Source of the DNA: Lytechinus pictus
Taxonomy: Eukaryota
Direction of reading: 5' to 3'
DNA: 60,000 nt
Assembly: GCF_037042905.1 (NCBI RefSeq)
Contig: NC_087250.1
Span: 18,044,001-18,104,000 of the forward strand
Shown here: in pieces, positions 1 to 60,000 of the stretch
How the letters are laid out: each line of letters opens with the position of its first letter
Numbering within the stretch: position 1 is the stretch's first letter
Translations under genes and position numbers: made by a program
The notes under the pieces: model-generated
What the model saw: only the letters and a program-made list of their open reading frames with translations
Told to the model about the DNA's origin: nothing
Databases searched by the model: none

Positions 1-313
1 TACAGTTTGTTCAGAAAATACTATCGAACCATCGTCGCAGAAGCTTTATCACCATCATAATAATAATTTTATGAACGTCATAATGCATGATAATTGCATA
101 TAAAGCGATCATTTCAGCTGCAGTACACATTTCTACATAGCTTGTCTCTACAACATCACGAAGCGTATATCGAATATCAATATTATATTTACAAGTAATT
201 TTGAATACGCAGCTGTATTTTATTTTGATTGTCGATCGACTGTAAATTTCCCTTTTTCCCCAAATATTAGATATACCTAGTGGGTACATTTTATGAAAAC
301 AAGGATAACCATA

Positions 314-552
314 CACTGTAAAAACTGTGGTGTTAAAACTGACACCAATTGGTGTTAATAGAGGACCACACCTTGAGGTGTTAAAATAACACCCTAGAGA
401 TTGAACATAACACCAAAGTGTGTAAATGTAACAACCATAGGTGTTGTAATAACACCTATATATGTAAAACTAACACCACCAATTTAACACCGGTGTAAAA
501 TAACCGGTGTGGTCCTATATGTAGACCGGTTAACACCACAGTTTTTGCTGTG
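314..552. mobile_element. MITE with CACTG-type TIRs and TA TSD (CACTA/EnSpm-like)
   Basis: cactgtaaaaactgtggtgttaa ... ttaacaccacagtttttgctgtg; internal aacacc/ggtgtt motifs. Confidence 0.75.
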
Positions 553-2836
553 TAGAACACATTACGGTATACTTTTTTAATATAAGGTATGAATAGTAGA
601 GAGCATACAAATTGCGTGTGACATCCTTTGTTTTGGAAATCCCCTCATTGTTTCTTTTGTCAGCTATTCTTGTTCATACTCTAAAAACATTGTGTGTCTC
701 GTGTGGATGGTACAGAGTAAAGACGTGTTCAAGTTGATGTATATTTCTATAAAATATTTTCATCACGTTCAAAATTTGTTTTATTGTTTGTCTTGTTGAT
801 ATAAAATGACTCAGCAAGTGTGGAATTACCTGAAAATGGAAGGGAATAATCTTTGCTTATATCTTTCTGATATGCTACCACTTAAGTCGTAAGAATATTC
901 TATTTTACATTGAAAACATGAATAACCAAGAGTGTGTGATAACTATTTACAAAAGCAGCGTCGAAATATTTACAAAGAAACGATATAATCCTTTTTTTAA
1001 GATTTGTATGCTCGCTTATAATGTTAGTCACATAGTAAAACGTTTAGCAAAAACTTTTACACGTTAGATGGCCTTCAAATCTAAATTGAATGGAATGATA
1101 ACTGAAATTGTAGTTATGTGAATAAATCAGGTGATATGAATATAAAATCACTGAACATAAATGGTCAACCGCGGGTTCCTTTCATTAGTGCTGATAAAAT
1201 AAACAACTTAAAACTTGAAATTCAAACTGAGAAAATCGGAGTTGGTTGTAACATAGGTCGATCGACATTTAATATCTCAGTAAAGGCTAATAAGGATTAC
1301 ACAAAACCGGATATATAAACAATAAAATGAAACAAACGAAACTATAAACACCGAAAAATTATATTCCAACAAATCTGGAAATAACGCAGATATCAAATTA
1401 GTAAATCTGCCTTTTATATGATTATATTTCTATCTTATATGATATGGTGTATAATCAACCAGAAAATAACCATTTTCCCTACGAGATTTCACGCAGTATG
1501 TTAGATATGCAAGTATACACGTCATTTACAAGAAAATAATTATTCTTTAAATCATTTTACACAAAGCTCCTATACTCTGTGTGCTTAATTTTTATATATT
1601 ACATTGCAGAATTCAAGAAAATAACGAAACCACGAAAGAGTCAGAATTTTATTAAATATCACTACTGTTGTACACACTCGCGGACACAAACGAAAAAAAA
1701 AGTTTTCATATAATGCATTCTTGCAGGACTTCAGGGCCTACATTATAACTTATGACAAATGACTTAAGACAAAACATTTTAAATAATGCAACATTAATGG
1801 TATTTATAAAGTCTAGAAAGTGGTAAGTCAGATTCTGGGATACTACTGCTAAACAACTTTCTTAGATTTAGAAAGAGTTTCCTGAATTACGAGCTCTGTA
1901 TCTACTTTAGATGTAATACATTACGACTAGTAAGGAGTTGGCTATACTATTGCAGACACTTCAAGATAAATAGCTGCATGTATAAACAGGTGGCATTCAA
2001 ACTTCCATACATACATTCTCAAAATATTGGTCAATGTATAATACTCATATGGTATACAATTACTTTCATTTTCTGTCATTTCAAATTCAGATGTTAATTT
2101 ATTTGTTTACTTTATTATTTTATTGTCTTACGTCGTAACCAGTATTACAAGTTGTACAAACCACCGATTTTCTTTATTACTGTTCTAATTATTCTTTTCA
2201 TGTTATATGCATTGTTAAGCTACATGTATGCTTGGCCCCCTCTGATAAGCCCTCTGCTTTTCAAGGGGCTCACATGTTATGGATAAATGCCTCATTAAAT
2301 TGTAAACCCTATATATAAGTATATATACATATACATGAAGATGGAGTAAATTAAATGAATGAATGTTGTAATTCTAACATTGTATTGTATGTACATATAA
2401 TTCTCTGCATAATATGTGTTTTCCCATTTGGAGATTATGTCTGTCGAAGATATCAATTTTGGCACAGAAAATACTATTCAACATCATATTAGATATAATT
2501 TATAATTTCAGCTACAAAATAATTCATTTACAACCTTTGCCAATCACAAGCGAACGAATAAATGAAGCTACTTGTCGCTGTAAGTATAGAATATGTCATG
2601 AACATCGACGTATCACCATCATGGACCCTCTCCGTACACCTACATGGTATTATCTATCATGTGGTATTTAAAATATGGACTTCCTTTCAATCCAAAAATA
2701 ACATATTTCTAAATACTTGGTGTCCATTTAATATGAATAAACTGAATTACCTTCTAGTTACTACACTTACTTCAGAAGAATTGGAAGGGTCGAAGAAAAT
2801 TATTTGAGCCGGTGAGGATCAACTATACTTTAAGGG

Positions 2837-3050
2837 GGTGACACGACATATGCTCCTGCGACAATTGCTCCGGTCTTAATATCTCAGAAGGCATAGGATT
2901 AGAGTTAGGATTATGATAGAGTTTTTGGTTCAGAATATTGCAATGATTACGATTAGGGTTTATTTAGTCTTAGAGGTTAGGTTTTATGTTTCGCTTAATG
3001 TGTAGATTTTCCATCGGAGCAATTGCCGCCGGAGCAAATGTTATGGAACC
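2837..3050. mobile_element. MULE-like MITE with 9-bp TSD ctttaaggg
   Basis: Imperfect ~36-bp TIR with GG...CC ends; TSD at 2828-2836 and 3051-3059. Confidence 0.78.
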
Positions 3051-3059
3051 CTTTAAGGG

Positions 3060-3351
3060 TCATGAAATAATGATTTCAGCTTCATTTCTTAACCCAACGG
3101 CCTCTAAAGCAAGTTGAAATTTCTGAACCTGTTCACTAGGTCGGACACGATTTCTCCAGTCTTGAAGCATCTCTTTAAGACCAGATTTTGAAACACTGCT
3201 AGCTGATGAATCTGCCCTGACAAGGTACTTCTCCACCTGTGAGTGGGAGAAACTGAGCTTGTAGCCAAGCTCACGAGCATCCTTTGCTTCATAGACTAAA
3301 TCAGTCAACAGCTCTATCATGTCGTTCGAAACGAACTTCATTCGGCCTCTT
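3060..3351 (-). CDS. Last coding exon: C-terminal death domain 5
   Basis: ARELGYKLSFSHSQVEKY...KEMLQDWRNR...LEAVGLRNEAE then TGA; ttttag acceptor. Confidence 0.85.
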
Positions 3352-6300
3352 CTAAAATAAGAAATGGAAAGAGAGAGAAACAATACTGTTATAGGTTAAA
3401 CTAAATGGAACACATCAACTGATTTCATTAAAGCAACAACATCGTTAAATTCCACGGAAATTTTCACATATCACGAAAATAATGATTTACCGTGTGATTA
3501 AAAAAAAAACTTGACGCCTCAAAATCCCTAATTAATGGAGGAAATATTTCTTGCCTGAAAGAGTGTGTTCTCCCAAAATAATGATACTATAATTATATTG
3601 TATGTCTTCTCGCTTGGATAATCAATGGCTATATTAGTTGCAATGATATAAACTAATTTGCGCCAAAGTAAGGCATGACTGCTATTAATGGATCCAGATG
3701 CCGGTGATGTCAGAATCCTACATGAGTTAGTAAATATATCGGCTAATCCCTTTTCATTGAAATTAACTTGGGAATTGATGCTATAAGGTATTTATTTAAA
3801 GATCCAGACCGGACCAGAAAATGAAATTGATAAATTATATACCAATCGAAAGTTTATAAGCTACTAAATACAGCAAGGTATGCTTTATGCATTCTCACCA
3901 TTTCCCAGCTGAGTATTTTGCTTAAGAATATTCCAATTATCGGGCTTCGAACCCCGCTTAGAAAATAGGCTTTATTGTGCTTTTCACCTGCCTCGAGACC
4001 GTGACGTCACGTTGTGTAAGAAGCGTCGTGATTCCATAGGTTTGTACACAGAAAAACTGGGTGATTTTTTTGCTTTCCAGATAACGCATTTCATTCTCTT
4101 CACTTCTATCACAGAGGGATATCACATATATTTTTACCCACAAGCTTGAATTTATGAAATCTACAGTTTTGAACTATTTTTTGCCATATTTTATTTCCTG
4201 CTTATTTGTGGCAGATTTCAATTCTATCTGTATTTAGAATATGTATAACAACTTTTCCTGACATAGCAATTTAGGCCCAATAAGAGCCAAACAAAGAAAT
4301 AAAAAAAAGGTAGTGAATAGTTGTAGGTTTACAACAATTGAATAGTGAATAATTTTGAGTGCCATTTTCATTTGAAAACGAAAAAAAATGGATTCATAAC
4401 ATGGAAATGGAAGAAAATACCCAATGCTTTTGTACACAAACCTATGGAATCACAACCCTCCCGACACAACGTGACGTCATCATTTCCAGGCGACGTGGGG
4501 GTGCTCAATCGAAGCGTACTTTGGAGGAGCAGTTTCTTTGATTTTTATTTAATATTTTTAACTATTGGAAGGAGATATATGTAATATTTTTGGTATATTT
4601 ATATTGTATGAATCATTACCTTTATTTTGATATATGATTGTTTTTACACCGGTCAGGGTCTTTAACAATTATAATGTTAATTACTATTTAAAAAAATGTG
4701 TGTTGAAATGTATATTAATGCAACCATTGTAGGATTATGACATCACTGGCGTATACATGTAGAGTCATTCAATGCAGTCATACATTACTTTGACGCAAGT
4801 CAATACCTTCTGGTCGTCTAAGCTTTAACTTATAACACACAAATATGGTATCAAATTATTTTGAAGAACTATGGAGAAAGGCCATATATAATAATTTCGT
4901 GATAATGACATACATGTATTTCTTCCTTCAATAAGGGATTTGTGAGATGTCAGGTTTTTTAATTTTACTCACACGGTAGAAGGTAAACATTTTTTTTTAC
5001 ATATATATATAAAAAGATCACACATTATGCAAATGTAAAAAGAGAGCACGCCAACAATCGACAACACATATAAGCACGTGATAAGGGTTCCTGTTGTATG
5101 GTTTGGGAAGACAAAGTCATTTTGGACAAAGTTATTTGTCAAAGGAAATGCCCGGATGGTTACTTAATTGCATTTGTATAAACTCATTCTTGTCATCACA
5201 ACTGGAATGTGTTTTTGATCTGCTTCGTTACATGCATGTCTAAAGCCTAACCAAACATTTTGGAAACTGCACATACGACTCGGGGCTTTAAAAAAGAATA
5301 ATAAAATCAGGGAAGCAAATTGCATGGCATCTGCTTATAATTCTTATCAGTAACTTACGCATTTTCTTCCTAAACCGTTTTCCACAGACGTTTCATCCCT
5401 CATTTAATTGCATGCATAATAATTTACATAGAATGCAATTTTATTGATTGTTTTTAAAGTCATGATAGTTAGAGGATTCATTAGTCCACTATTTATATAC
5501 ATTATATCATTTTATTTTGCGATTTTTATTTTGTTTTAAATTCATCGCATTTTTCCGGATAACCTCAATTATGCAGAAAGAACGACATTTCCTTACCTTT
5601 GATTTTTTTCGTAGTCAGGTTCCACTGTTTAAAGAACAAACAACAAAAGCAACCAAATAGAAATAAACTGTTATAGTTCATGTACTACAGGATTAAAAAA
5701 AAAAGAATTATGACGTTTTTTTTATGAAATGATTCACCAGATGATGTCATATTATTTAACAGTTTTTGTTTGACGTGATATCGGGCAATTTTTTTTAAAC
5801 AAGTGCACACCAAGTTACCGATATTGCACATAGCATTTCTATTTATTTGAAAGAAGGATAAAAGAGCATTGTACATTAAATTCCTTGCTCATGGGCATAG
5901 GTGCCGCGGCCGGGGATCGAACCCCGGACTTTTTATGTATAGCCAGGCGCCTTAGTCCACTCGGCCACGGAAAATGGAATGTAAATCGATACGATTGTTT
6001 GAGTGATTCTGTTTTCAAAGTACAATTGATGGAATTTCTTTCTACTGAATATACATTTATTCATTTTTGACTGGGTGTGTTTTATGTCACCCGTCTTTAT
6101 CAAGGTAAGATGATCTTTCACTTTTCACATACCTTCTCTAGAGATATTAATTTCTTGTTCTGCTATTAATGACGTGCCCTGCTCAATGCAAACACGAACA
6201 CTCTTGTTATCACTAGAGGGCGGTAGATTGACGTGTATAGTATTACAACCTCCGGATAGTAGGGAACGCGGATGAACCTTTAAAAGGAAACAATTGAATC

Positions 6301-9300
6301 TGAGTCATGAATATTCATGAATAGGTTTAGGATAAAACATATAATTTTGATAAAACAACATTCATCATCAAATTTGTTTCGATACAACAAGTTCCAATTG
6401 CCATTCCGGAACATTTTCGGTGAGTGGCGATTTTTTTTTCTTGTTTACTTTCTTTTGTTTAAAGAATGAAACAAGTTTGTCAATGTATGATATTTAAGGA
6501 CAGACAATTCTTGGGTAGATAGATAATCCATTCCACTGTCATGACTGTACTAAAAAGAATCTGACTTTGGTAATTTTCTTATTTGCCACATGAAATCGGA
6601 GAGGAATGACATAAAAAAAAGAAAAAGATATTCAGATGCTTACAGTTTCTCGGGTATTCTCCGAGCCAGAAAGACATGACAGTTTGATGTCATCTTCAGC
6701 AGATTCTAGACGCAATTTGATTACAGTTGTTACTTTGTAGATATGTTCCGATAAGCTGTAATTCTGTCTTACACCCTAGAAAGAAACGTTGTTATAATCT
6801 AAATATCATGTGAATCACTGTTTGGATAAAATGAATGCATTTTCTTTCTCAAGTAAGACGCATACATTGCAGGATGAATCAATATACAGTGCGTATTAAT
6901 AAAACAGTTTACACTTTGAAAAAGTCCAGGGAATAAAAAAAAAATACAATATTGGGATATTTTTTGTCTCACCTGCATAGCAGAGTGAGACTATAGGCGC
7001 TACTTTTTCGACGACGGCGGCGGCGTCAAAAATCAAGTTAGGTTTTTGAAATGACAGCATAACTTAGAAAGTATATGGACCTAGTTCATGAAACCTAAAC
7101 ATACATGTAGGGTTGATCCTTAACATTCTGCCTGAGTTTCAGATAACATGACCAAGGTCAAAGGTCATTTAGGGTCAATGAACCTAGACCATGTTGGGGG
7201 AATCAACATCAAAATCTTAACTAAGGTTAAGTTTTTGAAATTTTGTCATAACTTCGAAAGTATATAAACCTAGTTCATGAAATGTAGCCATAAAAGTAAT
7301 CAAGTATTACCAAACACCCTGCCTGAGTTTTAAGTCACATGACCAAGTTCAAAGGTCAATTAGGGTCAATTAACTTTGACCAGGTTGGGGGTATTTGTTG
7401 AATTACTATCATAACTTTGAAAGTTTAGGAATCTGATTTATATAACTTAGACATAAGACTAATCAAGTATCACTGAAGATCCTGTGCGAGTTTCAGGTCA
7501 CATAATCAAGGTCAAAAGTCATTTAAGGTCAATGAAATTTTGCCAAGTTGGGGGTATTTGCTGAATTACCATCATAACTTCAAAAGTTTATGGATCTGAT
7601 TCATAAAACTGTAAGTGTATTGGTCTAGTTTATAAAACTTGGACATTAGAGTAATCAAGTATCACTTAGCATCTCATGCGAGTTGCAGGTCATATGACTA
7701 AAGTCAAAGGTCATTTAGGTCAATGAACTTTGGTAATTTCGGAGGTAATTATTAGATTGCTGTCATAACTTTCAAAGTCTATAGATACAGTTTATAAAAT
7801 GGGGATAGAGGGGCAATCAAGTATCTCTGACGACAAGTCTTGGGTCGCATGATCAAAGTAAAATGTCATTTATTTTCAATGAACATAGTATTGCATCATT
7901 ATATGAATTGTGTTTTTTGTGAATAATTATGTTATAGTAGTTTACGCAGTAAGCACTGCTGCTATATTGAATCGCGTGATGCAGGTGAGACTGTCAGAGT
8001 CGCTCCACTTGTTATCATATATATTCTTGGGTTTGGGTCTCATTTATCAAATGAAAGTAAACATTTTGGCAGAATGTTACACTTGAGTGAGCACTGTCCA
8101 TTTTTGTAAAGCTCGCAGGAATCAGTTTGTGCAGAAATGCTAATTTTCACGTTGTGTCAAGGAAAAAAAGCTAAAAGAAACTGACCATGCGGTACATTTT
8201 TGCATTTTAGCAAATCTCACATTTAAACATTCTTAGCAACTTTGCCAACCAAAATAATATTTTTTTTCATAGGTAAGAACAATCTTTCCCTTTTTTGCTA
8301 GCTGGATCTGAGGATATAACTGAATGGAAACAAAAAATATATATATATATTTCAGATATCTCCATCATTATTTTACTAAGTTTTTATCATTTAAAGTGGG
8401 ACAGCATTTCATATTTCATTTAATACTTGTTTCTCCACACTTTTCCCGAGATTGACAATGATTAACAAAACGAAAATCAAGCCTAAGCCATTTCAGGTGA
8501 ATCACAGCTCCCTGTATCAAAAGCAGATATCACCATGATGGCTTCGGTGTGTGGCGAGGAGAGGGGAGCACAATTGCGCTATATGAAGTGTTTTGGGCAA
8601 CGAAACAAGTTAAAGGTAAAATATCTTTAAATTAATCTTCCTAGCTAAAGTCCATGTGTTTTTCATGACTAACGTCTACTTTTCTTCACATCAATTTTTC
8701 CAAGCTCTACACATATCATTTATACAAACTTATAAAAAGTAAGTGGTGCTCGCTCAAGCGATGTTTAAATGTGGAAAGAGCCTCAGGATATAACATATGA
8801 TTTTACAGGATTATGTTTAAGTGCGAACTTTTTTTGTATACACACTATGCAAATACACCCACAATAGTTTTCTCTTTTCCCCCTTTTTTTTTTATATGTT
8901 TACATGTTCAGGTTATCCTATGAAGTAATACATTTTCATGCATCGAACGGAACTCTTGACAATCAACCTAGCACCTGTACATACTGTAGAGTCATTGTTG
9001 TAAGGATGTGCGATGCAGATTCGCAGAGTTGGGTGTAAGGAGTTGCTGATGAAAAGAGGCTGTGATACTTCACAGATGAATTGAACTCCATGGATGTCGT
9101 TTGAAGACAAAGCGAAGTATTCAAGATGACGTGTTGAGAAGCTAATCTTGTCTTCTGAGATCTCAAAATCTCTTGTCGATTCAGGAAGCAAAGTCTTGTA
9201 CCCATATTCTCCTAGAATATGCAACAACAGACAAGAAAGTAGTTTGTGTTAGAAACAAGTTACCGAGTTGACAGCACCATAAAGTAATGTAAAAGTTTTA

Positions 9301-12300
9301 TATCTTCCCTATATTATACATTAGGAGTCATGCATTACTTTAACCCTAAATAGACCGGGGGGGGGGGGCTGATTCATCCCTTCTCGACATTTTTGGGGGT
9401 AAATCCGCCGCGATAATTATTTTGGCCGCGTCGCTATCTGGCTTTTTACTTTTTAAGTCTTGCGCAACTTTTGAGACCAAAATTGCGACCCAAGTGGTTG
9501 TGAAATTACGCAATAGTGTTTTAAGTCAAAATTAGAATCAATCAACTTCATCTTGTTTATGGTCAAAATAATGTCCCCGAAAGCAGGGGCGTCGATCCAT
9601 TTTTCAGATTGGGGGGGGGGGGGCAAATCATAAAGTGAATCAACGTTCCATAGGCGCTCGATCACACAAAACAAACAAACCGACACACACATACATAGGC
9701 CTATATATATATATATATATGTGACTCATGAGAAAGAGACACATATCTTACCAACAAATTAATGCGAGCGCGAAGCGCGAGCTGAAATTTTGTAACACAC
9801 TGACCTGAAAACCGGAAAAGGTGACCTGTTTAGGACTGTTGGTAGTTAACTCGTGAGGAGGATACATATCTAACTACACAGATAAAGCGAGTGCCGAGAG
9901 CGAGCTAAATTGTATTTTGACCTGAAAGCTTGATATTCTAAGCATTTTTGGTACCAATGATTAAGATCGGTATCTAAAACAACAATAGATGCGGGCGCGA
10001 AGAGCGAGCCGAAAATTATGATATTTTGATCTGAAAAAAAATTGAGTTAAATGGACGTTGTTAATAAAGAACAAGATATATATCCAGCAGAATATTATTG
10101 CAAATCGAAGCGGAAGTTCTTTTGATGTTTGGAACTGAAAACGGGACATTCTTTTCACCTATTAATCATGAAAAGTATGGGTTCTTACTACCGAAATGAT
10201 GCGAGCGTGAAGCGCGAGCTGAAAATTTTGATATTCCGATCTGAAAAAGCGGACATTTTGAGCACGATTATAAACGAGAGAAAGAACGAGTTTTGTATCT
10301 CAATCTCGCTAGCTGATTTCTGTGTAACATTACAATTTTATTTTATTTTTGCACATGCGGAATTATTGGGGGGGGGGGGGCAAAACGATATGTTCCCCCA
10401 ATATTTTCATTGGTGAGGCGATCGCCCCCCTCCCCCCCCCCCCAGGATCGACGCCTCTGCTCGAAAGTTTTCATTAAAAAAAAACAATTTTAAAAAAGTA
10501 GAAAACAACGATATCCATGAGAAATTTAGAAAGCAATAAAGTACATAAGAAAATAAATGTGATGTTGAATTTTTAAAGTACAGATAAATAGATTTATGGA
10601 TTCCTATAATGAGTCTTCATAGCAAAAATAAGCATTTTATGGACATTATTTAGATTATTTGACCAAACTTTTGTTTTTACGTATAAATTAGTGTAATTCA
10701 TGTGCAGTGAGATTTTTCACAGAATTTAATTTCAGTTTGAAGATTATGCCGTGGGTAAAGCGCGTGGCAATATTATGGTAGCGATTGCACGATCGACGGC
10801 CGAGATCATCTTCTCAGGCGTCGAAATAAATGAAGCCCAGTCTATTTAGGGTTAAGTTATCTATTTCCTCATAACATGAAGCATTACTACCTTTTCTGTT
10901 TTATATCTGGTGTACAGAAAAAGGTGACTGGGTATGACATAAATAAAGTTACATATCAAAACCCCCAAATCAGACAAATGAGCACACAAGAGAACCCATT
11001 TCTATTTGAATATCCTACATTACCTGGTCCTATTTTGCTATAAAGCTTCACACGCATTAAGTCTTTCTTCTTCTGCTGGTATCGATATGGAGCAATGTAG
11101 TGTGGAAGCGCTACAGTGGCAGGTTTGAGAAGATGATGGTTACAGGAACATTGGATGATTGGTGTTAGGAGAATTTCGCCAGAACCCAGGGGGAAGTCAG
11201 ATGTACCCACATTGAGGACAGTGAGAGTGAGAAGTGATTTCATTCCTTTGGGGATCGCTCCTGAAGGAATGGATACCCGGATATCAGGTTCGTCTAAGTT
11301 CAGGTCTCCACCATCATGATCAATGATGCCATGTGTGAAATGATCCAAGAAACCTGGGTGGTTTGGTATTGCTGTTATTGTGAAGTAGAACATGTCGGGT
11401 CAGCAAGCAGATATGCAGATATTGCGGATTTTTCAAGAGCCGATTTTTGAATGTGTTACATTTTGATTAAAACTAAAAATAACGTGATTGAGATAAAATG
11501 AGACATCAATCAATATGCTGTCTCTTAATTGAATTACAATAGTCTTGTAATTACATGTGGCACTTTCCCTAACCGTAAAATGTCCATTCAAGAAATAAAC
11601 ATGGATGAAGACAAATGTTGCATTTGATTTCGACATGTTCGAATTCTATAGTTGAATGCAAAGGTATGAATAACAAACAAAAAATATTGTGCGTCTTTGC
11701 TACAAGAAGTATACTTATGATTTTTAAAATACACTTTTGATTTTGATATTTTCGTCCCATGACTGCTTAAACCTACCTCGGGCTATGTGATCTGCAGCAT
11801 CGTTGAAATTAAAAGCTTGAACCATTTCAAGCAACCTCAGCCTTGTTCCTCCTTGCTTGGCCCATTTCTGAAGCATTTGTAGTACCATCCGACGTATCGA
11901 GGCAGGTTGAAAGGTCAAAGATGAAGCCATCACCTGAAGAATTTCAGAAGCTGGCAGATCCAACCTTTGAGAGAGGTCGATGAGGTCTGGAGTTGTCCGG
12001 ATTTTGGCACAGATTTCACCAATACCTTTTTATAGGGAACATAATGACATTGCAAGTTCATAGTGAATGACGACTCCTGTTTCCATTTTGCCGAAATACA
12101 CAGTTTTACCATTAGATTAAAAAAATATACATTTTGGCTAGTTTTCTATTCCATCAAATTTTCTACAAAACGTGTTAAAAGCAATACCAAAAGCGAGTTT
12201 AATAAAATTCAAGCTGTGATCATACCTGTTTGAGCGTCTTCGATGTTGTATCCTTGAAGAAGCGCAGACACCTTCTCTTCCTTCTCCTGTCTTTCTAGAC

Positions 12301-15300
12301 GTCTACACCATTGATGAAAGAGTCTCCATGCTAGTCTCTCCATTAATGCAGGATCGCGAGGAGCAATGAGAACTATGATGTCATTAACGTCCAAACGAAG
12401 AGCTTTAGCTAGGTCTAAGGCCAACGTGACATTCGCCACCGGACGAACGACGCTACACAGTTCTGAATTACTAGGTGAACCTCCATACCCGTCGATGTCG
12501 CCAATAGTTTCATCTTTGTCTACGATTTAATAGTATATGGAGGTTGAATGCTATTAGAAATGTTAATAAAGATAACCTTGTAAAAGACCTGCTAGTACTT
12601 CAATGGTAAAGCGTGGTCCGATTTTTTCTTTTATACATAGATATTTCCAATCCCTTGGTTTTTATTAAAAAACGCGTCAGAATTACTAGGTGAACCTCCA
12701 TACCCGTCGATGTCGACAATAAATTCATATTTGTCTACGATTTAATAATATATGGTTGGGTGAATGTTAAAGTCCGGTCTGTTAGCGTCAAAAACACCCT
12801 ACTTGTGGACACAGTGGACAAAAGCATGATTTTTTCTCCAGACCTTTGTTTATGTATAAGAATTAAAAATGGGGTATGCTCCAAAAAATCTGGCTGCAGG
12901 AACAGTGAAAAAATGGGTGAAAATGTCAGAATTTATGAGTTTAGATTGGTCTGATATATAGACTAGCGCTAGTGCAAAACTCAATAGCAGTGCATTAGTT
13001 TGCATTGGTTTAGTTCTTGAATTCAGACCCTTTTTGAACAGATATTCTGTTTGCCCTCACATCTCAATGCACTAAATATCTGAATGCAGATGCTAAACAA
13101 GCCGAAGGGTGGTGATGGAGGGGGTTGAATGTTGGTGTGTATGTACATATTTTGGTCTTGGGGTAAAGATGTGCAAGACACATTTTTTTGCATGTGTTGG
13201 AAATTGTGTTGCCATGGTAACAGTGTATTATGGCAAAAATAAGGTACAAATCTTGCAGTTAGAACTACTTCCTCTGTTGTCACCCGATTCTCATGAAATT
13301 TGGCACACACATTGGTCTTGAGGTGAAGATGTCTAAGACACATTTTGTGTGTCTTTCGGAAATTTTGTTGCCATGGTAACGACATAACATTTGGTGAAAA
13401 TTGGGGAAAAAACCTTACAATTCAAACTGCTTCATCAGTTTTAAATCAATTCTCATGAAATTTTGCACACACATTGGTATTAAAGTAAAGATGTACAAGG
13501 CACTTTTTGTGATTGTTTCAGAAATTATGTTGCCATGGTAACAACATATTATATGGCAAAATTTAGGTAAAAACCTTGCAATTTGAACTACTTCATCAGT
13601 TTCAAACCAATTCTCATGCATGATATGGCTCACACATTGGCCTTGAGATAAAGATGTGCAAGAACCTTTTTTTTTTTCATTTGTCAGAGAGTGCATTGCC
13701 TTGATAACCACATATAGCCAGAAATGCAGGGAAAACTCATCAATTGTGGATCAATCTACTTCTCAGTTTTCAGCCTGTGCTCAGAAAAGTTTACACAAAT
13801 ATTCATTTTGGGTAAAGATTCACATTCAGTGTTAAAGGGGAATCCAGCCTTGGTCATAAAATGTTGTGTGGAAAAGGAGAAAAATAAGAATGGTGAAAGT
13901 TTGAAAGCAATCGGACAAGCAAAATAAAGTTATGGCTGCTTTAAAATTAAGATCCCTAAGGCTACTAGTATGTAGATTTCAAATTGATAATGGGTAAGTA
14001 AATTATGACAAGGGGTGAGGCCGCAAGGACAACTTTCCCATTGGCCTTGTACTTTGATTTTTGGTTTTCACCTAAATTTCATTGGGGCCGTAATATAAAC
14101 CTGTTAGTATAATGCTTTATGTCCTCATGAAAGAAAGATACAATTTGAAGTAAAACTTTTGAAAAAGACATTTTAGTCAATTAATTATTTCTGTACATGG
14201 AAGAGTGGTCCTTCCCTTACATCATTATGACATCACATGTGCGGCCAATTTGAAGTCTTCATGGGTATATAGTGATTACCAATGTTTACAACTTTTATAT
14301 ATTCACAACTTTCTTATGGTTTGTCCGATATTGTTCAAACTTTGACCTATTGTCTGATTTTTTCTTTTCCTCATAAAAACAAGTGTTTATCTGGTTTGGA
14401 TTCCCCTTTAACATCATAAAATAGCGCAGGGTATTCATGGTATTAATCACCTTCAATAATATTTATAGGTTCTTTTTTTGGGGGGGGGGGCGGAGGAGGT
14501 CCTTAAAAACTGACAACATAAAAATATAGAAGGTTAAAGGACATGGCCATTAGGAACTTAAACACTTTTAAAGAAAGCGACCCTTCCATTTTTTTTTTTT
14601 TTTTTTTTTTGGTTTGGGGGGGGGGGGGGGCCTTTAGAAAATTGCCACATAAAGAGTAAAATGAAATAATTACAACTAGGAACTGACCCCCCCCCCCCAA
14701 AAAAAAAAAAAAAAAAAAAAGGGGGAAGAAAAATCCTTTACACTTCAGCGTATTAATTTAAAGCCTAAAACATTCTGGTTTGATAAAAGATCATTTCCGG
14801 TGCCCAATTAATCAACGTTTTATTTATCTCCTTCTACTCAGTCTTTGTTCATTTCAGTGTTTACTCTGACTTTCTTACATCACTTTTTGCACTTTTTGCA
14901 CTTTAGAGCTTTACCATACCTTCTTGTTTTGTTTCCTCCCCCCCCCCCTCTTTTTCTCCCTCTCTAAGTACATTTTTTTTTGCTATTTTAATTCATTATT
15001 ATCTAGCAACAATTATTCCATTTTGAATGCTTACACCTACACTGAAATATAATACCATGACATTTATTCTTTTCTTCATAATCTTCTAAACTCTATTTTG
15101 GCTACACTCTGTCCTAAATAATACTATTAGCTATATTTAATGTCTAGTTTAAAGAATTGAAGAAATGGCTGTCATGATATTATATTTCGGTAAAGGTGCA
15201 TCAAATTCATAGTTGCAGCATTCAGAATGGAATAACTGTTGCTTGAAAAAAAATGGATTTAGTTGTTTTCCGAAAATCCTCTGTGAAAATTTTAGTTATA

Positions 15301-18300
15301 TCACTGAGTTTTCCCATTCCTGCAGTTACCACCATCTGAAAGGGATATGACTAGAATATATGTAGAGAAATAAAAGTCATCATTTGCTCAATGAACAGTG
15401 AATACGTTCGTCCTTACTCCAATGCAAAATTATTTGCATTTTTTGTGACAGTCAGATCTTGCATCCAACAATTTTGCTACTGAAACATAATATTCATTTT
15501 TTGACAATTACACTGAAAAAATTAAATGAAATAAAATTGAAGGCAAAAAATTATTGTGCACATATGCATATTTTTGATATGGTATGCTATTGAGTCATGG
15601 ATTTGCAAGTGAATTTTTAAAACAAGTGCAGAGATTTTTGTATATATATATATATATATATATATTTCTATAATTAGTTGCATGATTAAAGGTTCACTTT
15701 ATAATATGTCAGAAAAAATATACTTGGAATGAAGAGAGGGTAAAAAAAGGAGAGAGGAAACATAAGATGGTATGGTGAAGCTCAAAATCAAGAGTGATGT
15801 GATATAGTTAAAAAGAAAGAGTAGGAATGGAATATGAATAAAAGACTGAGTATGATAATATAAATAAACAATGATTAATTGGCTACTGTAAACAATTTTT
15901 TACCAAAGCAGAATGCATTAAACATCAAATGAATGGTGTGAACTCTGAAGTGCAAATGAATCTTCTTACCTTTTAATGGGGGGGGGGCATTTTTCTGCTC
16001 AAAAAATATATCAGCCCCATTTGTTTGCGGGGGGGGGGTTAAGTTCTTAGTCATAATCCTTTAACTTTTACTTTTATGAGGTCATTTTCTAAAGACCCCC
16101 CCCCCCCAAAAAAAAAAAAAGGGAGTAATGTCTCGCTTTAAAATACAAAGACCCCTGAGGGGCAAAGGCGTAGACTGGTTGAGCATAGGGAGATAGAAGT
16201 GGTATGGGGAGGGATGCACATCTTGGGAAGGTGGAACTAAGGTTTGAAAAATCAGCCGTTGAAAGTAGAAGGGGTACACATTTTGTTTTGCTTGCCAGTG
16301 TTGGAACTCCTTTGCCAGAGCGGAAGGTTTCACATTCACCCAGTGTACCCCCAGCCTATGCCCTTGAGGGGATGCTTATTTCAAGAGTGTTAATGGACAC
16401 CGCCTTTAACCTTTATTTTGAGGTCAGATTTTAAGGACCAATCCCGCTCCTCCCCCAAAACCTAGAAATATTACTGAAGGTGATTAATACCCCCACACTC
16501 ATATATTTTAATGCAGTTTAGAATTTAATATGAATCTTTACCCAAAGATGAATATTTCTTCCAACTTTTATGAGCACTGACTAAAAAAAGGGGAAGTTGT
16601 TTGATCCACAATGAGTTTTCCTGCATTTCTGGCTATCATATGTGGTTACCATGGCAATATACTCTGACAAATGCACACATAAAATGGTTCTTGCACATCT
16701 TTACCTCAAAGCAAATGTATGAGCCAAATTTCATGAGAAATGGTTCAAAACTGATGAAGTTGTTCAAATTGCAAGGTTTTTACCTAAATTTTGCCATATA
16801 ATATGTTGTTACCATGGCAACACAATTTATGAAACACATACAAAAAGTGCCTTGTACATCTTTACTCTAATACCAATGTGTGTATCAAATTTCATGAGAA
16901 TTGATTTAAAACTGATGAAGCAGTTTGAATTGTAATTTTTTCCCCAATTTTCACCAAATAATATGTTGTTACCATGGTAACAAGATTTTTGAAAGACACA
17001 CAAAATGTGTCTTAGACATCTTCACCTCAAGACCAATGTGTGTTCCAAATTTCATGAGAATCGGATGAAAACAGAGGAAGTAGTTCTAACTGCAAGATTT
17101 GTACCTTATTTTTGCCATAATACACTGTTACCATGGCAACACAATTTCCAACACATGCAAAAAAATGTGTCTTGCACATCTTTATCCCAAGACCAAAATA
17201 TGTACATACACACCAACATTCAACCCCCTCCATCACCACCCTTCGGCTTGTTTAGCATCTGCATTCAGATATTTAGTGCATTGAGATGTGAGGACAAACA
17301 GAATATCTGTTCAAAAAGGGTCTGAATTCAAGAACTAAACCAATGCAAAATAATGCACTGCTATTGAGTTTTGCACTAGCGCTAGTCTATATATCAGACC
17401 AATCTAAACTCATAAATTCTGACATTTTCACCCATTTTTTCACTGTTCCTGCAGCCAGATTTTTTGGAGCATACCCCATTTTTAATTCTCATACATAAAC
17501 AAAGGTCTGGAGAAAAAATCATGCTTTTGTCCACCGTGTCCACATAATTCCGCTAACAGACCAGACTATTATTAGAAATTTCAATGAAGATCTCCAGTAC
17601 TATATTGATACAATGTGGTTCACTTTTTGTTTCTTGTTTTGGTTCTATCGAAAACGCGTTTGATAATATATTACCTTTTAATTTGTTACTATGGCTTCTT
17701 TCCTCTGTTTTGTTCTATTAGCCCCCCCCCCCCTCTCCATCCCCTTCTTCCACACCCTCGCTTATTATCATTCCTACCTGACTCTGAGTATTCGATGATC
17801 TTCCAATCTTCATTCTCTTCATCTTCATCCTCATCTGGTTCTTGAGGTGATGGGTCAGAATTCACGTCCGGGTGAAGAGGAGTCACGTCATCATTATTCT
17901 CATCATCTGCATGATATGATTTATAGCCAGAGGGTTTTGTTGCATTAAATAAAAAGCTTACCTGATAATAACCATTGAAAACTCACCACTTGTGCCGTAA
18001 AAGGGCAATAGTTCGGTGTGTTTAATTGCACAACCCCTCCCCTTAAGATTAAAATTTTCATCCAATGTGCAGGTAATATAATCTTTTAAAACCCTGATTT
18101 TTGACGAGGCCAGTTTCGATCAATTATACCTCTTTGGTCAAGCCTTCCTGTCGACGAGAACGAAATATATGACAAGTTGACAACACAATTAAAGCCCAAA
18201 CCAACCTTCAAAGTTTATACGGGCTTGCCTTTCAATTATGATGCGTGTTATTTTTTCTTAAAAGCACCAAGCAACATTTAAATGTATAAATTAGGATGCT

Positions 18301-21300
18301 ATTTTATTAAATTATGCTGTAAAAAAGGATCGTGTAAATGAACCTTTTTATTTAAAAACTCTAGTTTAGTAGTCGATTTCAGTTCACTAACGTATTAAAA
18401 TGCGTTACTGAACTGAAATCGACTTCTGAACTAGAACTTGCCGCCACATTTATCGTTTTGTGTGTATTTCCTTTTCGTTAAATAATTTTAAATACCATTC
18501 ATGTCCATCACGTTTGAAGCCTCATTTAAAGATTCCCAGACCATCTTCAGTTTTTCATCCGGTTTATCTGATGATATTTGAGATGCTTTCCACATCGAGA
18601 GCATTTGAATGTTAGCATCCTTCCTATTGTACAGGGAACGATGCTCGATGTGCTGTAACTCTAAATCGTCAAATCCCAGTTGCTTGCCAATCTCATAGAA
18701 TTTCTCTTTGTTAATGCGACGGGAAAATTGTAATAGCGTGCAGTCAGGAATCTCTCTGTATTATTGGATTGAAATCATGAAATTCACTATCAGTAATTGT
18801 TACCATCATGACATGCATTAACTTTATAATAAACACAATTTTAAGAAAACTGACAAGTTTGCGTTATTTTAATTTAAAAGGCAAATTAAAATTTTAACTA
18901 ATTTACATTAATCTTCAGTGTTTTTAGTAAAGCAAAATAGTCACACATTCCATTTATGAAGTTGCTGCTTTTTTCATTTGTCTACACTAAAACGTACTGC
19001 ATACTAAAGAAACTTACTCAGTTGGGTCAATATCTTGATGGACGTAGCCGAATCCGAGATGAGAGCAATGTTAAGAGAAGAGAAAAATAAATTTATGAAA
19101 GAAAAATTACTAATAAACTTAATTATTAGTATGCTGCCTAGATGTTAGCAAGTATGTCGTTCCTCATGCAAACCTATACGATCTTAAGTTACAAACGAGA
19201 TAAAGAATTTTGGCATGTAATTCTACAAGAGTAACGGTAGTACCACTTGAGAAAAATTGCCAAAAACCCGTACTGTCGATTTTCCTTACAATATTTTACA
19301 AACAAAAATGCAGTTACACCATGAATCTAGAAGCATTTTTCTGAAACTAGTAAAACACAATTATTACTCACCCCTTTACGGACGATGAAAAACTAGACTA
19401 AATCCAATAGTTTAATCCACATGCGAAAATAAAGGATAACGCTACTCAATTTGCATGTTATTATCAACTATTTTTTGTGATAATGGGAAAATAAATTAAT
19501 GCTTGCAAAATATATGTACTGTTATTGGAAGAAATTGTCAGATATCCGTACTCTCCATTTTATAGCAATATTTCCGATTTCTTACAAACGAAGATGCAGT
19601 TACATCATGCAGCTGAAAGTAATTATTCTGAAACTAGTAACACAAATAATGTTTATCAATCTCTTTAGATACGACAGGTATTATAAAAAAAAGACTGAAA
19701 CCAAAGTAAAATCAACAAACACTAACTCAAACCTGGGAAAGTTGTATCATTTGAAGATGAGTTGAATGATTCTATAATTGTGATGAGGGTATTCTTTGCT
19801 GCTTGGGTAGATGCTTGTCTCCCTCTCCATGCCAGTAGCATGTCATAGGTAGCTTTCTGCCTATCTCGGAATCTCCTGTACTCTACCCGATCCAACTCGG
19901 CTATGGTGAAACCAAGAGCTATGCCCATATCATAGAACTGATTTACGTCCATTGTCTGGGCTATTGTTAGAAAGTCTACGTCCGATTGTAGGTCACTGTT
20001 CTTTACTTCTTGGAGTGTCCTAGAAGATGGATTGAAATAAAAAGGCAAGGCTGAAATATCAAAGAACTGTACAGTTGTTCAATATCAATGAATCTATATT
20101 ACTACATATTAAAACAGTTTCCCTATATATCACATAAAAAATTATACATCCATGGCGTGGCAATGTAATTTTAAAAGCCTTCGTTGAAACGTTGCCGTTG
20201 TGAGAACTTGACTGATAGTTCACGATCATAATTATTATTGATATCTTCATCCGTCCTATCGAGTCAAGAAGCATATTACGTGAAATGAAATCAATCTTTA
20301 TATCTGTTTTCTAAACAAACATCTGAGCTTCCTCAAAAAAGAAGAGAAAGGAAAAACATGTTATCCGATGGAAACTTACCTAGTGAAGTCTGTCTGTTCG
20401 GAGAGAAATTGGCACAGAGGTCCATCTAACACAGAGAGAAAATGAAGAGTCATAAAACAAGCATTCCACTGTGTTTTCTGTTTACAATGATAATACTTTA
20501 TTTCATAATTTAGAAATTACCTTCGGCATTAACAGATCATATAAACTATGCTTATGCTGTCTGCGATAGTGTCAATGGATGAATATGTACACCTTGTAAT
20601 GATGATTGGTTTAATACCGTTCATTTAGTTCATGGAGCTGAGTGACATGGTGGGTAATTCTTGAATCCATCGCCTTATCCAAGGCTTTGGTGATTAAAAT
20701 AAGAAATATTTTATCATTGCATTATCAAACATGAAATTCTACCTGTATATCTGATGACAAAGGCAATAGATCGTGAAATCCCAAGCTTCCCAGCCTGTGT
20801 AATTGTTATGGTAATCACTGCAAAGTTTAGATCGCCTTCACTGGGTGGAACGTATATCGATATACATTGGCTTATCTTGGCTAGAAGGTCCCTAAGAGAA
20901 ACGATCTGTTGGGAAAAATCCAGCAGCAGAATAGAAATGCATAAACCACCAAGAGGCTGTGCCGTTTGGGCAGGCTTTGATCCATCATAAAAAAAAGGTA
21001 TTATTTAAACCGGGGGGGGGGGGGGTACTAGCCAGGAGGCTCCTATAGAGTAAAAATCATTTACTAACGTATATATGCTTACTCTCCACGGAGCCAGGAA
21101 TTCCATCCCATTCATGTACGTGTACCGCCCAAAAACAGAAACTTTCGCGAGATTTTTCCCGAGATTTTGACCTTCCTTCTAAAAGAACTAGCCCTAAATT
21201 ATGTAAGTGGGATATAACTTCATTTCCGACATTCCTACGCTATCGATTTCATTTTTAAACAAGAATTCATTTTAAAAACGAGAAAAATATTATGAAAAGA

Positions 21301-24300
21301 CGGCGGGAAACTTGACACTGCAATCTTGTTTCTCATTGTTCTTTGCCAACGTTACGGACGCATGCGTCCGTAACGTTATTTTAATGAATTCTTGTCTAAA
21401 CATGAAATGTTTTACTTTAACTTATAGGTAAATATCATTGTACATGCCTCAATTTATTTTGTCTGTATAAGTTCATTGTGATTATTTCGCCACATTACTT
21501 TGTTCTGTTGAAAATGAAATAAATTGAAATTGAATTGAAATCGATACCGTAGAAATGTCGGAAATAAAGTTGTATCCCATTTAAATGATTTAGGGCTAGA
21601 TCTTTTAGAAGGAAAGTAGAAATCTCGGGGGCGAAAGTTTCTGGTTTTTTGGCGGTACGTGCAGATGAATGGGGAGGAATCCCTGGCTCCGTGGAAAGTA
21701 AGCATACGTTAGTAAATGATTTTTACTCTCTAGGAGCCCCCTGGCGAGGGGATACTTAGATTTGGTTAGGACGGGGGTGTGCGGCTGAAGGTTTAAAACC
21801 CATACCCATATTTACGAGTCATTTCGGCTAAAAGTGTACCCTTTATTTAAGGGATTTTAATAAAATTTGACAAGCAAAAAATAATAAATAAAAGAAGTTA
21901 TCACCCAAATTTGGAGGAGAATATGGACCCATGTTTAAGGCCAGTATCTAAAAATTGGGGCCATGTTTAGGGAATTTCCAGCATAAAACCATACCGCATG
22001 TTTAGAGATTTTTTTTTTCCAAAAAAGCGACCCGTATGCCTTATTTTGTGAGTACTTTAAATCGCTTTGGGATTAGTTTCATGCTAACAAGGAGCCTGAT
22101 TGCTAAGAGCACCTTATTTGTTTTATGGTTATCAAATAAGTTCTGAAGCTTAATTACCTGGCTCTCAATTTCTCCTCCTTCACGATGGCACGTGATTGTG
22201 ACGTCACCAGCCTTTGTTTCAACATTGAAAGGGACCGAGCGATGACATCTATGGTAAGATTGTTGTCTCGACTTCTCTTGTGTTGCCTAAAAAGATTATA
22301 ACGATTATATTTAATTTCAATTATTGAAAAATGAGAAAAAATATCAAAATTCATATTTTATAATTCTAACTAGAAATCTGGAGTACAGAAACTCCGAAGA
22401 CTAATTTTGCCTGCCCAATTAATCTTCGGCGCGGCAGCGCTATATATTTGTCTGACGCGGCCGGAGCTCCCGACTTCCCACCGGTTGTGAATCGGACTCT
22501 CTACCAGCTTTATAGCCAACACAACCGTTGAAATGATTGATATTGTGTATTAATGTTATTATCAACATGCAATTACAGATGTGAAAAGTTTACTTTTCTT
22601 GATGAATGTGTAAAAAATCCTGATTTTTATTTACAACGGTGCTAATATCTTTAAGCAGAATTATCTATAATAATTTTGATGATAAGAGCAATACTGATTA
22701 TGACAGTGATAATTATATTAAGATTGATAATGACAATAATAATAAAAATAATAATACTATCAATGATAGTGAAATGGTTCAGAGCGCTTCAAATCATTAC
22801 GTCAACCAATAGCATTCAAGTAATTTTGTTCTACCCGCAAACATTCACCTAGCTCATCTGGCTGGAGGGTGGAAAATTTTCAATCAACAATTTCTCAAAT
22901 GATAAAGATCTTCGGGTTTTCAGAGCTGTTTTTTTTTGGCGAATGAATTATAATTCTGAACTTATATGGAGCGACGATGTTTAATACTGACCGCTTCGTT
23001 TCCAGGTAGGTCGTTACACAACTGAAGATTAACTGCAAGCTCTTTTCCTCTTTCGATCCTGTATGGGACGTATGGAGTACAAATAAGTTGCTGTCGGATC
23101 ACCTGTTGTTCAAGAGGAATCAGAACCCACCACTCCGCACAGTGGCCAATGTACAACTCAAGATGTTTCTTGTACAGTCTGCAGTATGGTGGTTTGTCTG
23201 GTGAGCTGGATGACTGCTTCCTTAGAGTTTTCGGTAGATCTTGTTTTACCAATGCCGAAAAGAGAAAAGATCAATGGAATGAATTTTATCACGACTTTCA
23301 GAAAGTCACAATGGTTATTAACTGTATAATTATCAGAAACGGTATTATTAGTGACATAATTAGCTGCTGAAGGAAGCTAATGTATTGAATGAAGACATTG
23401 CGGTGTTGATTTTTTTTTTATAACAAACATGTGTACACGTTGGTATCAATAATGCACAAAGCATTTTCATTCATCTGTGTTTTGGAAACATTTTACATAC
23501 CTTTATTTGGAATATATTTTACATACATTTAATTGTTTGGTTTAAAATTGATACTTGTTGTAATTATATACATTCTTTCTAGCACAAAGCTCAAAGAAGG
23601 GAGGATGTTACAATATCTGCATGTTTATGAGATTTGAGGAGCATGTAATGATCCTACCAAAAGAGGGCGCTACAAACCTTTAGTACTTATAAAATGCTTC
23701 TCTCTCGACTATACAGAAGCTGTGTTATTCTGTTTGACTCTGACTCATAATATAACTTGAAACATGATGGCAGCGGTGAAAAGTTACATATTTCCGTAGA
23801 ACAGTTATTGTTCTTCTCTCTGAACTCTATTATGCATCTGCAAACTGTGTTTTGACCTGGATTTCGCCAGCTTTCTGAGAGTCATTCCTGCATGTGTCCC
23901 ACATATGTAAGTCGGTGTACTGTTTTCTACATTCAGTATAGCTGCTATTAGTATTGGTGTGAATTACCATTCTGACTTACTGTTACTACTGTTGATTGCA
24001 TGATGACTGATAATCATAGTGATGGGTCTCCTTCCGAGCTTCCACATGGAGCTACTTTTGCTAAGCCTTCCATTCAACCCCTGGGCATTTTAATGCGTCT
24101 GCTGGGCATAATGTCGCAGAGGAGTGGAAAATGTGGAGCCAGCAATGGGAAAATTACTCTATTCTCACAAATCTCTCTCAACAACCTGATCGTTATCAGA
24201 CTGCCCTTCTCCTTCACAGTGTTGGACCGGAATGTCTTCGCGTCTACAATGGCATGAAATTTGCTACTGAGGCTGATAGCATCAAATGTTCTGTGATTAT

Positions 24301-27300
24301 ATGGACAAGTTTAACACACATTTCCTTGGGGAGAGCAGGGAATTCTTTGAGAGATTTAAATTCAACCAGCGCAATCAAGAGAGTGGTGAATCCATTGAGC
24401 AGTATGTCACGGTTCTTCTTATGATGAGCAAAACGTGTGGATTCTGTGACTTTATAAAAGACAAGCTGCTTGTTGATCGTGTCCTACTCGGTGTGCGTGA
24501 TGATCGAATGAGAGAACTACTCATTTCGAGATCTGACCTTGACCTCACGACTGCTATAGACGTGTGTAAAGCTGTAGAGGCTACTTCTGTCCAAATGAAA
24601 GCTCTGAGTCAAAAGAATGAAGACATACATAAAGTTGGACAGAGACATTTCCCAAAGTCTGGAAGAAAAAGAATAGCGCATAGAAACCAAAAGGGAAAGA
24701 TCTACAGAAAGGTAAATCAGAGGTTAAGAAGTTCAAGTTCTGTAACAGGGTTCATGAGATGAAAAAAGAGTCCTGTCCAGCATGGGGACAAAAGTGCAAA
24801 GCTTGCAGTAAGCCTAATCACTTCAAGGGATCTTCAGTGTGCAAGACGAGGAATGTTCACCATGTCGGAGATGATGACTACTCATCCTCAGCTGAAAGCA
24901 TTAGTTTTGTGCAAATTAATGCAGTGGATATGGACAAAGAGCCAATTATCTGTAACATGCTTATCAACAATCAGAGGGTACCGTTCCAACTGGACTCAGG
25001 TGCAACAGTGAATCTTCTTCCACAAAAGTATCTAAAAGAGGAGGATGTAGTTCAGAGTGCAAACATCCGTCTATCTATGTGGAACAAAGCTATAACTCAT
25101 GCTATTGGCAAGTGTAAGGTGATAACCAGAAATCCTGCTACTGGCAAGAAATACAAAGTTGAATAAATTGTAGTAAAGGAAGATCTACCTCCACTGTTAA
25201 GCAAAACAGCAGGGGAAAAGATGCAGCTCATTACTGTTCATTATGATTCCCTTGAGCTAGTACGCAGCATAGTTCCTGAGGACATTGCTGAGATAATTCC
25301 TGACAAGCATCCTGATGTGTTCTCGTCTTCTTCAATTGGCACTCTGCCTGGAAGTCCTGTTGATCTGACGGTTACGGATGATGCAATGCCTACTGTTTGC
25401 CCAGCTAGAATCATCCATGAATCCTTGAAAGGCAATATAAAGGATGCACTTGATGATCTTCAGGCAAAAGACATCATCGAAGAAGTCAGCTCTCCAACTG
25501 ATTGGGTAAATCAGATGGCTGTGGTGCAGAACAAATCTGGTAAAGTACGTGTTTGTCTAGACCCCAGACCTCTCAAGAGGGAGCACTATCCCTTACCTGT
25601 CTTAGATGATATTCTACCTCAGCTTTTCAGATGCTACAGTCTTTTCAATCTGTGACTTGAAAGACGGATACCTTCACTGCCAGTTAGATGAAGAGTCTAG
25701 TTTACTGACGACTTTTGCCCCACCCTTGGGAAGGTACAGATGGAAACGTCTTCCATTTGGTTTGAAAGTCAGCAGTGAAATCTTCCAAAAGAGGCTTCAC
25801 CAAGCACTTGATGGTCTTTCTGGAGTCCGCTGTGTGGCCGATGACATCATCATCTGGGGCAACAGTGACGCTGAGCATGATGCCCGACTGCATTGTCTAC
25901 TGAAGAGATGTCAAGCTGTTGGCATTGTGTTGAACAAGGAGAAATGCCAGTTCCGACTGAAAGAAATCTCATTCCTTGGCCACATAGTATCCAACTCTGT
26001 AATCAAACCTGATCCATCAAAGATCGAAGCTATCCTGAACATGAGCGATCCTTCCTGCAAAGATGACATCCATCGTTTGCGTGGGATGGTAAACTACCTA
26101 TCCAGATACCTACCTAAGTTATCAGATGTGATGAAACCTCTCAATGACTTGACGCATAACAACTCAGCGTGGACTTGGGACTCCAACCACGACAAAGCTT
26201 TCAAGCTGTTGAAAGAGATGCTAGTGCAAGCACCTGTGTTGGCCTTCTACGATCATAGCAAACTGCTAGAAATTCAGACTGATGCCAGCTCCACAGGCGT
26301 GGGTGCGGTTATGCTACAAGATGGTAGACCGATAGCCTATGCTAGCAGAATGCAGAGTGATGCTGAATCCAGACACTCTGTCACTGAGAAAGAAATGCTT
26401 GGTATAGTATTTGCACTGGAGAAATGGAATCAATACACCTATGGCCGTGAAATAACTGTGTTCACTGACCACAAACCTCTTGAAACCATCTGCAAGAAAC
26501 ACCTGGATAGAGCTCCAAAGCGTCTGCAAGGGTTACTGCTACGAGCTCTTGCATATGACATACAAGTGAGATATCTCAAGGGCAAGGAAAACGTTCTGGC
26601 TGATGTTCTTAGCCGTGCTTCTCTTCCCTATGAGAGTGGACAACATGATCTAGAAGTGGTGAATGATGTTAACCACTTGGCACTCCCTGATGACAAGATA
26701 GCAGAGATAAAAAGACAGACTGCCAATGATCCTACTCTCTGCCAACTCAAAGACACCATTCTTGAAGGGTAGCCAGACCACAAGTCACAACTTCCTCAGT
26801 CACTCACCCCGTACTTTGGTTTCAGAGATGACCTTTCTGTCAGTGATGATCTAATCTTCAAGGGTGAACGGCTTGTAGTCCCAAAACAAGTCAGGCACAA
26901 AATGAAAGAGGAGTTACATCGTGGTCTCAATGGTGTCGAGTCAACTTTGAGGAGAGCTCGTGATCATCTCTACTGGCCGGGCATGAGTAACGAAATCAAG
27001 GAATTTATTCAAACATGTGCCACATGCCGAGAAAGCTCTATCTCACAGCCTGCCCAGCCTCTGATGTCGCACCAGATTATTGACAGACCATGGGCCAAGA
27101 GAGGACTTGATCTTTTCCATCATAGTAATGACACATATCTTATCATGGTCTGTTATTACTTAAACTTCTTTGAGATGGAAAAACTACAGAGGACAACTGC
27201 CCCTGCAGTCATCAAGAAACTGAAACACCAGTTTGGGAGATATGGAGTACCTGAAATCATCGTATCTGACAATGGTCCCCCTTTCTCCTCTAACGAATTT

Positions 27301-30300
27301 GCTGAATTTGCCAAAAAGCTTGGAGTTAAGCATAATACCATCTCTCCATACAACAGCAAAGCTAATGGCAAAGCAGAGTCTGCTGTCAAGACTGCAAAAA
27401 GAGTACTTACAAGATGCAATGATACTGGAGATGATGTTGATCTAGCCTTACTCAACATTCGCAACACCCCTACACAAGGTATCCAGAGTAGTCCAGTCCA
27501 GAGATTAATGGGTCGTCGGACTCGTACTCTCCTCCCCACTTCGACTCGGTTGCTTGCACCTGATCGCAACCCACAGGCTGATCTTGAGAGACTGAAAGAA
27601 AGCCAGAAACGTCAAGCAAAGTATTTCAACAGAGATACAAGAAAGTTGAAAGATCTCTCACTAGGAGCAATAGGAGGAGTCAAGCCATTCAACAATGACA
27701 AGAAGTGGAAGAAAGCAGTTATCCTTAAGAAACTGGATGACCGTTCCTATGAAGTTCGCTGTGAGGGCCAGGTTCTCAGAAGGAACAGAGAACACCTCAG
27801 AGCCACATCTGAACCACAAGATGTACATGACACTGGTCCTGCTCTTTACAACTGGAGACGTTCTGATGGTAATCCTCAACCTGATGTACCAACTACTGAG
27901 CGCCATACTTCCCACACCAGGACCCAGATATCACAGACCGCGGATATCAACAGTCCGGAGAAGTCGCGTGATGCAAACTTGAATACCTCAGAAATGGAAC
28001 CAACCAACCCAGCTTCCCTGAGACGATCTAGACGTCAGCGACGCGAACCGCTTAAGATGAGGGATTTTGTTACGTTTTGAACATTTAAACCGAAGAAGGA
28101 AAGAAAGTGAATGCTGAAATAAACAAACTGAACGCTAACATTTCTTAAACATTTTTTTTTTGCTTTAACTCAAGCAAATTTTGAAGTCAGAACTGAACCA
28201 ACAACCAACTCATCTATCAAATCGTTTATTTGGACTTATTTTTATTTTGTGAAATCAACCTGGACAATTTAACCTGGACTTTAAAATCATTTTGTTTGCA
28301 ACTGGAAGAACTGTTTTGAACTCAATTATTATTTTTTTTGCAAGTATTATAATTGTGCAACTACAAAAAATGTGAAAGTCTCATAAACTGGTTTTTTGGA
28401 CATATATTTTGGAAACATTTTACATACATTTAATTGTTTGGTTTAAAATTGATACTTTTTGTAATTATATACATTCTTTCTAGCACAAAGCTCAAAGAAG
28501 GGAGGATGTTACAATATCTGCATGTTTATGAGATTTGAGGAGCATGTAATGATCTTGCCAAAAGAGGGCGCTACAAACCTTTAGTACTTATTAAATGCTT
28601 CTCTCTCGACTATACAGAAGCTGTGTTATTCTGTTTGACTCTGACTCATAATATAACTTGAAACAATTTGATGCAAGATAAAAGAGAAATGCATAGAAAT
28701 ACGCCTCGGTCAATGAAGGGCCGTGCCGGGAATCGAACCCCGAACTTTCAATGTGTAGTCGGGCGGCTTAGACCACTCGGCCACGACACCACGCCGTTAA
28801 TAGTGAGAATGATTACGATCGATGCGACTTGTAATAACTTATTGTAATGATGATCTTAAAAATGTCAAATTTGATATTTTTTAAGTAGCATCAAGGTCAT
28901 TTTAAGAAAGAAAAAAAAGCCCCTATGCTTTACTGTTACCAATGATACGTTTATTGTCTTACTGCAATATCAGTCTTCATAGACTTACCCTTGATTGAGT
29001 CCCACACACGACAAACGATGTCTGGTTTCACCTGCTCTGGATTGACGACCAAAGAAGAGTGTGGTATAGTGATCTTAACAGGCTGGTTGAAGATCAAAGG
29101 TTGAGGGTCACACTTGATCCCATAACAGGCCATTGATTCTCCTTCAGTGATATCGACACCAGGATTGTCTCTTAGGATGGTTAGGGTGATCTGACAAGAA
29201 ACATCAGGTGGAACCGCTCCAGGAGGAAGGTACATTGATATTCCAAGGTCTTCTAGATTGATTTCCTGACTAGAATTTCTGTTGACTTTGACCGAGGCAT
29301 CAGAAGAGTTGGATAGCCGATCTGTGATACAAGGTGAACAACAAAGGTCATGGTACGAACAATATAGAAGAACAAAACTGTATTTTAGGCAATGAAATAG
29401 AACAATTAACAAACATTTTCACAATATACATGATCGATGTATAGGCCTATCAAAAGATGATATAAGCCTTGTGTTTTGATCTCGGCTATTCAAATTCAGT
29501 TCAAAATGGTTTATTTTTGGAATAAAAGAATCAATCGAGACATAAAGACGAATGACAAAAGTTTTGACAATTGTAGGTTAAAATCAATGAGGCAAGGCAT
29601 ATCGTACAGTATCACCAAACACAAAAGCACCAGTTATCACATAGCATAAGATGAACGATTACAGAACACTGACCATACGACAAGACGTCAGCGAACACAA
29701 TCAAGGAAAATAGCATTAAAAAATCTGCTAATATATAAACTACAAAGTTTTAGAATCAATATGATTCACAAGTATTCAGATATATGCAAAAAAATCAATG
29801 CTAAAATCAGAATATTGATTTCCAGATCTTAAAAAAGTATTAAGAATGGGAATGAATGGGAAGGTGACGCGAAAGGTGAAGTTAATAGGAATACGGGAAA
29901 TGAATAAGGGAAAATGTATTGAGAGATTTAATATAAAAGTACATAGGAGGTAAAGTATTATGAGAAATGTTAGGAAGAATAACGAGAGCGAAACGAAGAA
30001 TAAGAACAAAAAGAGAGGAAGTGGAAGGGCAAGAAGAATCAAAGATGGAAGAACATTACTATATTAAACGAGAGGAAACAGGTAATTGAATGAAAAGACG
30101 GAAAAATTGAAATACAAAGTTAATATACATATAGTGGGAATATAGGTACAAACCACTTGTTCCTAATTTTAATACCCCAGGTAAAAAAACCAGTTGAAAC
30201 CAGTTGAAATTTTAACTGGTTTCAACTGGAGTCAACTGGTACCAGTTGAAACCAATTGGCACAACTGGTAAACTCCCACCATGCCAGTATATTCCAGTTG

Positions 30301-33300
30301 AAACCCATTGTCTCAACTGGACATGCTGAAAACATACAAGTTTATTCCAGTTGAAACCAATTAACTATACTGGTATAAATTAGTACACCAGTTAATACCA
30401 GTTAAAACCAATAGGCCTTTCTGGTTTATCTACCAATAGATTCCAGTTTAAAACCCATTAGCCAAACTGGACCATTTGATGCCAGTTGGAACCCATAGAA
30501 ACCCAATGGGTGTATATACCAGTTAATGCCACCTTAAACCCATAAACCATACTGGTATATCATTAAACCAATTGATAATAATAATAATAATAATAATAGC
30601 GGTATATTTACCCAGGGTAGCCGCTTCAGTTCCGAAAACTGTTCTCCCAGCGGGCCCTGCTATTATTGATACCAGTTAGAACCAACATGCATTACTGGTG
30701 TACCTACCAGTTGATTCCAGTTAAAACCCATAAACCAAACTGGATCAGAGTGTTCCTGTTGGAACCCATAGACCTCCCATAACCCCACTTGAAACCCATT
30801 AACCATACTGGAATATCAAACCAATGGATACCAGTTAGAACCAATATAGGCATTACTGGCATATCTACCAGCTGATTCCAGTTAAAAGCCATAAACCATA
30901 CTGGAGCAGATTATACCAGTTGGAACCCATAGACCTCCCATAACCCACTTGAAACCCATTAACCATACTGGAATTTCAAACCAATTGATACCAGTTAAAC
31001 CAGCATACATTACTGGTATACTACCAGTTGATTCCAGTTAAAACCCATAAACCAAACTGGAACATATTTTACCAGTTGGAACCCATAGACCTCCCATAAC
31101 CCACTTGAAACCCATTAACCATACTGGAATATCAAACCAATTGATACCAGTTAAAATCAACATACATTACTGGTATACTACCAGTTGATTCCAGTTAAAA
31201 CCCATAAATCAATTAAACTGGGACATATTTTACCAGTTGGAACCCATAGACCTCCCATAACCCACTTGAAACCCATTTATCATACTGGAATATCAAACCA
31301 ATTGATACCAGTTAGAACCAATAGGCATTACCAGTATATATCTACCAGCTGATTTCAGTTAAAACCCATAAACCAAACTGGAACAGATTATACCAGTTGG
31401 AACCCATAGGCCACCCATAACCCACTTGAAACCCATTAACCATACTGGAATATCAAACCAAATGATACCAGTTAGAACCAATAGGACTTACCAGTTGATT
31501 CTAGTAAGAACCCGTATATACATATATAATATATACATATATATATATGTATATTAGAGGCATAGTGGTAATGCATTGTACTTATTTCCAACAGAGTTTA
31601 TATATATATATATATATTATATAAGAACTATGTTTTCATACCTTTGTTGTTTTATTTGTCGCTTCTCTTAAACTGACTTTTGAAATATTTTTGTAATTGT
31701 TGATATCTGCAGTAATCATTCAAATTTCTTATCCGACAAGTCACTGGCTCAATATAGCTGTAACCCACTTTACATTAATATTTATATTTTTTGTACAGAT
31801 CATATTACTTCAAAGTCCTCTTATCTTTGTTTTTAATTCCTTTTGAGATAATTCTTTATGATTATCATTCATGAATGTGTTTCCTATAACTATTATTATT
31901 GTTACCATCAACAAAGCGTTACTTTTCTTAAAAAAAAGCAAGTATTATTTCATACAATCCACTCTTTAATCTACATGTATTGTTATTCATTCAACATTGG
32001 TTAAATATATATTTATGTGAAAATGTTCATTATGTTAAAGGTATATACATTTAGCCTACTCCCAACCTTTGCCCGTTCCTGCTTTTGACATTACTCCCCC
32101 CCCCCTCCCTGTATACTTTTCTTTTTGTATCCCCTTTCCTATATTATACATTAGTATACTTTGTTATTTTTTTGTTGCTTATTTGTTTACTGAAATTTTG
32201 CTCTGTACAAATTCATGTAATTCAGCCTTTTACCACAATAAATGCCATGCATTTATCCATCCTATACACAGCTCGATTGAGGATAAGAGGAAAAAAATAT
32301 CTACATAATAACTAACTTAATTATTCTTTATGTTAATTTTAATATTTCCACCTTGAAAAGTTTCATTAAAGTATGTGGTTCGATATTACCATATAACTTA
32401 AATCGAAACATGTTATTCTCAGTGAAATTTTCTAGTTTACATTAAAAAAATTGTTATTCTAGATATTTGTTGCGAGAAAAAAATTTCTTCCTATTTAATC
32501 CCTTTTTTCTAATTTAAGTTAAAGAGGACTATTTTACACTATTTTTACAAATCACATAAAAATTAATGTATTTTTCTTTTTTTAACTCACTGATATTTTA
32601 AAAATATTTTTGAAGGTGAATAGAATTGCTATTTTTTTCTATTTATAACGCGCATATTTATTGCTAGTTTACAACCTTGCCATGTTAAGCAAGGCTATCT
32701 TTATCTTTCAAATAAAAAGAAAATAAATAAAATAGAAATAAAGAACAAATATTAAGCTAATTCATTCTTAAACTTTCAAAGAAAAAAAAAAGCTCCAAAA
32801 GCAGAGGCAAAAATCGTCTTTTCTTGACTGGTTGCCAACCAAAACCAAACAAGAAGAAATTTGTATGTTAATTAAGAAGTTCGTATTTCTATTTTAAAAC
32901 TTCTTTCTTGCTTTAGACCCCCCCCCCCCCTTCGTTATTCCTGACTCAGCAGATCTTCCTTCAATCACCGGGCGCGGGCGGGCCTGCGCATGCGCACTGA
33001 GTGCCACTGATCGCTATCGTCCGTATAATTATGCAAATTAACCAGCGCCGCCAAACGCAAACCGCCAATCTAATTTGAATTTGAAAGAGCCATCTTCGCC
33101 TCGCCGTTAATTTGCACCGCACTTTTATCGAGTGCTAGTGCGATAAAGAAGGGTAAAGAAGGCCGTTTTAATAATAATTCAACCACTGAAATCACACGGA
33201 CCAGATTTGGACAATGACTTGAAAGCTAAGACATTCGCAGTAGGCTCTACAGGTAAGTTAACAATTTTCTATGATTTTCTTTTCGTAGTTTGTTAAATGG

Positions 33301-36300
33301 CGCGGCTCGCAGCTAGCTGCGGGGCTAGCTGTAACGTTAGAGTTCGTCAGGACATCCTGTTACTGCCCCTCAGCGCTGCCTGCCGGCCGCGACTAGCCGG
33401 GCGTGGATGTGTGGCTGCCATGCCGGTGCAAGTCTGCGCACATACATCATATTGACCTTACGATTTGTGTTAAGATTTAACATGAATTTCTTTTTATTTC
33501 ACAAAATCTTTCAGTTGATATTGTTCCATATATTGTTATAAGTAAATGAGAGAGATATGTGATCGAATGTGAAACCGATTTTCTTGGTCTTGGAAAAAAT
33601 CTGAGACTCAGCCAGTTATGATTTTCAATTTCAGATTTAACATTATGATAGTGGCCAGCGCCTCGTGTCTGCGCACCAATCACTATACACACGATTTGAG
33701 GATTTTGATGAGATTTTGAAATGCCGAAAATCGAAATTCTTTATTTTTTCCACCATTTTAAGAGTCTGATTTTTTCATGAATAGGCCTAGCTGTTTATCA
33801 CTTTTTGACTGTGTATTTCAGGAGAGAGGGAGACCCAAAACCACCTGGAGTCATACTGAGCCTCGAGGAGGAGATGAAGTCAGTGAACATGACCTGGGGT
33901 ACCGGTAGTTTCCAGAAGAAGGCCCAGCTCAAAACCGCCAGGACTCGGGAGTGGAGATCCGAATACTTCGTTGCTGCCCTCCATATGAGGAGGCTGTAAG
34001 TTAGGTAATTCAGATGTCAAGTTTTCTTTTGGGGTCTTTGTGTATCCTCTATTATGAGAATTATGGAAAAGAGATGGTGATTTAATGGTTTTAAAGATGT
34101 AAAATATGAAATTCTAGCACTTTTTTTAGGCCTAATATGAGTTCGGACACCCTACTTATAATTTTTTTTTGAGGAGCGCGATATTTTTGTACATGACCCA
34201 AGCCTAGTTTCACCACAGATTAATTAATAGCTACACAGCTGTTGCATTTACAATTTTAATAACAATCTACAACAATTGAGCATTTTATAAAATTGAGTGT
34301 GTCTAGGAAAGCAAATTCGGAGGCATAAGGAGAGCCATTTATTGAGCTCCATGGAATTATAAACATGAAGGACTGATCTCTGCGACATCGATTTCAGAAG
34401 TATTCCCAAGACCAAGTGAACTTACTCATTTTTTAAATAAATATGATGATGTGCTGTTTATCATTATAGTTGAATCATTGATTCACAATCCCATGTATTT
34501 TTCTTAATGTGCAAATGGAATTTTACAACACTCTGTAGTAACCCTTGCCCGCCTTAGGTGTAGACATGTATTGCTATTCACTGTAATATAGACGTATTTT
34601 TATTCACTGTTCACTGTACTGATTATTTTTCTCTCCATTGTTTTAAAAAAATTATTCAGATACATCGCATCTACCAGCAAAGAACGTGTGCCAGTACAGG
34701 GAAGGAATGTACCTGTCGCACGTGAACTCTTCAGAGGCAGTGAGGACAACAAGATCTGCAAGCAAGTGATCCTTTTTGTAAGAAAATTTCCAATTTGTAC
34801 ATTTCACAATTAATTTTTTTTTAAGCCTTTGTACACATTTAGAGTATCAAGGCTTACAATATGTAAAAATTAAATGTTTGCCCAAAAATCATTATGGGAA
34901 AGGTGGATTTCCAAGGAAAAATCAAATCTATCTTTGTTTACACAGTTGTACGAGCAACCTTATAGGAGGCTTGTCTAGGCTCCGTGATGAAAATACAATG
35001 TAAAAATTGATTCACAATCCCATGTATTTTTCTTAAAGTGCAAATGGAATTTTACAACACTCTGTAGTAACCCTTGCCCGCCTTAGGTGTAGACATGTAT
35101 TGCTATTCACTGTAATATATACGTATTTGTTATTCGCTGTTGTTCACTGTACTGATTATTTTTCTCTCCATTGTTTTTGAAAAAAATTCTTCAGATACAT
35201 CGCATCTACCAGCAAAGAATGTGTGCCAGTACAGGGAAGGAATGTACCTGTCGCACGTGAACTCTTCAGAGGCAGTGAGGACAACAAGATCTGCAAGCAA
35301 GTGATCCTTTTTGTAAGAAAATTTCCAATTTGTACATTTCACAATTAATTTTTTTTTAAGCCTTTGTACACATTTAGAGTATCAAGGCTTACAATATGTA
35401 AAAATTAAATGTTTGCCCAAAAATCATTATGGGAAAGGTGGATTTCCAAGGAAAAATCAAATCTATCTTTGTTTACACAGTTGTACGAGCAACCTTATAG
35501 GAGGCTTGTCTAGGCTCCGTGATGAAAATACAATGTAAAAATGATAAAATTATCTTCATGGAGTCCTCTAGGCTAGCCAGTGACATGGGCCCAGGCCCAT
35601 CAATTTTAATTCATGCTTTTGCATAACCAAATGGCGTGAATTTGGAACTGGAAGTATAATTTCAGATTGACCTCCGAAATGAAACGTGCACAATTAGTCT
35701 GAACTAAAATAACATTTCCTGAATTTTTTCTTAAATCTGGAGGCTGAAGTATTTTTTATCTTTGAAATTAAATTGGTTCTCGTTGTTTTTTACCTCTGAC
35801 TTACCAGTATGTGTGGGGGTACCGTAGAAGTAGAATTAAAGGGATGGTCCAGGCTGGAAACATATCTCAATAAATAGAGTAAAATTCACAGAGCAAAATG
35901 CTGAAAACTTGATCAAAATTTGATAATTAATTAAGGTTTTGAATTTTAAAGATTTGCATTATTCCGGTGAAATAGTTCTAGGCATGTCTTTATGAATATT
36001 CATTAGGTTGGCTGATGATGTCATATCCCAATTGCCCTTTTGTATTTTATTATATGAGATTAGGTTTATTAAGATATTTTTAACCAAGAACTATTGACAA
36101 TTGGATTGACAACTGATTAGGTGCATTAGTTATTGACGCAACTTATTTCATTACAATGGAGACGCATCATTTACACATGTATGAAAAAATCAAACATTTA
36201 TGATTTCATCTAGTAACATAAAAAAAAGGAAAGTGGAGATGTGACATCAGCCCACCTAATGAATATTCATGACGAAGTGCATACAACTGTTTTCACAAAA

Positions 36301-39300
36301 TATTGATAAACTTTAAAATTCAATAACTTCTTGTTATCCTATTTTGATGAAATTTTCATCATTTTGCTCTGTGAATTTTACTCAAGTATTATTTAGATGT
36401 AAATATTTTCGGCCCGGACCATCCCTTTAATCCTCTGATAAAATTTTGTATTTCATTTTTTTTTTTTGCTTTGTCTTGCGTTTTTAAACATGTTCTGGGA
36501 ACTGCTTTTTGAAAGTTGTCAGCATTAACAAGTTGTCTTTTTCCGACAGTTACCATAGTAACAGTCAGAGGCCAGTGCTTCTCAGCCAATCAAAAGCAAT
36601 GATTTCACTGAAATAGTCGGCACTGACAATCATGAAATACCCATCAGATGTTAGCAGATAATGTGCAACATAGACTCCTAGATACATATATGCAAACATA
36701 CATAGTCTAAGTCTTTATTATTAAAATAAATGTATAGGTATAAGGTCGAGGCAATTTTATCTCTGCGATGTCAATTTCAGAAGTATTCCCAAGACCATGT
36801 GAACTTACTATACATGTTGTAATAAAAATGATGATGTGCTGTCTATCATTTATAATTGAATCATTGAAATATGGAACTTAGAGAAGTTTCACTATCCCAT
36901 GTATTTTCTTTATGTGCAGATATAATTTTACACCACTGAAATTTTGTATTACGGTATTCACTGTACTTATTATTTTTCATTCCATTGTTTTTTTTTTCTA
37001 ATCTTCAGATACATCGCATCTACCAGCAAAGATCAAGTGCCACTACAGGAAAGGAAGGTACCTGTTTCACGTTTCCTCTTCAGAGCCAGTGAGGGCCCCA
37101 AGATCTCAATAAATAATAATTAAAAAAAGACTCCTTTATCATTCCTTTAAAAATAGTACATATTATTTATTGAAGGTAAATGCTTAGATGCATTATATTC
37201 AAATTTTGTCTCCAAGCTAGCATGTAAAAATTGGATTGACTACATATTTACTGTGTAAGTTAATGATCTTTGTTGACACATAATACAAGAATTATACACA
37301 GCATGTTACAGTTTGTAACATAATTTTCTTTCATTAAATTCCTAGTTTAAATACCATATAGATGTTTTTTGTGACTTTTGTCATTCTCTGATGTTTTTTG
37401 GTACAGATTTCAAGAGACTGAGGGATTGATTTACCAGAGCAAGTTTACAGTCCAATCCTGTTATATTGTGCATGTGGAAATTAACAAGGTTTCAATACAA
37501 TGCTACAAATTTACCTTGATTCATTTCATCAGTCCTATGTGCAAGGATAATTATTTCACTTGTCCATGCACATTGTTATAACAGGAGTGGACATTCAATG
37601 TAAAGATTATTGAAGATAATTTATAATTGAAATAACCGCCTGAGAGGGTGGGGGGGTGTGTTGGTACCAATATTATAATGTGTGTGTGCGCAAGGAAAAC
37701 GAAGGAGTGATTATATGAGAAGAGTAAAAGATCGGGAATGTACATATCCACATGATTCATTTTTGTTTATGCTATACATTGCAGGGTGTTTCTAACTGGT
37801 ACCACTTGACAATTTATGTTTCCAACTGGTCCTAACTGGTGCTTCCAACTTGTTCTAACTGGCACCAGTTGACAACTGGTGTTTCCAACTGGTTTTAACT
37901 GGCACCAGTTGACAACTCATGTTTCCAACTGGTCCTAACTGGCACCAGTTGACAATTGGTGTTTCCAACTGGTTTTAACTGGCACCAGTTGACACCTCAT
38001 GTTTCCAACTGGTCCTAACTGGCACCAGTTGACAATTTGTGTTTCCAACTGGTTTTAACTGGCACCAGTTGACAACTCATGTTTCCAACTGGTCCTAACT
38101 GGCACCAGTTTACAATTGGTGTTTCCAACTGGTTTTAACTGGCACCAGTTGACAACTCATGTTTCCAACTGGTCCTAACTGGTACCAGTTAGGACCAGTT
38201 GTCAACTGGTACCAGTTGCTAACTGGTACCAGTTAGGACCAGTTGCCAACTGGTATTTCCAACTGGTACCAGTTACAATTTGTCAACTGGATTCCAGTTG
38301 AATCCAGTTGATTCCAGTATTCCAATTTCCATATTGAATCCAGTTCGCTAACTGGAATCAACTGGTACCAGTACCAGTTGGATGAACTGGTCCTTAACTG
38401 GTTTTTTGACCTGGGACACATTACAGTGCTATGTTTTTCGATGGACGGTCAGTAATAATAAATTGCAGTCATGTACGAAGACTTTGGTGACGATTTCGTG
38501 TTTTATTCAATGCTCTTACCTTTAGTAAACTGTACATCATCCAAGGAAGGTAATCTACAGTAAGCAATTAATACAAAATCATTGAACATCTAACATCAAA
38601 TTGCGCAGTAATTACAATTACTATATGAACTGCATTACAATCATTTAGAATATTCAAAAGAAAACCGTAATTTTTGATGGACTTCTGATAAAAATACATC
38701 AATGAAATGTATTCACATATTGTGCGCCTCTTTAAATTGCAAACTATGTGTTTTTAAGCTACACGAACTAATTAAACCCAGTGAATATTGAAAGGACAAC
38801 ATTCCAACAGAAAGACAGTTTGAATGATATAAGATAAACTCCACACGAGCATAACACTGAATATTTAATCAAAATCGGGTTTGAAATAAGGTTTTCTCTT
38901 TTAAAGTTTCGCTCGATTAAAAAATATCATTTGTACAATATGCACATTCTGGTCGGTATGCAAAAGAGAGGACTGATGATGTCACCCACTTGCTATTTCC
39001 TTTGTATTTCATTATATAAAATATTCCAGATTTTCTCCTTATTCTCATATGAAGAGAGGTTTCATTCCACCCCGAGCATGTGGTATTACCATTGCTTTAA
39101 CAATTTTATGGTTCAGTTAAGATGGTGCTCATTGTCAAATCTGTAAAATTGAAATATTACACATTTCAAACAAAAAAAATATATAAAAGGAAGCGTTAAG
39201 GACATCATCGACTCTTTCATTTACATGTCACTGATTTGTGCATATAACTTTTTTTTTATGAAAAATAAGCAAATCTTCAAAATATCATATAATTTTACAT

Positions 39301-42300
39301 TCGATTGTGATGAAATTTCCAATGTTGTGGTTGATTGATTTTTTTTCTGGGGTGGACTTGATCTTTGAAATGAAAATACATGTACTACAGAACCCGTTTG
39401 TACCGGAAATTTAGTTTAAACAAAATAATTGTTCACCTTGCCAATATCATCTGTCTGATCATTTCATCCTTTGCATAGTGGATTGGTAGGCAATCTGCTT
39501 CATCCTTAATATCAATCCTGGCTCCATGTTCCAAGAGATAGAACACCAATGCCTTCTCAGGAGATAACCTGCCACTGTAGTATTTTTCGGATACCTGCAA
39601 CGGATGAATAACTTAGTTTGTGTGGTAATTATACATACAACCTTCAAATACCGATTTTTGAAAGGCTCAACGAAAATAAAAAATCATTGTATGAATTAAA
39701 TATTAACTTTCTCACAAATTTAATAAAGTGAAAATAGTCTTATATGCTTTTTCATTATATCTTAATTGAATGTTATGCATCGTATTGCAATTAGCAGTGG
39801 ATGCCGAAAATGCCATGATGATCAGTTGACTTAAATGTTTTAAAATCCAAGTGTGCACTGAAAATTGAGGCAAATGTATTTTACAAGACTAACCTTTCTG
39901 AGTGTTTCGGTGCCTTCAACATTCTGTTTCTTTTGGTAGCATAATTTGATAGCTTTATGAAGACATGTCTGACCGTCATTAGACTGTACATTGATATCAG
40001 ATCCTTTAGCAATCATCCTTTCAATGATGGATGTAAGTCCGTACATCACAGCTAGATGGATGGCCACTGAATCATTCTGGATTGACAAAATTATATAAAC
40101 GTAGTAGGAAAATTAGCATTCCTGTGAATGGTATTAGAAGCAGCATCAGTAAAATATTCGTCGTATATAAGATTGTATTAAACTTAAATTGTGAACTCTA
40201 TATGGATGATAATCAATGACCTTTGTTTTTCTTCAAGAGTTTTACTGCATTTGATATATTCGATCAGCTGAGGGACATGCATGTCTGCAGGTATTAATTA
40301 AATTGTTAATATAGTTTAAAGCCAGGCTTTTAAAGTTGTAATATGAAAGAGAGAAGAAGAATGATTAAACTTTTTTTTTCAAATTTGTATCAGTACTTTC
40401 GGTAAAATTTCCATGGGCGGTATTCTGAAAATTGTGTTAACTGTGGTGTGTTTGTGCTAACACGGTTTTCAGAATACCGCCCCAGGGTGTATGCATGACC
40501 TACCTTAGCATTCAACTTGTCGATAAGCAGACCAGCAATGTCTCTATGCCCAAGGGTAATCGATTGATGTAAGGGTGTTTGGCCGCGAATGTCTTCTGTG
40601 TCACTAAGTGCTCCACCTGTAAGCAGGAATTTAACAACGTTAATGTAACCATGCTGAACAGCGATGTGTAATGATGTTCTCCCTTCATTGTCTGCTTTAT
40701 TCACCTCCAGGGAGTCACCTTTTGAGAGCAATGCGTGTTGATCTTCTGCGTTTCGATTTACCTCACCTGTAAATTTGAGCAGATATTCGATGACGCCAAA
40801 ACTGCAATTTGTTGCAGCACAGTGCAACACAGTCCAGCCATTGGCTGTTCTCTTATTCACATCTGCTCCTTGGCTGATAAGGTATTTGATGACGTCATAA
40901 TGAGCATTCTCAACAGCATAGTGTAATGCAGCCCGACTATCATTATCCTCCTTATTGACCTCAGCTCTCTCACTGATCAGATATTTGATGACGTCAATAT
41001 GACCATTCTCACCAGCACGGTGTAATGCAGCCAAACCATCATTATCCTCCTTATTGACCTCAGCTCCCTCACTGATCAGATATTTGATGACGTCAATATG
41101 ACCCTTCTCAGCAGCACGGTGTAATGCAGTCCCACCACCATTATCCTCCTTATTGATCTCAGCTCCTTCACTGATCAGATATTTGATGACGTCAATATGA
41201 TCACTGTTGGCAGCACATTGTAATGCAGTCCCACCATCACTATCCTCCTTATTGACCTCAGCTCCCTCACTGATCAGATATTTGATGACGTCAATATGAC
41301 CATTCTCAGCAGCACGGTGTAATGCAGTCCATCCATCATTATCCTCCTTATTGACATCAGCTCCCTCACTGATCAGATATTTGATGACGTCAATATGACC
41401 ATTCTCAGCAGCACGGTGTAATGCAGTCCATCCATCATTATCCTCCTTATTGACCTCAGCTCCCTCACTGATCAGATATTTGATGACGTCAATATGACCA
41501 TTCTCAGCAGCACGGTGTAATGCAGTCAAACCATCACTATCCTCCTTTTTGACCTCAGATCCCTCACTGATCAGATATTTGATGACGTCAATATGACCTT
41601 TCTCAGCAGCACGGTGTAATGCAGTCCCACCACCATTATCCTCCTTTTTGACATCAGCTCCCCCACTAATCAGATATTTGATGATGTCAATATAACCATT
41701 GTTAGCAGCACGGTGTAATGCAGTCAAACCATCATTATCCTCCTTATTGACCTCAGCTCCCTCACTGATCAGATATTTGATGACGTCAATATGACCGCCC
41801 CAAGCAGCACAGTGAAATGCAGTCAAACCATCACTATCCTCCTTTTTGACCTCAGCTCCCTCACTAATCAGATATTTGATGATGTCAATATAACCATTGT
41901 TAGCAGCACGGTGTAATGCAGTCAAACCATCATTATCCTCCTTATTGACCTCAGCTCCCTCACTGATCAGATATTTGATGACGTCAATATGACCGCCCCA
42001 AGCAGCACAGTGAAATGCAGTCCCACCACGATTATCCTCCTTATTGACCTCAGCTCCCTCACTGATCAGATACTTGATGACGTCAATATGACCATTCTCA
42101 GCAGCACGGTGTAATGCAGTCTTACCACCATTATCCTCCTTATTGGCCTCAGCTCCCTCACTGATCAGATATTTGATGACGTCAATATGACCATTCTCAG
42201 CAGCACGGTGTAATGCAGCCAAACCATCATTATCCTCCTTATTGACCTCAGCTCCCTCACTGATCAGATATTTGATGACGTCAATATGACCATTCTCACA

Positions 42301-44350
42301 AGCACGGTGTAATGCAGCCAAACCACCATTATCCTCCTTATTGACCTCAGCTCCCTCACTGATCAGATATTTGATGACGTCAATATGACCACGGTTAGCA
42401 GCACGGTGTAATGCAGTCCCACCACCATTATCCTCCTTATTGACCTCAGCTCCCTCACTGATCAGATATTTGATGATGTCAATATGACCATTGTTAGCAG
42501 CACGGTGTAATGTAGTCAAACCATCATTATCCTCCTTATTGACCCCAGCTCCCTCACTGATCAGATATTTGATGGCGTCAATATGACCAATGTTAGCAGC
42601 ACGTTGTAATGCAGTCCCACCACCATTATCCTTCCTATTGACCTCAGCTCCCTCACTGATCAGATATTTGATGACTTCAATATAACCATTCTCGGCAGCA
42701 TGGTGTAATGCTGTCTCACCCCACTTATTCTTCTTATTGACCTCAGCTCCTTCCCTGATCAGATTTTTCATGATGTCAATATGACCATTCATAGCAGCAC
42801 GGTGTAATGCAGTCCGTCCATGATTACCCTCCTTATTGACCTCAGCTCCCTCACTGATAAAATATTTTATGACGTCAATATGACCATTCAAAGCAGCATG
42901 GTGTAATGCAGTCCGTCCATGATTATTCTCCTTATTGACCTCAGCTCCCTCACTGATCAAATATTTGATGACGTCAATATGACCACTGTTAGCAGCACGG
43001 TGTAATGCAGTCCGTCCATGATTATCCCCCTTATTGACCTCAGCTCCTTCGCTGATCAAATATTTGATGACGTCAATATGACCATTCTCAGCAGCATGGT
43101 GAAATGCAGTCCCACCACCATCATCCTCATTATTGACCTCATCTCCTACGCTGATCAAATATCTGATGACGTCAAAATGACCATTCTCAGCAGCATGGTG
43201 TAATGCTGTCTCACCCCACTTATCCTTCTTATTGACCTCAGCTCCTTCCCTGATCAGATTTTTTATGACGTCAATATGACCATTCCTAGCAGCACGGTGT
43301 GATGCAGTCCATCCATGATTACCCTCCTTATTGACCTCAGCTCCCTCACTGATCAAATATTTGATGACGTCATTATGACCATTCAAAGCAGCATGGTGTA
43401 ATGCAGTCCGTCCATGAATATTCTCCTTATTTACCTCAGCTCCCTTACCGATCAAATATTTGATGATGTCAATATGACCGCTGGTAGCAGCACGGTGTAA
43501 TGCAGTCCGTCCATGATCATCCCCCTTATTGACCTCAGCTCCCTCACTGATCAGATATTTGATGACGTCAATATGACCATTCTCAGCAGCACGGTGTAAT
43601 ACTGTCTCACCACGATTATCCTCCTCATTGACTTCATATCCTACGCTGATCAAATATCTGATGACGTCAAAATGACCATTCTCAGCAGCATGGTGTAATG
43701 CTGTCTCACCCCACTTATCCTTCTTATTGACCTCAGCTCCTTCCCTGATCAGATCTTTTATGACGTCAATATGACCATGGATAGCAGCCGTGCGTAGTCG
43801 AGTCCAAAGGTCCATACATGTAGCTCCGAGAAAAAGAAATGTTTAATATTTTGATTGTCATAGCTAGCTGAGTGAAACTTTCACTATTTGTTTTTCTGTG
43901 TGTTGCTAAAATGAAACCAGCCTTAAAATGCATACATGTAACTCTACAACTGTTGTAAATTATTTGTGTTTTTTTGTTGGATGGATGAATTACCTTGTAG
44001 AAAAGAAATATCCCAGATATACATGTACATCACTATAATACATTATTTTTAAAGGAACTATCAGCACAGTATCACTAGATAAAGGTGCTATGTCAGGTGT
44101 GTAGTCAGATGTTACCCCGAGTTATCATATTTAGGTAGATGGGATGGTTAACGATGTTAGGAAGGGGTAGTCTTTACTTCATTTTTCAGAGTAAGAATAC
44201 AGCCAGGACTAACATGGAGTCATTTACATTGATGTTAACCCGATATACACAGACTTTTATAGACCCAGTACAGAGCTACAAGCGAAATCTAAAAATGAAA
44301 AATGTATAGGCCACAAAGGCTTGCAACGCCAACTCACCTAACCACGCCAT
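3060..44350 (-). CDS. Multi-exon gene: ankyrin-repeat / ZU5-UPA / multi-death-domain protein (PIDD/UNC5/ankyrin-like), about 23 exons, about 2362 aa
   Basis: Hand-assembled exons join in consistent codon phase (7089 nt) from ATG 44350 to TGA 3060. All junctions are GT-AG except the exon 12 acceptor. Domains recognised from motifs. Confidence 0.8.
3490..4976. mobile_element. Palindromic Tc1/mariner-pogo-like non-autonomous element
   Basis: TA|ccgtgtga...tcacacgg|TA; inverted homology along most of its length (e.g. 4001-4050 vs 4430-4480). Confidence 0.7.
5597..5624 (-). CDS. Exon 22: 28-nt linker (VEPDYEKNQR)
   Basis: CAG acceptor, GTAAGG donor; phase 1-2 is required to reach the last exon. 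Confidence 0.7.
5876..5970 (-). mobile_element. tRNA-derived SINE head
   Basis: Minus-strand A box (gtggccgagtgg) and B box (ggttcgatcccc) followed by SINE body. Confidence 0.65.
6133..6277 (-). CDS. Exon 21: UPA-like (VHPRSLLSGGCNTIHVNL...VRVCIEQG)
   Basis: AAG acceptor, GTATGT donor; phase 0-1. Confidence 0.75.
6644..6775 (-). CDS. Exon 20: UPA-like (GVRQNYSLSEH...DDIKLSCLSG)
   Basis: TAG acceptor, GTAAGC donor; phase 0-0. Confidence 0.75.
6887..8847. mobile_element. Tc1/mariner-like non-autonomous element hosting a nested Helentron-like repeat
   Basis: TA|cagtgcgtat..gtttacact vs degenerate agtgcgaac..tatacacact. Confidence 0.55.
6961..8013 (+). mobile_element. Helentron/HINE (DINE-1-like) element
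   Basis: Poly-T start, subterminal inverted repeats gtctcacctgcat/atgcaggtgagac, internal ~125-bp tandem repeats; second copy at 48719-49514. Confidence 0.7.
8985..9211 (-). CDS. Exon 19: end of ZU5-2 / start of UPA-like domain
   Basis: ORF 8913..9227; TAG acceptor, GTATGT donor; phase 1-0. Confidence 0.8.
9344..10851. mobile_element. piggyBac-like MITE with TTAA TSD
   Basis: TTAA|ccctaaatagaccggg ... cccagtctatttaggg|TTAA. Confidence 0.8.
9584..10459. mobile_element. hAT-like MITE nested in the piggyBac-like MITE
   Basis: caggggcgtcgatcc/ggatcgacgcctctg TIRs; 8-bp TSD cccgaaag/ctcgaaag; repeated gcgagcgcgaagcgcgagc motif. Confidence 0.78.
11024..11371 (-). CDS. Exon 18: ZU5 domain 2
   Basis: GIIDHDGGDL...IRVSIPSGAIP...LLTPIIQC...KPATVALPH; phase 1-1. 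Confidence 0.9.
11777..12025 (-). CDS. Exon 17: death-like domain 4
   Basis: DLSQRLDLPASEI...MVLQMLQKWAKQGGTRLRLLEMV; AAG/GTAGGT; phase 1-1. Confidence 0.8.
12226..12519 (-). CDS. Exon 16: death-like domain 3
   Basis: LDLAKALRLD...LAWRLFHQWCR; TAG/GTATGA; phase 1-1. Confidence 0.78.
12770..17568. mobile_element. Academ-type non-autonomous foldback element (4.8 kb)
   Basis: Long TIRs (a/t)agtc..gacta, 3-bp TSD tta, ~1 kb high-identity arms plus degenerate inner symmetry. Confidence 0.8.
13836..14407. mobile_element. Kolobok-like MITE with TTAA TSD, nested in the foldback left arm
   Basis: TTAA|aggggaatcca ... tggattcccct|TTAA; absent from the right arm. Confidence 0.78.
17778..17906 (-). 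CDS. Exon 15: acidic linker (EPDEDEDEENED)
   Basis: CAG acceptor, GTAGGA donor; phase 1-1. Confidence 0.75.
18130..18147 (-). CDS. Possible 18-nt microexon (GRLDQR)
   Basis: CAG acceptor, GTATAA donor; phase 1-1, not needed for frame. Confidence 0.4.
18496..18755 (-). CDS. Exon 13: death domain 2 (not in the ORF track)
   Basis: EIPDCTLLQFSRRINKEKFYEIGKQLGFDDLELQHIEHR...IQMLSMWK, paralogous to exon 11; phase 2-1. Confidence 0.82.
19018..19069 (-). CDS. Putative exon 12: 52-nt linker whose acceptor reads AC instead of AG
   Basis: Strong pyrimidine tract, GTAAGT donor, open frame with the required phase 1-2, but no AG. Confidence 0.4.
19733..20019 (-). CDS. Exon 11: death domain 1
   Basis: FYDMGIALGFTIAELDRVE...YDMLLAWR death-fold pattern; phase 2-1. 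Confidence 0.85.
20380..20425 (-). CDS. Exon 10: 46-nt linker
   Basis: TAG acceptor, GTAAGT donor; phase 1-2. Confidence 0.72.
20743..20905 (-). CDS. Exon 9: UPA-like C-terminal part (IVSLRDLLAK...AFVIRYT)
   Basis: CAG acceptor, GTAGAA donor; open; phase 0-1. Confidence 0.78.
21029..21747. mobile_element. hAT-like palindromic MITE nested in a poly-G-ended repeat
   Basis: ~220-bp TIRs; 8-bp TSD gggggtac/ggggatac. Confidence 0.75.
22158..22286 (-). CDS. Exon 8: UPA-like (ATQEKSRQQSYHRCHRSVPFNVETKAGDVTITC)
   Basis: tttttag acceptor, GTAATT donor; phase 0-0. Confidence 0.78.
22992..23239 (-). CDS. Exon 7: end of ZU5-1 / start of UPA-like domain
   Basis: ORF 22962..23252; AAG acceptor, GTCAGT donor; phase 1-0. 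Confidence 0.8.
23606..23764 (+). repeat. 5' LTR core (159 bp)
   Basis: TG...CA; near-identical to 28507-28665. Confidence 0.85.
24000..28080 (+). pseudogene. gag-pol (Gag zinc knuckles, protease LDSGA, RT VADD, RNase H, integrase) broken by stops and frameshifts
   Basis: ORF fragments at 24131, 24286, 24759, 25221, 25606 and 26902 in PR-RT-RH-INT order. Confidence 0.92.
28507..28665 (+). repeat. 3' LTR core (159 bp)
   Basis: Follows the PPT; TG...CA. Confidence 0.85.
28697..28791 (-). mobile_element. tRNA-derived SINE head
   Basis: A box and B box (ggttcgattccc) on the minus strand; similar to 5876-5970. Confidence 0.6.
28989..29321 (-). CDS. Exon 6: ZU5 domain 1
   Basis: LGISMYLPPGAV...FNQPVKITIPHS ZU5 motifs; CAG/GTAAGT; phase 1-1. 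Confidence 0.88.
30190..31510. repeat. Left subterminal array (CCAGTT/AACTGG motifs, ~178-bp higher-order units)
   Basis: Repeated ccagttggaacccatagacctcccataacccacttgaaacccatt blocks. Confidence 0.85.
30575..30667 (-). mobile_element. Short SINE/LINE 3' end with (TTA)n tail inserted in the array
   Basis: (AAT)n followed by GC-rich body, flanked by a duplicated attgata. Confidence 0.55.
32965..33258 (+). promoter_or_regulatory. CpG-rich Pol II promoter-like region with a candidate first-exon donor
   Basis: GC box, NRF1 motif TGCGCATGCGCA 32985-32996, octamer 33031-33038, CCAAT 33065, YY1-like GCCATCTT 33089, cag|GTAAGT at 33253. Confidence 0.55.
33822..34008 (+). mobile_element. 3' fragment of an RTE-clade LINE
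   Basis: Translates (frameshifted) to RGRPKTTW...EEEMKSVNMTWG...QKKAQ...EWRS..FVAALH, followed by a taag-like tail. Confidence 0.6.
34477..35541. repeat. Recent ~530-bp tandem duplication; older related copy at about 36755-37110
   Basis: 34477-35004 is nearly identical to 35005-35541. Confidence 0.9.
35840..36426. mobile_element. Kolobok-like MITE with TTAA TSD
   Basis: TTAA|agggatggtcc ... ggaccatccct|TTAA. Confidence 0.8.
37790..38400. repeat. Right subterminal array (40-bp units alternating as 80-bp dimers)
   Basis: ccaactgg(tttt/tcct)aactggcaccagttgacaa... tandem. Confidence 0.88.
38520..38554 (-). CDS. Exon 5: 35-nt linker microexon (LPSLDDVQFTK)
   Basis: TAG acceptor, GTAAGA donor; phase 2-1 bridges its neighbours. 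Confidence 0.7.
38792..39366. mobile_element. Degenerate Kolobok-like MITE
   Basis: Decayed aaaggacaa.../ggggtggacttgatcttt ends; internal motifs shared with 35840-36426. Confidence 0.45.
39437..39594 (-). CDS. Exon 4: ankyrin C-cap (LVFYLLEHGARIDIKDEADCLPIHYA)
   Basis: ttgcag acceptor, GTGAAC donor, phase 0-2. Confidence 0.85.
39894..40076 (-). CDS. Exon 3: divergent ankyrin repeats (NDSVAIHLAV...GQTCLHKAI)
   Basis: CAG acceptor, GTTAGT donor, phase 0-0. Confidence 0.85.
40504..43823 (-). CDS. Exon 2: 33 ankyrin repeats in a single 3.3-kb exon
   Basis: ORF 40390..43815; consensus KEDNxGxTALHRAAxxGHIDVIKYLISEGAEVN; donor AAG|GTAGGT at 40503; weak GAG acceptor. Confidence 0.93.
40855..43725 (-). 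repeat. Coding tandem array of 29 full near-identical 99-bp units
   Basis: 99-bp periodicity without indels, read directly in DNA and protein. Confidence 0.95.
44338..44350 (-). CDS. Exon 1, coding part (MAWL); the exon probably starts at 44376 after an acceptor
   Basis: gcaccATGG Kozak context, in-frame stops upstream, GTGAGT donor; phase 1 matches exon 2. Confidence 0.6.
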
Positions 44351-46552
44351 GGTGCGCGTTCACGTTCAATCCAATCCTAAACAAATAAAGTATGAAAATA
44401 AGAATCTTTCTTCTGTTAAGCATGTGCGAAATTTGTCCCTACAAAACGGGGCCTCTGAACGATTTTGAAAGTGGGGGACGGGGGGGGGGGGGGGTGGCTG
44501 AGTCAAAAGTGGGGGCTGACCGTGCACTCTAAAACAAATCAGTAAAAATGACTAGTTAATAGGGTCAGCTAGGTGTAACTGTTATATTAGTCGTATTTAG
44601 CTATTTTATAGTCGTTGTTTACTAGAACAGAGCTATTGACTAGAAGAGTGTGCAAAAAATCACAATCAGATGGTAATTTTTACTTTTTTTGTAAACGGTT
44701 TTGGAAAAAGTGGAGTGGGGGCACCCCCCCCTCCCCCGGTTCCGCAGCCCCTTCAAACATATAGAACCATGTTTATGTGTACGCGTATGTAGGAATTATA
44801 TGTACACAGGAAATTGAAGAGTGAAATTGACAAATCAAATACCAATCGAAAGTTAATAAGCTACAATTAGTCCAGTCAATATAGGGTTTGACCCACCACT
44901 AATTGCAGCACTGGATATTCTACTGCAATGCTTTTCAGGAAGGTCCCCCCCCAAAAAAAAAAAAAAAAAATACTAAAAGTCCCAAAAAATCCAAGCAATG
45001 GAAATTCATGAAATTTGCATATTATGCAAATTAACCATGAAGAGTTGGAAAAATAGGGAAAATAGTCCAAAGATAAGACATTAAGAGTCCAAAAAAATTT
45101 AATCTGAGCGAAAATTCACAATAAATATCTGTATTCAATGTTTTTAATCAAAAGTGCCAAGAAATCTACCTCATTTGTATAATATGCAAATAAGCATCCT
45201 TGTATGGACAAAATGTCAAGATATTGTGATTTTTCTCACATTGACTGCTTGAAAACATTTCATTTATTTTTAAATTTACATGCTGCTATCACTAAGGACG
45301 TTGAACACATTTATATTCAGCTTAGTGTCTGTAGTGTAATTTGCATGTAATTTGCAAATAGGTATCTAGCATGTTATTAATATTCAAGAAAATACACTGG
45401 TAACATCCCTCAAAAGTTGCAAGTAGATTATTTATTGAAATTGGAACATGGCAATGCCTAACAGGAAGGTTTCCTAAACACCATATTAAAAGTCCTAAAA
45501 TATACAACCATAGGACAATCACAAAATTTGCATTTTATGCAAATTAGCCATAATAAGATGCAAAGAAGGAAAATAACCCAACTTTAGGAAATCAAGTGCA
45601 GAAAACAATATAAATTAAACGAAAGCTAATGATAAGTTTTACAAATTTATTTATTTTTTTAATAAAAAAAAATCGTAATTAAATCTCATTTGCATATATA
45701 TGAGCATCCTTATATGGGGTAAAACCCAGAAAATTTGATTTTTTTCACACAAACAGTTATGAAAACATTTCAGTCTAGATCAAATTGATGTGATCACTAA
45801 GAATGCCTAATACATCAATAATCAGCTTAATATCTGAAGTGTAATTTACATATGCTAATAAGCATCCGACACGTTATAAATATTCAAGGAAACACATACG
45901 TGATACATTACTTTAAAATTCTATGTAGATTACGTGTAACCATGATGACCTTCCCTATATTTCTTGCTTGGTTGATATTGACTTTTTTATGAGCAGTTAC
46001 CTCACTGATATTGTGCAATGATGAGTCAGTTCTATATGAATCCCACTGCTTGAATGCTTCATTATTAAGTTTAGTTTAAAGTTTCGAACCAAGTCTCATG
46101 CTTACGTCATTGTTTAATGCTCCATTCAACTTTGCAAAGTGCCTTTTGTATCTTTATACTGTTTTTTATTTTTTACCCCATTTCATTCAATTACCAACAA
46201 TCCCACTCAACTGTGCCCGTGGATATGCTTTTGTTCTTCTTTGTCTCGCTTTCTTTCCGTCAGTTTAATATGGTTTTTCAAACTGCTTAATCAACTTCAT
46301 ACCGTCCCAATCAAACGTTTCCCTTTTTTTTCTAGTTATCTTTGCAAGGTTGGATGGGGTCCGCCCTTTCTAGTGTATATTGATTAATCATATTTCACAT
46401 ATATATATGTTCTGTATATTTTGTATACTGTTTTGTTAAATTTGTATGCGAATCTTTTTACTCTGTACAAACATTTACAATTCAGCCATAGGCTGTCAAG
46501 AATGTTTTGATGCCTAATGAAAACCATTATTATTATTATTATATTATTCCCA

Positions 46553-47012
46553 TCAAAGTCTTGCTCTCTTCTTGACTTTGTAGAGTTTTTTGCGTTTCTT
46601 GCGAGTATAATCCACGCTAGCAAGCTTCTGGATTGTCAAGTGATCAGCACAAGATGTCACACCCAGTCCAAATAACAGCCCGTTAGCTTCGAATATTTGA
46701 TTCTTGTAGCATACCACTTGTCTTTGTGGTGAATATGAGAAGGCGTACTTGCCTGGATAACGATATCTCTGGGCATGGTTAATGAGAGTACCAATGAGCA
46801 TTTGCCCATACGAGTGACATGAAAGCCATTCATAAAGTCATGATAAAGGCTTAAAGTGTATATAGACATCTTTATCAGATACAGTAATCGTGATTAGACG
46901 TTCTTGCTGAATCCAGTTGCTGCTTCAGGATGAAGCATCCATTTTCTGTTCTTTCCTCTTTGATAAATCTTCTAAGGATGGCAACCATCTCCAAATGTTG
47001 TAGCTATAGTTT
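46553..47012 (-). pseudogene. Academ transposase remnant
   Basis: KL*LQHLEMVAILRRFIKEERT/KWMLH and DFMNGFHVTR resemble Academ-type motifs as I recall them; frameshifted. Confidence 0.65.
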
Positions 47013-47269
47013 CTAAGCAAATCGTATATGCAAATAATTATATCAATTTCCTGATATTTCTGGTAAACAGAAATTCCTCAGTGACACAATGAACAAACAA
47101 GTAAACTTTAATAGATGGAGGACTAAGCCAGATTATTGCCATCCAACAAAAGTACACAAAATAATGGAACATCCTTAACATCACCACCAAATACCATCCA
47201 ACATTGATTAGACAGTGTGTACCCATTCCAGGATTTATTTGCAACAATGTGTTACTCATGGGTATACAG

Positions 47270-48030
47270 ACATGACAGAGGAAAAGAATCTTTCAGTAAT
47301 TATCGTACGACTAAGGATTTTCTTCTGGAGGAATGCTGACTTTAATAGTGTCATGCAGATGTACTTTGAACAATCATACAACTCTCTGTACTAAAATCCG
47401 ACAAGTCGAGCATAGGAGATTGAATGCCAATTAAGAGGACTTTGACAAGAACCAAACCTTTACCCATGTCTTCTTCTGACACAAGTTGCCTCAATGAGAC
47501 AATGGACATAAGTTGTATCGGAAGGAGAAAAAAAAGTTTTATAGGAAGGCTAGGAAGGTTTGCGCATGTCAGAGCTCCAAAAGCATCAGTAAGGTAAAGC
47601 TCAGAATATTGCTACAATGCATTAAAGAGGACCACAAGATGGGTTTGTAGACAAGCCTATAATACATAATTTGTTAACCGGATTGGCAATGATCCAGGCT
47701 GTAACATTAGCATGTTGGGATCCCTTAATATCATGCGCTATGACTACATTGGAATAGCGGAAAGGGAAGACAAACGATTTTTAGTCTTAGTATTCACCAC
47801 TGATCATGATGATGATGACGCTGCTCTGCAAGTCCTGTAACCCTGTCTTGACCCAAACATGGCGAGATAACATATTGTTTAGTCAAGCGGGTGTAGCCAA
47901 ACTACTGAAAAAATTGTTCAAGATAACAACCAGCATGAAGCTACTATAGGCCAGATGGAATCTCTGCTACAAGACTACTCATAAGTTCTCACCTGCCATA
48001 AGTTTGCTTTTCTTGGTCTCCCTTCTTTAT
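47270..48030 (+). mobile_element. Highly degraded CR1/L2-like LINE fragment
   Basis: Residual coding-like sequence including a GPDGIS motif. Confidence 0.35.
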
Positions 48031-48718
48031 AAGGTGAAATTTCAAGAAAGTCTATGTCAGATGATCTTTGAAGGTGTCATAGTGGAGAGAATATTGGTCG
48101 AAACGTCGTAAACAGTTCTTTTCAGAGCTAACATACAATCAAGAAAGAATAACAAAACAGTCCTTTTCAGGACTACATACATGGTGATTACCGTAAAAAC
48201 CTCCAATAAAGTCTAAGTCGTTCCCATCCATATAAGAAAGGATTGTAAGCTCTAACAAACTACTCACCACTAAGCATGTATAAATATGCATGCTTCATGA
48301 TAACAGCATATTGATTTGAACAACAGTCAATGTAAGAAAATCAAAATTTATTGACATTTTCCATATTTGGATACTTATTTGCCAGCTTTTTAAAATAAAA
48401 ACATTGAACTTATCTATTCATCATGAAATTTTGTTCAAATTACTTGCTTTTGACATTTAATAATCTCATGATTTCATAATCTTTGGATTATTTTCCATAT
48501 TTTCTATTTTAATGGCTAATTTGCATAATATGCAAATTAATTTTCAGGCATTGGGATGAATTATCATGCTTAGTGATAGTAGCATATAAATGACAACATA
48601 AATGAAATGTTTTGGAGCAGTCTTTATGAGAACAATCACAATATTTTGACATTTTTTCATGTAAGGATGCTTATAAGCATAATATGCAAATGAGGTAGAT
48701 TTGTTGGCACTTTTGAAT

Positions 48719-49514
48719 AACAGGTGGAATGCCTCTGGCGGTCTCACCTGCATCACGCAATTCAATATAGCAGCAGTGCTGATTTTGAAAACTACTATAA
48801 CTCGCACAAGATGTTCAGTGATACTTGGTTACTCTTATTTCCACGTTTTATGAACTAGACCAATACACTTACAGAGATATGATGGTAATTCAACAAATAC
48901 CCCCAACGTGGCCAAAGTTCATTGACCTTACATGACCTTTGACCTTGATCATGTGACCTGAAGCTCGCACAGGATGTTCAGTGATACTTGATTACTCTTA
49001 TGTCCAAGTTTCAAGAGTCAGATCCATAAACCTTCAAAGTTATGATGGTAATTCAACAGATACCCCCAATTCGGCCAAAGTTCATTGACCCTAAATGACC
49101 TTTGACCTTAGTCATGTGACGTGAAACTCATGCAGGTTGTTCAGTGATACTTGCTTAACCTTATGTATAAGTTTCATGAACTAGGTCTATATATTTTTTA
49201 AGTTATGATGACATTTCAAAAACTTAACCTTAGGTTAAGATTTTGATGTTGATTCCCCCAACAAGGTCTAAGTTTATTGACCCTAAATGACCTTTGAACT
49301 TGGTCATGTGACATGAAACTCAGGCAGGATGTTCAGTAATACTTGATTAACTTTTTGGCCAAGTTTCATGAACTAGGTTCTTATACTTTCTTTTAAGTTA
49401 TGCTGTCATTTCAAAAACTTAACCTCAGGTTAAGATTTGGTGTTGACGCCGCCGCCGCCGCTGGAAGAGCGGCGCCTATAGTCTCACTCTGCTATGATGC
49501 AGGTGAGACAAAAA
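48719..49514 (-). mobile_element. Helentron/HINE-like element, inverted relative of 6961-8013
   Basis: Same subterminal repeats and tgacctttgacc units; interrupts the Academ right arm. Confidence 0.72.
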
Positions 49515-50099
49515 CATTAAATACAGTTATATAAACCTTAAAATCCTTAAATACAGTTATTTATAATTTTCGCTCAAATTTATTTGTTTTGAACACTTAA
49601 TTTGTAATCTTTGGACTATTTTCCTTATTTTTCTAACTTTTTATGGCTAATTTGCATAATATGCACATTTCATAAATTTCCACTGCTTGGATTTTTGGGG
49701 ACTTTTAGTATGTTGTTAAGGGGACCTTCCTGGAAAGCATTGCAGTGGAATATCAAGTGTTGCAATTAGTGGTGGGTTACCCCCTATTCTGGCTAGATTG
49801 ACTGGACTAAATACACGACAAGGCAAACAATGCTTTTAGGCTGAGTATTTAGCCTGAGAATAGCTCCGATAATCGGACGTTTATTATGCTTATCACCAGC
49901 CTTGACGTCTTTCTGTGATTCCATTATGTTTGCCCACAATAATGGATGATCAAATATTTTTTTTTTGCTTCACCGATTGCGCTTTTGATGTACCTCACTC
50001 CTATCGCATACATAACAAATAATAGATGATATCTATATGCAGCTTTAGACTAGAAATGCTTTCCATGTTTTCCCAAACTTATTTGGCGCAGCTTTGTAT

Positions 50100-50659
50100 C
50101 CGGGGGAGGGCACTTCCATTGACGACTGGATACCATGCGCGACCATGGGGTCTCGAAAAGCACCCTAAACACGTATTTTCCATATTAGTGAAAATGCACC
50201 CCTTAACAAGTATTGGCGTGTGAAACCCTACCCTTAACAAGTATTGGAAACAAAACGCTACTCTTGGCAAGTATTCCCTGAATTGACCCCTAAACAAGTA
50301 CAACGATATTTTTATTGTTATGTCACTGTCGTCGGTTTTACCTTTACCTGATTTGGGTTGAGTGCAGCCCCACCTCCATATCTCGCGCAAAATCGTACTC
50401 TAAACACGTAGTGTTGACTCTTGGGGCAAAAAGTACATCCTTTATAAAAAAAAATTATTCTTAATTTTTACACCCTCGCAAATTTGACCCTAAACTCGTA
50501 GCTTTCCAGCGAAAATAGAAACCCTTTTTTCATTATTTGTTTTGACACCCTTATTACGTTACTTAGGTAACGTGCCCTATCTTGAAAAATGCATCCTTTT
50601 TTACGGTTTTTTTTTTGGTCGCGCATGGAATCAACTCGTCAATGTAAGTGACCCCCGGG
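50100..50659. mobile_element. MITE with ccggggg ends
   Basis: TIR ccggggg..cacttccattgacg / cgtcaatgtaagtgacccccggg; flanking duplication tttgtat. Confidence 0.7.
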
Positions 50660-50879
50660 TTTGTATTTTTTTCTGCATTCCGTTCATGTGTTTATGAAAA
50701 ATTAGGTTACATAAGAACTAAACAAAGAAATCGCAAGAACCTAGCAAAGGCTGCAGGTCTCCATCCATTTCAGCACATGGTAATCGTCTGCTGGAAGTGT
50801 AAAAAAAAAAAAAAAAAAAAAAAAGCCTGTAATTATTGATGCTTTGTAGCTTATAACCATTATACATGTAGAGTACCCA

Positions 50880-51441
50880 CGCCTACATTCGTAATTCCGA
50901 AGCTTCGTTATTCCGAAGATTCGGATATTCAGAAGGTTCGAATTTCCGAAGGTTCGTATTTCTGAAGGTTCATAATTCCGAAGGTTTGTTGGTCCGAAAA
51001 CGAAGTGAGGTTCGTAATTCCGAAGGTTCGTTAATCCGAAGCGAAGTGAGGTTCGTAATTCCGAAGGTTCGTTAATCCGAAAACGAAATGAGGTTCGTAA
51101 TTCCGAAGGTTCGTTAGTCCGAAAACGTAATGATTAACGAACCTTATTTCGTTTTTCGGACTTACGAACCTTCGGAACAAGGAACCTTATTTCGTTTTCG
51201 GATTAACGAACCTTCGGAACAACGAACCTTATTTCGTTTTCGGATTACCGAACCTTCTGAACATCGACCCTTATTTCGTTTTCGGATTATCAAACCTTCG
51301 GAATATTAAACGAACCTTCGGAATAACGCCACAAATGTTCGGATTAACGAACCCTTTTACGTTTTCGGATTAACGAACATCGAGGTATAGGCAATTTAAG
51401 TGTTTCGGAATTACGAACCTTCTGAATTACGAAGTGCAACC
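50880..51441. mobile_element. MULE-like foldback MITE made of ttccgaaggttcg repeats
   Basis: Repeats invert at the centre; 9-bp TSD gagtaccca/gagttccca. Confidence 0.72.
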
Positions 51442-51773
51442 GAGTTCCCATGCGTCAATTAGCCCCAATCTAGGTCTGTTACAACACAGTAAAAGGAGAT
51501 GATGGACTATATTTGACATTAAAAAAACATTTTCATCCACATTTTACCTCATCGGCAGAAATAGCTGATTTTAGTTCGTTCATTCGTTTTGATGGGGGGG
51601 GGGTATAGTCATAGTCCTATCCTTAGGCTAAATTTTAAGTGTACCTTATTTTTATGTTTACAACAGGATAGGGTATCTCATAAGACCTTAGTGTGCGAGC
51701 GCAAAGTGCGAGGTCAATTTTTTAATATTTCACGTAAATATTTATTCCTGAAAATTGATTGTTAAGCAGTGTT

Positions 51774-51823
51774 GAGGTCCCGGGTTCGACTCCCGGACAA
51801 GCCCCCATTTTACTCCCCTCTTC
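51774..51823 (-). other. PPT directly joined to a second 34-nt tRNA-Pro/PBS copy
   Basis: Minus strand gaagaggggagt-aaaa-tgggggcttgtccgggagtcgaacccgggacctc. Confidence 0.85.
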
Positions 51824-51877
51824 GAGAAAATGCTCTTACTTTTATTTTATTTTATTTTATTTTTTTTTTTTTTTATT

Positions 51878-54385
51878 TCACAACCTACTCAATACGTCTG
51901 CTCCGACATTGTCGCTGCCGCAAATCGCTTCTACGCGAAATCTGTAAGGTTGCAATGCTAAGATCCAGCGCATCAGCTTTCCATTGGCTGGGTTTACACT
52001 ATTCATGTAGGTTAATGGTTGATGATCAGTTTCGAGCACAAATTGCCTACCATATAAGTATGGCTCGAACTTTCTTACAGCCCATATTATGGCTAAACAC
52101 TCACGTTCAATGGTGGAATATGCTTGTTCTCTTCGAAGTAACTTACGACTTGCATATGCTACTGGGAATCGTTCCTCTTCGTGTGTCTGAAGCAGGACTG
52201 CTCCAATTCCAACATTTGATGCATCTGTTCTGAGTATGAAATCTGTTGACAAGTCTGGTAGATGAAGGATGGGTGGATTGGTTAGTTTGTCTTTGAGTGT
52301 TTTGAATGCATGTTCCTGATTGGTTTCCCATCTGATTTGATTTGGCTCATCTTTCCGAGTCCTATCTGTCAGTGGAGCGGAAATGGCAGAATAGTTGGGT
52401 ATGAACTTCCTATAGTAGTTGGTCATGCCGATAAATGATCGAAGCTCTCGTTTGGTTTGAGGTCTGCTGATTTCTTGGATGGCCTTGAGTTTCTCTGGTC
52501 GAGGACTTACTGTTCCATCTTCGATTACGTGTCCCAGAAATTCGACCTTCGATTGTCCCACAAAGCATTTACTGGGTCTGGCTGTCAGTTTTGCTGCTCG
52601 TAGCCTGCTAAGCAACTCGGTGAGTGTGGCAAGATGCTGATCCCACGTGGTTGAATGTATCAGGATTTCGTCTATATAGTTTACAGCTCCATCAAGTCCT
52701 TTTAGTAGTCTTCTCATCATTCGGCTGAAGGAGGCAGGCGCATTCACCAAGCCGATGGGCATGACTGTAAACTGAAAAAGGCCATCAGGAGTGAGAAAGG
52801 CAGTTAGTGGTTTTGATTTGTGTGACATAGGAACTTGCCAATAGCCTTTACTTAAGTCTACCTTAGTAAAGTATTTGGCATGTGCGACTTTTGTGAATAA
52901 TTCATCTTGATCGGGTATGGGTTCAGCGTCGAATACAGTGACCTTGTTGAGCTTCCGATAATCTACGCAAAAACGGTTACTACCATCAGGCTTTTTGACT
53001 AAGACAATTGGGGAAGCTATGGGGCTATCTGAAGGTTCTATAACCCCCATAGACAGCATGGTCTTCACTTCATCTCTGACAGTGTCCCTAAGAGAATGAG
53101 GAATAGGGTAAGGTTTACTCTTTAACTGTTTGTGATCACCGACTTTGAGTAAAATGTTGTGTTCGCCAAGTGATGTGCGATTCGGCAGATCTGACATGAC
53201 GTCTTTGTAGTTGTTGAGAAGTGCATTGACCTGTTCTTTTTGTGAGGGAGAAAGATCTGGATTAATGGTAACATCAGCAAGTGATTCCTTAGCCTGTAAT
53301 GGAAATGGCTGCAAGAGAGATCTGTTTGTTAGTTGGGGTGGAGATGGTGTGTCTTCATCTTCGGCATTATCCTCGCATTCAACCACTGCGGAGCAAATTG
53401 TCTCAATACCTGAAAGAGAAGGAGATGTGTTATTTCTGTCATAATATTTCTTTAGGAGATTTATGTGGAATACCTTTGGTTTACCATTCAAATCGATTCT
53501 GTAGTCCGTTGAGCTTACTTTGGAGACAACTTCAAAAGGGCCTTTCCATTGCAGAAGAAGCTTGTTTCGGTCTGTTGGCAGTAGAAGGAGTACTCTGTCT
53601 CCAACTTGGAATTCTCTGTGTTTGGCTTTCTGATTGTAGTACCTTGCGTGTCTCTCTGAAGATTTCTGTAGTTGAGTATGAGCATTGCGACAAGTCTCGT
53701 CGATTCTGTTCCGAAGATCCAAGATATAGTGGTAGGTAGACTTGGTTTCGGCTGTCTCAGCTTCACCTGTCCAGAGTTCTTTGAGGATGTCGAGGGGTCT
53801 ACGAACTTTCCTTCCGTAGAGAAGTTCAAATGGGGAAAACCCCATGTTTTCCTGAGGTGCCTCTCTGACTGCAAATAGAAGTGGGGTGATATACCTGTCC
53901 CAGTCCTTTGGGTTCTCGGCACACATACGTTTCAGCATCTGCTTTAAGCTTCCATTGAATCTTTCAACAAGACCATTTGCAGCTGGGTGATATGGCGAGG
54001 TCGTGAAGTGGCGTATAGACAGTAGCTTGCTTACTTCTTTCATGAGATCTGATGTAAATTGTGTTCCTTGATCTGTCAGCATTTCCTTTGGAATCCCGAC
54101 CCTGGTGAAGACGCTTACAAGAGCCTCCGCTACCCTCTCTGTTTCGATGCTAGGGAGTGGAATCGCCTCAGGATACCTAGTGGCATAATCAACAATTGTG
54201 AGAATGTAACGATTTTTGTTTTCTGTCATGGGATGTATTGGTCCAACAATATCTATAGCTATACGTTCAAAGGGGACTTCAATGATTGGCATCTTTCCTA
54301 ATGGGACCTTTTTTACTCTGCCTTTACCTAAAGTGCGTTGACATATGTCACATGATCGGACATATCGGATAATGTCATAATTCAT
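51878..54385 (-). pseudogene. Pol: integrase, RT, RNase H; RT catalytic motif reads YIDE
   Basis: ORF 51878..54385, separated from gag by a stop and a frameshift. Confidence 0.92.
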
Positions 54386-54414
54386 ACCGGCCAGAAGAAA
54401 TTGGTAAGAATTTT

Positions 54415-56370
54415 TTATGTGGTTTTCTTTGCTCCTTGGTGGCCTCCTAGAAGATTCTCATGAGCTGTCTGCATTACTTGCTTACGGTATTGTTTTGGAA
54501 CAACAACTTGTGTGATTACTGTATCTGAATCCTTGGAAGAAAGGAAGGATCTGTATAGAATCCCGTCTTTATAGAAGAAGGAAGACTTATTATGATGACG
54601 ACTTACTTTCTCTGTTCCAGCATCAACCAGTTCTCTCAGTCGATGTAGAGTCTCATCCTTCTGTTGTGTTTCCTTGAGAACTGATGGGATGACGACTTCT
54701 TCCATTGGATGTGGAGTCTTGAGTGGACGAAATGGCTTGCCTTCTCGTTGGACTTGTGCTCTTGTCTGTACTGCGCAGACTGGAATGACGGTCTCTGGTA
54801 ATGTCCATTGTGGATCTGGTTGCTCTGCTGGTCTCACACCTGGAATATTTCCTAAGATAAGGTCATAGAGAGGAGTTTTCATACTTACAGCACGAACTTT
54901 ACCTACATAGAAATGTGTATTGATATCGATCACTGCAATGGGGAGAGTTCTAATTGATTGATCAATTAGCAAACAAGTACAAACTTCACTTGTCATTTGA
55001 CTTTGTTTTACAATATCTTGTTTGATGATGATACCACTGGATCCGCTGTCTCTGAGAACGGAAATGACATTGTTATTTACAAGTCCCTTGGTAACAGGCA
55101 TACGTTTGACAAAATTTTCATTTGAGCATGCTGCACTTATTAGGGGCAAACTGTGATCATAACCAAATTTACCATAATCTGTCATAGATTCAAGGTAAGG
55201 GGTATCGTGTGGCATTCGGACCATTATGCATGAAGCTTCAAGTCTGACCTGTGTACTATTACAAGAGAGACATTGACATGGGTTATGGGAAATAGACATC
55301 GGGTTATCAGATTGTAAATAAGTAGGTTCAGCTTCCGGTGAAGGTCTGTCCTCTGGTTCCTCTGGTTCTTCCGGGATCACGAATCCTGCAGATTTAACTG
55401 GAGAGAAAGGACATGAGTTAGCAAAGTGTCCTGGCCTGTGACAGATAAAACAAGTCTTGGTCAATTGTGGTTTTTGTGATTGTTTTGGACAGTTACGAGA
55501 AATGTGTCCTTCTTGATGACAGTTGTAACATGTCTTTGGGAATGACTTAGAATGTATTTGAGGGTTATTTGTTTTACCTTCATGTCTTGTATTGATTCGC
55601 TGTGTTTGTCCTGTAGGGATGTTCCTCTGTGGCGGTGGCGCTCTGAATACACCTCCTCGTGCGTCTAGGTATTGCTCTGTGAATTTCATGGCATCATTTG
55701 TAGTCTTTGGCTGTCGTTCTCGTAGGAAGATTGACAAGTCACGATGGCATCCATTGATGAAGTGCTCTCGAAGAAGAAGATCCTTTAGGTCATCAAAATC
55801 ATGCTTGACGCCTGAGAGTTCAACCCATATGTTAAGGTAGTTCTCTAATCTGTTTGAATATTGTGATGCGGTTTCCCCATTAACTGGTTTACCTGTATAA
55901 AACTTTGAACGAAATCCTTCTAAGGTAAGTTGAAAAGCTTTCAAAAGAGCAGTTTTCAAAGTCTTATAATCTTTAGCTTCGTCACTGGTTAATCTAGAAT
56001 GAACATCAAGAGCTTTTCCTGTGAGCAAAGCGCTTAGATTCATTGCCCAATCAGTGCGCGGCCAATTTTGGGTTTCTGCATAACGCTCAAATCGCTGCAA
56101 GTAAGCATCAATATTATCTTTGTCCTCATGAAATGGTGGTAGTTTGGGAGTGCGGGCTTTCTGGCCTACAGATTTTGATTCACCTTTGACATTCTTTTCA
56201 CGCTCTATTTCTAGCTGTATTTCTGCCGTTTCTTTTTCTTGTTTCTTTAACTCCAACAACTCAGCTCTCTCATCTCTTTGCTTTTTCTGTTCATCTGATA
56301 CAAAATTTTTAAGAGCCTCACCAGTTAACCCAAACTCTTTACCAGCTGCCATAAGACTTGCTAAATCCAT
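54415..56370 (-). pseudogene. Gag (two CCHC knuckles) + aspartic protease (LRDSGS) + start of integrase; premature stop
   Basis: ORF 54415..56400. Confidence 0.9.
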
Positions 56371-56552
56371 GTTTGAAATAGGATCTCTATCAATTTGCAA
56401 AAAACTACTTCACCCAAATGAGGTCAAATGTACATGTACATTAGTATTTACACATATATATATTTACAAACATCTGCATTAAAGAAATAACTCCATTGTT
56501 ATTGTCTTGAGTTTTTTTGTTTCTTAGTTTCTAATCAATATACCCATGTGAC

Positions 56553-56591
56553 TGCGAGAGGTCCCGGGTTCGACTCCCGGACAAGCCCCCA
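56553..56591 (-). other. Extended 39-nt primer binding site complementary to tRNA-Pro positions 38-76
   Basis: Plus strand TGCGAGAGGTCCCGGGTTCGACTCCCGGACAAGCCCCCA. Confidence 0.85.
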
Positions 56592-56594
56592 AAA

Positions 56595-58087
56595 TGTCAT
56601 ATGGGCGGACTCCAAATAAAATTCAAGTAAAACTCAATGTGTACCAAATCACAATTTACAATTTATTTCAGAATACAAAACTCCAATATCAAAACATCTC
56701 TCTTCGAAGTTCAATATTGTCCAACGTATGAAGTTTAAAAGGGAAATAAAACTGTAACACCTCTAAATGATAAAGTATTCTGAAAAGTACTCTAATTCAC
56801 AAGTTTACAATCAAAGGATCCTGCATTGATCCAAGCTATAACATTCAACTCTCGATTTGTCTCTACCTCCAATATAACTGAAGAGATCCTGCACTGATCT
56901 TATCACCAACTTCAACGTTCAGTGTATTATATTTTCACCTGCAAAATTATCTCCAAAAATATCAATTAAACCTTTAACTTTGTATCTTTTGTTTTCACAA
57001 TAACGACTACCAAAAGTTCCTATAAAAGAATCCTGCATTAATCCACCTTCATAGAATTCCATTCTCACCACTTTGTATCTCTTATCATAACATTTTTGTG
57101 ATTACATTTCAAAATCCTTCTAACTCCTGAACTTGAGCTTTAAAAAAAATTATGCACCTAAATTACAGCTCAAAACTCTGTTAATCGACATCATATCCTA
57201 CACGGATTCAAACTCGAATAAACTCTTCTCACTATCAAACTGTTCATGTTCGGTCATCTTCATAATCAATGTCTATTTTCTGAAATGTCAATTTGCAAGA
57301 CTTCCTGGTATTTAGAAAGCTAGTTTCAAATTTAACGAAACGTTTCCTGCTTTCTCTCTCACTGCTATTTACAACTTATCTGTCAGGGACATGTTGACCA
57401 AAAACCTTCAGAGTCAGCACTTTATAATGTTCAGCTTAAAACAATTCACCAGTCTTCAAAGCGACCCGGTCTTGGGAAATGTCCCGATCCTGGAAATTAT
57501 CCGGTCTTGGAATATATCCCGATCTTAGAACCATCGATGGCTTCTTCAATACAGGCATAAAAATAACAGCATAAATTTAGCTAAATCTGACCTCATACAG
57601 GTATCTAAAAGTTCCAGCCAATATCAAACAAGAAAGGCTGCTTTTCTGTTTAAAGTTGAAATTCAAAAATTATCAAGATGGCAGCTAAAATGGCGACTGC
57701 CCCAAAATTGCATAGGTGTGTGTTCAAAGTCTCCAAGATGCAATGCCAGAAAACTAGTGGAAAGCTACTGGGGTCTCCTCCCAATTTTACAATTCCCCCA
57801 AAAGTATCTTAAGCAGCTGTTAAAAAGAAAAGGCTCACTGGGCTCACTAAAAGGGACCTATACAAGTCTACCACCCTGGACACAACACAAAATAGATATG
57901 CAAATTATCTCAATTCAATTCTAGCAAAAAGAATCTCACACACACTTCTCTCATCTCCTACTCACTCTTGCATAAGATCTACTCCTTGTCTCTTAGCAAC
58001 CTGGCTGAGGAGTGAAACTTAGATAAAATAAGCAAGCTTTGCTGAGGAAAATAAATAAAATAAAATAAATGCATTTTCAATGTGACA
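56595..58087 (-). repeat. 5' LTR (1493 bp), no partner copy in the window
   Basis: TGTCA...TGACA termini, AATAAA near its 3' end, PBS 3 nt downstream, TSD directly upstream. Confidence 0.75.
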
Positions 58088-58299
58088 GTGTTGCATATCT
58101 TACAGAACAATTAATGCTAGAGCGAAGCGCGATTAGAAATATCTTCATTTTATTTAGTTTATTTCATTAAAAACAATATATAAACCAAGTAAATTAATAC
58201 AATCATAACGAATCAATGTCATCAACAATGTTATCATTGTTATGGATTTTTGTTTGTTTTGGGGGGGTCAGTGGGGGTAATGAGTCTAACGCTATGTCT

Positions 58300-58667
58300 T
58301 GCTCCTAAAATCTTTAGACTCATGCACACCCGCCTTCACCTCAAACTACTAAGACAACTCAGAACCTACTTTAACTCTTTGTTTTGGCTCCTTCGTACAA
58401 ACTCATCACTGGGATCCTATAAACATTGAATCTGGTATACCCCTCTTCTTCATCGCCCGGCCCACTCCTTAGCCAAAGCCATACTGCTTCTTCCCTTCAG
58501 CCCGATATTCCTCTTGCAATCTTCTCAAAATGAATACTGCTTGATTATCCGTCGTACCTTTCCCTGGCATAAAACCAAAGCGCATCTCTTCCACTTCCAC
58601 CTTTCTCCAAATTGTCTTGGACCCTTTCCACAATTATTCATTGCATGTTCGAATAACTTCACACTCC

Positions 58668-58669
<2 letters not shown>
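58300..58669 (-). mobile_element. Degraded RTE-clade LINE RT fragment
   Basis: YRSVKLFEHAM, FGFMPGKGTTD, FILRRLQEEY and LYEGAKT motifs with frameshifts. Confidence 0.7.

Positions 58670-58708
<39 letters not shown>
58670..58708 (+). repeat. (TAA)13 microsatellite
   Basis: Read directly. Confidence 0.97.
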
Positions 58709-60000
58709 GGGTTGTAAAGATCACCTAATGACAAACAAAGCAATAATCGGTAATGCTCGCCAAAGACAGACCAATCTATCCATGGCTTGGATAGACTACA
58801 GGAAGGCATTTGACAGCGTACCACATAGTTGGATCATCAAAGTTCTAGAGATGTATCACATCAATCCACAAATAGTCAAGTGCATATCAGCAGGTATGAA
58901 ACAATGGAGCACTACTCTTTCGCTTACAATAGGCACCCGTTCGATGACAGTGGAGGGGGTCCGAATCAAGAGAGGAATATTTCAAGGAGATTCCTTATCT
59001 CCTCTTTTATTCTGCTTAGCTCTCAATCCAGTATGCTCTCTCTTACACGCTACGAGTTATGGCTACAGATACAAAGGGCAAGATGTATCTACGACAATAA
59101 ACCATCTGATATATATGGATGATATCAAACTCTTTGCAAAAAATGACGATGAACTTCACAAGATGATAGCAGTAGTTAAACATTTCAGCGATGACATCAA
59201 GATGTCGTTTGGTATAGACAAGTGTGCCAAAGTTACACTTGTACGAGGAAGGAGGGTAAATACAGGCGACATGTTTGTGCAAGATGAGGAAACATCAATC
59301 AATGAACTGACTAATGATTCGACATATAAATATCTAGGCATAGCTGAGAACGATGTCATTAGCCATAACACAATGAAGGAGAAGGCAACATCAGAATACA
59401 AAAGAAGACTCAGGCTGATCCTCAAATCCGAACTGAATGCCAAAAATAAGATTGAAGCGATCAACACACTAGCCATTCCTGTGCTTAGATACAGTTTTGG
59501 TATTGTTAACTGGAGACTAGCTGATATATGTGGCCTAGATGTTATGACCAGAAAGCAATTAACGATGCACAGATTACATCACCCAAAGGCCGCAATCGAA
59601 AGGTTGTACCTTCCCCGTGATCTTGGAGGAAGAGGTCTACAACAAATTGAGATGGTCTGGAATATGGAAGCAACGAACCTCGCCAACTACCTATCCAATC
59701 CACCTGATATACTGACGAGTATATCCCTCGATTATGATAAATGTCAAGCAATATACTCCATTAACAAGCAAGCATCTATCTTATTGGCACAACATCGACT
59801 GACACTACCCTACGGTGAAAAAGAGAAGGCAAGACTTAAATGCTCCTTTCACAAGAAACTTCAAGAGCAACTTAAATCCAAGCGACTTCATGGCCACCAT
59901 GAAAAACAGACGCATCGGGAGTTCGTAGACCAGAAAGACACACATCAATGGCTTAAGTCGGCGGGACTAAGAGGTGAAACTGAAGGGTTCGTCTATGCTA
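58709..60000 (+). mobile_element. 5'-truncated R4/Dong-clade non-LTR retrotransposon; RT frame open from 58710 to the window end
   Basis: AWIDYRKAFDSVPHSW, GIFQGDSLSPLLF, HLIYMDDIKL, YKYLG, LYLPRDLGGRGL, WLKSAGLRGETEG; no stop in 430 codons. Confidence 0.9.

Follow-up and report, generated by a model that had tools for sequence, protein, structure and literature searches.

An uncharacterised sea urchin gene joining an ankyrin array to two ZU5-UPA modules and five death domains

The window analysed here (the whole 60,000-nucleotide stretch of Lytechinus pictus contig NC_087250.1, positions 18,044,001 to 18,104,000) contains a minus-strand gene whose 21 exons we have rebuilt from the sequence. 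They run from 43815 to 3060, with GT-AG at all introns, and give an open frame of 7,014 nt (2,337 aa) with the domain order ANK(~30)-ZU5-UPA-DD-DD-acidic-DD-DD-ZU5-UPA-DD. All 21 exons could be assigned, and no NACHT or NB-ARC domain was found in the gene. There can be very little doubt that this is a real spliced sea urchin gene combining ankyrin repeats, two ZU5-UPA modules and five death domains (DD), and its product is probably a single cytosolic protein about 2,340 aa long. The layout proposed in an earlier sequence-only reading, ANK-[ZU5-UPA-DD]-DD-DD-DD-[ZU5-UPA-DD], is thereby upheld, with the ankyrin part (43815-39437) lying beyond the region first delimited.

The first exon (40504-43815, 3312 nt from the likely ATG, a predicted start) encodes some 30 ankyrin repeats of 33 aa that are near-identical, together with degenerate capping repeats, identified by TRF and by PDB ankyrin/DARPin matches. 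It is followed by an ankyrin cap exon (39894-40076, 183 nt, phase 0-0; rebuilt model and tblastn of P0009, P0019 and P0020), the last ankyrin exon (39437-39594, 158 nt, phase 0-2; rebuilt model, homologues at 57-70%) and a predicted 35-nt linker exon leading to the first ZU5 (38520-38554, phase 2-1), which has equal-length counterparts in P0168, P0014 and P0009. A 20-nt candidate exon near 37530 was discarded on account of incompatible phases.

Module A starts with the N-terminal ZU5 (28989-29321, 333 nt, 1-1; Pfam ZU5 E 9e-13). Its second exon (22992-23239, 248 nt, 1-0; contig piece and motif alignment) carries the C-terminal ZU5, with H-C-A replacing H-F-S, and the start of UPA, which continues in the third (22158-22286, 129 nt, 0-0; 86% to P0005, length in agreement with contig offsets) and fourth exons (20743-20905, 163 nt, 0-1; 84% to P0005, contig offsets). 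A linker exon (20380-20425, 46 nt, 1-2; rebuilt model and contig offsets) then leads to DD1 (19733-20019, 287 nt, 2-1; Pfam Death 22.2 bits, contig piece). The intron between the first two exons houses, on the plus strand and outside the protein, a broken Ty3/Gypsy LTR retrotransposon (23506-28665; LTRs 23506-23764 and 28408-28665, 97.7%), with RT, RNase H and integrase in separate frames. Another open stretch followed by a good donor (near 21240-21083) was not accepted as an exon, since it forms one arm of an inverted repeat. Downstream of DD1, a 16-nt micro-exon (19018-19033, 1-2) corresponds to a 16-nt contig gap (1259 to 1276) and encodes residues identical in P0005 and P0168. Next are DD2 (18496-18755, 260 nt, 2-1; Pfam Death 23.7 bits, contig piece) and an acidic, probably disordered linker exon (17778-17906, 129 nt, 1-1; pLDDT <50 in homologue models, 129-nt contig gap) that closes the N-terminal block. 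A GAG acceptor at 18753 for DD2 was dropped, since both homologues and contig show the micro-exon.

The C-terminal block opens with DD3 (12226-12519, 294 nt, 1-1; contig piece) and DD4 (11777-12025, 249 nt, 1-1; Pfam Death 20.5 bits, below the cut-off; contig piece). Module B then repeats the exon order of module A: N-terminal ZU5 (11024-11371, 348 nt, 1-1; Pfam ZU5 E 3e-14, contig pieces), C-terminal ZU5 with H-L-E replacing H-F-S plus UPA start (8985-9211, 227 nt, 1-0; motif alignment, spliced to the preceding exon in contig X4 record 4), two UPA exons (6644-6775, 132 nt, 0-0, 54-71% to Lytechinus models; 6133-6277, 145 nt, 0-1, 69-77% to Lytechinus models), a linker exon (5597-5624, 28 nt, 1-2; residues identical in P0001 and P0168) and DD5 with the stop codon (3060-3351, 292 nt, phase 2-stop; Pfam Death 26.4 bits, 69-74% to Lytechinus models). 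The sizes and phases of the two six-exon cassettes, as rebuilt from the sequence, equal the values read earlier in 12/12 exons; missed at first reading were the 16-nt micro-exon, the 35-nt linker exon, the acidic 129-nt exon and the DD2 start at 18755 (phase 2). All module borders are in phase 1, so the six-exon cassette is portable.

In an assembled contig, modules A and B are spliced together at the offsets that the model predicts. In contig X1 record 1, the six listed pieces all match the model offsets with 0-1 mismatches. The ankyrin exon, the joint between ankyrin part and ZU5 and the last four exons are absent among the RNA pieces listed. In the portion read of two RNA runs (6%), depth over the exons came to at most about 1, and the run search listed no holder recorded as RNA.

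Comparison with the databases showed the gene to be a member of an uncharacterised multi-copy echinoid family, present in camarodont urchins. RefSeq holds the same layout as 'uncharacterized' in two Lytechinus species and, in pieces, in Strongylocentrotus; the earlier remark, in which no named gene with this layout was recognised, stands. The layout is not unique to the locus. Identity to L. variegatus LOC121417600 (P0168) is 78% over 1,454 columns with 5 gap openings. Other relatives are L. variegatus LOC121405948 (P0021), L. pictus LOC135157855 (P0020) and LOC135155399 (P0022), and S. purpuratus LOC115922503 (P0009), of the same family and domain order. The nine-domain order is conserved at 40-80% identity among Lytechinus paralogues and Strongylocentrotus, family copies differ in array length and sequence, and at least five L. 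variegatus models with the module-B ZU5 lie on one chromosome-scale contig. Some relatives are auto-named 'Netrin receptor UNC5' or 'ankyrin-3-like'; all are database predictions. Many database models of the family are fragments. Related cassettes occur within an NLR (P0178, the only relative with a Pfam NACHT) and next to many DDs (P0132). We found no publication describing the family in a search covering mainly abstracts in the open literature; such layouts may stand in supplementary tables.

The ZU5-UPA parts of modules A and B share 23.8% identity over 261 aa (E 5e-10), with a profile-profile probability of 99.3% and introns at corresponding alignment columns. The identical phase series despite little sequence identity, pointed out before, is confirmed, and so is the homology of the cassettes; the chance of six matching phases is about 0.002 for typical phase frequencies. 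The Pfam UPA profile had no match in the window exons or in full-length family members, and UPA was assigned by structure and profile comparison. The best structural match of both modules, by homologue models, was the ZU5-UPA-DD supramodule of UNC5B (PDB 3g5b), with Z 21.2 over 269 residues (rmsd 3.2) for module B and Z 19.4 over 251 residues for module A; ankyrin-B came second. As in UNC5B, a single ZU5 runs directly into each UPA, with no ZU5-ZU5 tandem. Unlike UNC5B, the urchin protein has two modules, three extra DDs and an ankyrin array, and is without a transmembrane segment or Ig/TSP ectodomain: no transmembrane helix was found (the top 19-residue hydropathy mean, 1.42, falls within an ankyrin repeat), nor any Ig/TSP1 Pfam domain in homologues.

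At the nucleophile position, none of 44 family rows has Ser, Thr or Cys, whereas 30 of the 32 ZU5 rows outside the family carry H-F-S/T/C. Judged by this alignment, the self-cleavage serine has been lost from both ZU5s and, lacking an HF/S nucleophile, they are not expected to self-process. In the homologue model DD5 was matched separately and not co-aligned with ZU5-UPA on UNC5B, so a closed state of the unit is presumptive here.

Five death folds had been proposed, and five helical folds are indeed given by the homologue models, with Pfam Death matching four of the five exons (two above the curated cut-off). The exception is DD3, which had no Pfam match, no PDB sequence match and no useful Atlas match (best 0.83); the models show it as a bundle of 5-6 helices, and its profile probability to DD4 is 87%. 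DD2 is a tandem paralogue of DD1 (profile probability 99.4%), and its homologue model resembles PIDDosome and RIPK1 DDs (Z 8.6-9.7). The DD3-DD4 region matched the FADD DD (Z 11.1), and as these structure matches extend across both domains (75-96 aligned residues, about 522-693) the fold is not assigned to DD3 singly. DD5 matched the TNFR1 DD (Z 9.1). Both the ZU5-UPA and the death folds could in this way be shown on modelled structures of homologues. Death domains are found in non-death scaffolds too, e.g., ankyrins.

The sequence-only reading derived the two modules from duplication of a six-exon cassette, which holds only as deep homology; duplication in place is the less likely course. Our tree contained 51 ZU5-UPA modules, after 29 of 80 were left out (4 misaligned, the others partial, redundant or without full UPA). 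Modules A and B as one clade were rejected (AU p 0.00012), and adding the single-cassette Diadema protein with which module A groups gave p 0.04. Under a mixture model, with 4 further long branches removed, module A fell with ten single-cassette proteins of the HFS type (96/93) and module B with P0175 (100/100). The latter, a separate DD-DD-ZU5-UPA-DD protein, retains HFS and matches all of the DD3-DD5 block collinearly over 583 aa. Since the A+B clade is rejected and the two halves of the gene are collinear with two different single-cassette proteins, the better explanation is probably that two older blocks were fused: an older ANK-ZU5-UPA-DD-DD gene would have taken a DD-DD-ZU5-UPA-DD block from another gene via phase-1 introns. 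An old duplication within the gene, with the single-cassette relatives as later split or shortened forms, is less probable, but the shared phases and intron positions suit it and the test does not reject A, Diadema, B and P0175 as one clade (AU p 0.49), leaving room for duplication followed by splitting. Moreover, Diadema and P0175 are predicted models, maybe truncated or mis-joined, and a newer model (P0058) is without the ankyrin part. The rejected clades, the separation under the mixture model and the HFS and collinearity of P0175 speak against such an origin.

The ankyrin exon provides a view of where the protein changes. TRF reports 29.6 copies of 99 bp with 87% matches, and all pairs of 26 repeats have a mean identity of 85% (nucleotide) and 72% (amino acid). 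Over 29 repeats, pN was 0.36 at six binding-face codons and 0.084 elsewhere, with pS 0.127, i.e., a binding-face pN/pS of about 2.8 for a six-position set named after the column entropies had been seen. The published ankyrin library positions gave a ratio of 2.9, rank 13 of 1,107,568 six-position sets. A tree-based count gave omega 2.8-4.2 on the surface and 0.76-0.84 elsewhere, and in subsamples of repeats surface pN was 2-3.5 times pS. Amino-acid change is therefore in excess on the binding face, and the framework omega near 0.8 shows weak overall constraint. These counts are uncorrected for recombination, and gene conversion between repeats can raise surface omega artificially. Ankyrin repeats in general vary most at these positions. 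The same variable-face pattern is described for ankyrin arrays of fungal NLRs, where highly conserved repeats are defined as >85% identical over >=100 aa (PMC4986451). The likeness to these receptors with conserved ANK/TPR/WD arrays extends to a diversifying concave face, linked signalling domains and, probably, near-identical repeats, while the urchin gene has no NACHT or NB-ARC switch and animal DD outputs, making this an analogy and not a homology.

The best reading of these features, which we hold with even confidence, is an intracellular sensor, variable and non-cleaving, whose output is death-domain signalling. The array would present a variable surface that recognises non-self or damaged-self proteins within the cell, and the ZU5-UPA-DD units would hold the DD shut, as in UNC5B and ankyrin-B, until ligand binding or clustering opened them, without self-cleavage. 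The freed DDs could then seed homotypic assembly with urchin adaptors or kinases and so lead to NF-kB-type or caspase signalling. Such a protein would resemble in its working an immune receptor with a repeat sensor, but without an NTPase switch.

The strongest competitor, still an improbable one, is an ankyrin-like structural adaptor, its array binding host membrane or cytoskeletal proteins and its ZU5-UPA-DD units used for docking, neither immunity nor death being involved. Ankyrin repeats ahead of ZU5-UPA-DD are the layout of canonical ankyrins (ANK1-3, UNC-44), the second-best match to ankyrin-B agrees with this, and non-cleaving ZU5s suit a scaffold. Canonical ankyrins, however, have 24 distinct repeats and ZU5-ZU5-UPA-DD, and echinoderms each retain one (PMC5135030), whereas the urchin family is multi-copy with differing copies, lacks the tandem and packs about 30 homogenised repeats, variable on one face, into a single exon. 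More doubtful is a decoy or brake, in which the many DDs absorb DD adaptors and damp signalling until the array is engaged. UNC5CL/ZUD offers a precedent for dampening, and five DDs with two uncleavable ZU5-UPA units, the nucleophile being lost relative to HFS-bearing relatives, would fit, but a variable ligand face is better explained by an activating sensor. Just as doubtful is mostly neutral churn of a tandem family that is unstable, its homogenised repeats and relaxed constraint imitating selection while many copies decay, as the low read depth, framework omega, many truncated models and intronic transposons might suggest, against an open 21-exon frame with precise splicing, the conserved nine-domain order and the surface excess in subsamples.

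The sensor reading also has to be placed among known ZU5-UPA proteins. 'PIDDosome-like', as the protein had been called, does not hold as membership. Like PIDD1, it is a single chain with a repeat domain, ZU5, UPA and DD, it has a C-terminal DD, and its DD2 has a fold like that of the PIDDosome DD (Z 9.7, homologue model). PIDD1, however, has LRRs (Pfam found none in full-length homologues of the urchin protein), two adjacent ZU5s ahead of UPA-DD and an HF/S self-cleavage motif after each ZU5 (PMC3210808), whereas in the urchin protein the ZU5s stand well apart, without HF/S, and a separate UPA and DD go with each; UNC5B is the closest solved structure. As an analogy, a repeat sensor with death-domain output, the comparison may hold. 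NLRP1 and CARD8 share the ZU5-UPA fold (FIIND; Z 13-16) ahead of a death-fold domain, there a CARD; both self-cleave at SF/S, unlike the urchin family, which has no such serine and ends in a DD.

Sea urchins are a main model of innate immunity without antibodies, and expansions of TLR, NLR and SRCR genes are known in them; the numerous gene models labelled 'ankyrin-like' in these animals tend to be disregarded. The gene is a clear case of a reused six-exon phase-1 signalling cassette, and because the self-cleavage serine is lost in both cassettes and kept in the nearest relatives, the role of ZU5 self-cleavage becomes directly testable. If the protein is a scaffold or the family neutral churn, a well-defined annotation fix results. 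If it is a sensor, it would contribute a system of intracellular recognition whose surface changes fast and whose signalling unit performs neither nucleotide hydrolysis nor self-cleavage. As a tentative proposal, which we regard as somewhat less probable than the sensor role itself, camarodont urchins may possess a so far undescribed class of immune receptors, intracellular and variable: naturally occurring arrays akin to DARPins, reshuffled and diversified on the binding face, coupled to five DDs without NTPase switch or self-cleavage, and built through the shuffling of a portable phase-1 ZU5-UPA-DD cassette also used by urchin NLRs. This would add a further recognition family alongside the TLR, NLR and SRCR expansions.

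The window is AT-rich eukaryotic DNA in which short minus-strand exons are interspersed with transposons, and the ankyrin/ZU5-UPA/death-domain gene found in it is a real gene. Its model, on the minus strand from 43815 (the inferred start codon) to 3060, comprises 21 coding exons (7,014 nt, 2,337 aa) with a single terminal stop and GT-AG borders at every intron. The frame is completed by three small exons of 35 nt (joining the last ankyrin exon to the ZU5 of module A, the first cassette), 16 nt (between DD1 and DD2, the death-fold exons being numbered in protein order) and 129 nt (the acidic exon). On the minus-strand reading, the sizes and phases first stated for the cassette exons were recovered in 12/12 cases. 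The nearest proteins to the model are from Lytechinus, L. variegatus LOC121417600 (P0168) showing 78% identity across 1,454 columns.

Four runs were aligned to positions 3250-23249, i.e., to 20 kb of the 41-kb gene. Record 1 of the assembled contigs of run X1 (3,348 nt, its RNA nature being the guess of the tool) has six listed pieces that correspond, with 0-1 mismatches, to module A exon 2, DD1, DD2, DD3, DD4 and the ZU5 of the second cassette, module B. With the first piece as anchor, the other five (5/5) fall at the offsets predicted by the model, which require exactly 129+163+46, 16 and 129 nt of unlisted intervening exons. Because the pieces fit these offsets, modules A and B lie on one spliced molecule. 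The 385 nt ahead of the first piece could, by arithmetic only, be made up of the terminal part of the ankyrin exon, the linker and ZU5-A; the ANK-ZU5-A joint and the last four exons of the model are predicted from homology. Record 4 of run X4 joins DD3, DD4, ZU5-B and the next exon, followed by intron sequence. Raw-read depth across exon bins did not exceed about 1, and most reads were oriented as minus-strand RNA would be. The X4 record passes the module B exon 2 donor and an in-frame stop and continues to 8902 (8902-8985, minus strand), and five RefSeq models (P0003, P0004, P0006, P0007 and P0014) end likewise after this exon. This read-through may mark either RNA that had not been spliced or a short form that lacks UPA-B and DD5.

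Pfam places ZU5 in the first exon of both modules and matches Death in four of the five helical exons (two exceed the cut-off). Profile matches between death folds reached 99.4% for DD1-DD2 and 87% for DD3-DD4, and less than 1% for DD3 vs. DD1 or DD2. Structures were predicted for two homologues of the window protein, P0021 (L. variegatus LOC121405948; ~42% to near homologues) and P0023 (86% to P0005), and in both models the computed folds, pairs of beta-sandwiches and helical bundles, follow the expected order. The top structural match of these homologue models is UNC5B, with Z 21.2 over 269 residues for module B and 19.4 over 251 for module A; ankyrin-B, NLRP1 and CARD8 rank below it. In the same models DD2, DD5 and the DD3-DD4 region match death-domain structures at Z 8-11, values that are moderate for helical bundles yet agree with the sequence evidence for death domains. 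The five death-fold exons of the sequence-only reading are supported by Pfam, the DD3-DD4 profile match and the homologue models. At residues 522-693 of the P0023 model (window 11777-12519), the alignments of solved death domains extend over both DD3 and DD4 and are not confined to one of them, which may be a helix swap in the model or stray ends caught by the aligner.

The layout had been thought to be built by duplication of a six-exon cassette. The two cassettes are indeed homologous, with 23.8% identity over 261 aa, a profile match of 99.3% (95% UPA to UPA) and introns at matching alignment columns, but duplication in place is the less likely origin, A and B as a single clade being rejected (AU p 0.00012, hypothesis fixed in advance). 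In the ZU5-UPA module trees, the partner of A is Diadema (99; 100/99) and that of B is the S. purpuratus protein P0175 (99; 100/100). Two groupings named after the tree was seen gave AU p 0.04 (A, B and Diadema) and 0.49 (A, B, Diadema and P0175). In a mixture-model tree, ten single-cassette proteins of HFS type group with A (96/93), long branches being in play. Collinearity with the N-terminal block (ANK to acidic exon) is seen in Diadema P0050 and P0174, which are ANK-ZU5-UPA-DD-DD proteins with an acidic tail. The C-terminal block (DD3 to DD5) has its collinear counterpart in the DD-DD-ZU5-UPA-DD part of P0175, over 583 aa (24%, E 1e-41), where ankyrin repeats of another type come first. 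A related cassette occurs in the urchin NLR P0178, and in P0037 and P0046, both left out of the trees, a different ZU5, of HFS type, comes after family domains. Since single-cassette proteins are collinear with each block, the trees separate A from B, mixed-block relatives exist and all module borders are in phase 1, our reading is that two older blocks were fused at the phase-1 intron that separates DD3 from the acidic exon, that the cassette duplication is ancient and preceded this fusion, and that DD2 and the DD3/DD4 pair arose by small tandem duplications. Just upstream of the DD3 acceptor lies a second copy (90%) of the first 90 bp around it (12462-12766). Next to this copy, a 1-kb inverted repeat pair (93%) extends over most of the intron where the fusion is proposed (12804-17544); the pattern resembles a transposon insertion by which part of the DD3 exon was copied.

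The same architecture is full or near-full in P0168 and P0021 of L. variegatus, P0020 (LOC135157855) and P0022 (LOC135155399) of L. pictus and a further protein, P0019, and S. purpuratus models span it in overlapping pieces. One 47.8-Mb contig of L. variegatus bears at least five models that contain a module-B ZU5, with neighbouring locus numbers. When 1.84 billion representatives were searched with a profile, 66 matches had E <= 1e-30. Among the 30 named out of 150 listed matches or earlier-found proteins, a sample and not a census, all double-cassette proteins belong to Lytechinus or Strongylocentrotus, and single-cassette relatives come from Diadema, Amphiura and Acanthaster. In P0013, P0026, P0037 and P0046 blocks are repeated or swapped (DD2-DD3 twice, ZU5-A twice, or family domains and then an HFS-type ZU5), reflecting either ongoing shuffling or annotation artefacts. 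The parts themselves and the theme of a repeat sensor with death domains are already known, and marine invertebrates have been described as mixing such domains in lineage-specific ways (PMC8195603). The sequence-only reading recognised no named gene with this layout; RefSeq holds the double-cassette, five-DD layout as uncharacterized, and the published literature searched gave no description of this non-cleaving layout, related work being found in PMC5135030, PMC8683736 and PMC10855541 (the last without mention of ZU5 in the part seen).

Other elements of the window include a Ty3/Gypsy element inside the ZU5-A intron (23506-28665, plus strand; LTRs 97.7% identical, pol broken into several frames), a second Gypsy-type element upstream of the gene (51881-56409, minus strand; gag with SCAN and zinc knuckle, RT, RNase H, integrase) and a reverse transcriptase frame leaving the window end (58545-59999, plus strand), probably of a non-LTR element. 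Antisense within the ANK-ZU5 intron (32960-34000, plus strand) lie a GC-rich promoter-like patch, then a short ATG exon whose strong donor is at 33254, and a further exon at ~33822-34000; a Pfam search of these exons gave no match. The patch contains what we take to be NRF1-like, octamer and CCAAT-like words, and the region may be a nested gene or a transposon's 5' end. The introns also contain an inverted-repeat element (21031-21745), two minisatellites (161 bp, 30665-31481; 40/80 bp, 37834-38275) and a 530-bp tandem duplication (98%; 34477-35545).

The ankyrin array is a 99-bp unit in 29.6 copies (87% matches) within one exon, and computation shows where it varies. Across 29 repeats, pN was 0.36 at six hairpin and first-helix codons, a set chosen after column entropies had been seen, vs. 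0.084 elsewhere (pS 0.127). These six codons are the DARPin position set. A second set, the positions randomised in a published ankyrin library (PMC4308713), gave a ratio of 2.9 (rank 13 of 1,107,568 possible sets). Changes counted on a tree, with gene conversion outside the count, gave omega 2.8 or 4.2 for surface positions and 0.84 or 0.76 for the rest. The repeat consensus is common to the paralogues, which likewise vary more at the surface, with mean repeat identities of 43% to 73%. Near-conserved repeats with surface change resemble the regime of fungal NLRs described in passages of PMC4986451, where 0.8% of metazoan repeats of the ANK, TPR and WD types show high conservation.

PIDD1 cleaves itself at HF/S after each ZU5, a step that requires the serine according to portions of PMC3210808 and PMC9162469, whereas the ZU5s of the family lack the nucleophile. 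In an alignment of 80 modules (four misaligned ones set aside), Ser, Thr or Cys occupied this position in 0/44 family rows, Diadema included, and H-F-S/T/C was present in 30 of the 32 other rows, among them P0175. With this computed loss in the family, neither module A nor B should self-cleave, judging from the residues. Section 7 of PMC9162469 describes UPA and DD folded back on ZU5 in UNC5B and ankyrin-B, keeping the DD shut; on this borrowed model, the ZU5-UPA units would hold the death domains shut in the same way.

A scaffold or a decoy are alternative roles that still stand for the same domain set, and variation of the array and the family may also be neutral. The predicted protein has no transmembrane stretch. 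It is most likely a cytosolic sensor, for which we infer ligand, partners and outcome: the variable ankyrin array would bind a target, this binding would release or cluster the death domains, and these may then recruit death-domain adaptors and signal.

What the first reader, a model, noticed from the sequence alone, without database searches (positions are those of the whole stretch)
40855..43815. Natural DARPin-like ankyrin array: homogenised scaffold with a hypervariable binding face
Seen: about 30 indel-free 99-bp units in one exon with a nearly invariant framework (GHIDVIKYLISEGAEVN). Substitutions concentrate at the beta-turn (KW/NR/DH/IH/NH/NG/ND/SD), the residue before T (E/R/W/G/L/K), H-x (R/H/C) and AA-xx-G (EN/TS/LN/RN/NS/MN/NI/NN/NR/WG/EK). 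Established: these largely coincide with the positions randomised in DARPins (xDxxGxTPLHLAAxxG), and fungal NLR repeat domains diversify this way by unequal exchange. Inference: a rapidly re-shuffled ligand-recognition domain coupled to death-domain signalling, i.e. a candidate variable intracellular immune receptor family.
Basis: partly seen in the sequence, partly recalled or inferred. Interest (0 to 1): 0.85.

Follow-up and report, generated by a model that had tools for sequence, protein, structure and literature searches.

The report
Sea-urchin hypervariable ankyrin-array death-domain gene
A sea-urchin gene opens with about 30 near-identical ankyrin repeats whose differences sit on the repeat's binding face, continues into ZU5 and death-domain signalling modules, and belongs to a large family whose repeat arrays are reshuffled quickly, so it may be an intracellular recognition protein, though its function is untested.

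Summary
Window 40849-43818 (minus strand) holds 30 in-register, indel-free 99-bp ankyrin units inside one 3.45-kb open exon. Variation is concentrated at unit positions 2, 3, 5, 10, 13, 14 and 33. Six of these are the positions randomised in DARPins.

The exon is the first coding exon of one gene of at least 40.8 kb: ANK array, ZU5, UPA-like, four death or death-like domains, ZU5, UPA-like, death domain. RNA-type contigs show it spliced.

The nearest named proteins are all from sea urchins. The genome holds at least 72 related ZU5 exons. Sixteen fetched arrays have 20 to about 160 units. Units resemble their array-mates, and inner units are not colinear with those of a paralog whose 3' flank is 98.5-99.2% identical.

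dN/dS at the variable face is above 1 in this array by likelihood (6.6, P=8e-4). It is only 1.2-1.3 family-wide and not significant in 13 independent pairs.

Rapid reshuffling of a recognition surface is therefore supported. Diversifying selection is only moderately supported. An immune-receptor role remains inference.

The parts
40506..43842 (-). First coding exon, holding the whole ankyrin domain. The open frame is 40390-43842. The splice donor lies at about 40505/40506.
   Evidence: The open frame is listed. In one search the loose end of RNA contig X1 record 2 at 40078 continues with letters that stand at 40506-40521. tblastn of P0002 and P0003 ends at 40504.
43813..43815 (-). Probable start codon ATG (protein begins MDLWTRL...), preceded by a pyrimidine tract and AG.
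   Evidence: Read from the sequence. Paralog frames begin with the same Met-Asp-Leu context (SMDLLTAV in L020 and L021). This is an inference; no 5' RNA evidence was obtained.
40849..43818 (-). Thirty in-register 99-bp (33-aa) ankyrin units (units 0-29). Unit 0 is an N-terminal cap-like unit.
   Evidence: Pfam Ank_2 scores 1328.7 bits and Ank matches 32 stretches. The AlphaFold2 model shows 31 helix pairs with period 33 and mean pLDDT 70.9.
42730..43719 (-). Higher-order repeat. Units 1-5 are repeated as units 6-10 (five-unit, 495-bp period).
   Evidence: For units 1, 3, 4 and 5 the best partner lies at offset +5, with 93-96% DNA identity. Mean identity peaks at lag 5.
41641..42036 (-). Two-unit duplication (units 18/19 and 20/21). 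Units 24 and 25 (41245-41442) are 99% identical.
40506..40848 (-). Diverged C-terminal ankyrin units (30, 31) and the exon tail. These are orthologous, unit for unit, with the paralog at C6:17.94 Mb.
   Evidence: Units 29-31 match units 70-72 of L009 with 3-5 differences each. There are 11 nonsynonymous and 4 synonymous codon differences over 148 codons.
39892..40078 (-). Exon 2 (ankyrin-like linker).
   Evidence: Pfam Ank E=1.6e-6. Contigs cover exactly this block, and a joint 39592 to 39892 with GT..AG ends on the minus strand is seen in 4 of 4 runs.
39437..39592 (-). Exon 3.
   Evidence: X1 record 2 has no differences and carries the window's letters at 39489, 39494 and 39500, where the paralog differs.
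38520..38554 (-). Small exon 4 (encodes LPSLDDVQ...).
   Evidence: The 12-letter loose end of the RNA contig matches only 38543-38554. AG and GT flank the exon.
28990..29328 (-). First ZU5 domain exon.
   Evidence: Pfam ZU5 E=2.3e-12, 47.5 bits. It aligns to the ZO-1 and UNC5B ZU5 domains. tblastn.
20735..23243 (-). Three exons of the region after ZU5-1 (22965-23243, 22137-22283, 20735-20911), called UPA-like by position only.
   Evidence: Colinear with P0002 residues 966-1148. There is no Pfam or PDB sequence hit, so the UPA label is inferred.
18503..20045 (-). Two death-domain exons (19788-20045 and 18503-18754).
   Evidence: Pfam Death scores 21.5 bits (below the 22.6 cut-off) and 23.6 bits (above it). 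tblastn.
11778..12511 (-). A death-like exon (12224-12511, no Pfam hit) and a death-domain exon (11778-12026).
   Evidence: Pfam Death 20.2 bits, below the cut-off. Colinear with P0002 residues 1372-1552.
11004..11360 (-). Second ZU5 domain exon.
   Evidence: Pfam ZU5 E=6.3e-14. tblastn.
8943..9206 (-). Exon after ZU5-2, carrying the motif K-I-S-F-S-T-R-H-L-E.
   Evidence: The F-S pair is kept in 12 of the 12 closest loci of this genome.
3066..3353 (-). C-terminal death-domain exon.
   Evidence: Pfam Death E=1.2e-5, 25.7 bits. tblastn.

Best explanation
The array is the N-terminal ankyrin-repeat domain of one large, expressed sea-urchin gene, window about 3066-43815 on the minus strand.

Its order of parts is: ANK array (32 units), short linker exons, ZU5, UPA-like region, two death domains, two more death or death-like domains, a second ZU5, a UPA-like region, and a final death domain.

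The gene belongs to a sea-urchin family of dozens of loci that automatic annotation calls 'ankyrin-1-like' or 'uncharacterized'.

The array is kept homogeneous and is resized by unequal exchange and duplication of units within arrays (concerted evolution with birth and death of units). The reading frame and the 33-residue period are held by selection. The seven positions on the beta-turn and inner-helix face are free to vary, and at some of them (5, 10, 3) change is favoured.

The most likely way it works is inferred, not shown. The long solenoid would offer a many-sited, fast-changing protein-binding groove. Engagement of that groove would be passed to the ZU5/UPA/death-domain modules, which recruit death-fold partners for cell-death or immune signalling.
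For: Anatomy:
- The array lies in one open exon.
- Pfam finds Ank, ZU5 twice and Death in downstream minus-strand exons.
- Fourteen exon blocks are colinear with residues 1-1885 of the 1907-aa sea-urchin-type protein P0002.

Expression:
- Intron-less contigs with GT..AG joints occur in 4 of 4 runs laid.
- One contig matches the window with no difference, at three sites where the paralog differs. It links the ankyrin exon to exons 2, 3 and 4.

Family:
- The ZU5 exon has 72 matches in the window's own genome.
- The array DNA has 38 matching pieces, from 15 scored of 142 candidates.
- Of 58 relatives of the UPA-like exon, 56 carry names, all from three sea-urchin species.

Turnover:
- Unit counts per open frame run from 20 to 147, and to about 160 at one locus.
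- The nearest neighbour of a unit lies in its own frame for 644 of 797 units, and for 26 of 32 in the window.
- The array holds five-unit and two-unit higher-order repeats.
- The 3' flank is 98.5% and the ZU5 region 99.2% identical to the paralog at C6:17.94 Mb. That paralog has 73 units, and only the last three are colinear.

Selection:
- No stop codon is seen where about 6.4 are expected from 146 distinct variants in the window array. About 99 are expected from 2480 or more variants over all arrays, and only 3 of 16 loci are interrupted, once each.
- Spacing is 33 aa nearly throughout.
- Framework omega is 0.36-0.85, below 1 at P<0.05 in 15 of 18 arrays.
- Omega at the seven variable sites is 6.6 in the window (P=8e-4). 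None of 15 random sets of seven framework codons reaches this.
- In 346 independent pairs, position 5 has omega 3.0 (P=4.6e-6) and position 10 has 2.15 (P=0.0011).
Against: - No ligand, no tissue of expression and no response to challenge is known. The runs are contigs of uncertain kind, and none is on record as RNA.
- Family-wide omega at the variable face is close to 1: 1.16 (P=0.09) and 1.26 (P=0.003). Twelve of 18 arrays are not significant and one is significantly below 1. Relaxed constraint explains much of the pattern.
- The likelihood test assumes one tree for units that recombine, which is known to inflate such tests.
- Counting in the window alone is not significant.
- The variable residues are strongly linked within units (mutual information z of 4 to 30). 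Much of the 'diversity' is therefore a set of unit types copied around.
- In the window array, framework omega is not distinguishable from 1 (0.83, P=0.49).
- Two of the four Pfam Death hits are below the curated cut-off, and one death-like exon has no hit.
Confidence: 0.55

Rival explanations
1. The gene encodes a neutral, fast-turning scaffold. The protein is a generic adaptor or an elastic solenoid, as in ankyrins or NOMPC. Its surface positions are simply unconstrained, and array size drifts by unequal exchange. The variable face carries no selected diversity and the gene has no recognition or immune role.
For: - Omega at the variable sites is near 1 over the family, and 12 of 18 arrays are not significant.
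- The best solved-structure sequence matches are ankyrin-1 (E=1e-110) and NOMPC.
- From recall, the DARPin positions are by design the unconserved surface positions of natural repeats, so the overlap is expected under relaxed constraint.
- Variable residues travel as linked unit types.
Against: - Five of 18 arrays, the window's among them, have omega significantly above 1.
- Positions 5 and 10 reach omega 2-3 with small P in 346 independent pairs.
- The exon end differs from the paralog seven times more than the adjoining intron does: 15 of 357 sites against 9 of 1491, P=3.6e-6.
- Expansion to dozens of loci joined to death domains resembles other lineage-specific expansions of marine invertebrates discussed in PMC8195603 (passages read).
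Confidence: 0.3
2. The array is a decaying or selfish expansion: a non-functional product of repeat amplification, or an assembly artefact, with no protein function.
For: - Three of 16 fetched loci are interrupted once.
- Framework omega in the window is not different from 1.
- Public gene models of relatives are fragmentary.
Against: - The frame is open over 1150 codons here and 4895 codons next door, against about 6 and 7 stops expected.
- There are no indels within the in-register units.
- Spliced transcripts of the window's own allele are present.
- Units are 86% identical, different enough to assemble.
Confidence: 0.05
3. The gene is the sea-urchin orthologue of canonical ankyrin (ANK1-3), tying membrane proteins to spectrin.
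For: Annotation pipelines name relatives 'ankyrin-1-like' and 'ankyrin-3-like'. It shares the ANK, ZU5 and death-domain parts list.
Against: - Canonical ankyrin has 24 repeats, a ZU5-ZU5-UPA cassette and one death domain. It is a single gene in echinoderms (PMC5135030, passages read).
- Here there are 32 units, and 20 to about 160 in paralogs.
- The two ZU5 domains are separated by four death or death-like domains.
- The genome holds dozens of copies.
Confidence: 0.02

Closest known systems
Highly internally conserved ANK/TPR/WD repeat domains of fungal NOD-like receptors (Dyrka et al. 2014, PMC4986451; abstract and passages read)
   Same: Both have tandem repeats with a conserved framework, hypervariable sites on the concave face of ankyrin repeats (inner helices and beta-hairpin), and variation in repeat number attributed to recombination between repeats. 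Both are coupled to cell-death signalling domains in an intracellular protein.
   Different: - No NACHT or NB-ARC domain was found in the ten frames scanned.
- The signalling part here is ZU5/UPA/death domains.
- The host is an animal. That paper found high internal conservation in only 0.8% of metazoan ANK/TPR/WD repeats.
- Arrays here are far longer (20 to about 160 units, against 7 to over 16).
- Protein identity of units (74% pairwise, 84% to the consensus) is just under their 85% criterion.
- Polymorphism among individuals is untested here.
DARPins (designed ankyrin repeat proteins; general design from PMC8683736 passages; the randomised positions are recalled from Binz et al. 2003)
   Same: Both are stacks of 33-residue consensus-like repeats with a fixed framework. 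Variation falls at positions 2, 3, 5, 13, 14 and 33. DARPin chains are among the best solved-structure sequence matches (6mol_A, E=2e-99).
   Different: - This is a natural gene with 30 repeats, not 2-3.
- There is an extra variable position 10 (R/H/C/Y, where DARPins have Leu).
- Variable residues are linked as unit types rather than independently randomised.
Canonical ankyrins ANK1-3 (PMC5135030, passages read)
   Same: Both have an N-terminal ANK solenoid followed by ZU5, UPA and a death domain. Ankyrin-1 is the top solved-structure sequence match (7tw3).
   Different: The repeat number is neither 24 nor fixed. There is no ZU5-ZU5 tandem. There are five death or death-like domains and two ZU5 modules. 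The family is multi-copy and fast-evolving.
PIDD, NLRP1 and CARD8 (ZU5-UPA or FIIND modules that cut themselves at HF|S or SF|S; PMC3210808, abstract and passages read)
   Same: A repeat domain is followed by ZU5-UPA and a death-fold domain. The exon after ZU5-2 carries S-F-S about 41-49 residues after the conserved ZU5 histidine. In CARD8 the distance from H252 to F296 is 44.
   Different: - There is no Pfam FIIND hit.
- The residue after F is S only in the closest subfamily. It is H, L, R, C or T elsewhere.
- The first ZU5 module has R-L-Y at the matching place.
- Cleavage is untested.
Vertebrate ANKDD1A/B (ankyrin repeat and death domain proteins; recalled, no call)
   Same: Ankyrin repeats and a C-terminal death domain lie in one intracellular protein.
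   Different: From recall, these have about ten diverged repeats, no ZU5/UPA, and are low-copy. They were not compared here.

Membership tests
Ankyrin repeat superfamily (Pfam Ank, Ank_2) | 33-residue helix-turn-helix repeats matching the Pfam models. | tested here: met
   Ank_2 scores 1328.7 bits and Ank matches 32 stretches. The AlphaFold2 model has 31 helix pairs with period 33.
Canonical ankyrin (ANK1-3) | 24 ankyrin repeats. | tested here: not met
   There are 32 units here and 20 to about 160 in paralogs. The definition is from PMC5135030.
Canonical ankyrin (ANK1-3) | A tandem ZU5-ZU5-UPA cassette followed by one death domain. | tested here: not met
   The two ZU5 exons (28990-29328 and 11004-11360) are separated by four death or death-like exons, and a fifth death domain lies at the C-terminus.
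Canonical ankyrin (ANK1-3) | A single gene in echinoderms. | tested here: not met
   The ZU5 exon has 72 matches in the window's own genome. The statement about echinoderms is from PMC5135030.
Death domain (Pfam PF00531) | A match at or above the curated score of 22.6 bits. | tested here: inconclusive
   Of five candidate exons, two are above the cut-off (25.7 and 23.6 bits), two are below (21.5 and 20.2) and one has no hit. The C-terminal part of homologue P0002 scores 23.0 bits.
DARPin-like variable-face pattern | Variation confined to positions 2, 3, 5, 13, 14 and 33 on a constant framework. | tested here: met
   All six positions are among the seven highest entropies. The same positions lead in 19 of 19 frames analysed, with positions 1, 10, 20, 26 and 32 added in some.
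Fungal-NLR-type highly conserved repeat domain | A NACHT or NB-ARC nucleotide-binding domain in the same protein. | tested here: not met
   There is no such Pfam hit in the ten minus-strand frames of the gene. The protein appears to start with the array.
Fungal-NLR-type highly conserved repeat domain | Internal repeat identity of 85% or more over at least 100 residues. | tested here: inconclusive
   Identity is 86% in DNA, 74% pairwise in protein and 84% to the consensus. Sub-blocks such as units 22-28 are higher.
Fungal-NLR-type highly conserved repeat domain | Repeat-number polymorphism among individuals. | not testable with these tools
   Only paralogs could be compared.
Fungal-NLR-type highly conserved repeat domain | Positive selection at concave-face sites. 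| tested here: inconclusive
   In the window omega is 6.6 (P=8e-4). Family-wide it is 1.16-1.26. Five of 18 arrays are significant.
Self-cleaving ZU5-UPA / FIIND (PIDD, NLRP1, CARD8) | An HF|S or SF|S motif at the C-terminal end of the ZU5 domain. | tested here: inconclusive
   ZU5-2 carries I-S-F-S-T, and F-S is kept in 12 of the 12 closest loci. The histidine-to-F distance is 41-49 residues. ZU5-1 has R-L-Y. The positional match to the known site rests on distances only.
Self-cleaving ZU5-UPA / FIIND (PIDD, NLRP1, CARD8) | A match to the Pfam FIIND model, or to a solved FIIND or PIDD chain. | tested here: not met
   Only ZU5 and Death were found, and only ZO-1 and UNC5B chains matched.

The most novel reading that the evidence does not exclude
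Sea urchins carry a family of NLR-independent intracellular 'tripwire' sensors. Giant ankyrin arrays of 20 to about 160 DARPin-like units are reshuffled on a short evolutionary time scale and serve as diversified recognition or bait surfaces. A FIIND-like ZU5-UPA module that cuts itself at a conserved F|S ties the array to death domains. Binding to the array, or pathogen-driven destruction of it, would then free a UPA-death-domain fragment that seeds a death-fold signalling complex. This would be an animal counterpart both of NLRP1/CARD8 and of the fungal receptors with highly conserved repeats.
Probability: 0.12. Interest if true: 0.9.

Novelty: new variant of a known kind. Interest (0 to 1): 0.6.

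Why it matters
Sea urchins are a classic case of expanded innate-immune gene families. From recall (Rast et al. 2006) these are the Toll-like, NOD-like and scavenger receptors. The family described here is not among those usually listed.

My full-text searches found no paper that describes it. I searched:
- sea urchin / death domain / ankyrin / ZU5;
- purpuratus / death domain / ankyrin repeats / expansion;
- ankyrin repeats / death domain / echinoderm;
- ZU5 / UPA / death domain / expanded / invertebrate.

Papers of subscription journals are not in that library. In particular, the 2006 Developmental Biology papers on the sea-urchin genome could not be checked.

If the arrays are recognition surfaces, three things would follow:
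- The 'homogenised scaffold plus hypervariable face' strategy, known from fungal NLRs and copied by protein engineers in DARPins, would extend to animals.
- An animal would supply natural libraries of ankyrin binders.
- There would be a testable link between repeat-array instability and death-domain signalling.

If the arrays are not recognition surfaces, the family is still a clear example of concerted evolution holding open frames of up to 4895 codons.

Tried and rejected
1. I first took the 'P-H-S-S' after the ZU5-1 core to be the self-cleavage site. The passages of PMC3210808 place the site about 44-53 residues further on, and 'PHSL' and 'PHCS' variants occur. The idea was dropped. ZU5-1 has R-L-Y at the matching place.

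2. The UPA label could not be confirmed by sequence. The exon 22962-23270 has no Pfam or PDB sequence match. No FIIND hit was found either.

3. No RNA holder is listed among the public runs. The four runs laid are contigs whose kind is a guess. Only their intron-less joints are used as evidence.

The array itself, its 5' end and any variation among individuals were therefore not examined.

5. Earlier findings of this scan gave nothing for this genome or sequence. One word search gave only an analogous case in an alga.

6. The paper search for the annotation name 'ankyrin repeat protein RF_0381' returned nothing relevant. The P. lividus genome paper and the amphioxus paper do not mention this family.

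7. Comparing dN at the variable sites with framework dS gives ratios of 1.3 to 2.75 with very small P. I do not rely on these. Synonymous divergence is itself higher at the variable codons, and choosing pairs by framework similarity biases framework dS downward.

8. The expected-stop calculation uses units taken from open frames, so 'zero observed' holds by construction within a frame. The fair count is 3 interruptions among 16 loci.

9. The structure model was not searched against fold libraries, because the fold is not in doubt.
Full report
THE OBSERVATION

Tandem Repeats Finder reports one array at 40852-43778 with period 99, 29.6 copies, 87% matches, no indels and score 4161. It lies inside a single open frame, 40390-43842 on the minus strand (1150 aa). 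No other frame of 80 aa or more overlaps the array.

I cut the frame in the register used for DARPins, with D as position 1. Units 0-29 then occupy 40849-43818. Unit 30 is in register but diverged, and a last unit is shifted. Pfam confirms ankyrin repeats: Ank_2 scores 1328.7 bits and Ank matches 32 stretches. A single-sequence AlphaFold2 model of the 1141-residue product, counted from the ATG at 43815, shows 31 helix pairs with a 33-residue period. Its mean pLDDT is 70.9, and confidence is lost only after about residue 985.

Units 1-29 are on average 86% identical in DNA and 74% in protein. Identity to the consensus is 91% at 26 framework positions and 57% at positions 2, 3, 5, 10, 13, 14 and 33. 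Those seven positions have the seven highest entropies, so all six DARPin positions fall in the top seven of 33 (chance 6.3e-6).

The DARPin list is recalled (Binz et al. 2003). The one check I could make is the alignment to DARPin chain 6mol_A, whose repeats differ at 2, 3, 5, 13, 14, 26 and 33. In the model, positions 2-5 open the first helix, position 10 lies in it, positions 13-14 close it and position 33 is in the long loop. That these form the concave binding face is established knowledge, restated for fungal ankyrin repeats in PMC4986451.

WHAT THE ARRAY BELONGS TO

Minus-strand frames downstream carry the following Pfam matches:
- a further ankyrin-like exon;
- ZU5 at 28951-29418 (E=2.3e-12);
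- Death at 19722-20078 and 18488-18760;
- Death at 11724-12029;
- ZU5 at 10956-11399 (E=6.3e-14);
- Death at 3060-3395.

A 1907-aa protein found by homology search (P0002) has all of these in one chain. tblastn lays its residues 1-1885 on the window in order, in fourteen blocks from 43.0 kb down to 3.07 kb. This is therefore one gene of at least 40.8 kb: ANK array, ZU5, UPA-like, DD, DD, DD-like, DD, ZU5, UPA-like, DD. 'UPA-like' is by position only, since neither Pfam nor PDB sequences match those exons.

Two of the four Pfam Death hits are above the curated score and two are below. One further death-like exon has no hit.

The product probably starts at the ATG at 43813-43815. A pyrimidine tract and AG precede it, and distant paralogs start with the same Met-Asp-Leu context.

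EXPRESSION

Contigs of four public runs were laid on 38900-40950. They cover only the exon blocks 39437-39592, 39892-40078 and, in run X1, 40504-40948. In 4 of 4 runs they carry the joint 39592 to 39892, whose skipped ends read GT..AG on the minus strand.

X1 record 2 has no difference from the window. It carries the window's letters at 39489, 39494 and 39500, where the nearest paralog differs. Its loose ends continue into 40506-40521, the end of the ankyrin exon, and into a 35-nt exon at 38520-38554 with AG and GT flanks. Another X1 contig over 40618-40948 carries the paralog's letters, so both genes are transcribed.

The runs are not on record as RNA. The intron-less joints are what shows transcripts. 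Tissue and expression level are unknown.

THE ORGANISM AND THE FAMILY

The nearest named proteins are from sea urchins. P0003 of Lytechinus pictus is 92-97% identical, and others come from L. variegatus and Strongylocentrotus purpuratus. They are named 'ankyrin-1-like', 'putative ankyrin repeat protein RF_0381' or 'uncharacterized'. Of 58 relatives of the UPA-like exon, 56 carry names, and all of these are from those three species.

In the window's own 812-Mb genome the ZU5 exon has 72 matches. There are tandem copies on the same contig at 17.83, 17.93, 18.01, 18.07 (this gene) and 18.14 Mb, and clusters elsewhere. The array DNA matches at least 38 pieces, from 15 scored of 142 candidates.

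I fetched 16 such loci. Almost all are single open frames of ankyrin units spaced exactly 33 residues apart, with 20 to 147 units per frame. The neighbour at 18.147-18.163 Mb has a 4895-codon frame (147 units) plus a 425-codon frame (12 units). Three of the 16 loci are interrupted once.

Canonical ankyrin has 24 repeats, a ZU5-ZU5-UPA cassette and one death domain, and is a single gene in echinoderms (PMC5135030, passages). This family fails each of those tests.

HOW THE ARRAY EVOLVES

- Units 1-5 recur as units 6-10 (93-96% DNA identity). Units 18/19 recur as 20/21. Units 24 and 25 are 99% identical.
- Over all fetched arrays, the nearest neighbour of a unit lies in the same frame for 644 of 797 units, and for 26 of 32 in the window.
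- The paralog at 17.94 Mb is 98.5% identical to the window over 1.85 kb of 3' flank and 99.2% identical over 2.7 kb around the ZU5 exon. Its 5' flank is only 85-88% identical.
- That paralog has 73 units. Only the last three correspond to the window's, with 3-5 differences each. Inner units have no colinear partner.
- Either the arrays were rebuilt after a recent duplication, or an exchange between paralogs had its breakpoint at the array edge. Both readings mean that the arrays are the unstable part.
- Divergence from that paralog rises from 9 of 1491 sites in the intron and downstream exons to 15 of 357 sites in the exon end (P=3.6e-6). Eleven of the fifteen codon changes are nonsynonymous.

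SELECTION

Frames stay open. From 146 distinct variants in the window array, about 6.4 stop codons would be expected by chance and none is seen. Over all arrays about 99 would be expected from 2480 or more variants, against three interruptions. The zero within a frame holds by construction, so the three interruptions are the fair count.

Framework omega is 0.36-0.85, below 1 at P<0.05 in 15 of 18 arrays. The window (0.83, P=0.49) is not among the 15.

At the seven variable positions the results are as follows:
- The all-pairs estimate for the window is pN/pS 2.5-3.0.
- Thirteen independent nearest-neighbour pairs give 22 nonsynonymous to 2 synonymous changes (omega 2.25, P=0.20).
- Codon likelihood (GY94 on a FastTree topology) gives omega 6.6 (LRT 11.2, P=8e-4), and 9.1 on a tree built from framework sites only.
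- Fifteen random sets of seven framework codons give 0.35-3.7.
- Across 18 arrays the same test is significantly above 1 in five (window, L017, L022, L018 and the 147-unit array). It is significantly below 1 in one (L013_0) and not significant in twelve.
- Pooled independent pairs give omega 1.16 (345 pairs, P=0.09). When pairs are chosen on framework sites only, they give 1.26 (346 pairs, P=0.003).
- By position, omega is 3.0 at position 5 (P=4.6e-6), 2.15 at position 10 (P=0.0011) and 1.7 at position 3 (P=0.013). It is about 1 at positions 2, 13 and 14, and 0.6 at position 33.

There are caveats. Units recombine, so a single tree is wrong and inflates likelihood tests. Synonymous sites at these codons are few. 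The variable residues are strongly linked within units (z of 4 to 30), so they behave as unit types copied around. Even so, there are 23 distinct seven-residue signatures among 29 units here, and 511 among 797 overall.

My reading is that the face is largely unconstrained. Real but moderate positive selection is concentrated at positions 5, 10 and 3, and it is stronger in some arrays, this one included.

HOW IT PROBABLY WORKS

Shown:
- a long, open, expressed ankyrin solenoid with a variable face;
- the solenoid fused to ZU5 and death domains;
- fast array turnover;
- membership in a large lineage-restricted family.

Inferred:
- The groove binds proteins, as in ankyrins and DARPins.
- Different arrays bind different partners.
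- The death domains recruit death-fold adaptors.

An immune or cell-death sensing role fits the pattern of lineage-specific expansions in marine invertebrates discussed in PMC8195603 (passages) and the fungal parallel in PMC4986451. Nothing here tests it.

A LEAD ON THE SIGNALLING HALF

PIDD cuts itself at HF|S and CARD8/NLRP1 at SF|S. The site lies at the end of the ZU5 domain. In CARD8, F296 lies 44 residues after the conserved H252 (PMC3210808, passages).

The exon after the second ZU5 reads K-I-S-F-S-T-R-H-L-E. F-S is kept in the 12 closest loci of this genome and in an L. variegatus protein. More distant members have F-C, F-T, F-H, F-K, F-L or F-R. The histidine-to-F distance is 41-49 residues. 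The first ZU5 module has R-L-Y there.

There is no Pfam FIIND hit, and the positional match rests on distances only. Self-cleavage is a testable idea, not a result.

COMPARISON AND NOVELTY

The closest known system in behaviour is the set of highly internally conserved ANK/TPR/WD repeats of fungal NLRs. The closest in parts are ankyrin, PIDD and UNC5. The closest in surface pattern are DARPins.

The family is a member of none of the first two groups. It has no NOD domain, and it lacks 24 repeats, a ZU5-ZU5 tandem and single-copy status.

Four full-text searches found no description of the family. The 2006 sea-urchin genome companion papers are outside the library and may mention it.

I file it as a new variant of a known kind: an animal, NOD-less, ZU5/death-domain version of the 'homogenised repeat scaffold with a hypervariable face'.

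VERDICT

- Interest is 0.6. The family, the array sizes and the turnover are striking and testable. Function is unproven, and the evidence for selection is mixed.

Noticed in passing
G000:C6:18147343-18163324 (loci L024, L023, L025), about 43 kb beyond the window's end: The neighbouring paralog has a single open frame of 4895 codons made of 147 ankyrin units. A second frame of 425 codons (12 units) follows, 23 bases away. Together they make about 16 kb of uninterrupted 99-bp units, one of the longest ankyrin arrays I know of.
   Followed up: partly
window 8943-9206 (-), with loci L027-L053: The exon after the second ZU5 domain carries S-F-S-T-R-H-L-E. F-S is conserved in the 12 closest paralogs and replaced by F-C, F-T, F-H or F-K in distant ones. 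The position resembles the HF|S / SF|S self-cleavage site of PIDD, NLRP1 and CARD8.
   Followed up: partly
window 39013-40860 against L009:1-1851: Divergence from the nearest paralog is seven times higher in the end of the ankyrin exon (15 of 357 sites) than in the adjoining intron and exons (9 of 1491 sites). This is the reverse of the usual exon/intron pattern. The 5' flank is only 85-88% identical, so the two genes look like a mosaic with a breakpoint at the array.
   Followed up: partly
window 24065-28080 (+): A retrotransposon-type element (reverse transcriptase, RNase H, integrase zinc-binding and core domains) sits in the intron between the ZU5-1 exon and the next exon, on the opposite strand.
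   Followed up: partly
window 51878-56409 (-) and 58545-59999 (+): A second LTR-type element has zinc-knuckle gag, reverse transcriptase, RNase H and integrase in two long open frames. A further reverse-transcriptase frame runs off the end of the window.
   Followed up: partly
window 30665-31481 and 37834-38190: There are intronic tandem repeats: a 161-bp unit in 5 copies (89% matches), and a 40/80-bp unit in about 9 copies containing the inverted motif ACCAGTTG..CAACTGGT. Related 160-163-bp repeats occur at 7246, 13152, 16674 and 48799.
   Followed up: no
window 39144: All four runs laid show an extra A after 39144, at very high summed depth (1,400 to 8,900), within a short block at 39107-39175. 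This is probably a dispersed repeat family in the intron rather than part of the gene.
   Followed up: no
proteins P0003, P0065-P0069 and P0068 (public gene models): Public gene models of this family are fragmentary. Arrays are shortened to a few units, and ZU5/death parts are annotated as separate 'uncharacterized' proteins. Counts of the family taken from annotation would therefore be unreliable.
   Followed up: no

Follow-up and report, generated by a model that had tools for sequence, protein, structure and literature searches.

A single-LTR Gmr1-like retrotransposon of Lytechinus pictus ending in a second copy of its primer binding site

Structure and family of the element

The analysed stretch of 60,000 nucleotides (hereafter the window) comprises positions 18,044,001-18,104,000 of Lytechinus pictus contig NC_087250.1. 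On its minus strand lies an LTR retrotransposon with the layout 1493-bp LTR, TTT, primer binding site (PBS), broken gag-pol, polypurine tract (PPT), AAAA and a further PBS copy; the 3' LTR is absent. The features are given below in window coordinates.

58093..58142, minus strand: left flank, a portion of a host repeat unit
58088..58092, minus strand: left AACAC pentamer, target site duplication (TSD) or pre-existing target repeat
56595..58087, minus strand: single LTR, 1493 bp, TGTCA...TGACA with TG...CA ends, terminal inverted match 7/8
58048..58078, minus strand: LTR nucleotides 10-40, complement of the 31 nt upstream of the PPT
56592..56594, minus strand: TTT spacer between LTR and PBS
56553..56591, minus strand: PBS, 39 nt, complement of tRNA-Pro positions 38-76 including CCA, 2-3 mismatches against fetched tRNA-Pro
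54415..56370, minus strand: gag (SCAN-like capsid, two CCHC knuckles), protease (DSG) and integrase start, with a stop in the integrase zinc-finger region
51878..54457, minus strand: remaining pol in a different frame, with integrase core, GPF motif, reverse transcriptase (RT) and RNase H
51826..51856, minus strand: A-rich arm preceding the PPT, complement of the LTR start
51812..51823, minus strand: PPT
51808..51811, minus strand: AAAA, the normal PPT-to-LTR spacer of the element family (contigs of runs X4 and X1)
51774..51807, minus strand: PBS copy, 34 nt, at the place of the 3' LTR, its initial TG common to the normal LTR start
51769..51773, minus strand: right AACAC pentamer
51674..51768, minus strand: right flank, continuing the same host repeat family (marginal in a shuffle test)

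The left end is that of a normal element, with the att end TGTCAC flush with host DNA, and the succession of LTR, ttt and PBS described in the first-pass annotation was borne out (LTR 58087-56595, PBS from 56591). The aberrant end consists of PPT, AAAA and PBS copy. Where a canonical element has two LTRs, this copy has one. The 3' LTR had been reported missing exactly between PPT and PBS, and indeed no LTR sequence lies between them: the LTR and the last 327 nt share only inverted 12-mers of A/T runs, with no LTR remnant, and BLAST with the LTR found no second copy of it in the window. The reported order of PPT, spacer and perfect 34-nt second PBS copy also holds, but the spacer has four A's rather than three, and the 5' PBS, likewise present as described, is 39 nt long and not 34. 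The second copy is identical to the element PBS at 34/34 nt and is the sole perfect direct repeat among the 20 largest repeat families listed for the element.

The domain order is Gmr1-like, with the integrase upstream of RT-RNase H, as in the Gmr1-like Ty3/gypsy elements of bioRxiv 10.1101/2025.03.03.638093. In the second ORF, Pfam assigned rve (62-158), RVT_1 (487-645) and RT_RNaseH (735-838), and further matches to RT_RNaseH_2, SH3_Tf2-1 and Integrase_p58_C correspond to a gypsy-type pol. The protease DSG lies at amino acid 441, preceded by a SCAN match slightly below the 27-bit cut-off (25.5 bits, E 1.1e-5), and the GPF motif lies at amino acid 306. The RT catalytic motif is non-canonical in this copy. 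Broken in the integrase zinc-finger region, gag-pol consists of two pieces of 651 and 859 aa; the total of about 1510 aa resembles the fused gag-pol of Gmr1-like families (1506-1634 aa, PMC11117352). The order of SCAN-like capsid, protease, integrase and RT-RNase H, the TG...CA LTR, the priming by tRNA and the two LTRs in other copies of the element family are also shared with these families. Differences are the missing 3' LTR and terminal PBS copy, the PBS of 39 nt, and the LTR, which at 1493 bp exceeds the 337-518 bp given for fish Gmr families. The element is best read as a defective member of a Gmr1-like Ty3/gypsy (Metaviridae) family whose normal copies have two LTRs. Since it has no 3' R or U3 and its pol is broken, this copy is unable to regenerate itself.

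Other family copies and the insertion site

The element was compared with contigs of the sequencing runs X1, X4, X5 and X15, four of the 23 runs listed, none of which had a share of words above 0.36. Run X15, with 16 of 30 bins covered, informs neither junction. In the main contig of X4 the PPT leads into a normal 3' LTR, departing from the window at 51806 into the first bases of the LTR. At a depth of 417 this contig equals the internal depth (367-417), and a contig of X1 (depth 625) ceases to match at this base too, its remaining 28 letters being unaligned. In X1, X4 and X5 the depth of LTR contigs exceeds that of internal contigs 2.0-2.9-fold, contig depth being no copy number according to the tool's caveat. 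The PPT-PBS junction of our copy has only the TG in common with this normal path. In the main family type the tRNA pairing appears to be split by about 25 nt, whereas here it is contiguous to position 38. The element family is an ordinary two-LTR family whose main path runs from the PPT into a normal 3' LTR. The first-pass annotation had stated that two LTRs in all other copies would make this a one-off accident rather than a system, and this is the outcome as far as the contigs can show.

The same main path leaves the non-canonical replication mode suggested earlier, in which strand transfer would use PBS repeats instead of the 3' LTR, without support, and we regard it as highly improbable. 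By the established LTR mechanism, a transcript from inside the sole LTR cannot rebuild U3, and the broken pol of this copy also argues against such a mode. The unusual tRNA pairing of the family (39 nt, apparently split in most relatives) would fit it, and a minor class could be hidden because contigs drop rare variants. In one scan of metagenome contigs, the sole match to the PPT-PBS pattern (contig L001) was due to chance, with no element ORFs by eye and no tRNA continuation; as such collections hold little animal DNA, this negative is weak.

Among the matches listed, no contig or read crosses the PPT-PBS junction. This and the word shares, none above the value given, speak for an assembly or consensus artefact, yet we consider an artefact very unlikely. 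A collapse removes an LTR but cannot create a PBS copy, and would need two jumps on overlaps of at most 2 nt; the window contains no N, and in 3 of the 4 runs the element's flanks are found joined as real empty alleles. These alleles, found in the three informative runs, supply the empty site in other haplotypes that had been proposed as a check.

The pentamer AACAC is flush with the element at both sides (58092-58088 and 51773-51769), with a boundary readable as 4, 5 or 6 bp. In the empty alleles it is doubled in X4, X5 and X1 and nearly doubled in a second X4 allele. The "intact TSD" of the first-pass annotation therefore stands as a flush repeat, but with two pentamers, or almost two, present before insertion, the chances that it is a true TSD are about even. 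Caution is advisable here, and a flush repeat should not be called a TSD until its empty allele has been examined.

The sequences on either side of the element are similar to a single host repeat that has units at approximately 9.7-10.2 kb. The earlier assignment of both flanks to one repeat family, putatively a MITE, holds for the left flank (score 63.5, shuffle maximum 47). The likeness of the right flank is marginal, since its score equals the shuffle maximum (66), though the repeat motif is matched there with 3 mismatches (0 expected by chance).

A flush repeat at both sides (p about 0.0016 for a random 5-mer match) might also mean that the insertion was once a provirus with two LTRs and a true TSD, from which the 3' LTR later disappeared, the gap being patched with 34 nt of its own PBS, or that a tandem copy was cut by two deletions. 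The patch agrees with the element's own PBS, and with a TSD of 4 bp the remnant would run from TG to CA like an LTR. The empty allele of X1 has 9 extra letters, which include ATGACA, the last six bases of the LTR, but a CATGA-like word in paralogous host units accounts for it as well. Such a rearrangement would require that two repair breakpoints hit the two LTR ends to the base and that the template lay at a distance of 4.8 kb, and no occupied two-LTR allele at the insertion site is among the matches listed. We consider this history unlikely, although it would gain weight if the repeat were a true TSD.

Origin of the PPT-PBS end

The element breaks off precisely at the PPT-AAAA/TG boundary, the starting point of a 3' LTR, and the piece added there opens with the very first PBS base, so that the joints coincide with the two sites at which LTR reverse transcription is primed. 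Both breakpoints fall on landmarks of RT and integrase, while a random deletion could have used any of the 125 TG of the LTR, and other family copies are normal in the contigs. The best reading, and probably the right one, is that of an element built wrongly once, in which RT jumped at the PPT/U3 boundary onto the PBS or the tRNA 3' end and the att-less end was joined irregularly; this agrees with the aberrant cDNA that the first-pass annotation had named as its first option.

In such a slip, the growing plus strand would reach the PPT/U3 boundary, leave the LTR uncopied and jump, via a TG/CA clamp or without overlap, onto a free 3' end starting with the PBS complement. The acceptor would somewhat more probably be the minus-strand DNA end with the element's own PBS, and somewhat less probably the tRNA-Pro primer, and at least 34 nt would be copied from it. 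Integrase would then join the left end with its normal att site, whereas the right end, which lacks one, would be joined either through host repair or by integrase acting on the CA-like end. In vitro, as found mainly with HIV-1 RT, a 3' overlap of 2 nt with C or G is enough for RTs to change templates (PMC3035444), Ty3 re-primes repeatedly at its PPT and has a PBS that is not inherited from the tRNA (PMC5371799), and composite Ty1 insertions have been ascribed to mispriming and strand switching (PMC2939329).

Both PBS copies have 57G, 59C and 68A, and neither 59C nor 68A occurs in any of the 20 fetched tRNA-Pro sequences, which come from other organisms and not from the host. Because the 3' piece carries these differences of the element PBS from 20/20 fetched sequences, it may have been copied from the element's own PBS rather than from a tRNA. 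The "tRNA copy" of the first-pass annotation is thus doubtful. Rfam gave 0 matches in the window at the gathering score, and around the PBS, with E up to 10, only a weak match to a tmRNA T-arm.

The same positions 59 and 68 speak against the insertion of a cDNA that had a normal 3' LTR and an over-long retained copy of the tRNA-Pro primer, followed by deletion of the 3' LTR between two TGs. Ends that carry a PBS are common, accounting for 8 of 63 junction insertions in 2-LTR circles of wild-type HIV (PMC9198661), and primer read-through as far as the modified base at position 37 is known as a minor product (PMC13191261), the PBS here stopping at position 38. However, the copy does not follow a complete 3' LTR, with no LTR between it and the PPT, and two rare events would be needed, the second picking one exact TG pair of many. 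We therefore consider a retained primer improbable.

Some points argue against a reverse-transcription slip. No contig or read among the matches listed crosses the junction, the end of the copy at 34 nt, which corresponds to tRNA position 43, has no explanation, and ends joined by the host usually leave longer duplications or deletions and not a flush 5-bp repeat (PMC5041404).

There is also a small chance that the slip is a recurrent side pathway of a long-PBS lineage, in which the jump at the PPT/U3 boundary would be aided by the 39-nt pairing with tRNA-Pro and by a hairpin, leaving PBS-tailed insertions with one LTR that integrase can still insert with a TSD. The duplex between LTR nucleotides 10-40 and the arm before the PPT has -21.6 kcal/mol, attained by 0 of 500 shuffles, and the loop of the putative hairpin would contain the PPT and the beginning of the LTR. 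For the PBS and for the 3' junction, shuffled sequences fold just as well.

As a one-off, the element is a fossil of a reverse-transcription error with its joints at the plus- and minus-strand priming sites. If such ends recur, they would show that RT can switch templates on two bases in the germ line of a living animal, and that an integrase can tolerate an end without an LTR. PBS-tailed insertions would then form a class of in vivo fossils of RT clamp switching that is missed by two-LTR finders.

Comparison with known systems

An element ending in PPT-PBS, or a genomic fossil of such a form, was not found in the literature searched (most subscription journals, Repbase and supplements were outside its scope), and the available parts of PMC11251516, PMC12801592 and bioRxiv 10.64898/2026.03.01.708851 contain neither a TSD length for Gmr1 nor a comparable structure. 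Two candidates were rejected: Troyka (PMC12440569) has CG...CG ends and a 3-bp TSD, and Helenus/Ajax (PMC10886601) is non-coding with the tRNA inside two LTRs. Viral contigs gave 0 matches to the long or split PBS pattern, 0 RT relatives and one tRNA-Pro gene. The 18 PBS-like stretches in genome contigs are all tRNA-Pro genes according to ARAGORN (loci scanned), none of them a PBS.

The bipartite PBS of Ty1/Ty3 (PMC5371799) likewise pairs with the tRNA beyond 18 nt, but the extension in our copy is contiguous to position 38, and plus-strand over-extension products of the primer (PMC13191261) can stop one position further on, at 37. Retroviral 2-LTR circle junctions with PBS/PPT sequence (PMC9198661) also have a PBS at a DNA terminus instead of an att site; there, however, it follows a complete LTR, which is absent here. 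The 2-nt 3' overlap with G or C that enables clamp switching (PMC3035444) resembles the TG/CA of this element, although a jump in vitro is compared with a genomic copy.

The one-ended aberrant proviruses of HIV-1 and ASLV (PMC5041404) have one normal end and one that is truncated and in some cases joined to more viral sequence, as is the element presented here. This element differs in that its break and its added piece both fall precisely on the priming sites, and in that the host DNA beside it has a short flush repeat instead of a long duplication. Moreover, those proviruses were induced by drugs or mutants, whereas this element is a natural germ-line copy.

Structure and classification of the element

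The copy at 51769..58093 has one LTR and, at its 3' end, a second copy of the primer binding site (PBS).

Features of the element, in minus-strand order (pentamers, LTR and TTT spacer from the sequence; 5' PBS from the sequence and comparison with tRNA-Pro)
58092-58088, minus: left pentamer AACAC
58087-56595, minus: LTR of 1493 bp, starting with TGTCA and ending with TGACA
between LTR and PBS, minus: TTT spacer
56553-56591, minus: 5' PBS of 39 nt, starting at 56591
56370-54415, minus: broken frame 1
54457-51878, minus: broken frame 2
between broken frame 2 and PPT, minus: A-rich tail
51823-51812, minus: polypurine tract (PPT)
between PPT and second PBS copy, minus: AAAA spacer
51807-51774, minus: second PBS copy
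51773-51769, minus: right pentamer AACAC

The overall layout proposed in the first-pass annotation was recovered, but the spacer consists of four A's and the 5' PBS of 39 nt. The 3' copy is identical to the 5' PBS at 34/34 bases. The window contains neither a second LTR nor N bases, and close to the element's 3' end no LTR sequence was found except inverted A/T-run words.

Pfam matched a SCAN-like capsid (E 1e-5, slightly below the cut-off), a CCHC knuckle (two are present) and an integrase that precedes RT and RNase H; further motifs in the sequence are DSG, of the protease, and GPF. This domain order is that described for Gmr1-like elements (bioRxiv 2025.03.03.638093), and the two gag-pol pieces, about 1510 aa in total, are of a size also found among Gmr polyproteins of fish (PMC11117352). 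By domain order the element is probably Gmr1-like. Judged from its sequence, this copy is defective: its reading frame is interrupted within the integrase zinc-finger region, and its RT catalytic motif is non-canonical.

A stretch of 31 nt upstream of the PPT (51826-51856) is complementary to LTR nt 10-40 (58048-58078), with a duplex of -21.6 kcal/mol that was the best among 485 LTR windows and was reached by 0/500 shuffles. The pairing consists in part of A/T runs, together with a perfect 8-bp stem; it would, in a copy with two LTRs, place the PPT and the LTR start in a hairpin loop.

Other family copies and the primer binding site

Assembled contigs from four sequencing runs (X1, X4, X5 and X15; four samples, four studies, among 23 runs listed) were compared with the window; the results refer to the matches listed, beyond which there are 575 further pieces along with 236 loose ends and 14 joints. 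Relative to the main family contigs, the window copy diverges by 2.1-3.4% (25/1191, 32/1283, 45/1729, 107/3135). An X4 contig over the pol end (depth 417; other internal X4 contigs 367-372) matches through 51806, the G of TG, and continues with the first bases of the LTR. The match of an X1 contig (depth 625) ends at 51806 too, with 28 further letters unplaced, so that AAAA is the normal spacer and the window copy departs after TG. The longest X5 piece among the matches listed ends at 51897, and X15 gave no useful cover of the element. An assembly error in the window would require jumps on 2 nt or less and is very improbable, even though no junction-confirming read was seen among the matches listed.

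Depth is higher for LTR contigs than for internal ones (1611 vs 625, 1071 vs 367-417, 1172 vs 539-588), and these ratios fit two LTRs per element, although depth is not copy number. As far as contigs show, from which rare variants are dropped, the family is not of a one-LTR type. A new replication mode with strand transfer via the tRNA-derived PBS repeats conflicts with this normal path and offers no means of rebuilding U3; we give it hardly any credence. The scan of metagenome contigs for PPT-PBS junctions, a weak negative, returned a single match, rejected as chance. Recurrence of such ends in the family is improbable, but if true, the case would gain importance.

Deep contigs (620, 224 and 263 in X1, X4 and X5) agree with the window only over short stretches, close to the PBS and within gag-pol, with joints 54447-56030 and 56052-56574 among the matches listed; they may stem from a second subfamily or from a derivative carrying an internal deletion.

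The 39-nt PBS (56553-56591) pairs with tRNA-Pro positions 38-76 including CCA. As reference served 20 distinct contexts from 14 loci, obtained by a pattern scan of genome contigs and apparently eukaryotic DNA within prokaryote assemblies. In all 20 contexts the identity ends at position 37, which is m1G in animal tRNA-Pro. This base is also m1G in E. coli, and a minor plus-strand product known from HIV-1 arises when the primer is read through as far as the modified base at 37 (PMC13191261). In several prokaryote assemblies (L003-L018, matches of the pattern scans) there are contigs on which eukaryote-type tRNA genes cluster, which is likely contamination from a host.

Both PBS copies carry 57G (4/20 contexts), 59C and 68A (0/20 each). 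The 3' terminus, annotated at first as a tRNA copy, therefore looks like a copy of the element's own PBS rather than a fresh one of the tRNA, unless a host isodecoder has the same bases. Retention of a primer copy with later deletion of the LTR would require two rare events and is improbable.

An X5 contig departs from the window inside the T-loop, leaving 59 loose letters of which the first five are tRNA-like, and an X4 contig across the PBS site contains a net surplus of 18 letters, with 34 gap letters. The PBS thus seems to be split inside the T-loop in the main family type, by an inferred spacer of about 25 nt. This long or split PBS is probably of more interest than the missing LTR.

Origin of the aberrant 3' end

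One joint falls on the PPT-AAAA/TG boundary, and what is appended there begins at PBS base 1. The joints thus coincide with the plus- and minus-strand priming sites, the former also with the att boundary, and an aberrant cDNA, one of the origins suggested before, explains them best. We somewhat favor an RT template jump at the PPT/U3 boundary with irregular joining of the att-less end. The plus strand would extend to this boundary and jump onto a free 3' end that opens with the PBS complement and would belong either to an unpaired minus strand or to the tRNA. RTs jump in vitro on 2-nt overlaps with G or C (PMC3035444); for Ty3, repeated re-priming at the PPT and a PBS not taken from the tRNA are described (PMC5371799). 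The product would be a cDNA of which one end is good and the other lacks att. Integrase would join the former and host repair the latter, as described for retroviral DNAs with one good end, where extra viral sequence is often found at the repaired side (PMC5041404). Alternatively, integrase might insert a CA-like end; Ty1 integrase can insert foreign ends with a normal target site duplication (TSD) when these terminate in CA (PMC2939329), and with a 4-bp TSD the aberrant end reads CA. The jump model offers no cause for the stop of the appended copy at 34 nt.

One-ended aberrant proviruses, like cDNA ends that bear a PBS (PMC9198661), are a known class, of which the window copy is a variant seen once. 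The exact anatomy was not found in the literature searched, a scope that excluded most subscription journals and Repbase.

The insertion site and its surroundings

The empty site, sought in other haplotypes, was found as a joint of 51762 to 58088 in three of the four runs, and one X4 contig spans both flanks. The locus is therefore real and the element a polymorphic insertion. In minus-strand orientation, AACAC stands twice in tandem in X5 and in one X4 contig, both without the 8 nt that come next in the window; in the empty allele of X1 the two pentamers are separated by 9 nt. Another X4 contig, of depth 28, shows a single pentamer with those 8 nt and, before them, 19 other bases that end in AACAA; since depths add up to 59 on either side, it was interpreted as the other haplotype.

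The repeat regarded as an intact TSD is flush on both sides of the element, but the pentamer is doubled or present twice 9 nt apart in empty alleles. Between AGAT and the pentamer position, two paralogous host units have about 22 and 27 nt (by eye), where 4 nt would be left if the window repeat were a pure TSD. Either the flush repeat predates the insertion, or a true TSD restored a unit lost by the window haplotype; the two are about even. An adjacent 5-mer tandem and a chance 5-mer match each have a rate near 0.0015 per site, so that each reading takes one coincidence. A true TSD would fit loss of the 3' LTR after normal insertion, with the gap patched from the PBS, but this requires two exact breakpoints and we consider it unlikely.

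What distinguishes the three different empty alleles are small indels no more than about 20 bp from the insertion point (51762-51773 / 58088-58119), which may be a repair hot spot. The target is one unit of a host repeat, whose units of about 105-120 nt with a GCTCGCGCTTCGCGCTCGCA-type motif occur at 9700-10250 and in both element flanks.

An open frame of 1150 aa at 40393-43842 (minus) is composed of 99-nt repeats that resemble ankyrin repeats. Exon pieces similar to ZU5, near 10959-11399 and 28954-29418, suggest that a long ankyrin-ZU5 gene lies downstream of the element, on its strand. At 24280-28077 (plus) there is a second gypsy-type gag-pol, in fragments and with RT before integrase (by eye); it is presumably Mag-like. 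The 609-nt inverted repeats at 12804-17544, 98% complementary and 3.5 kb apart, mark what by sequence is a young TIR element.
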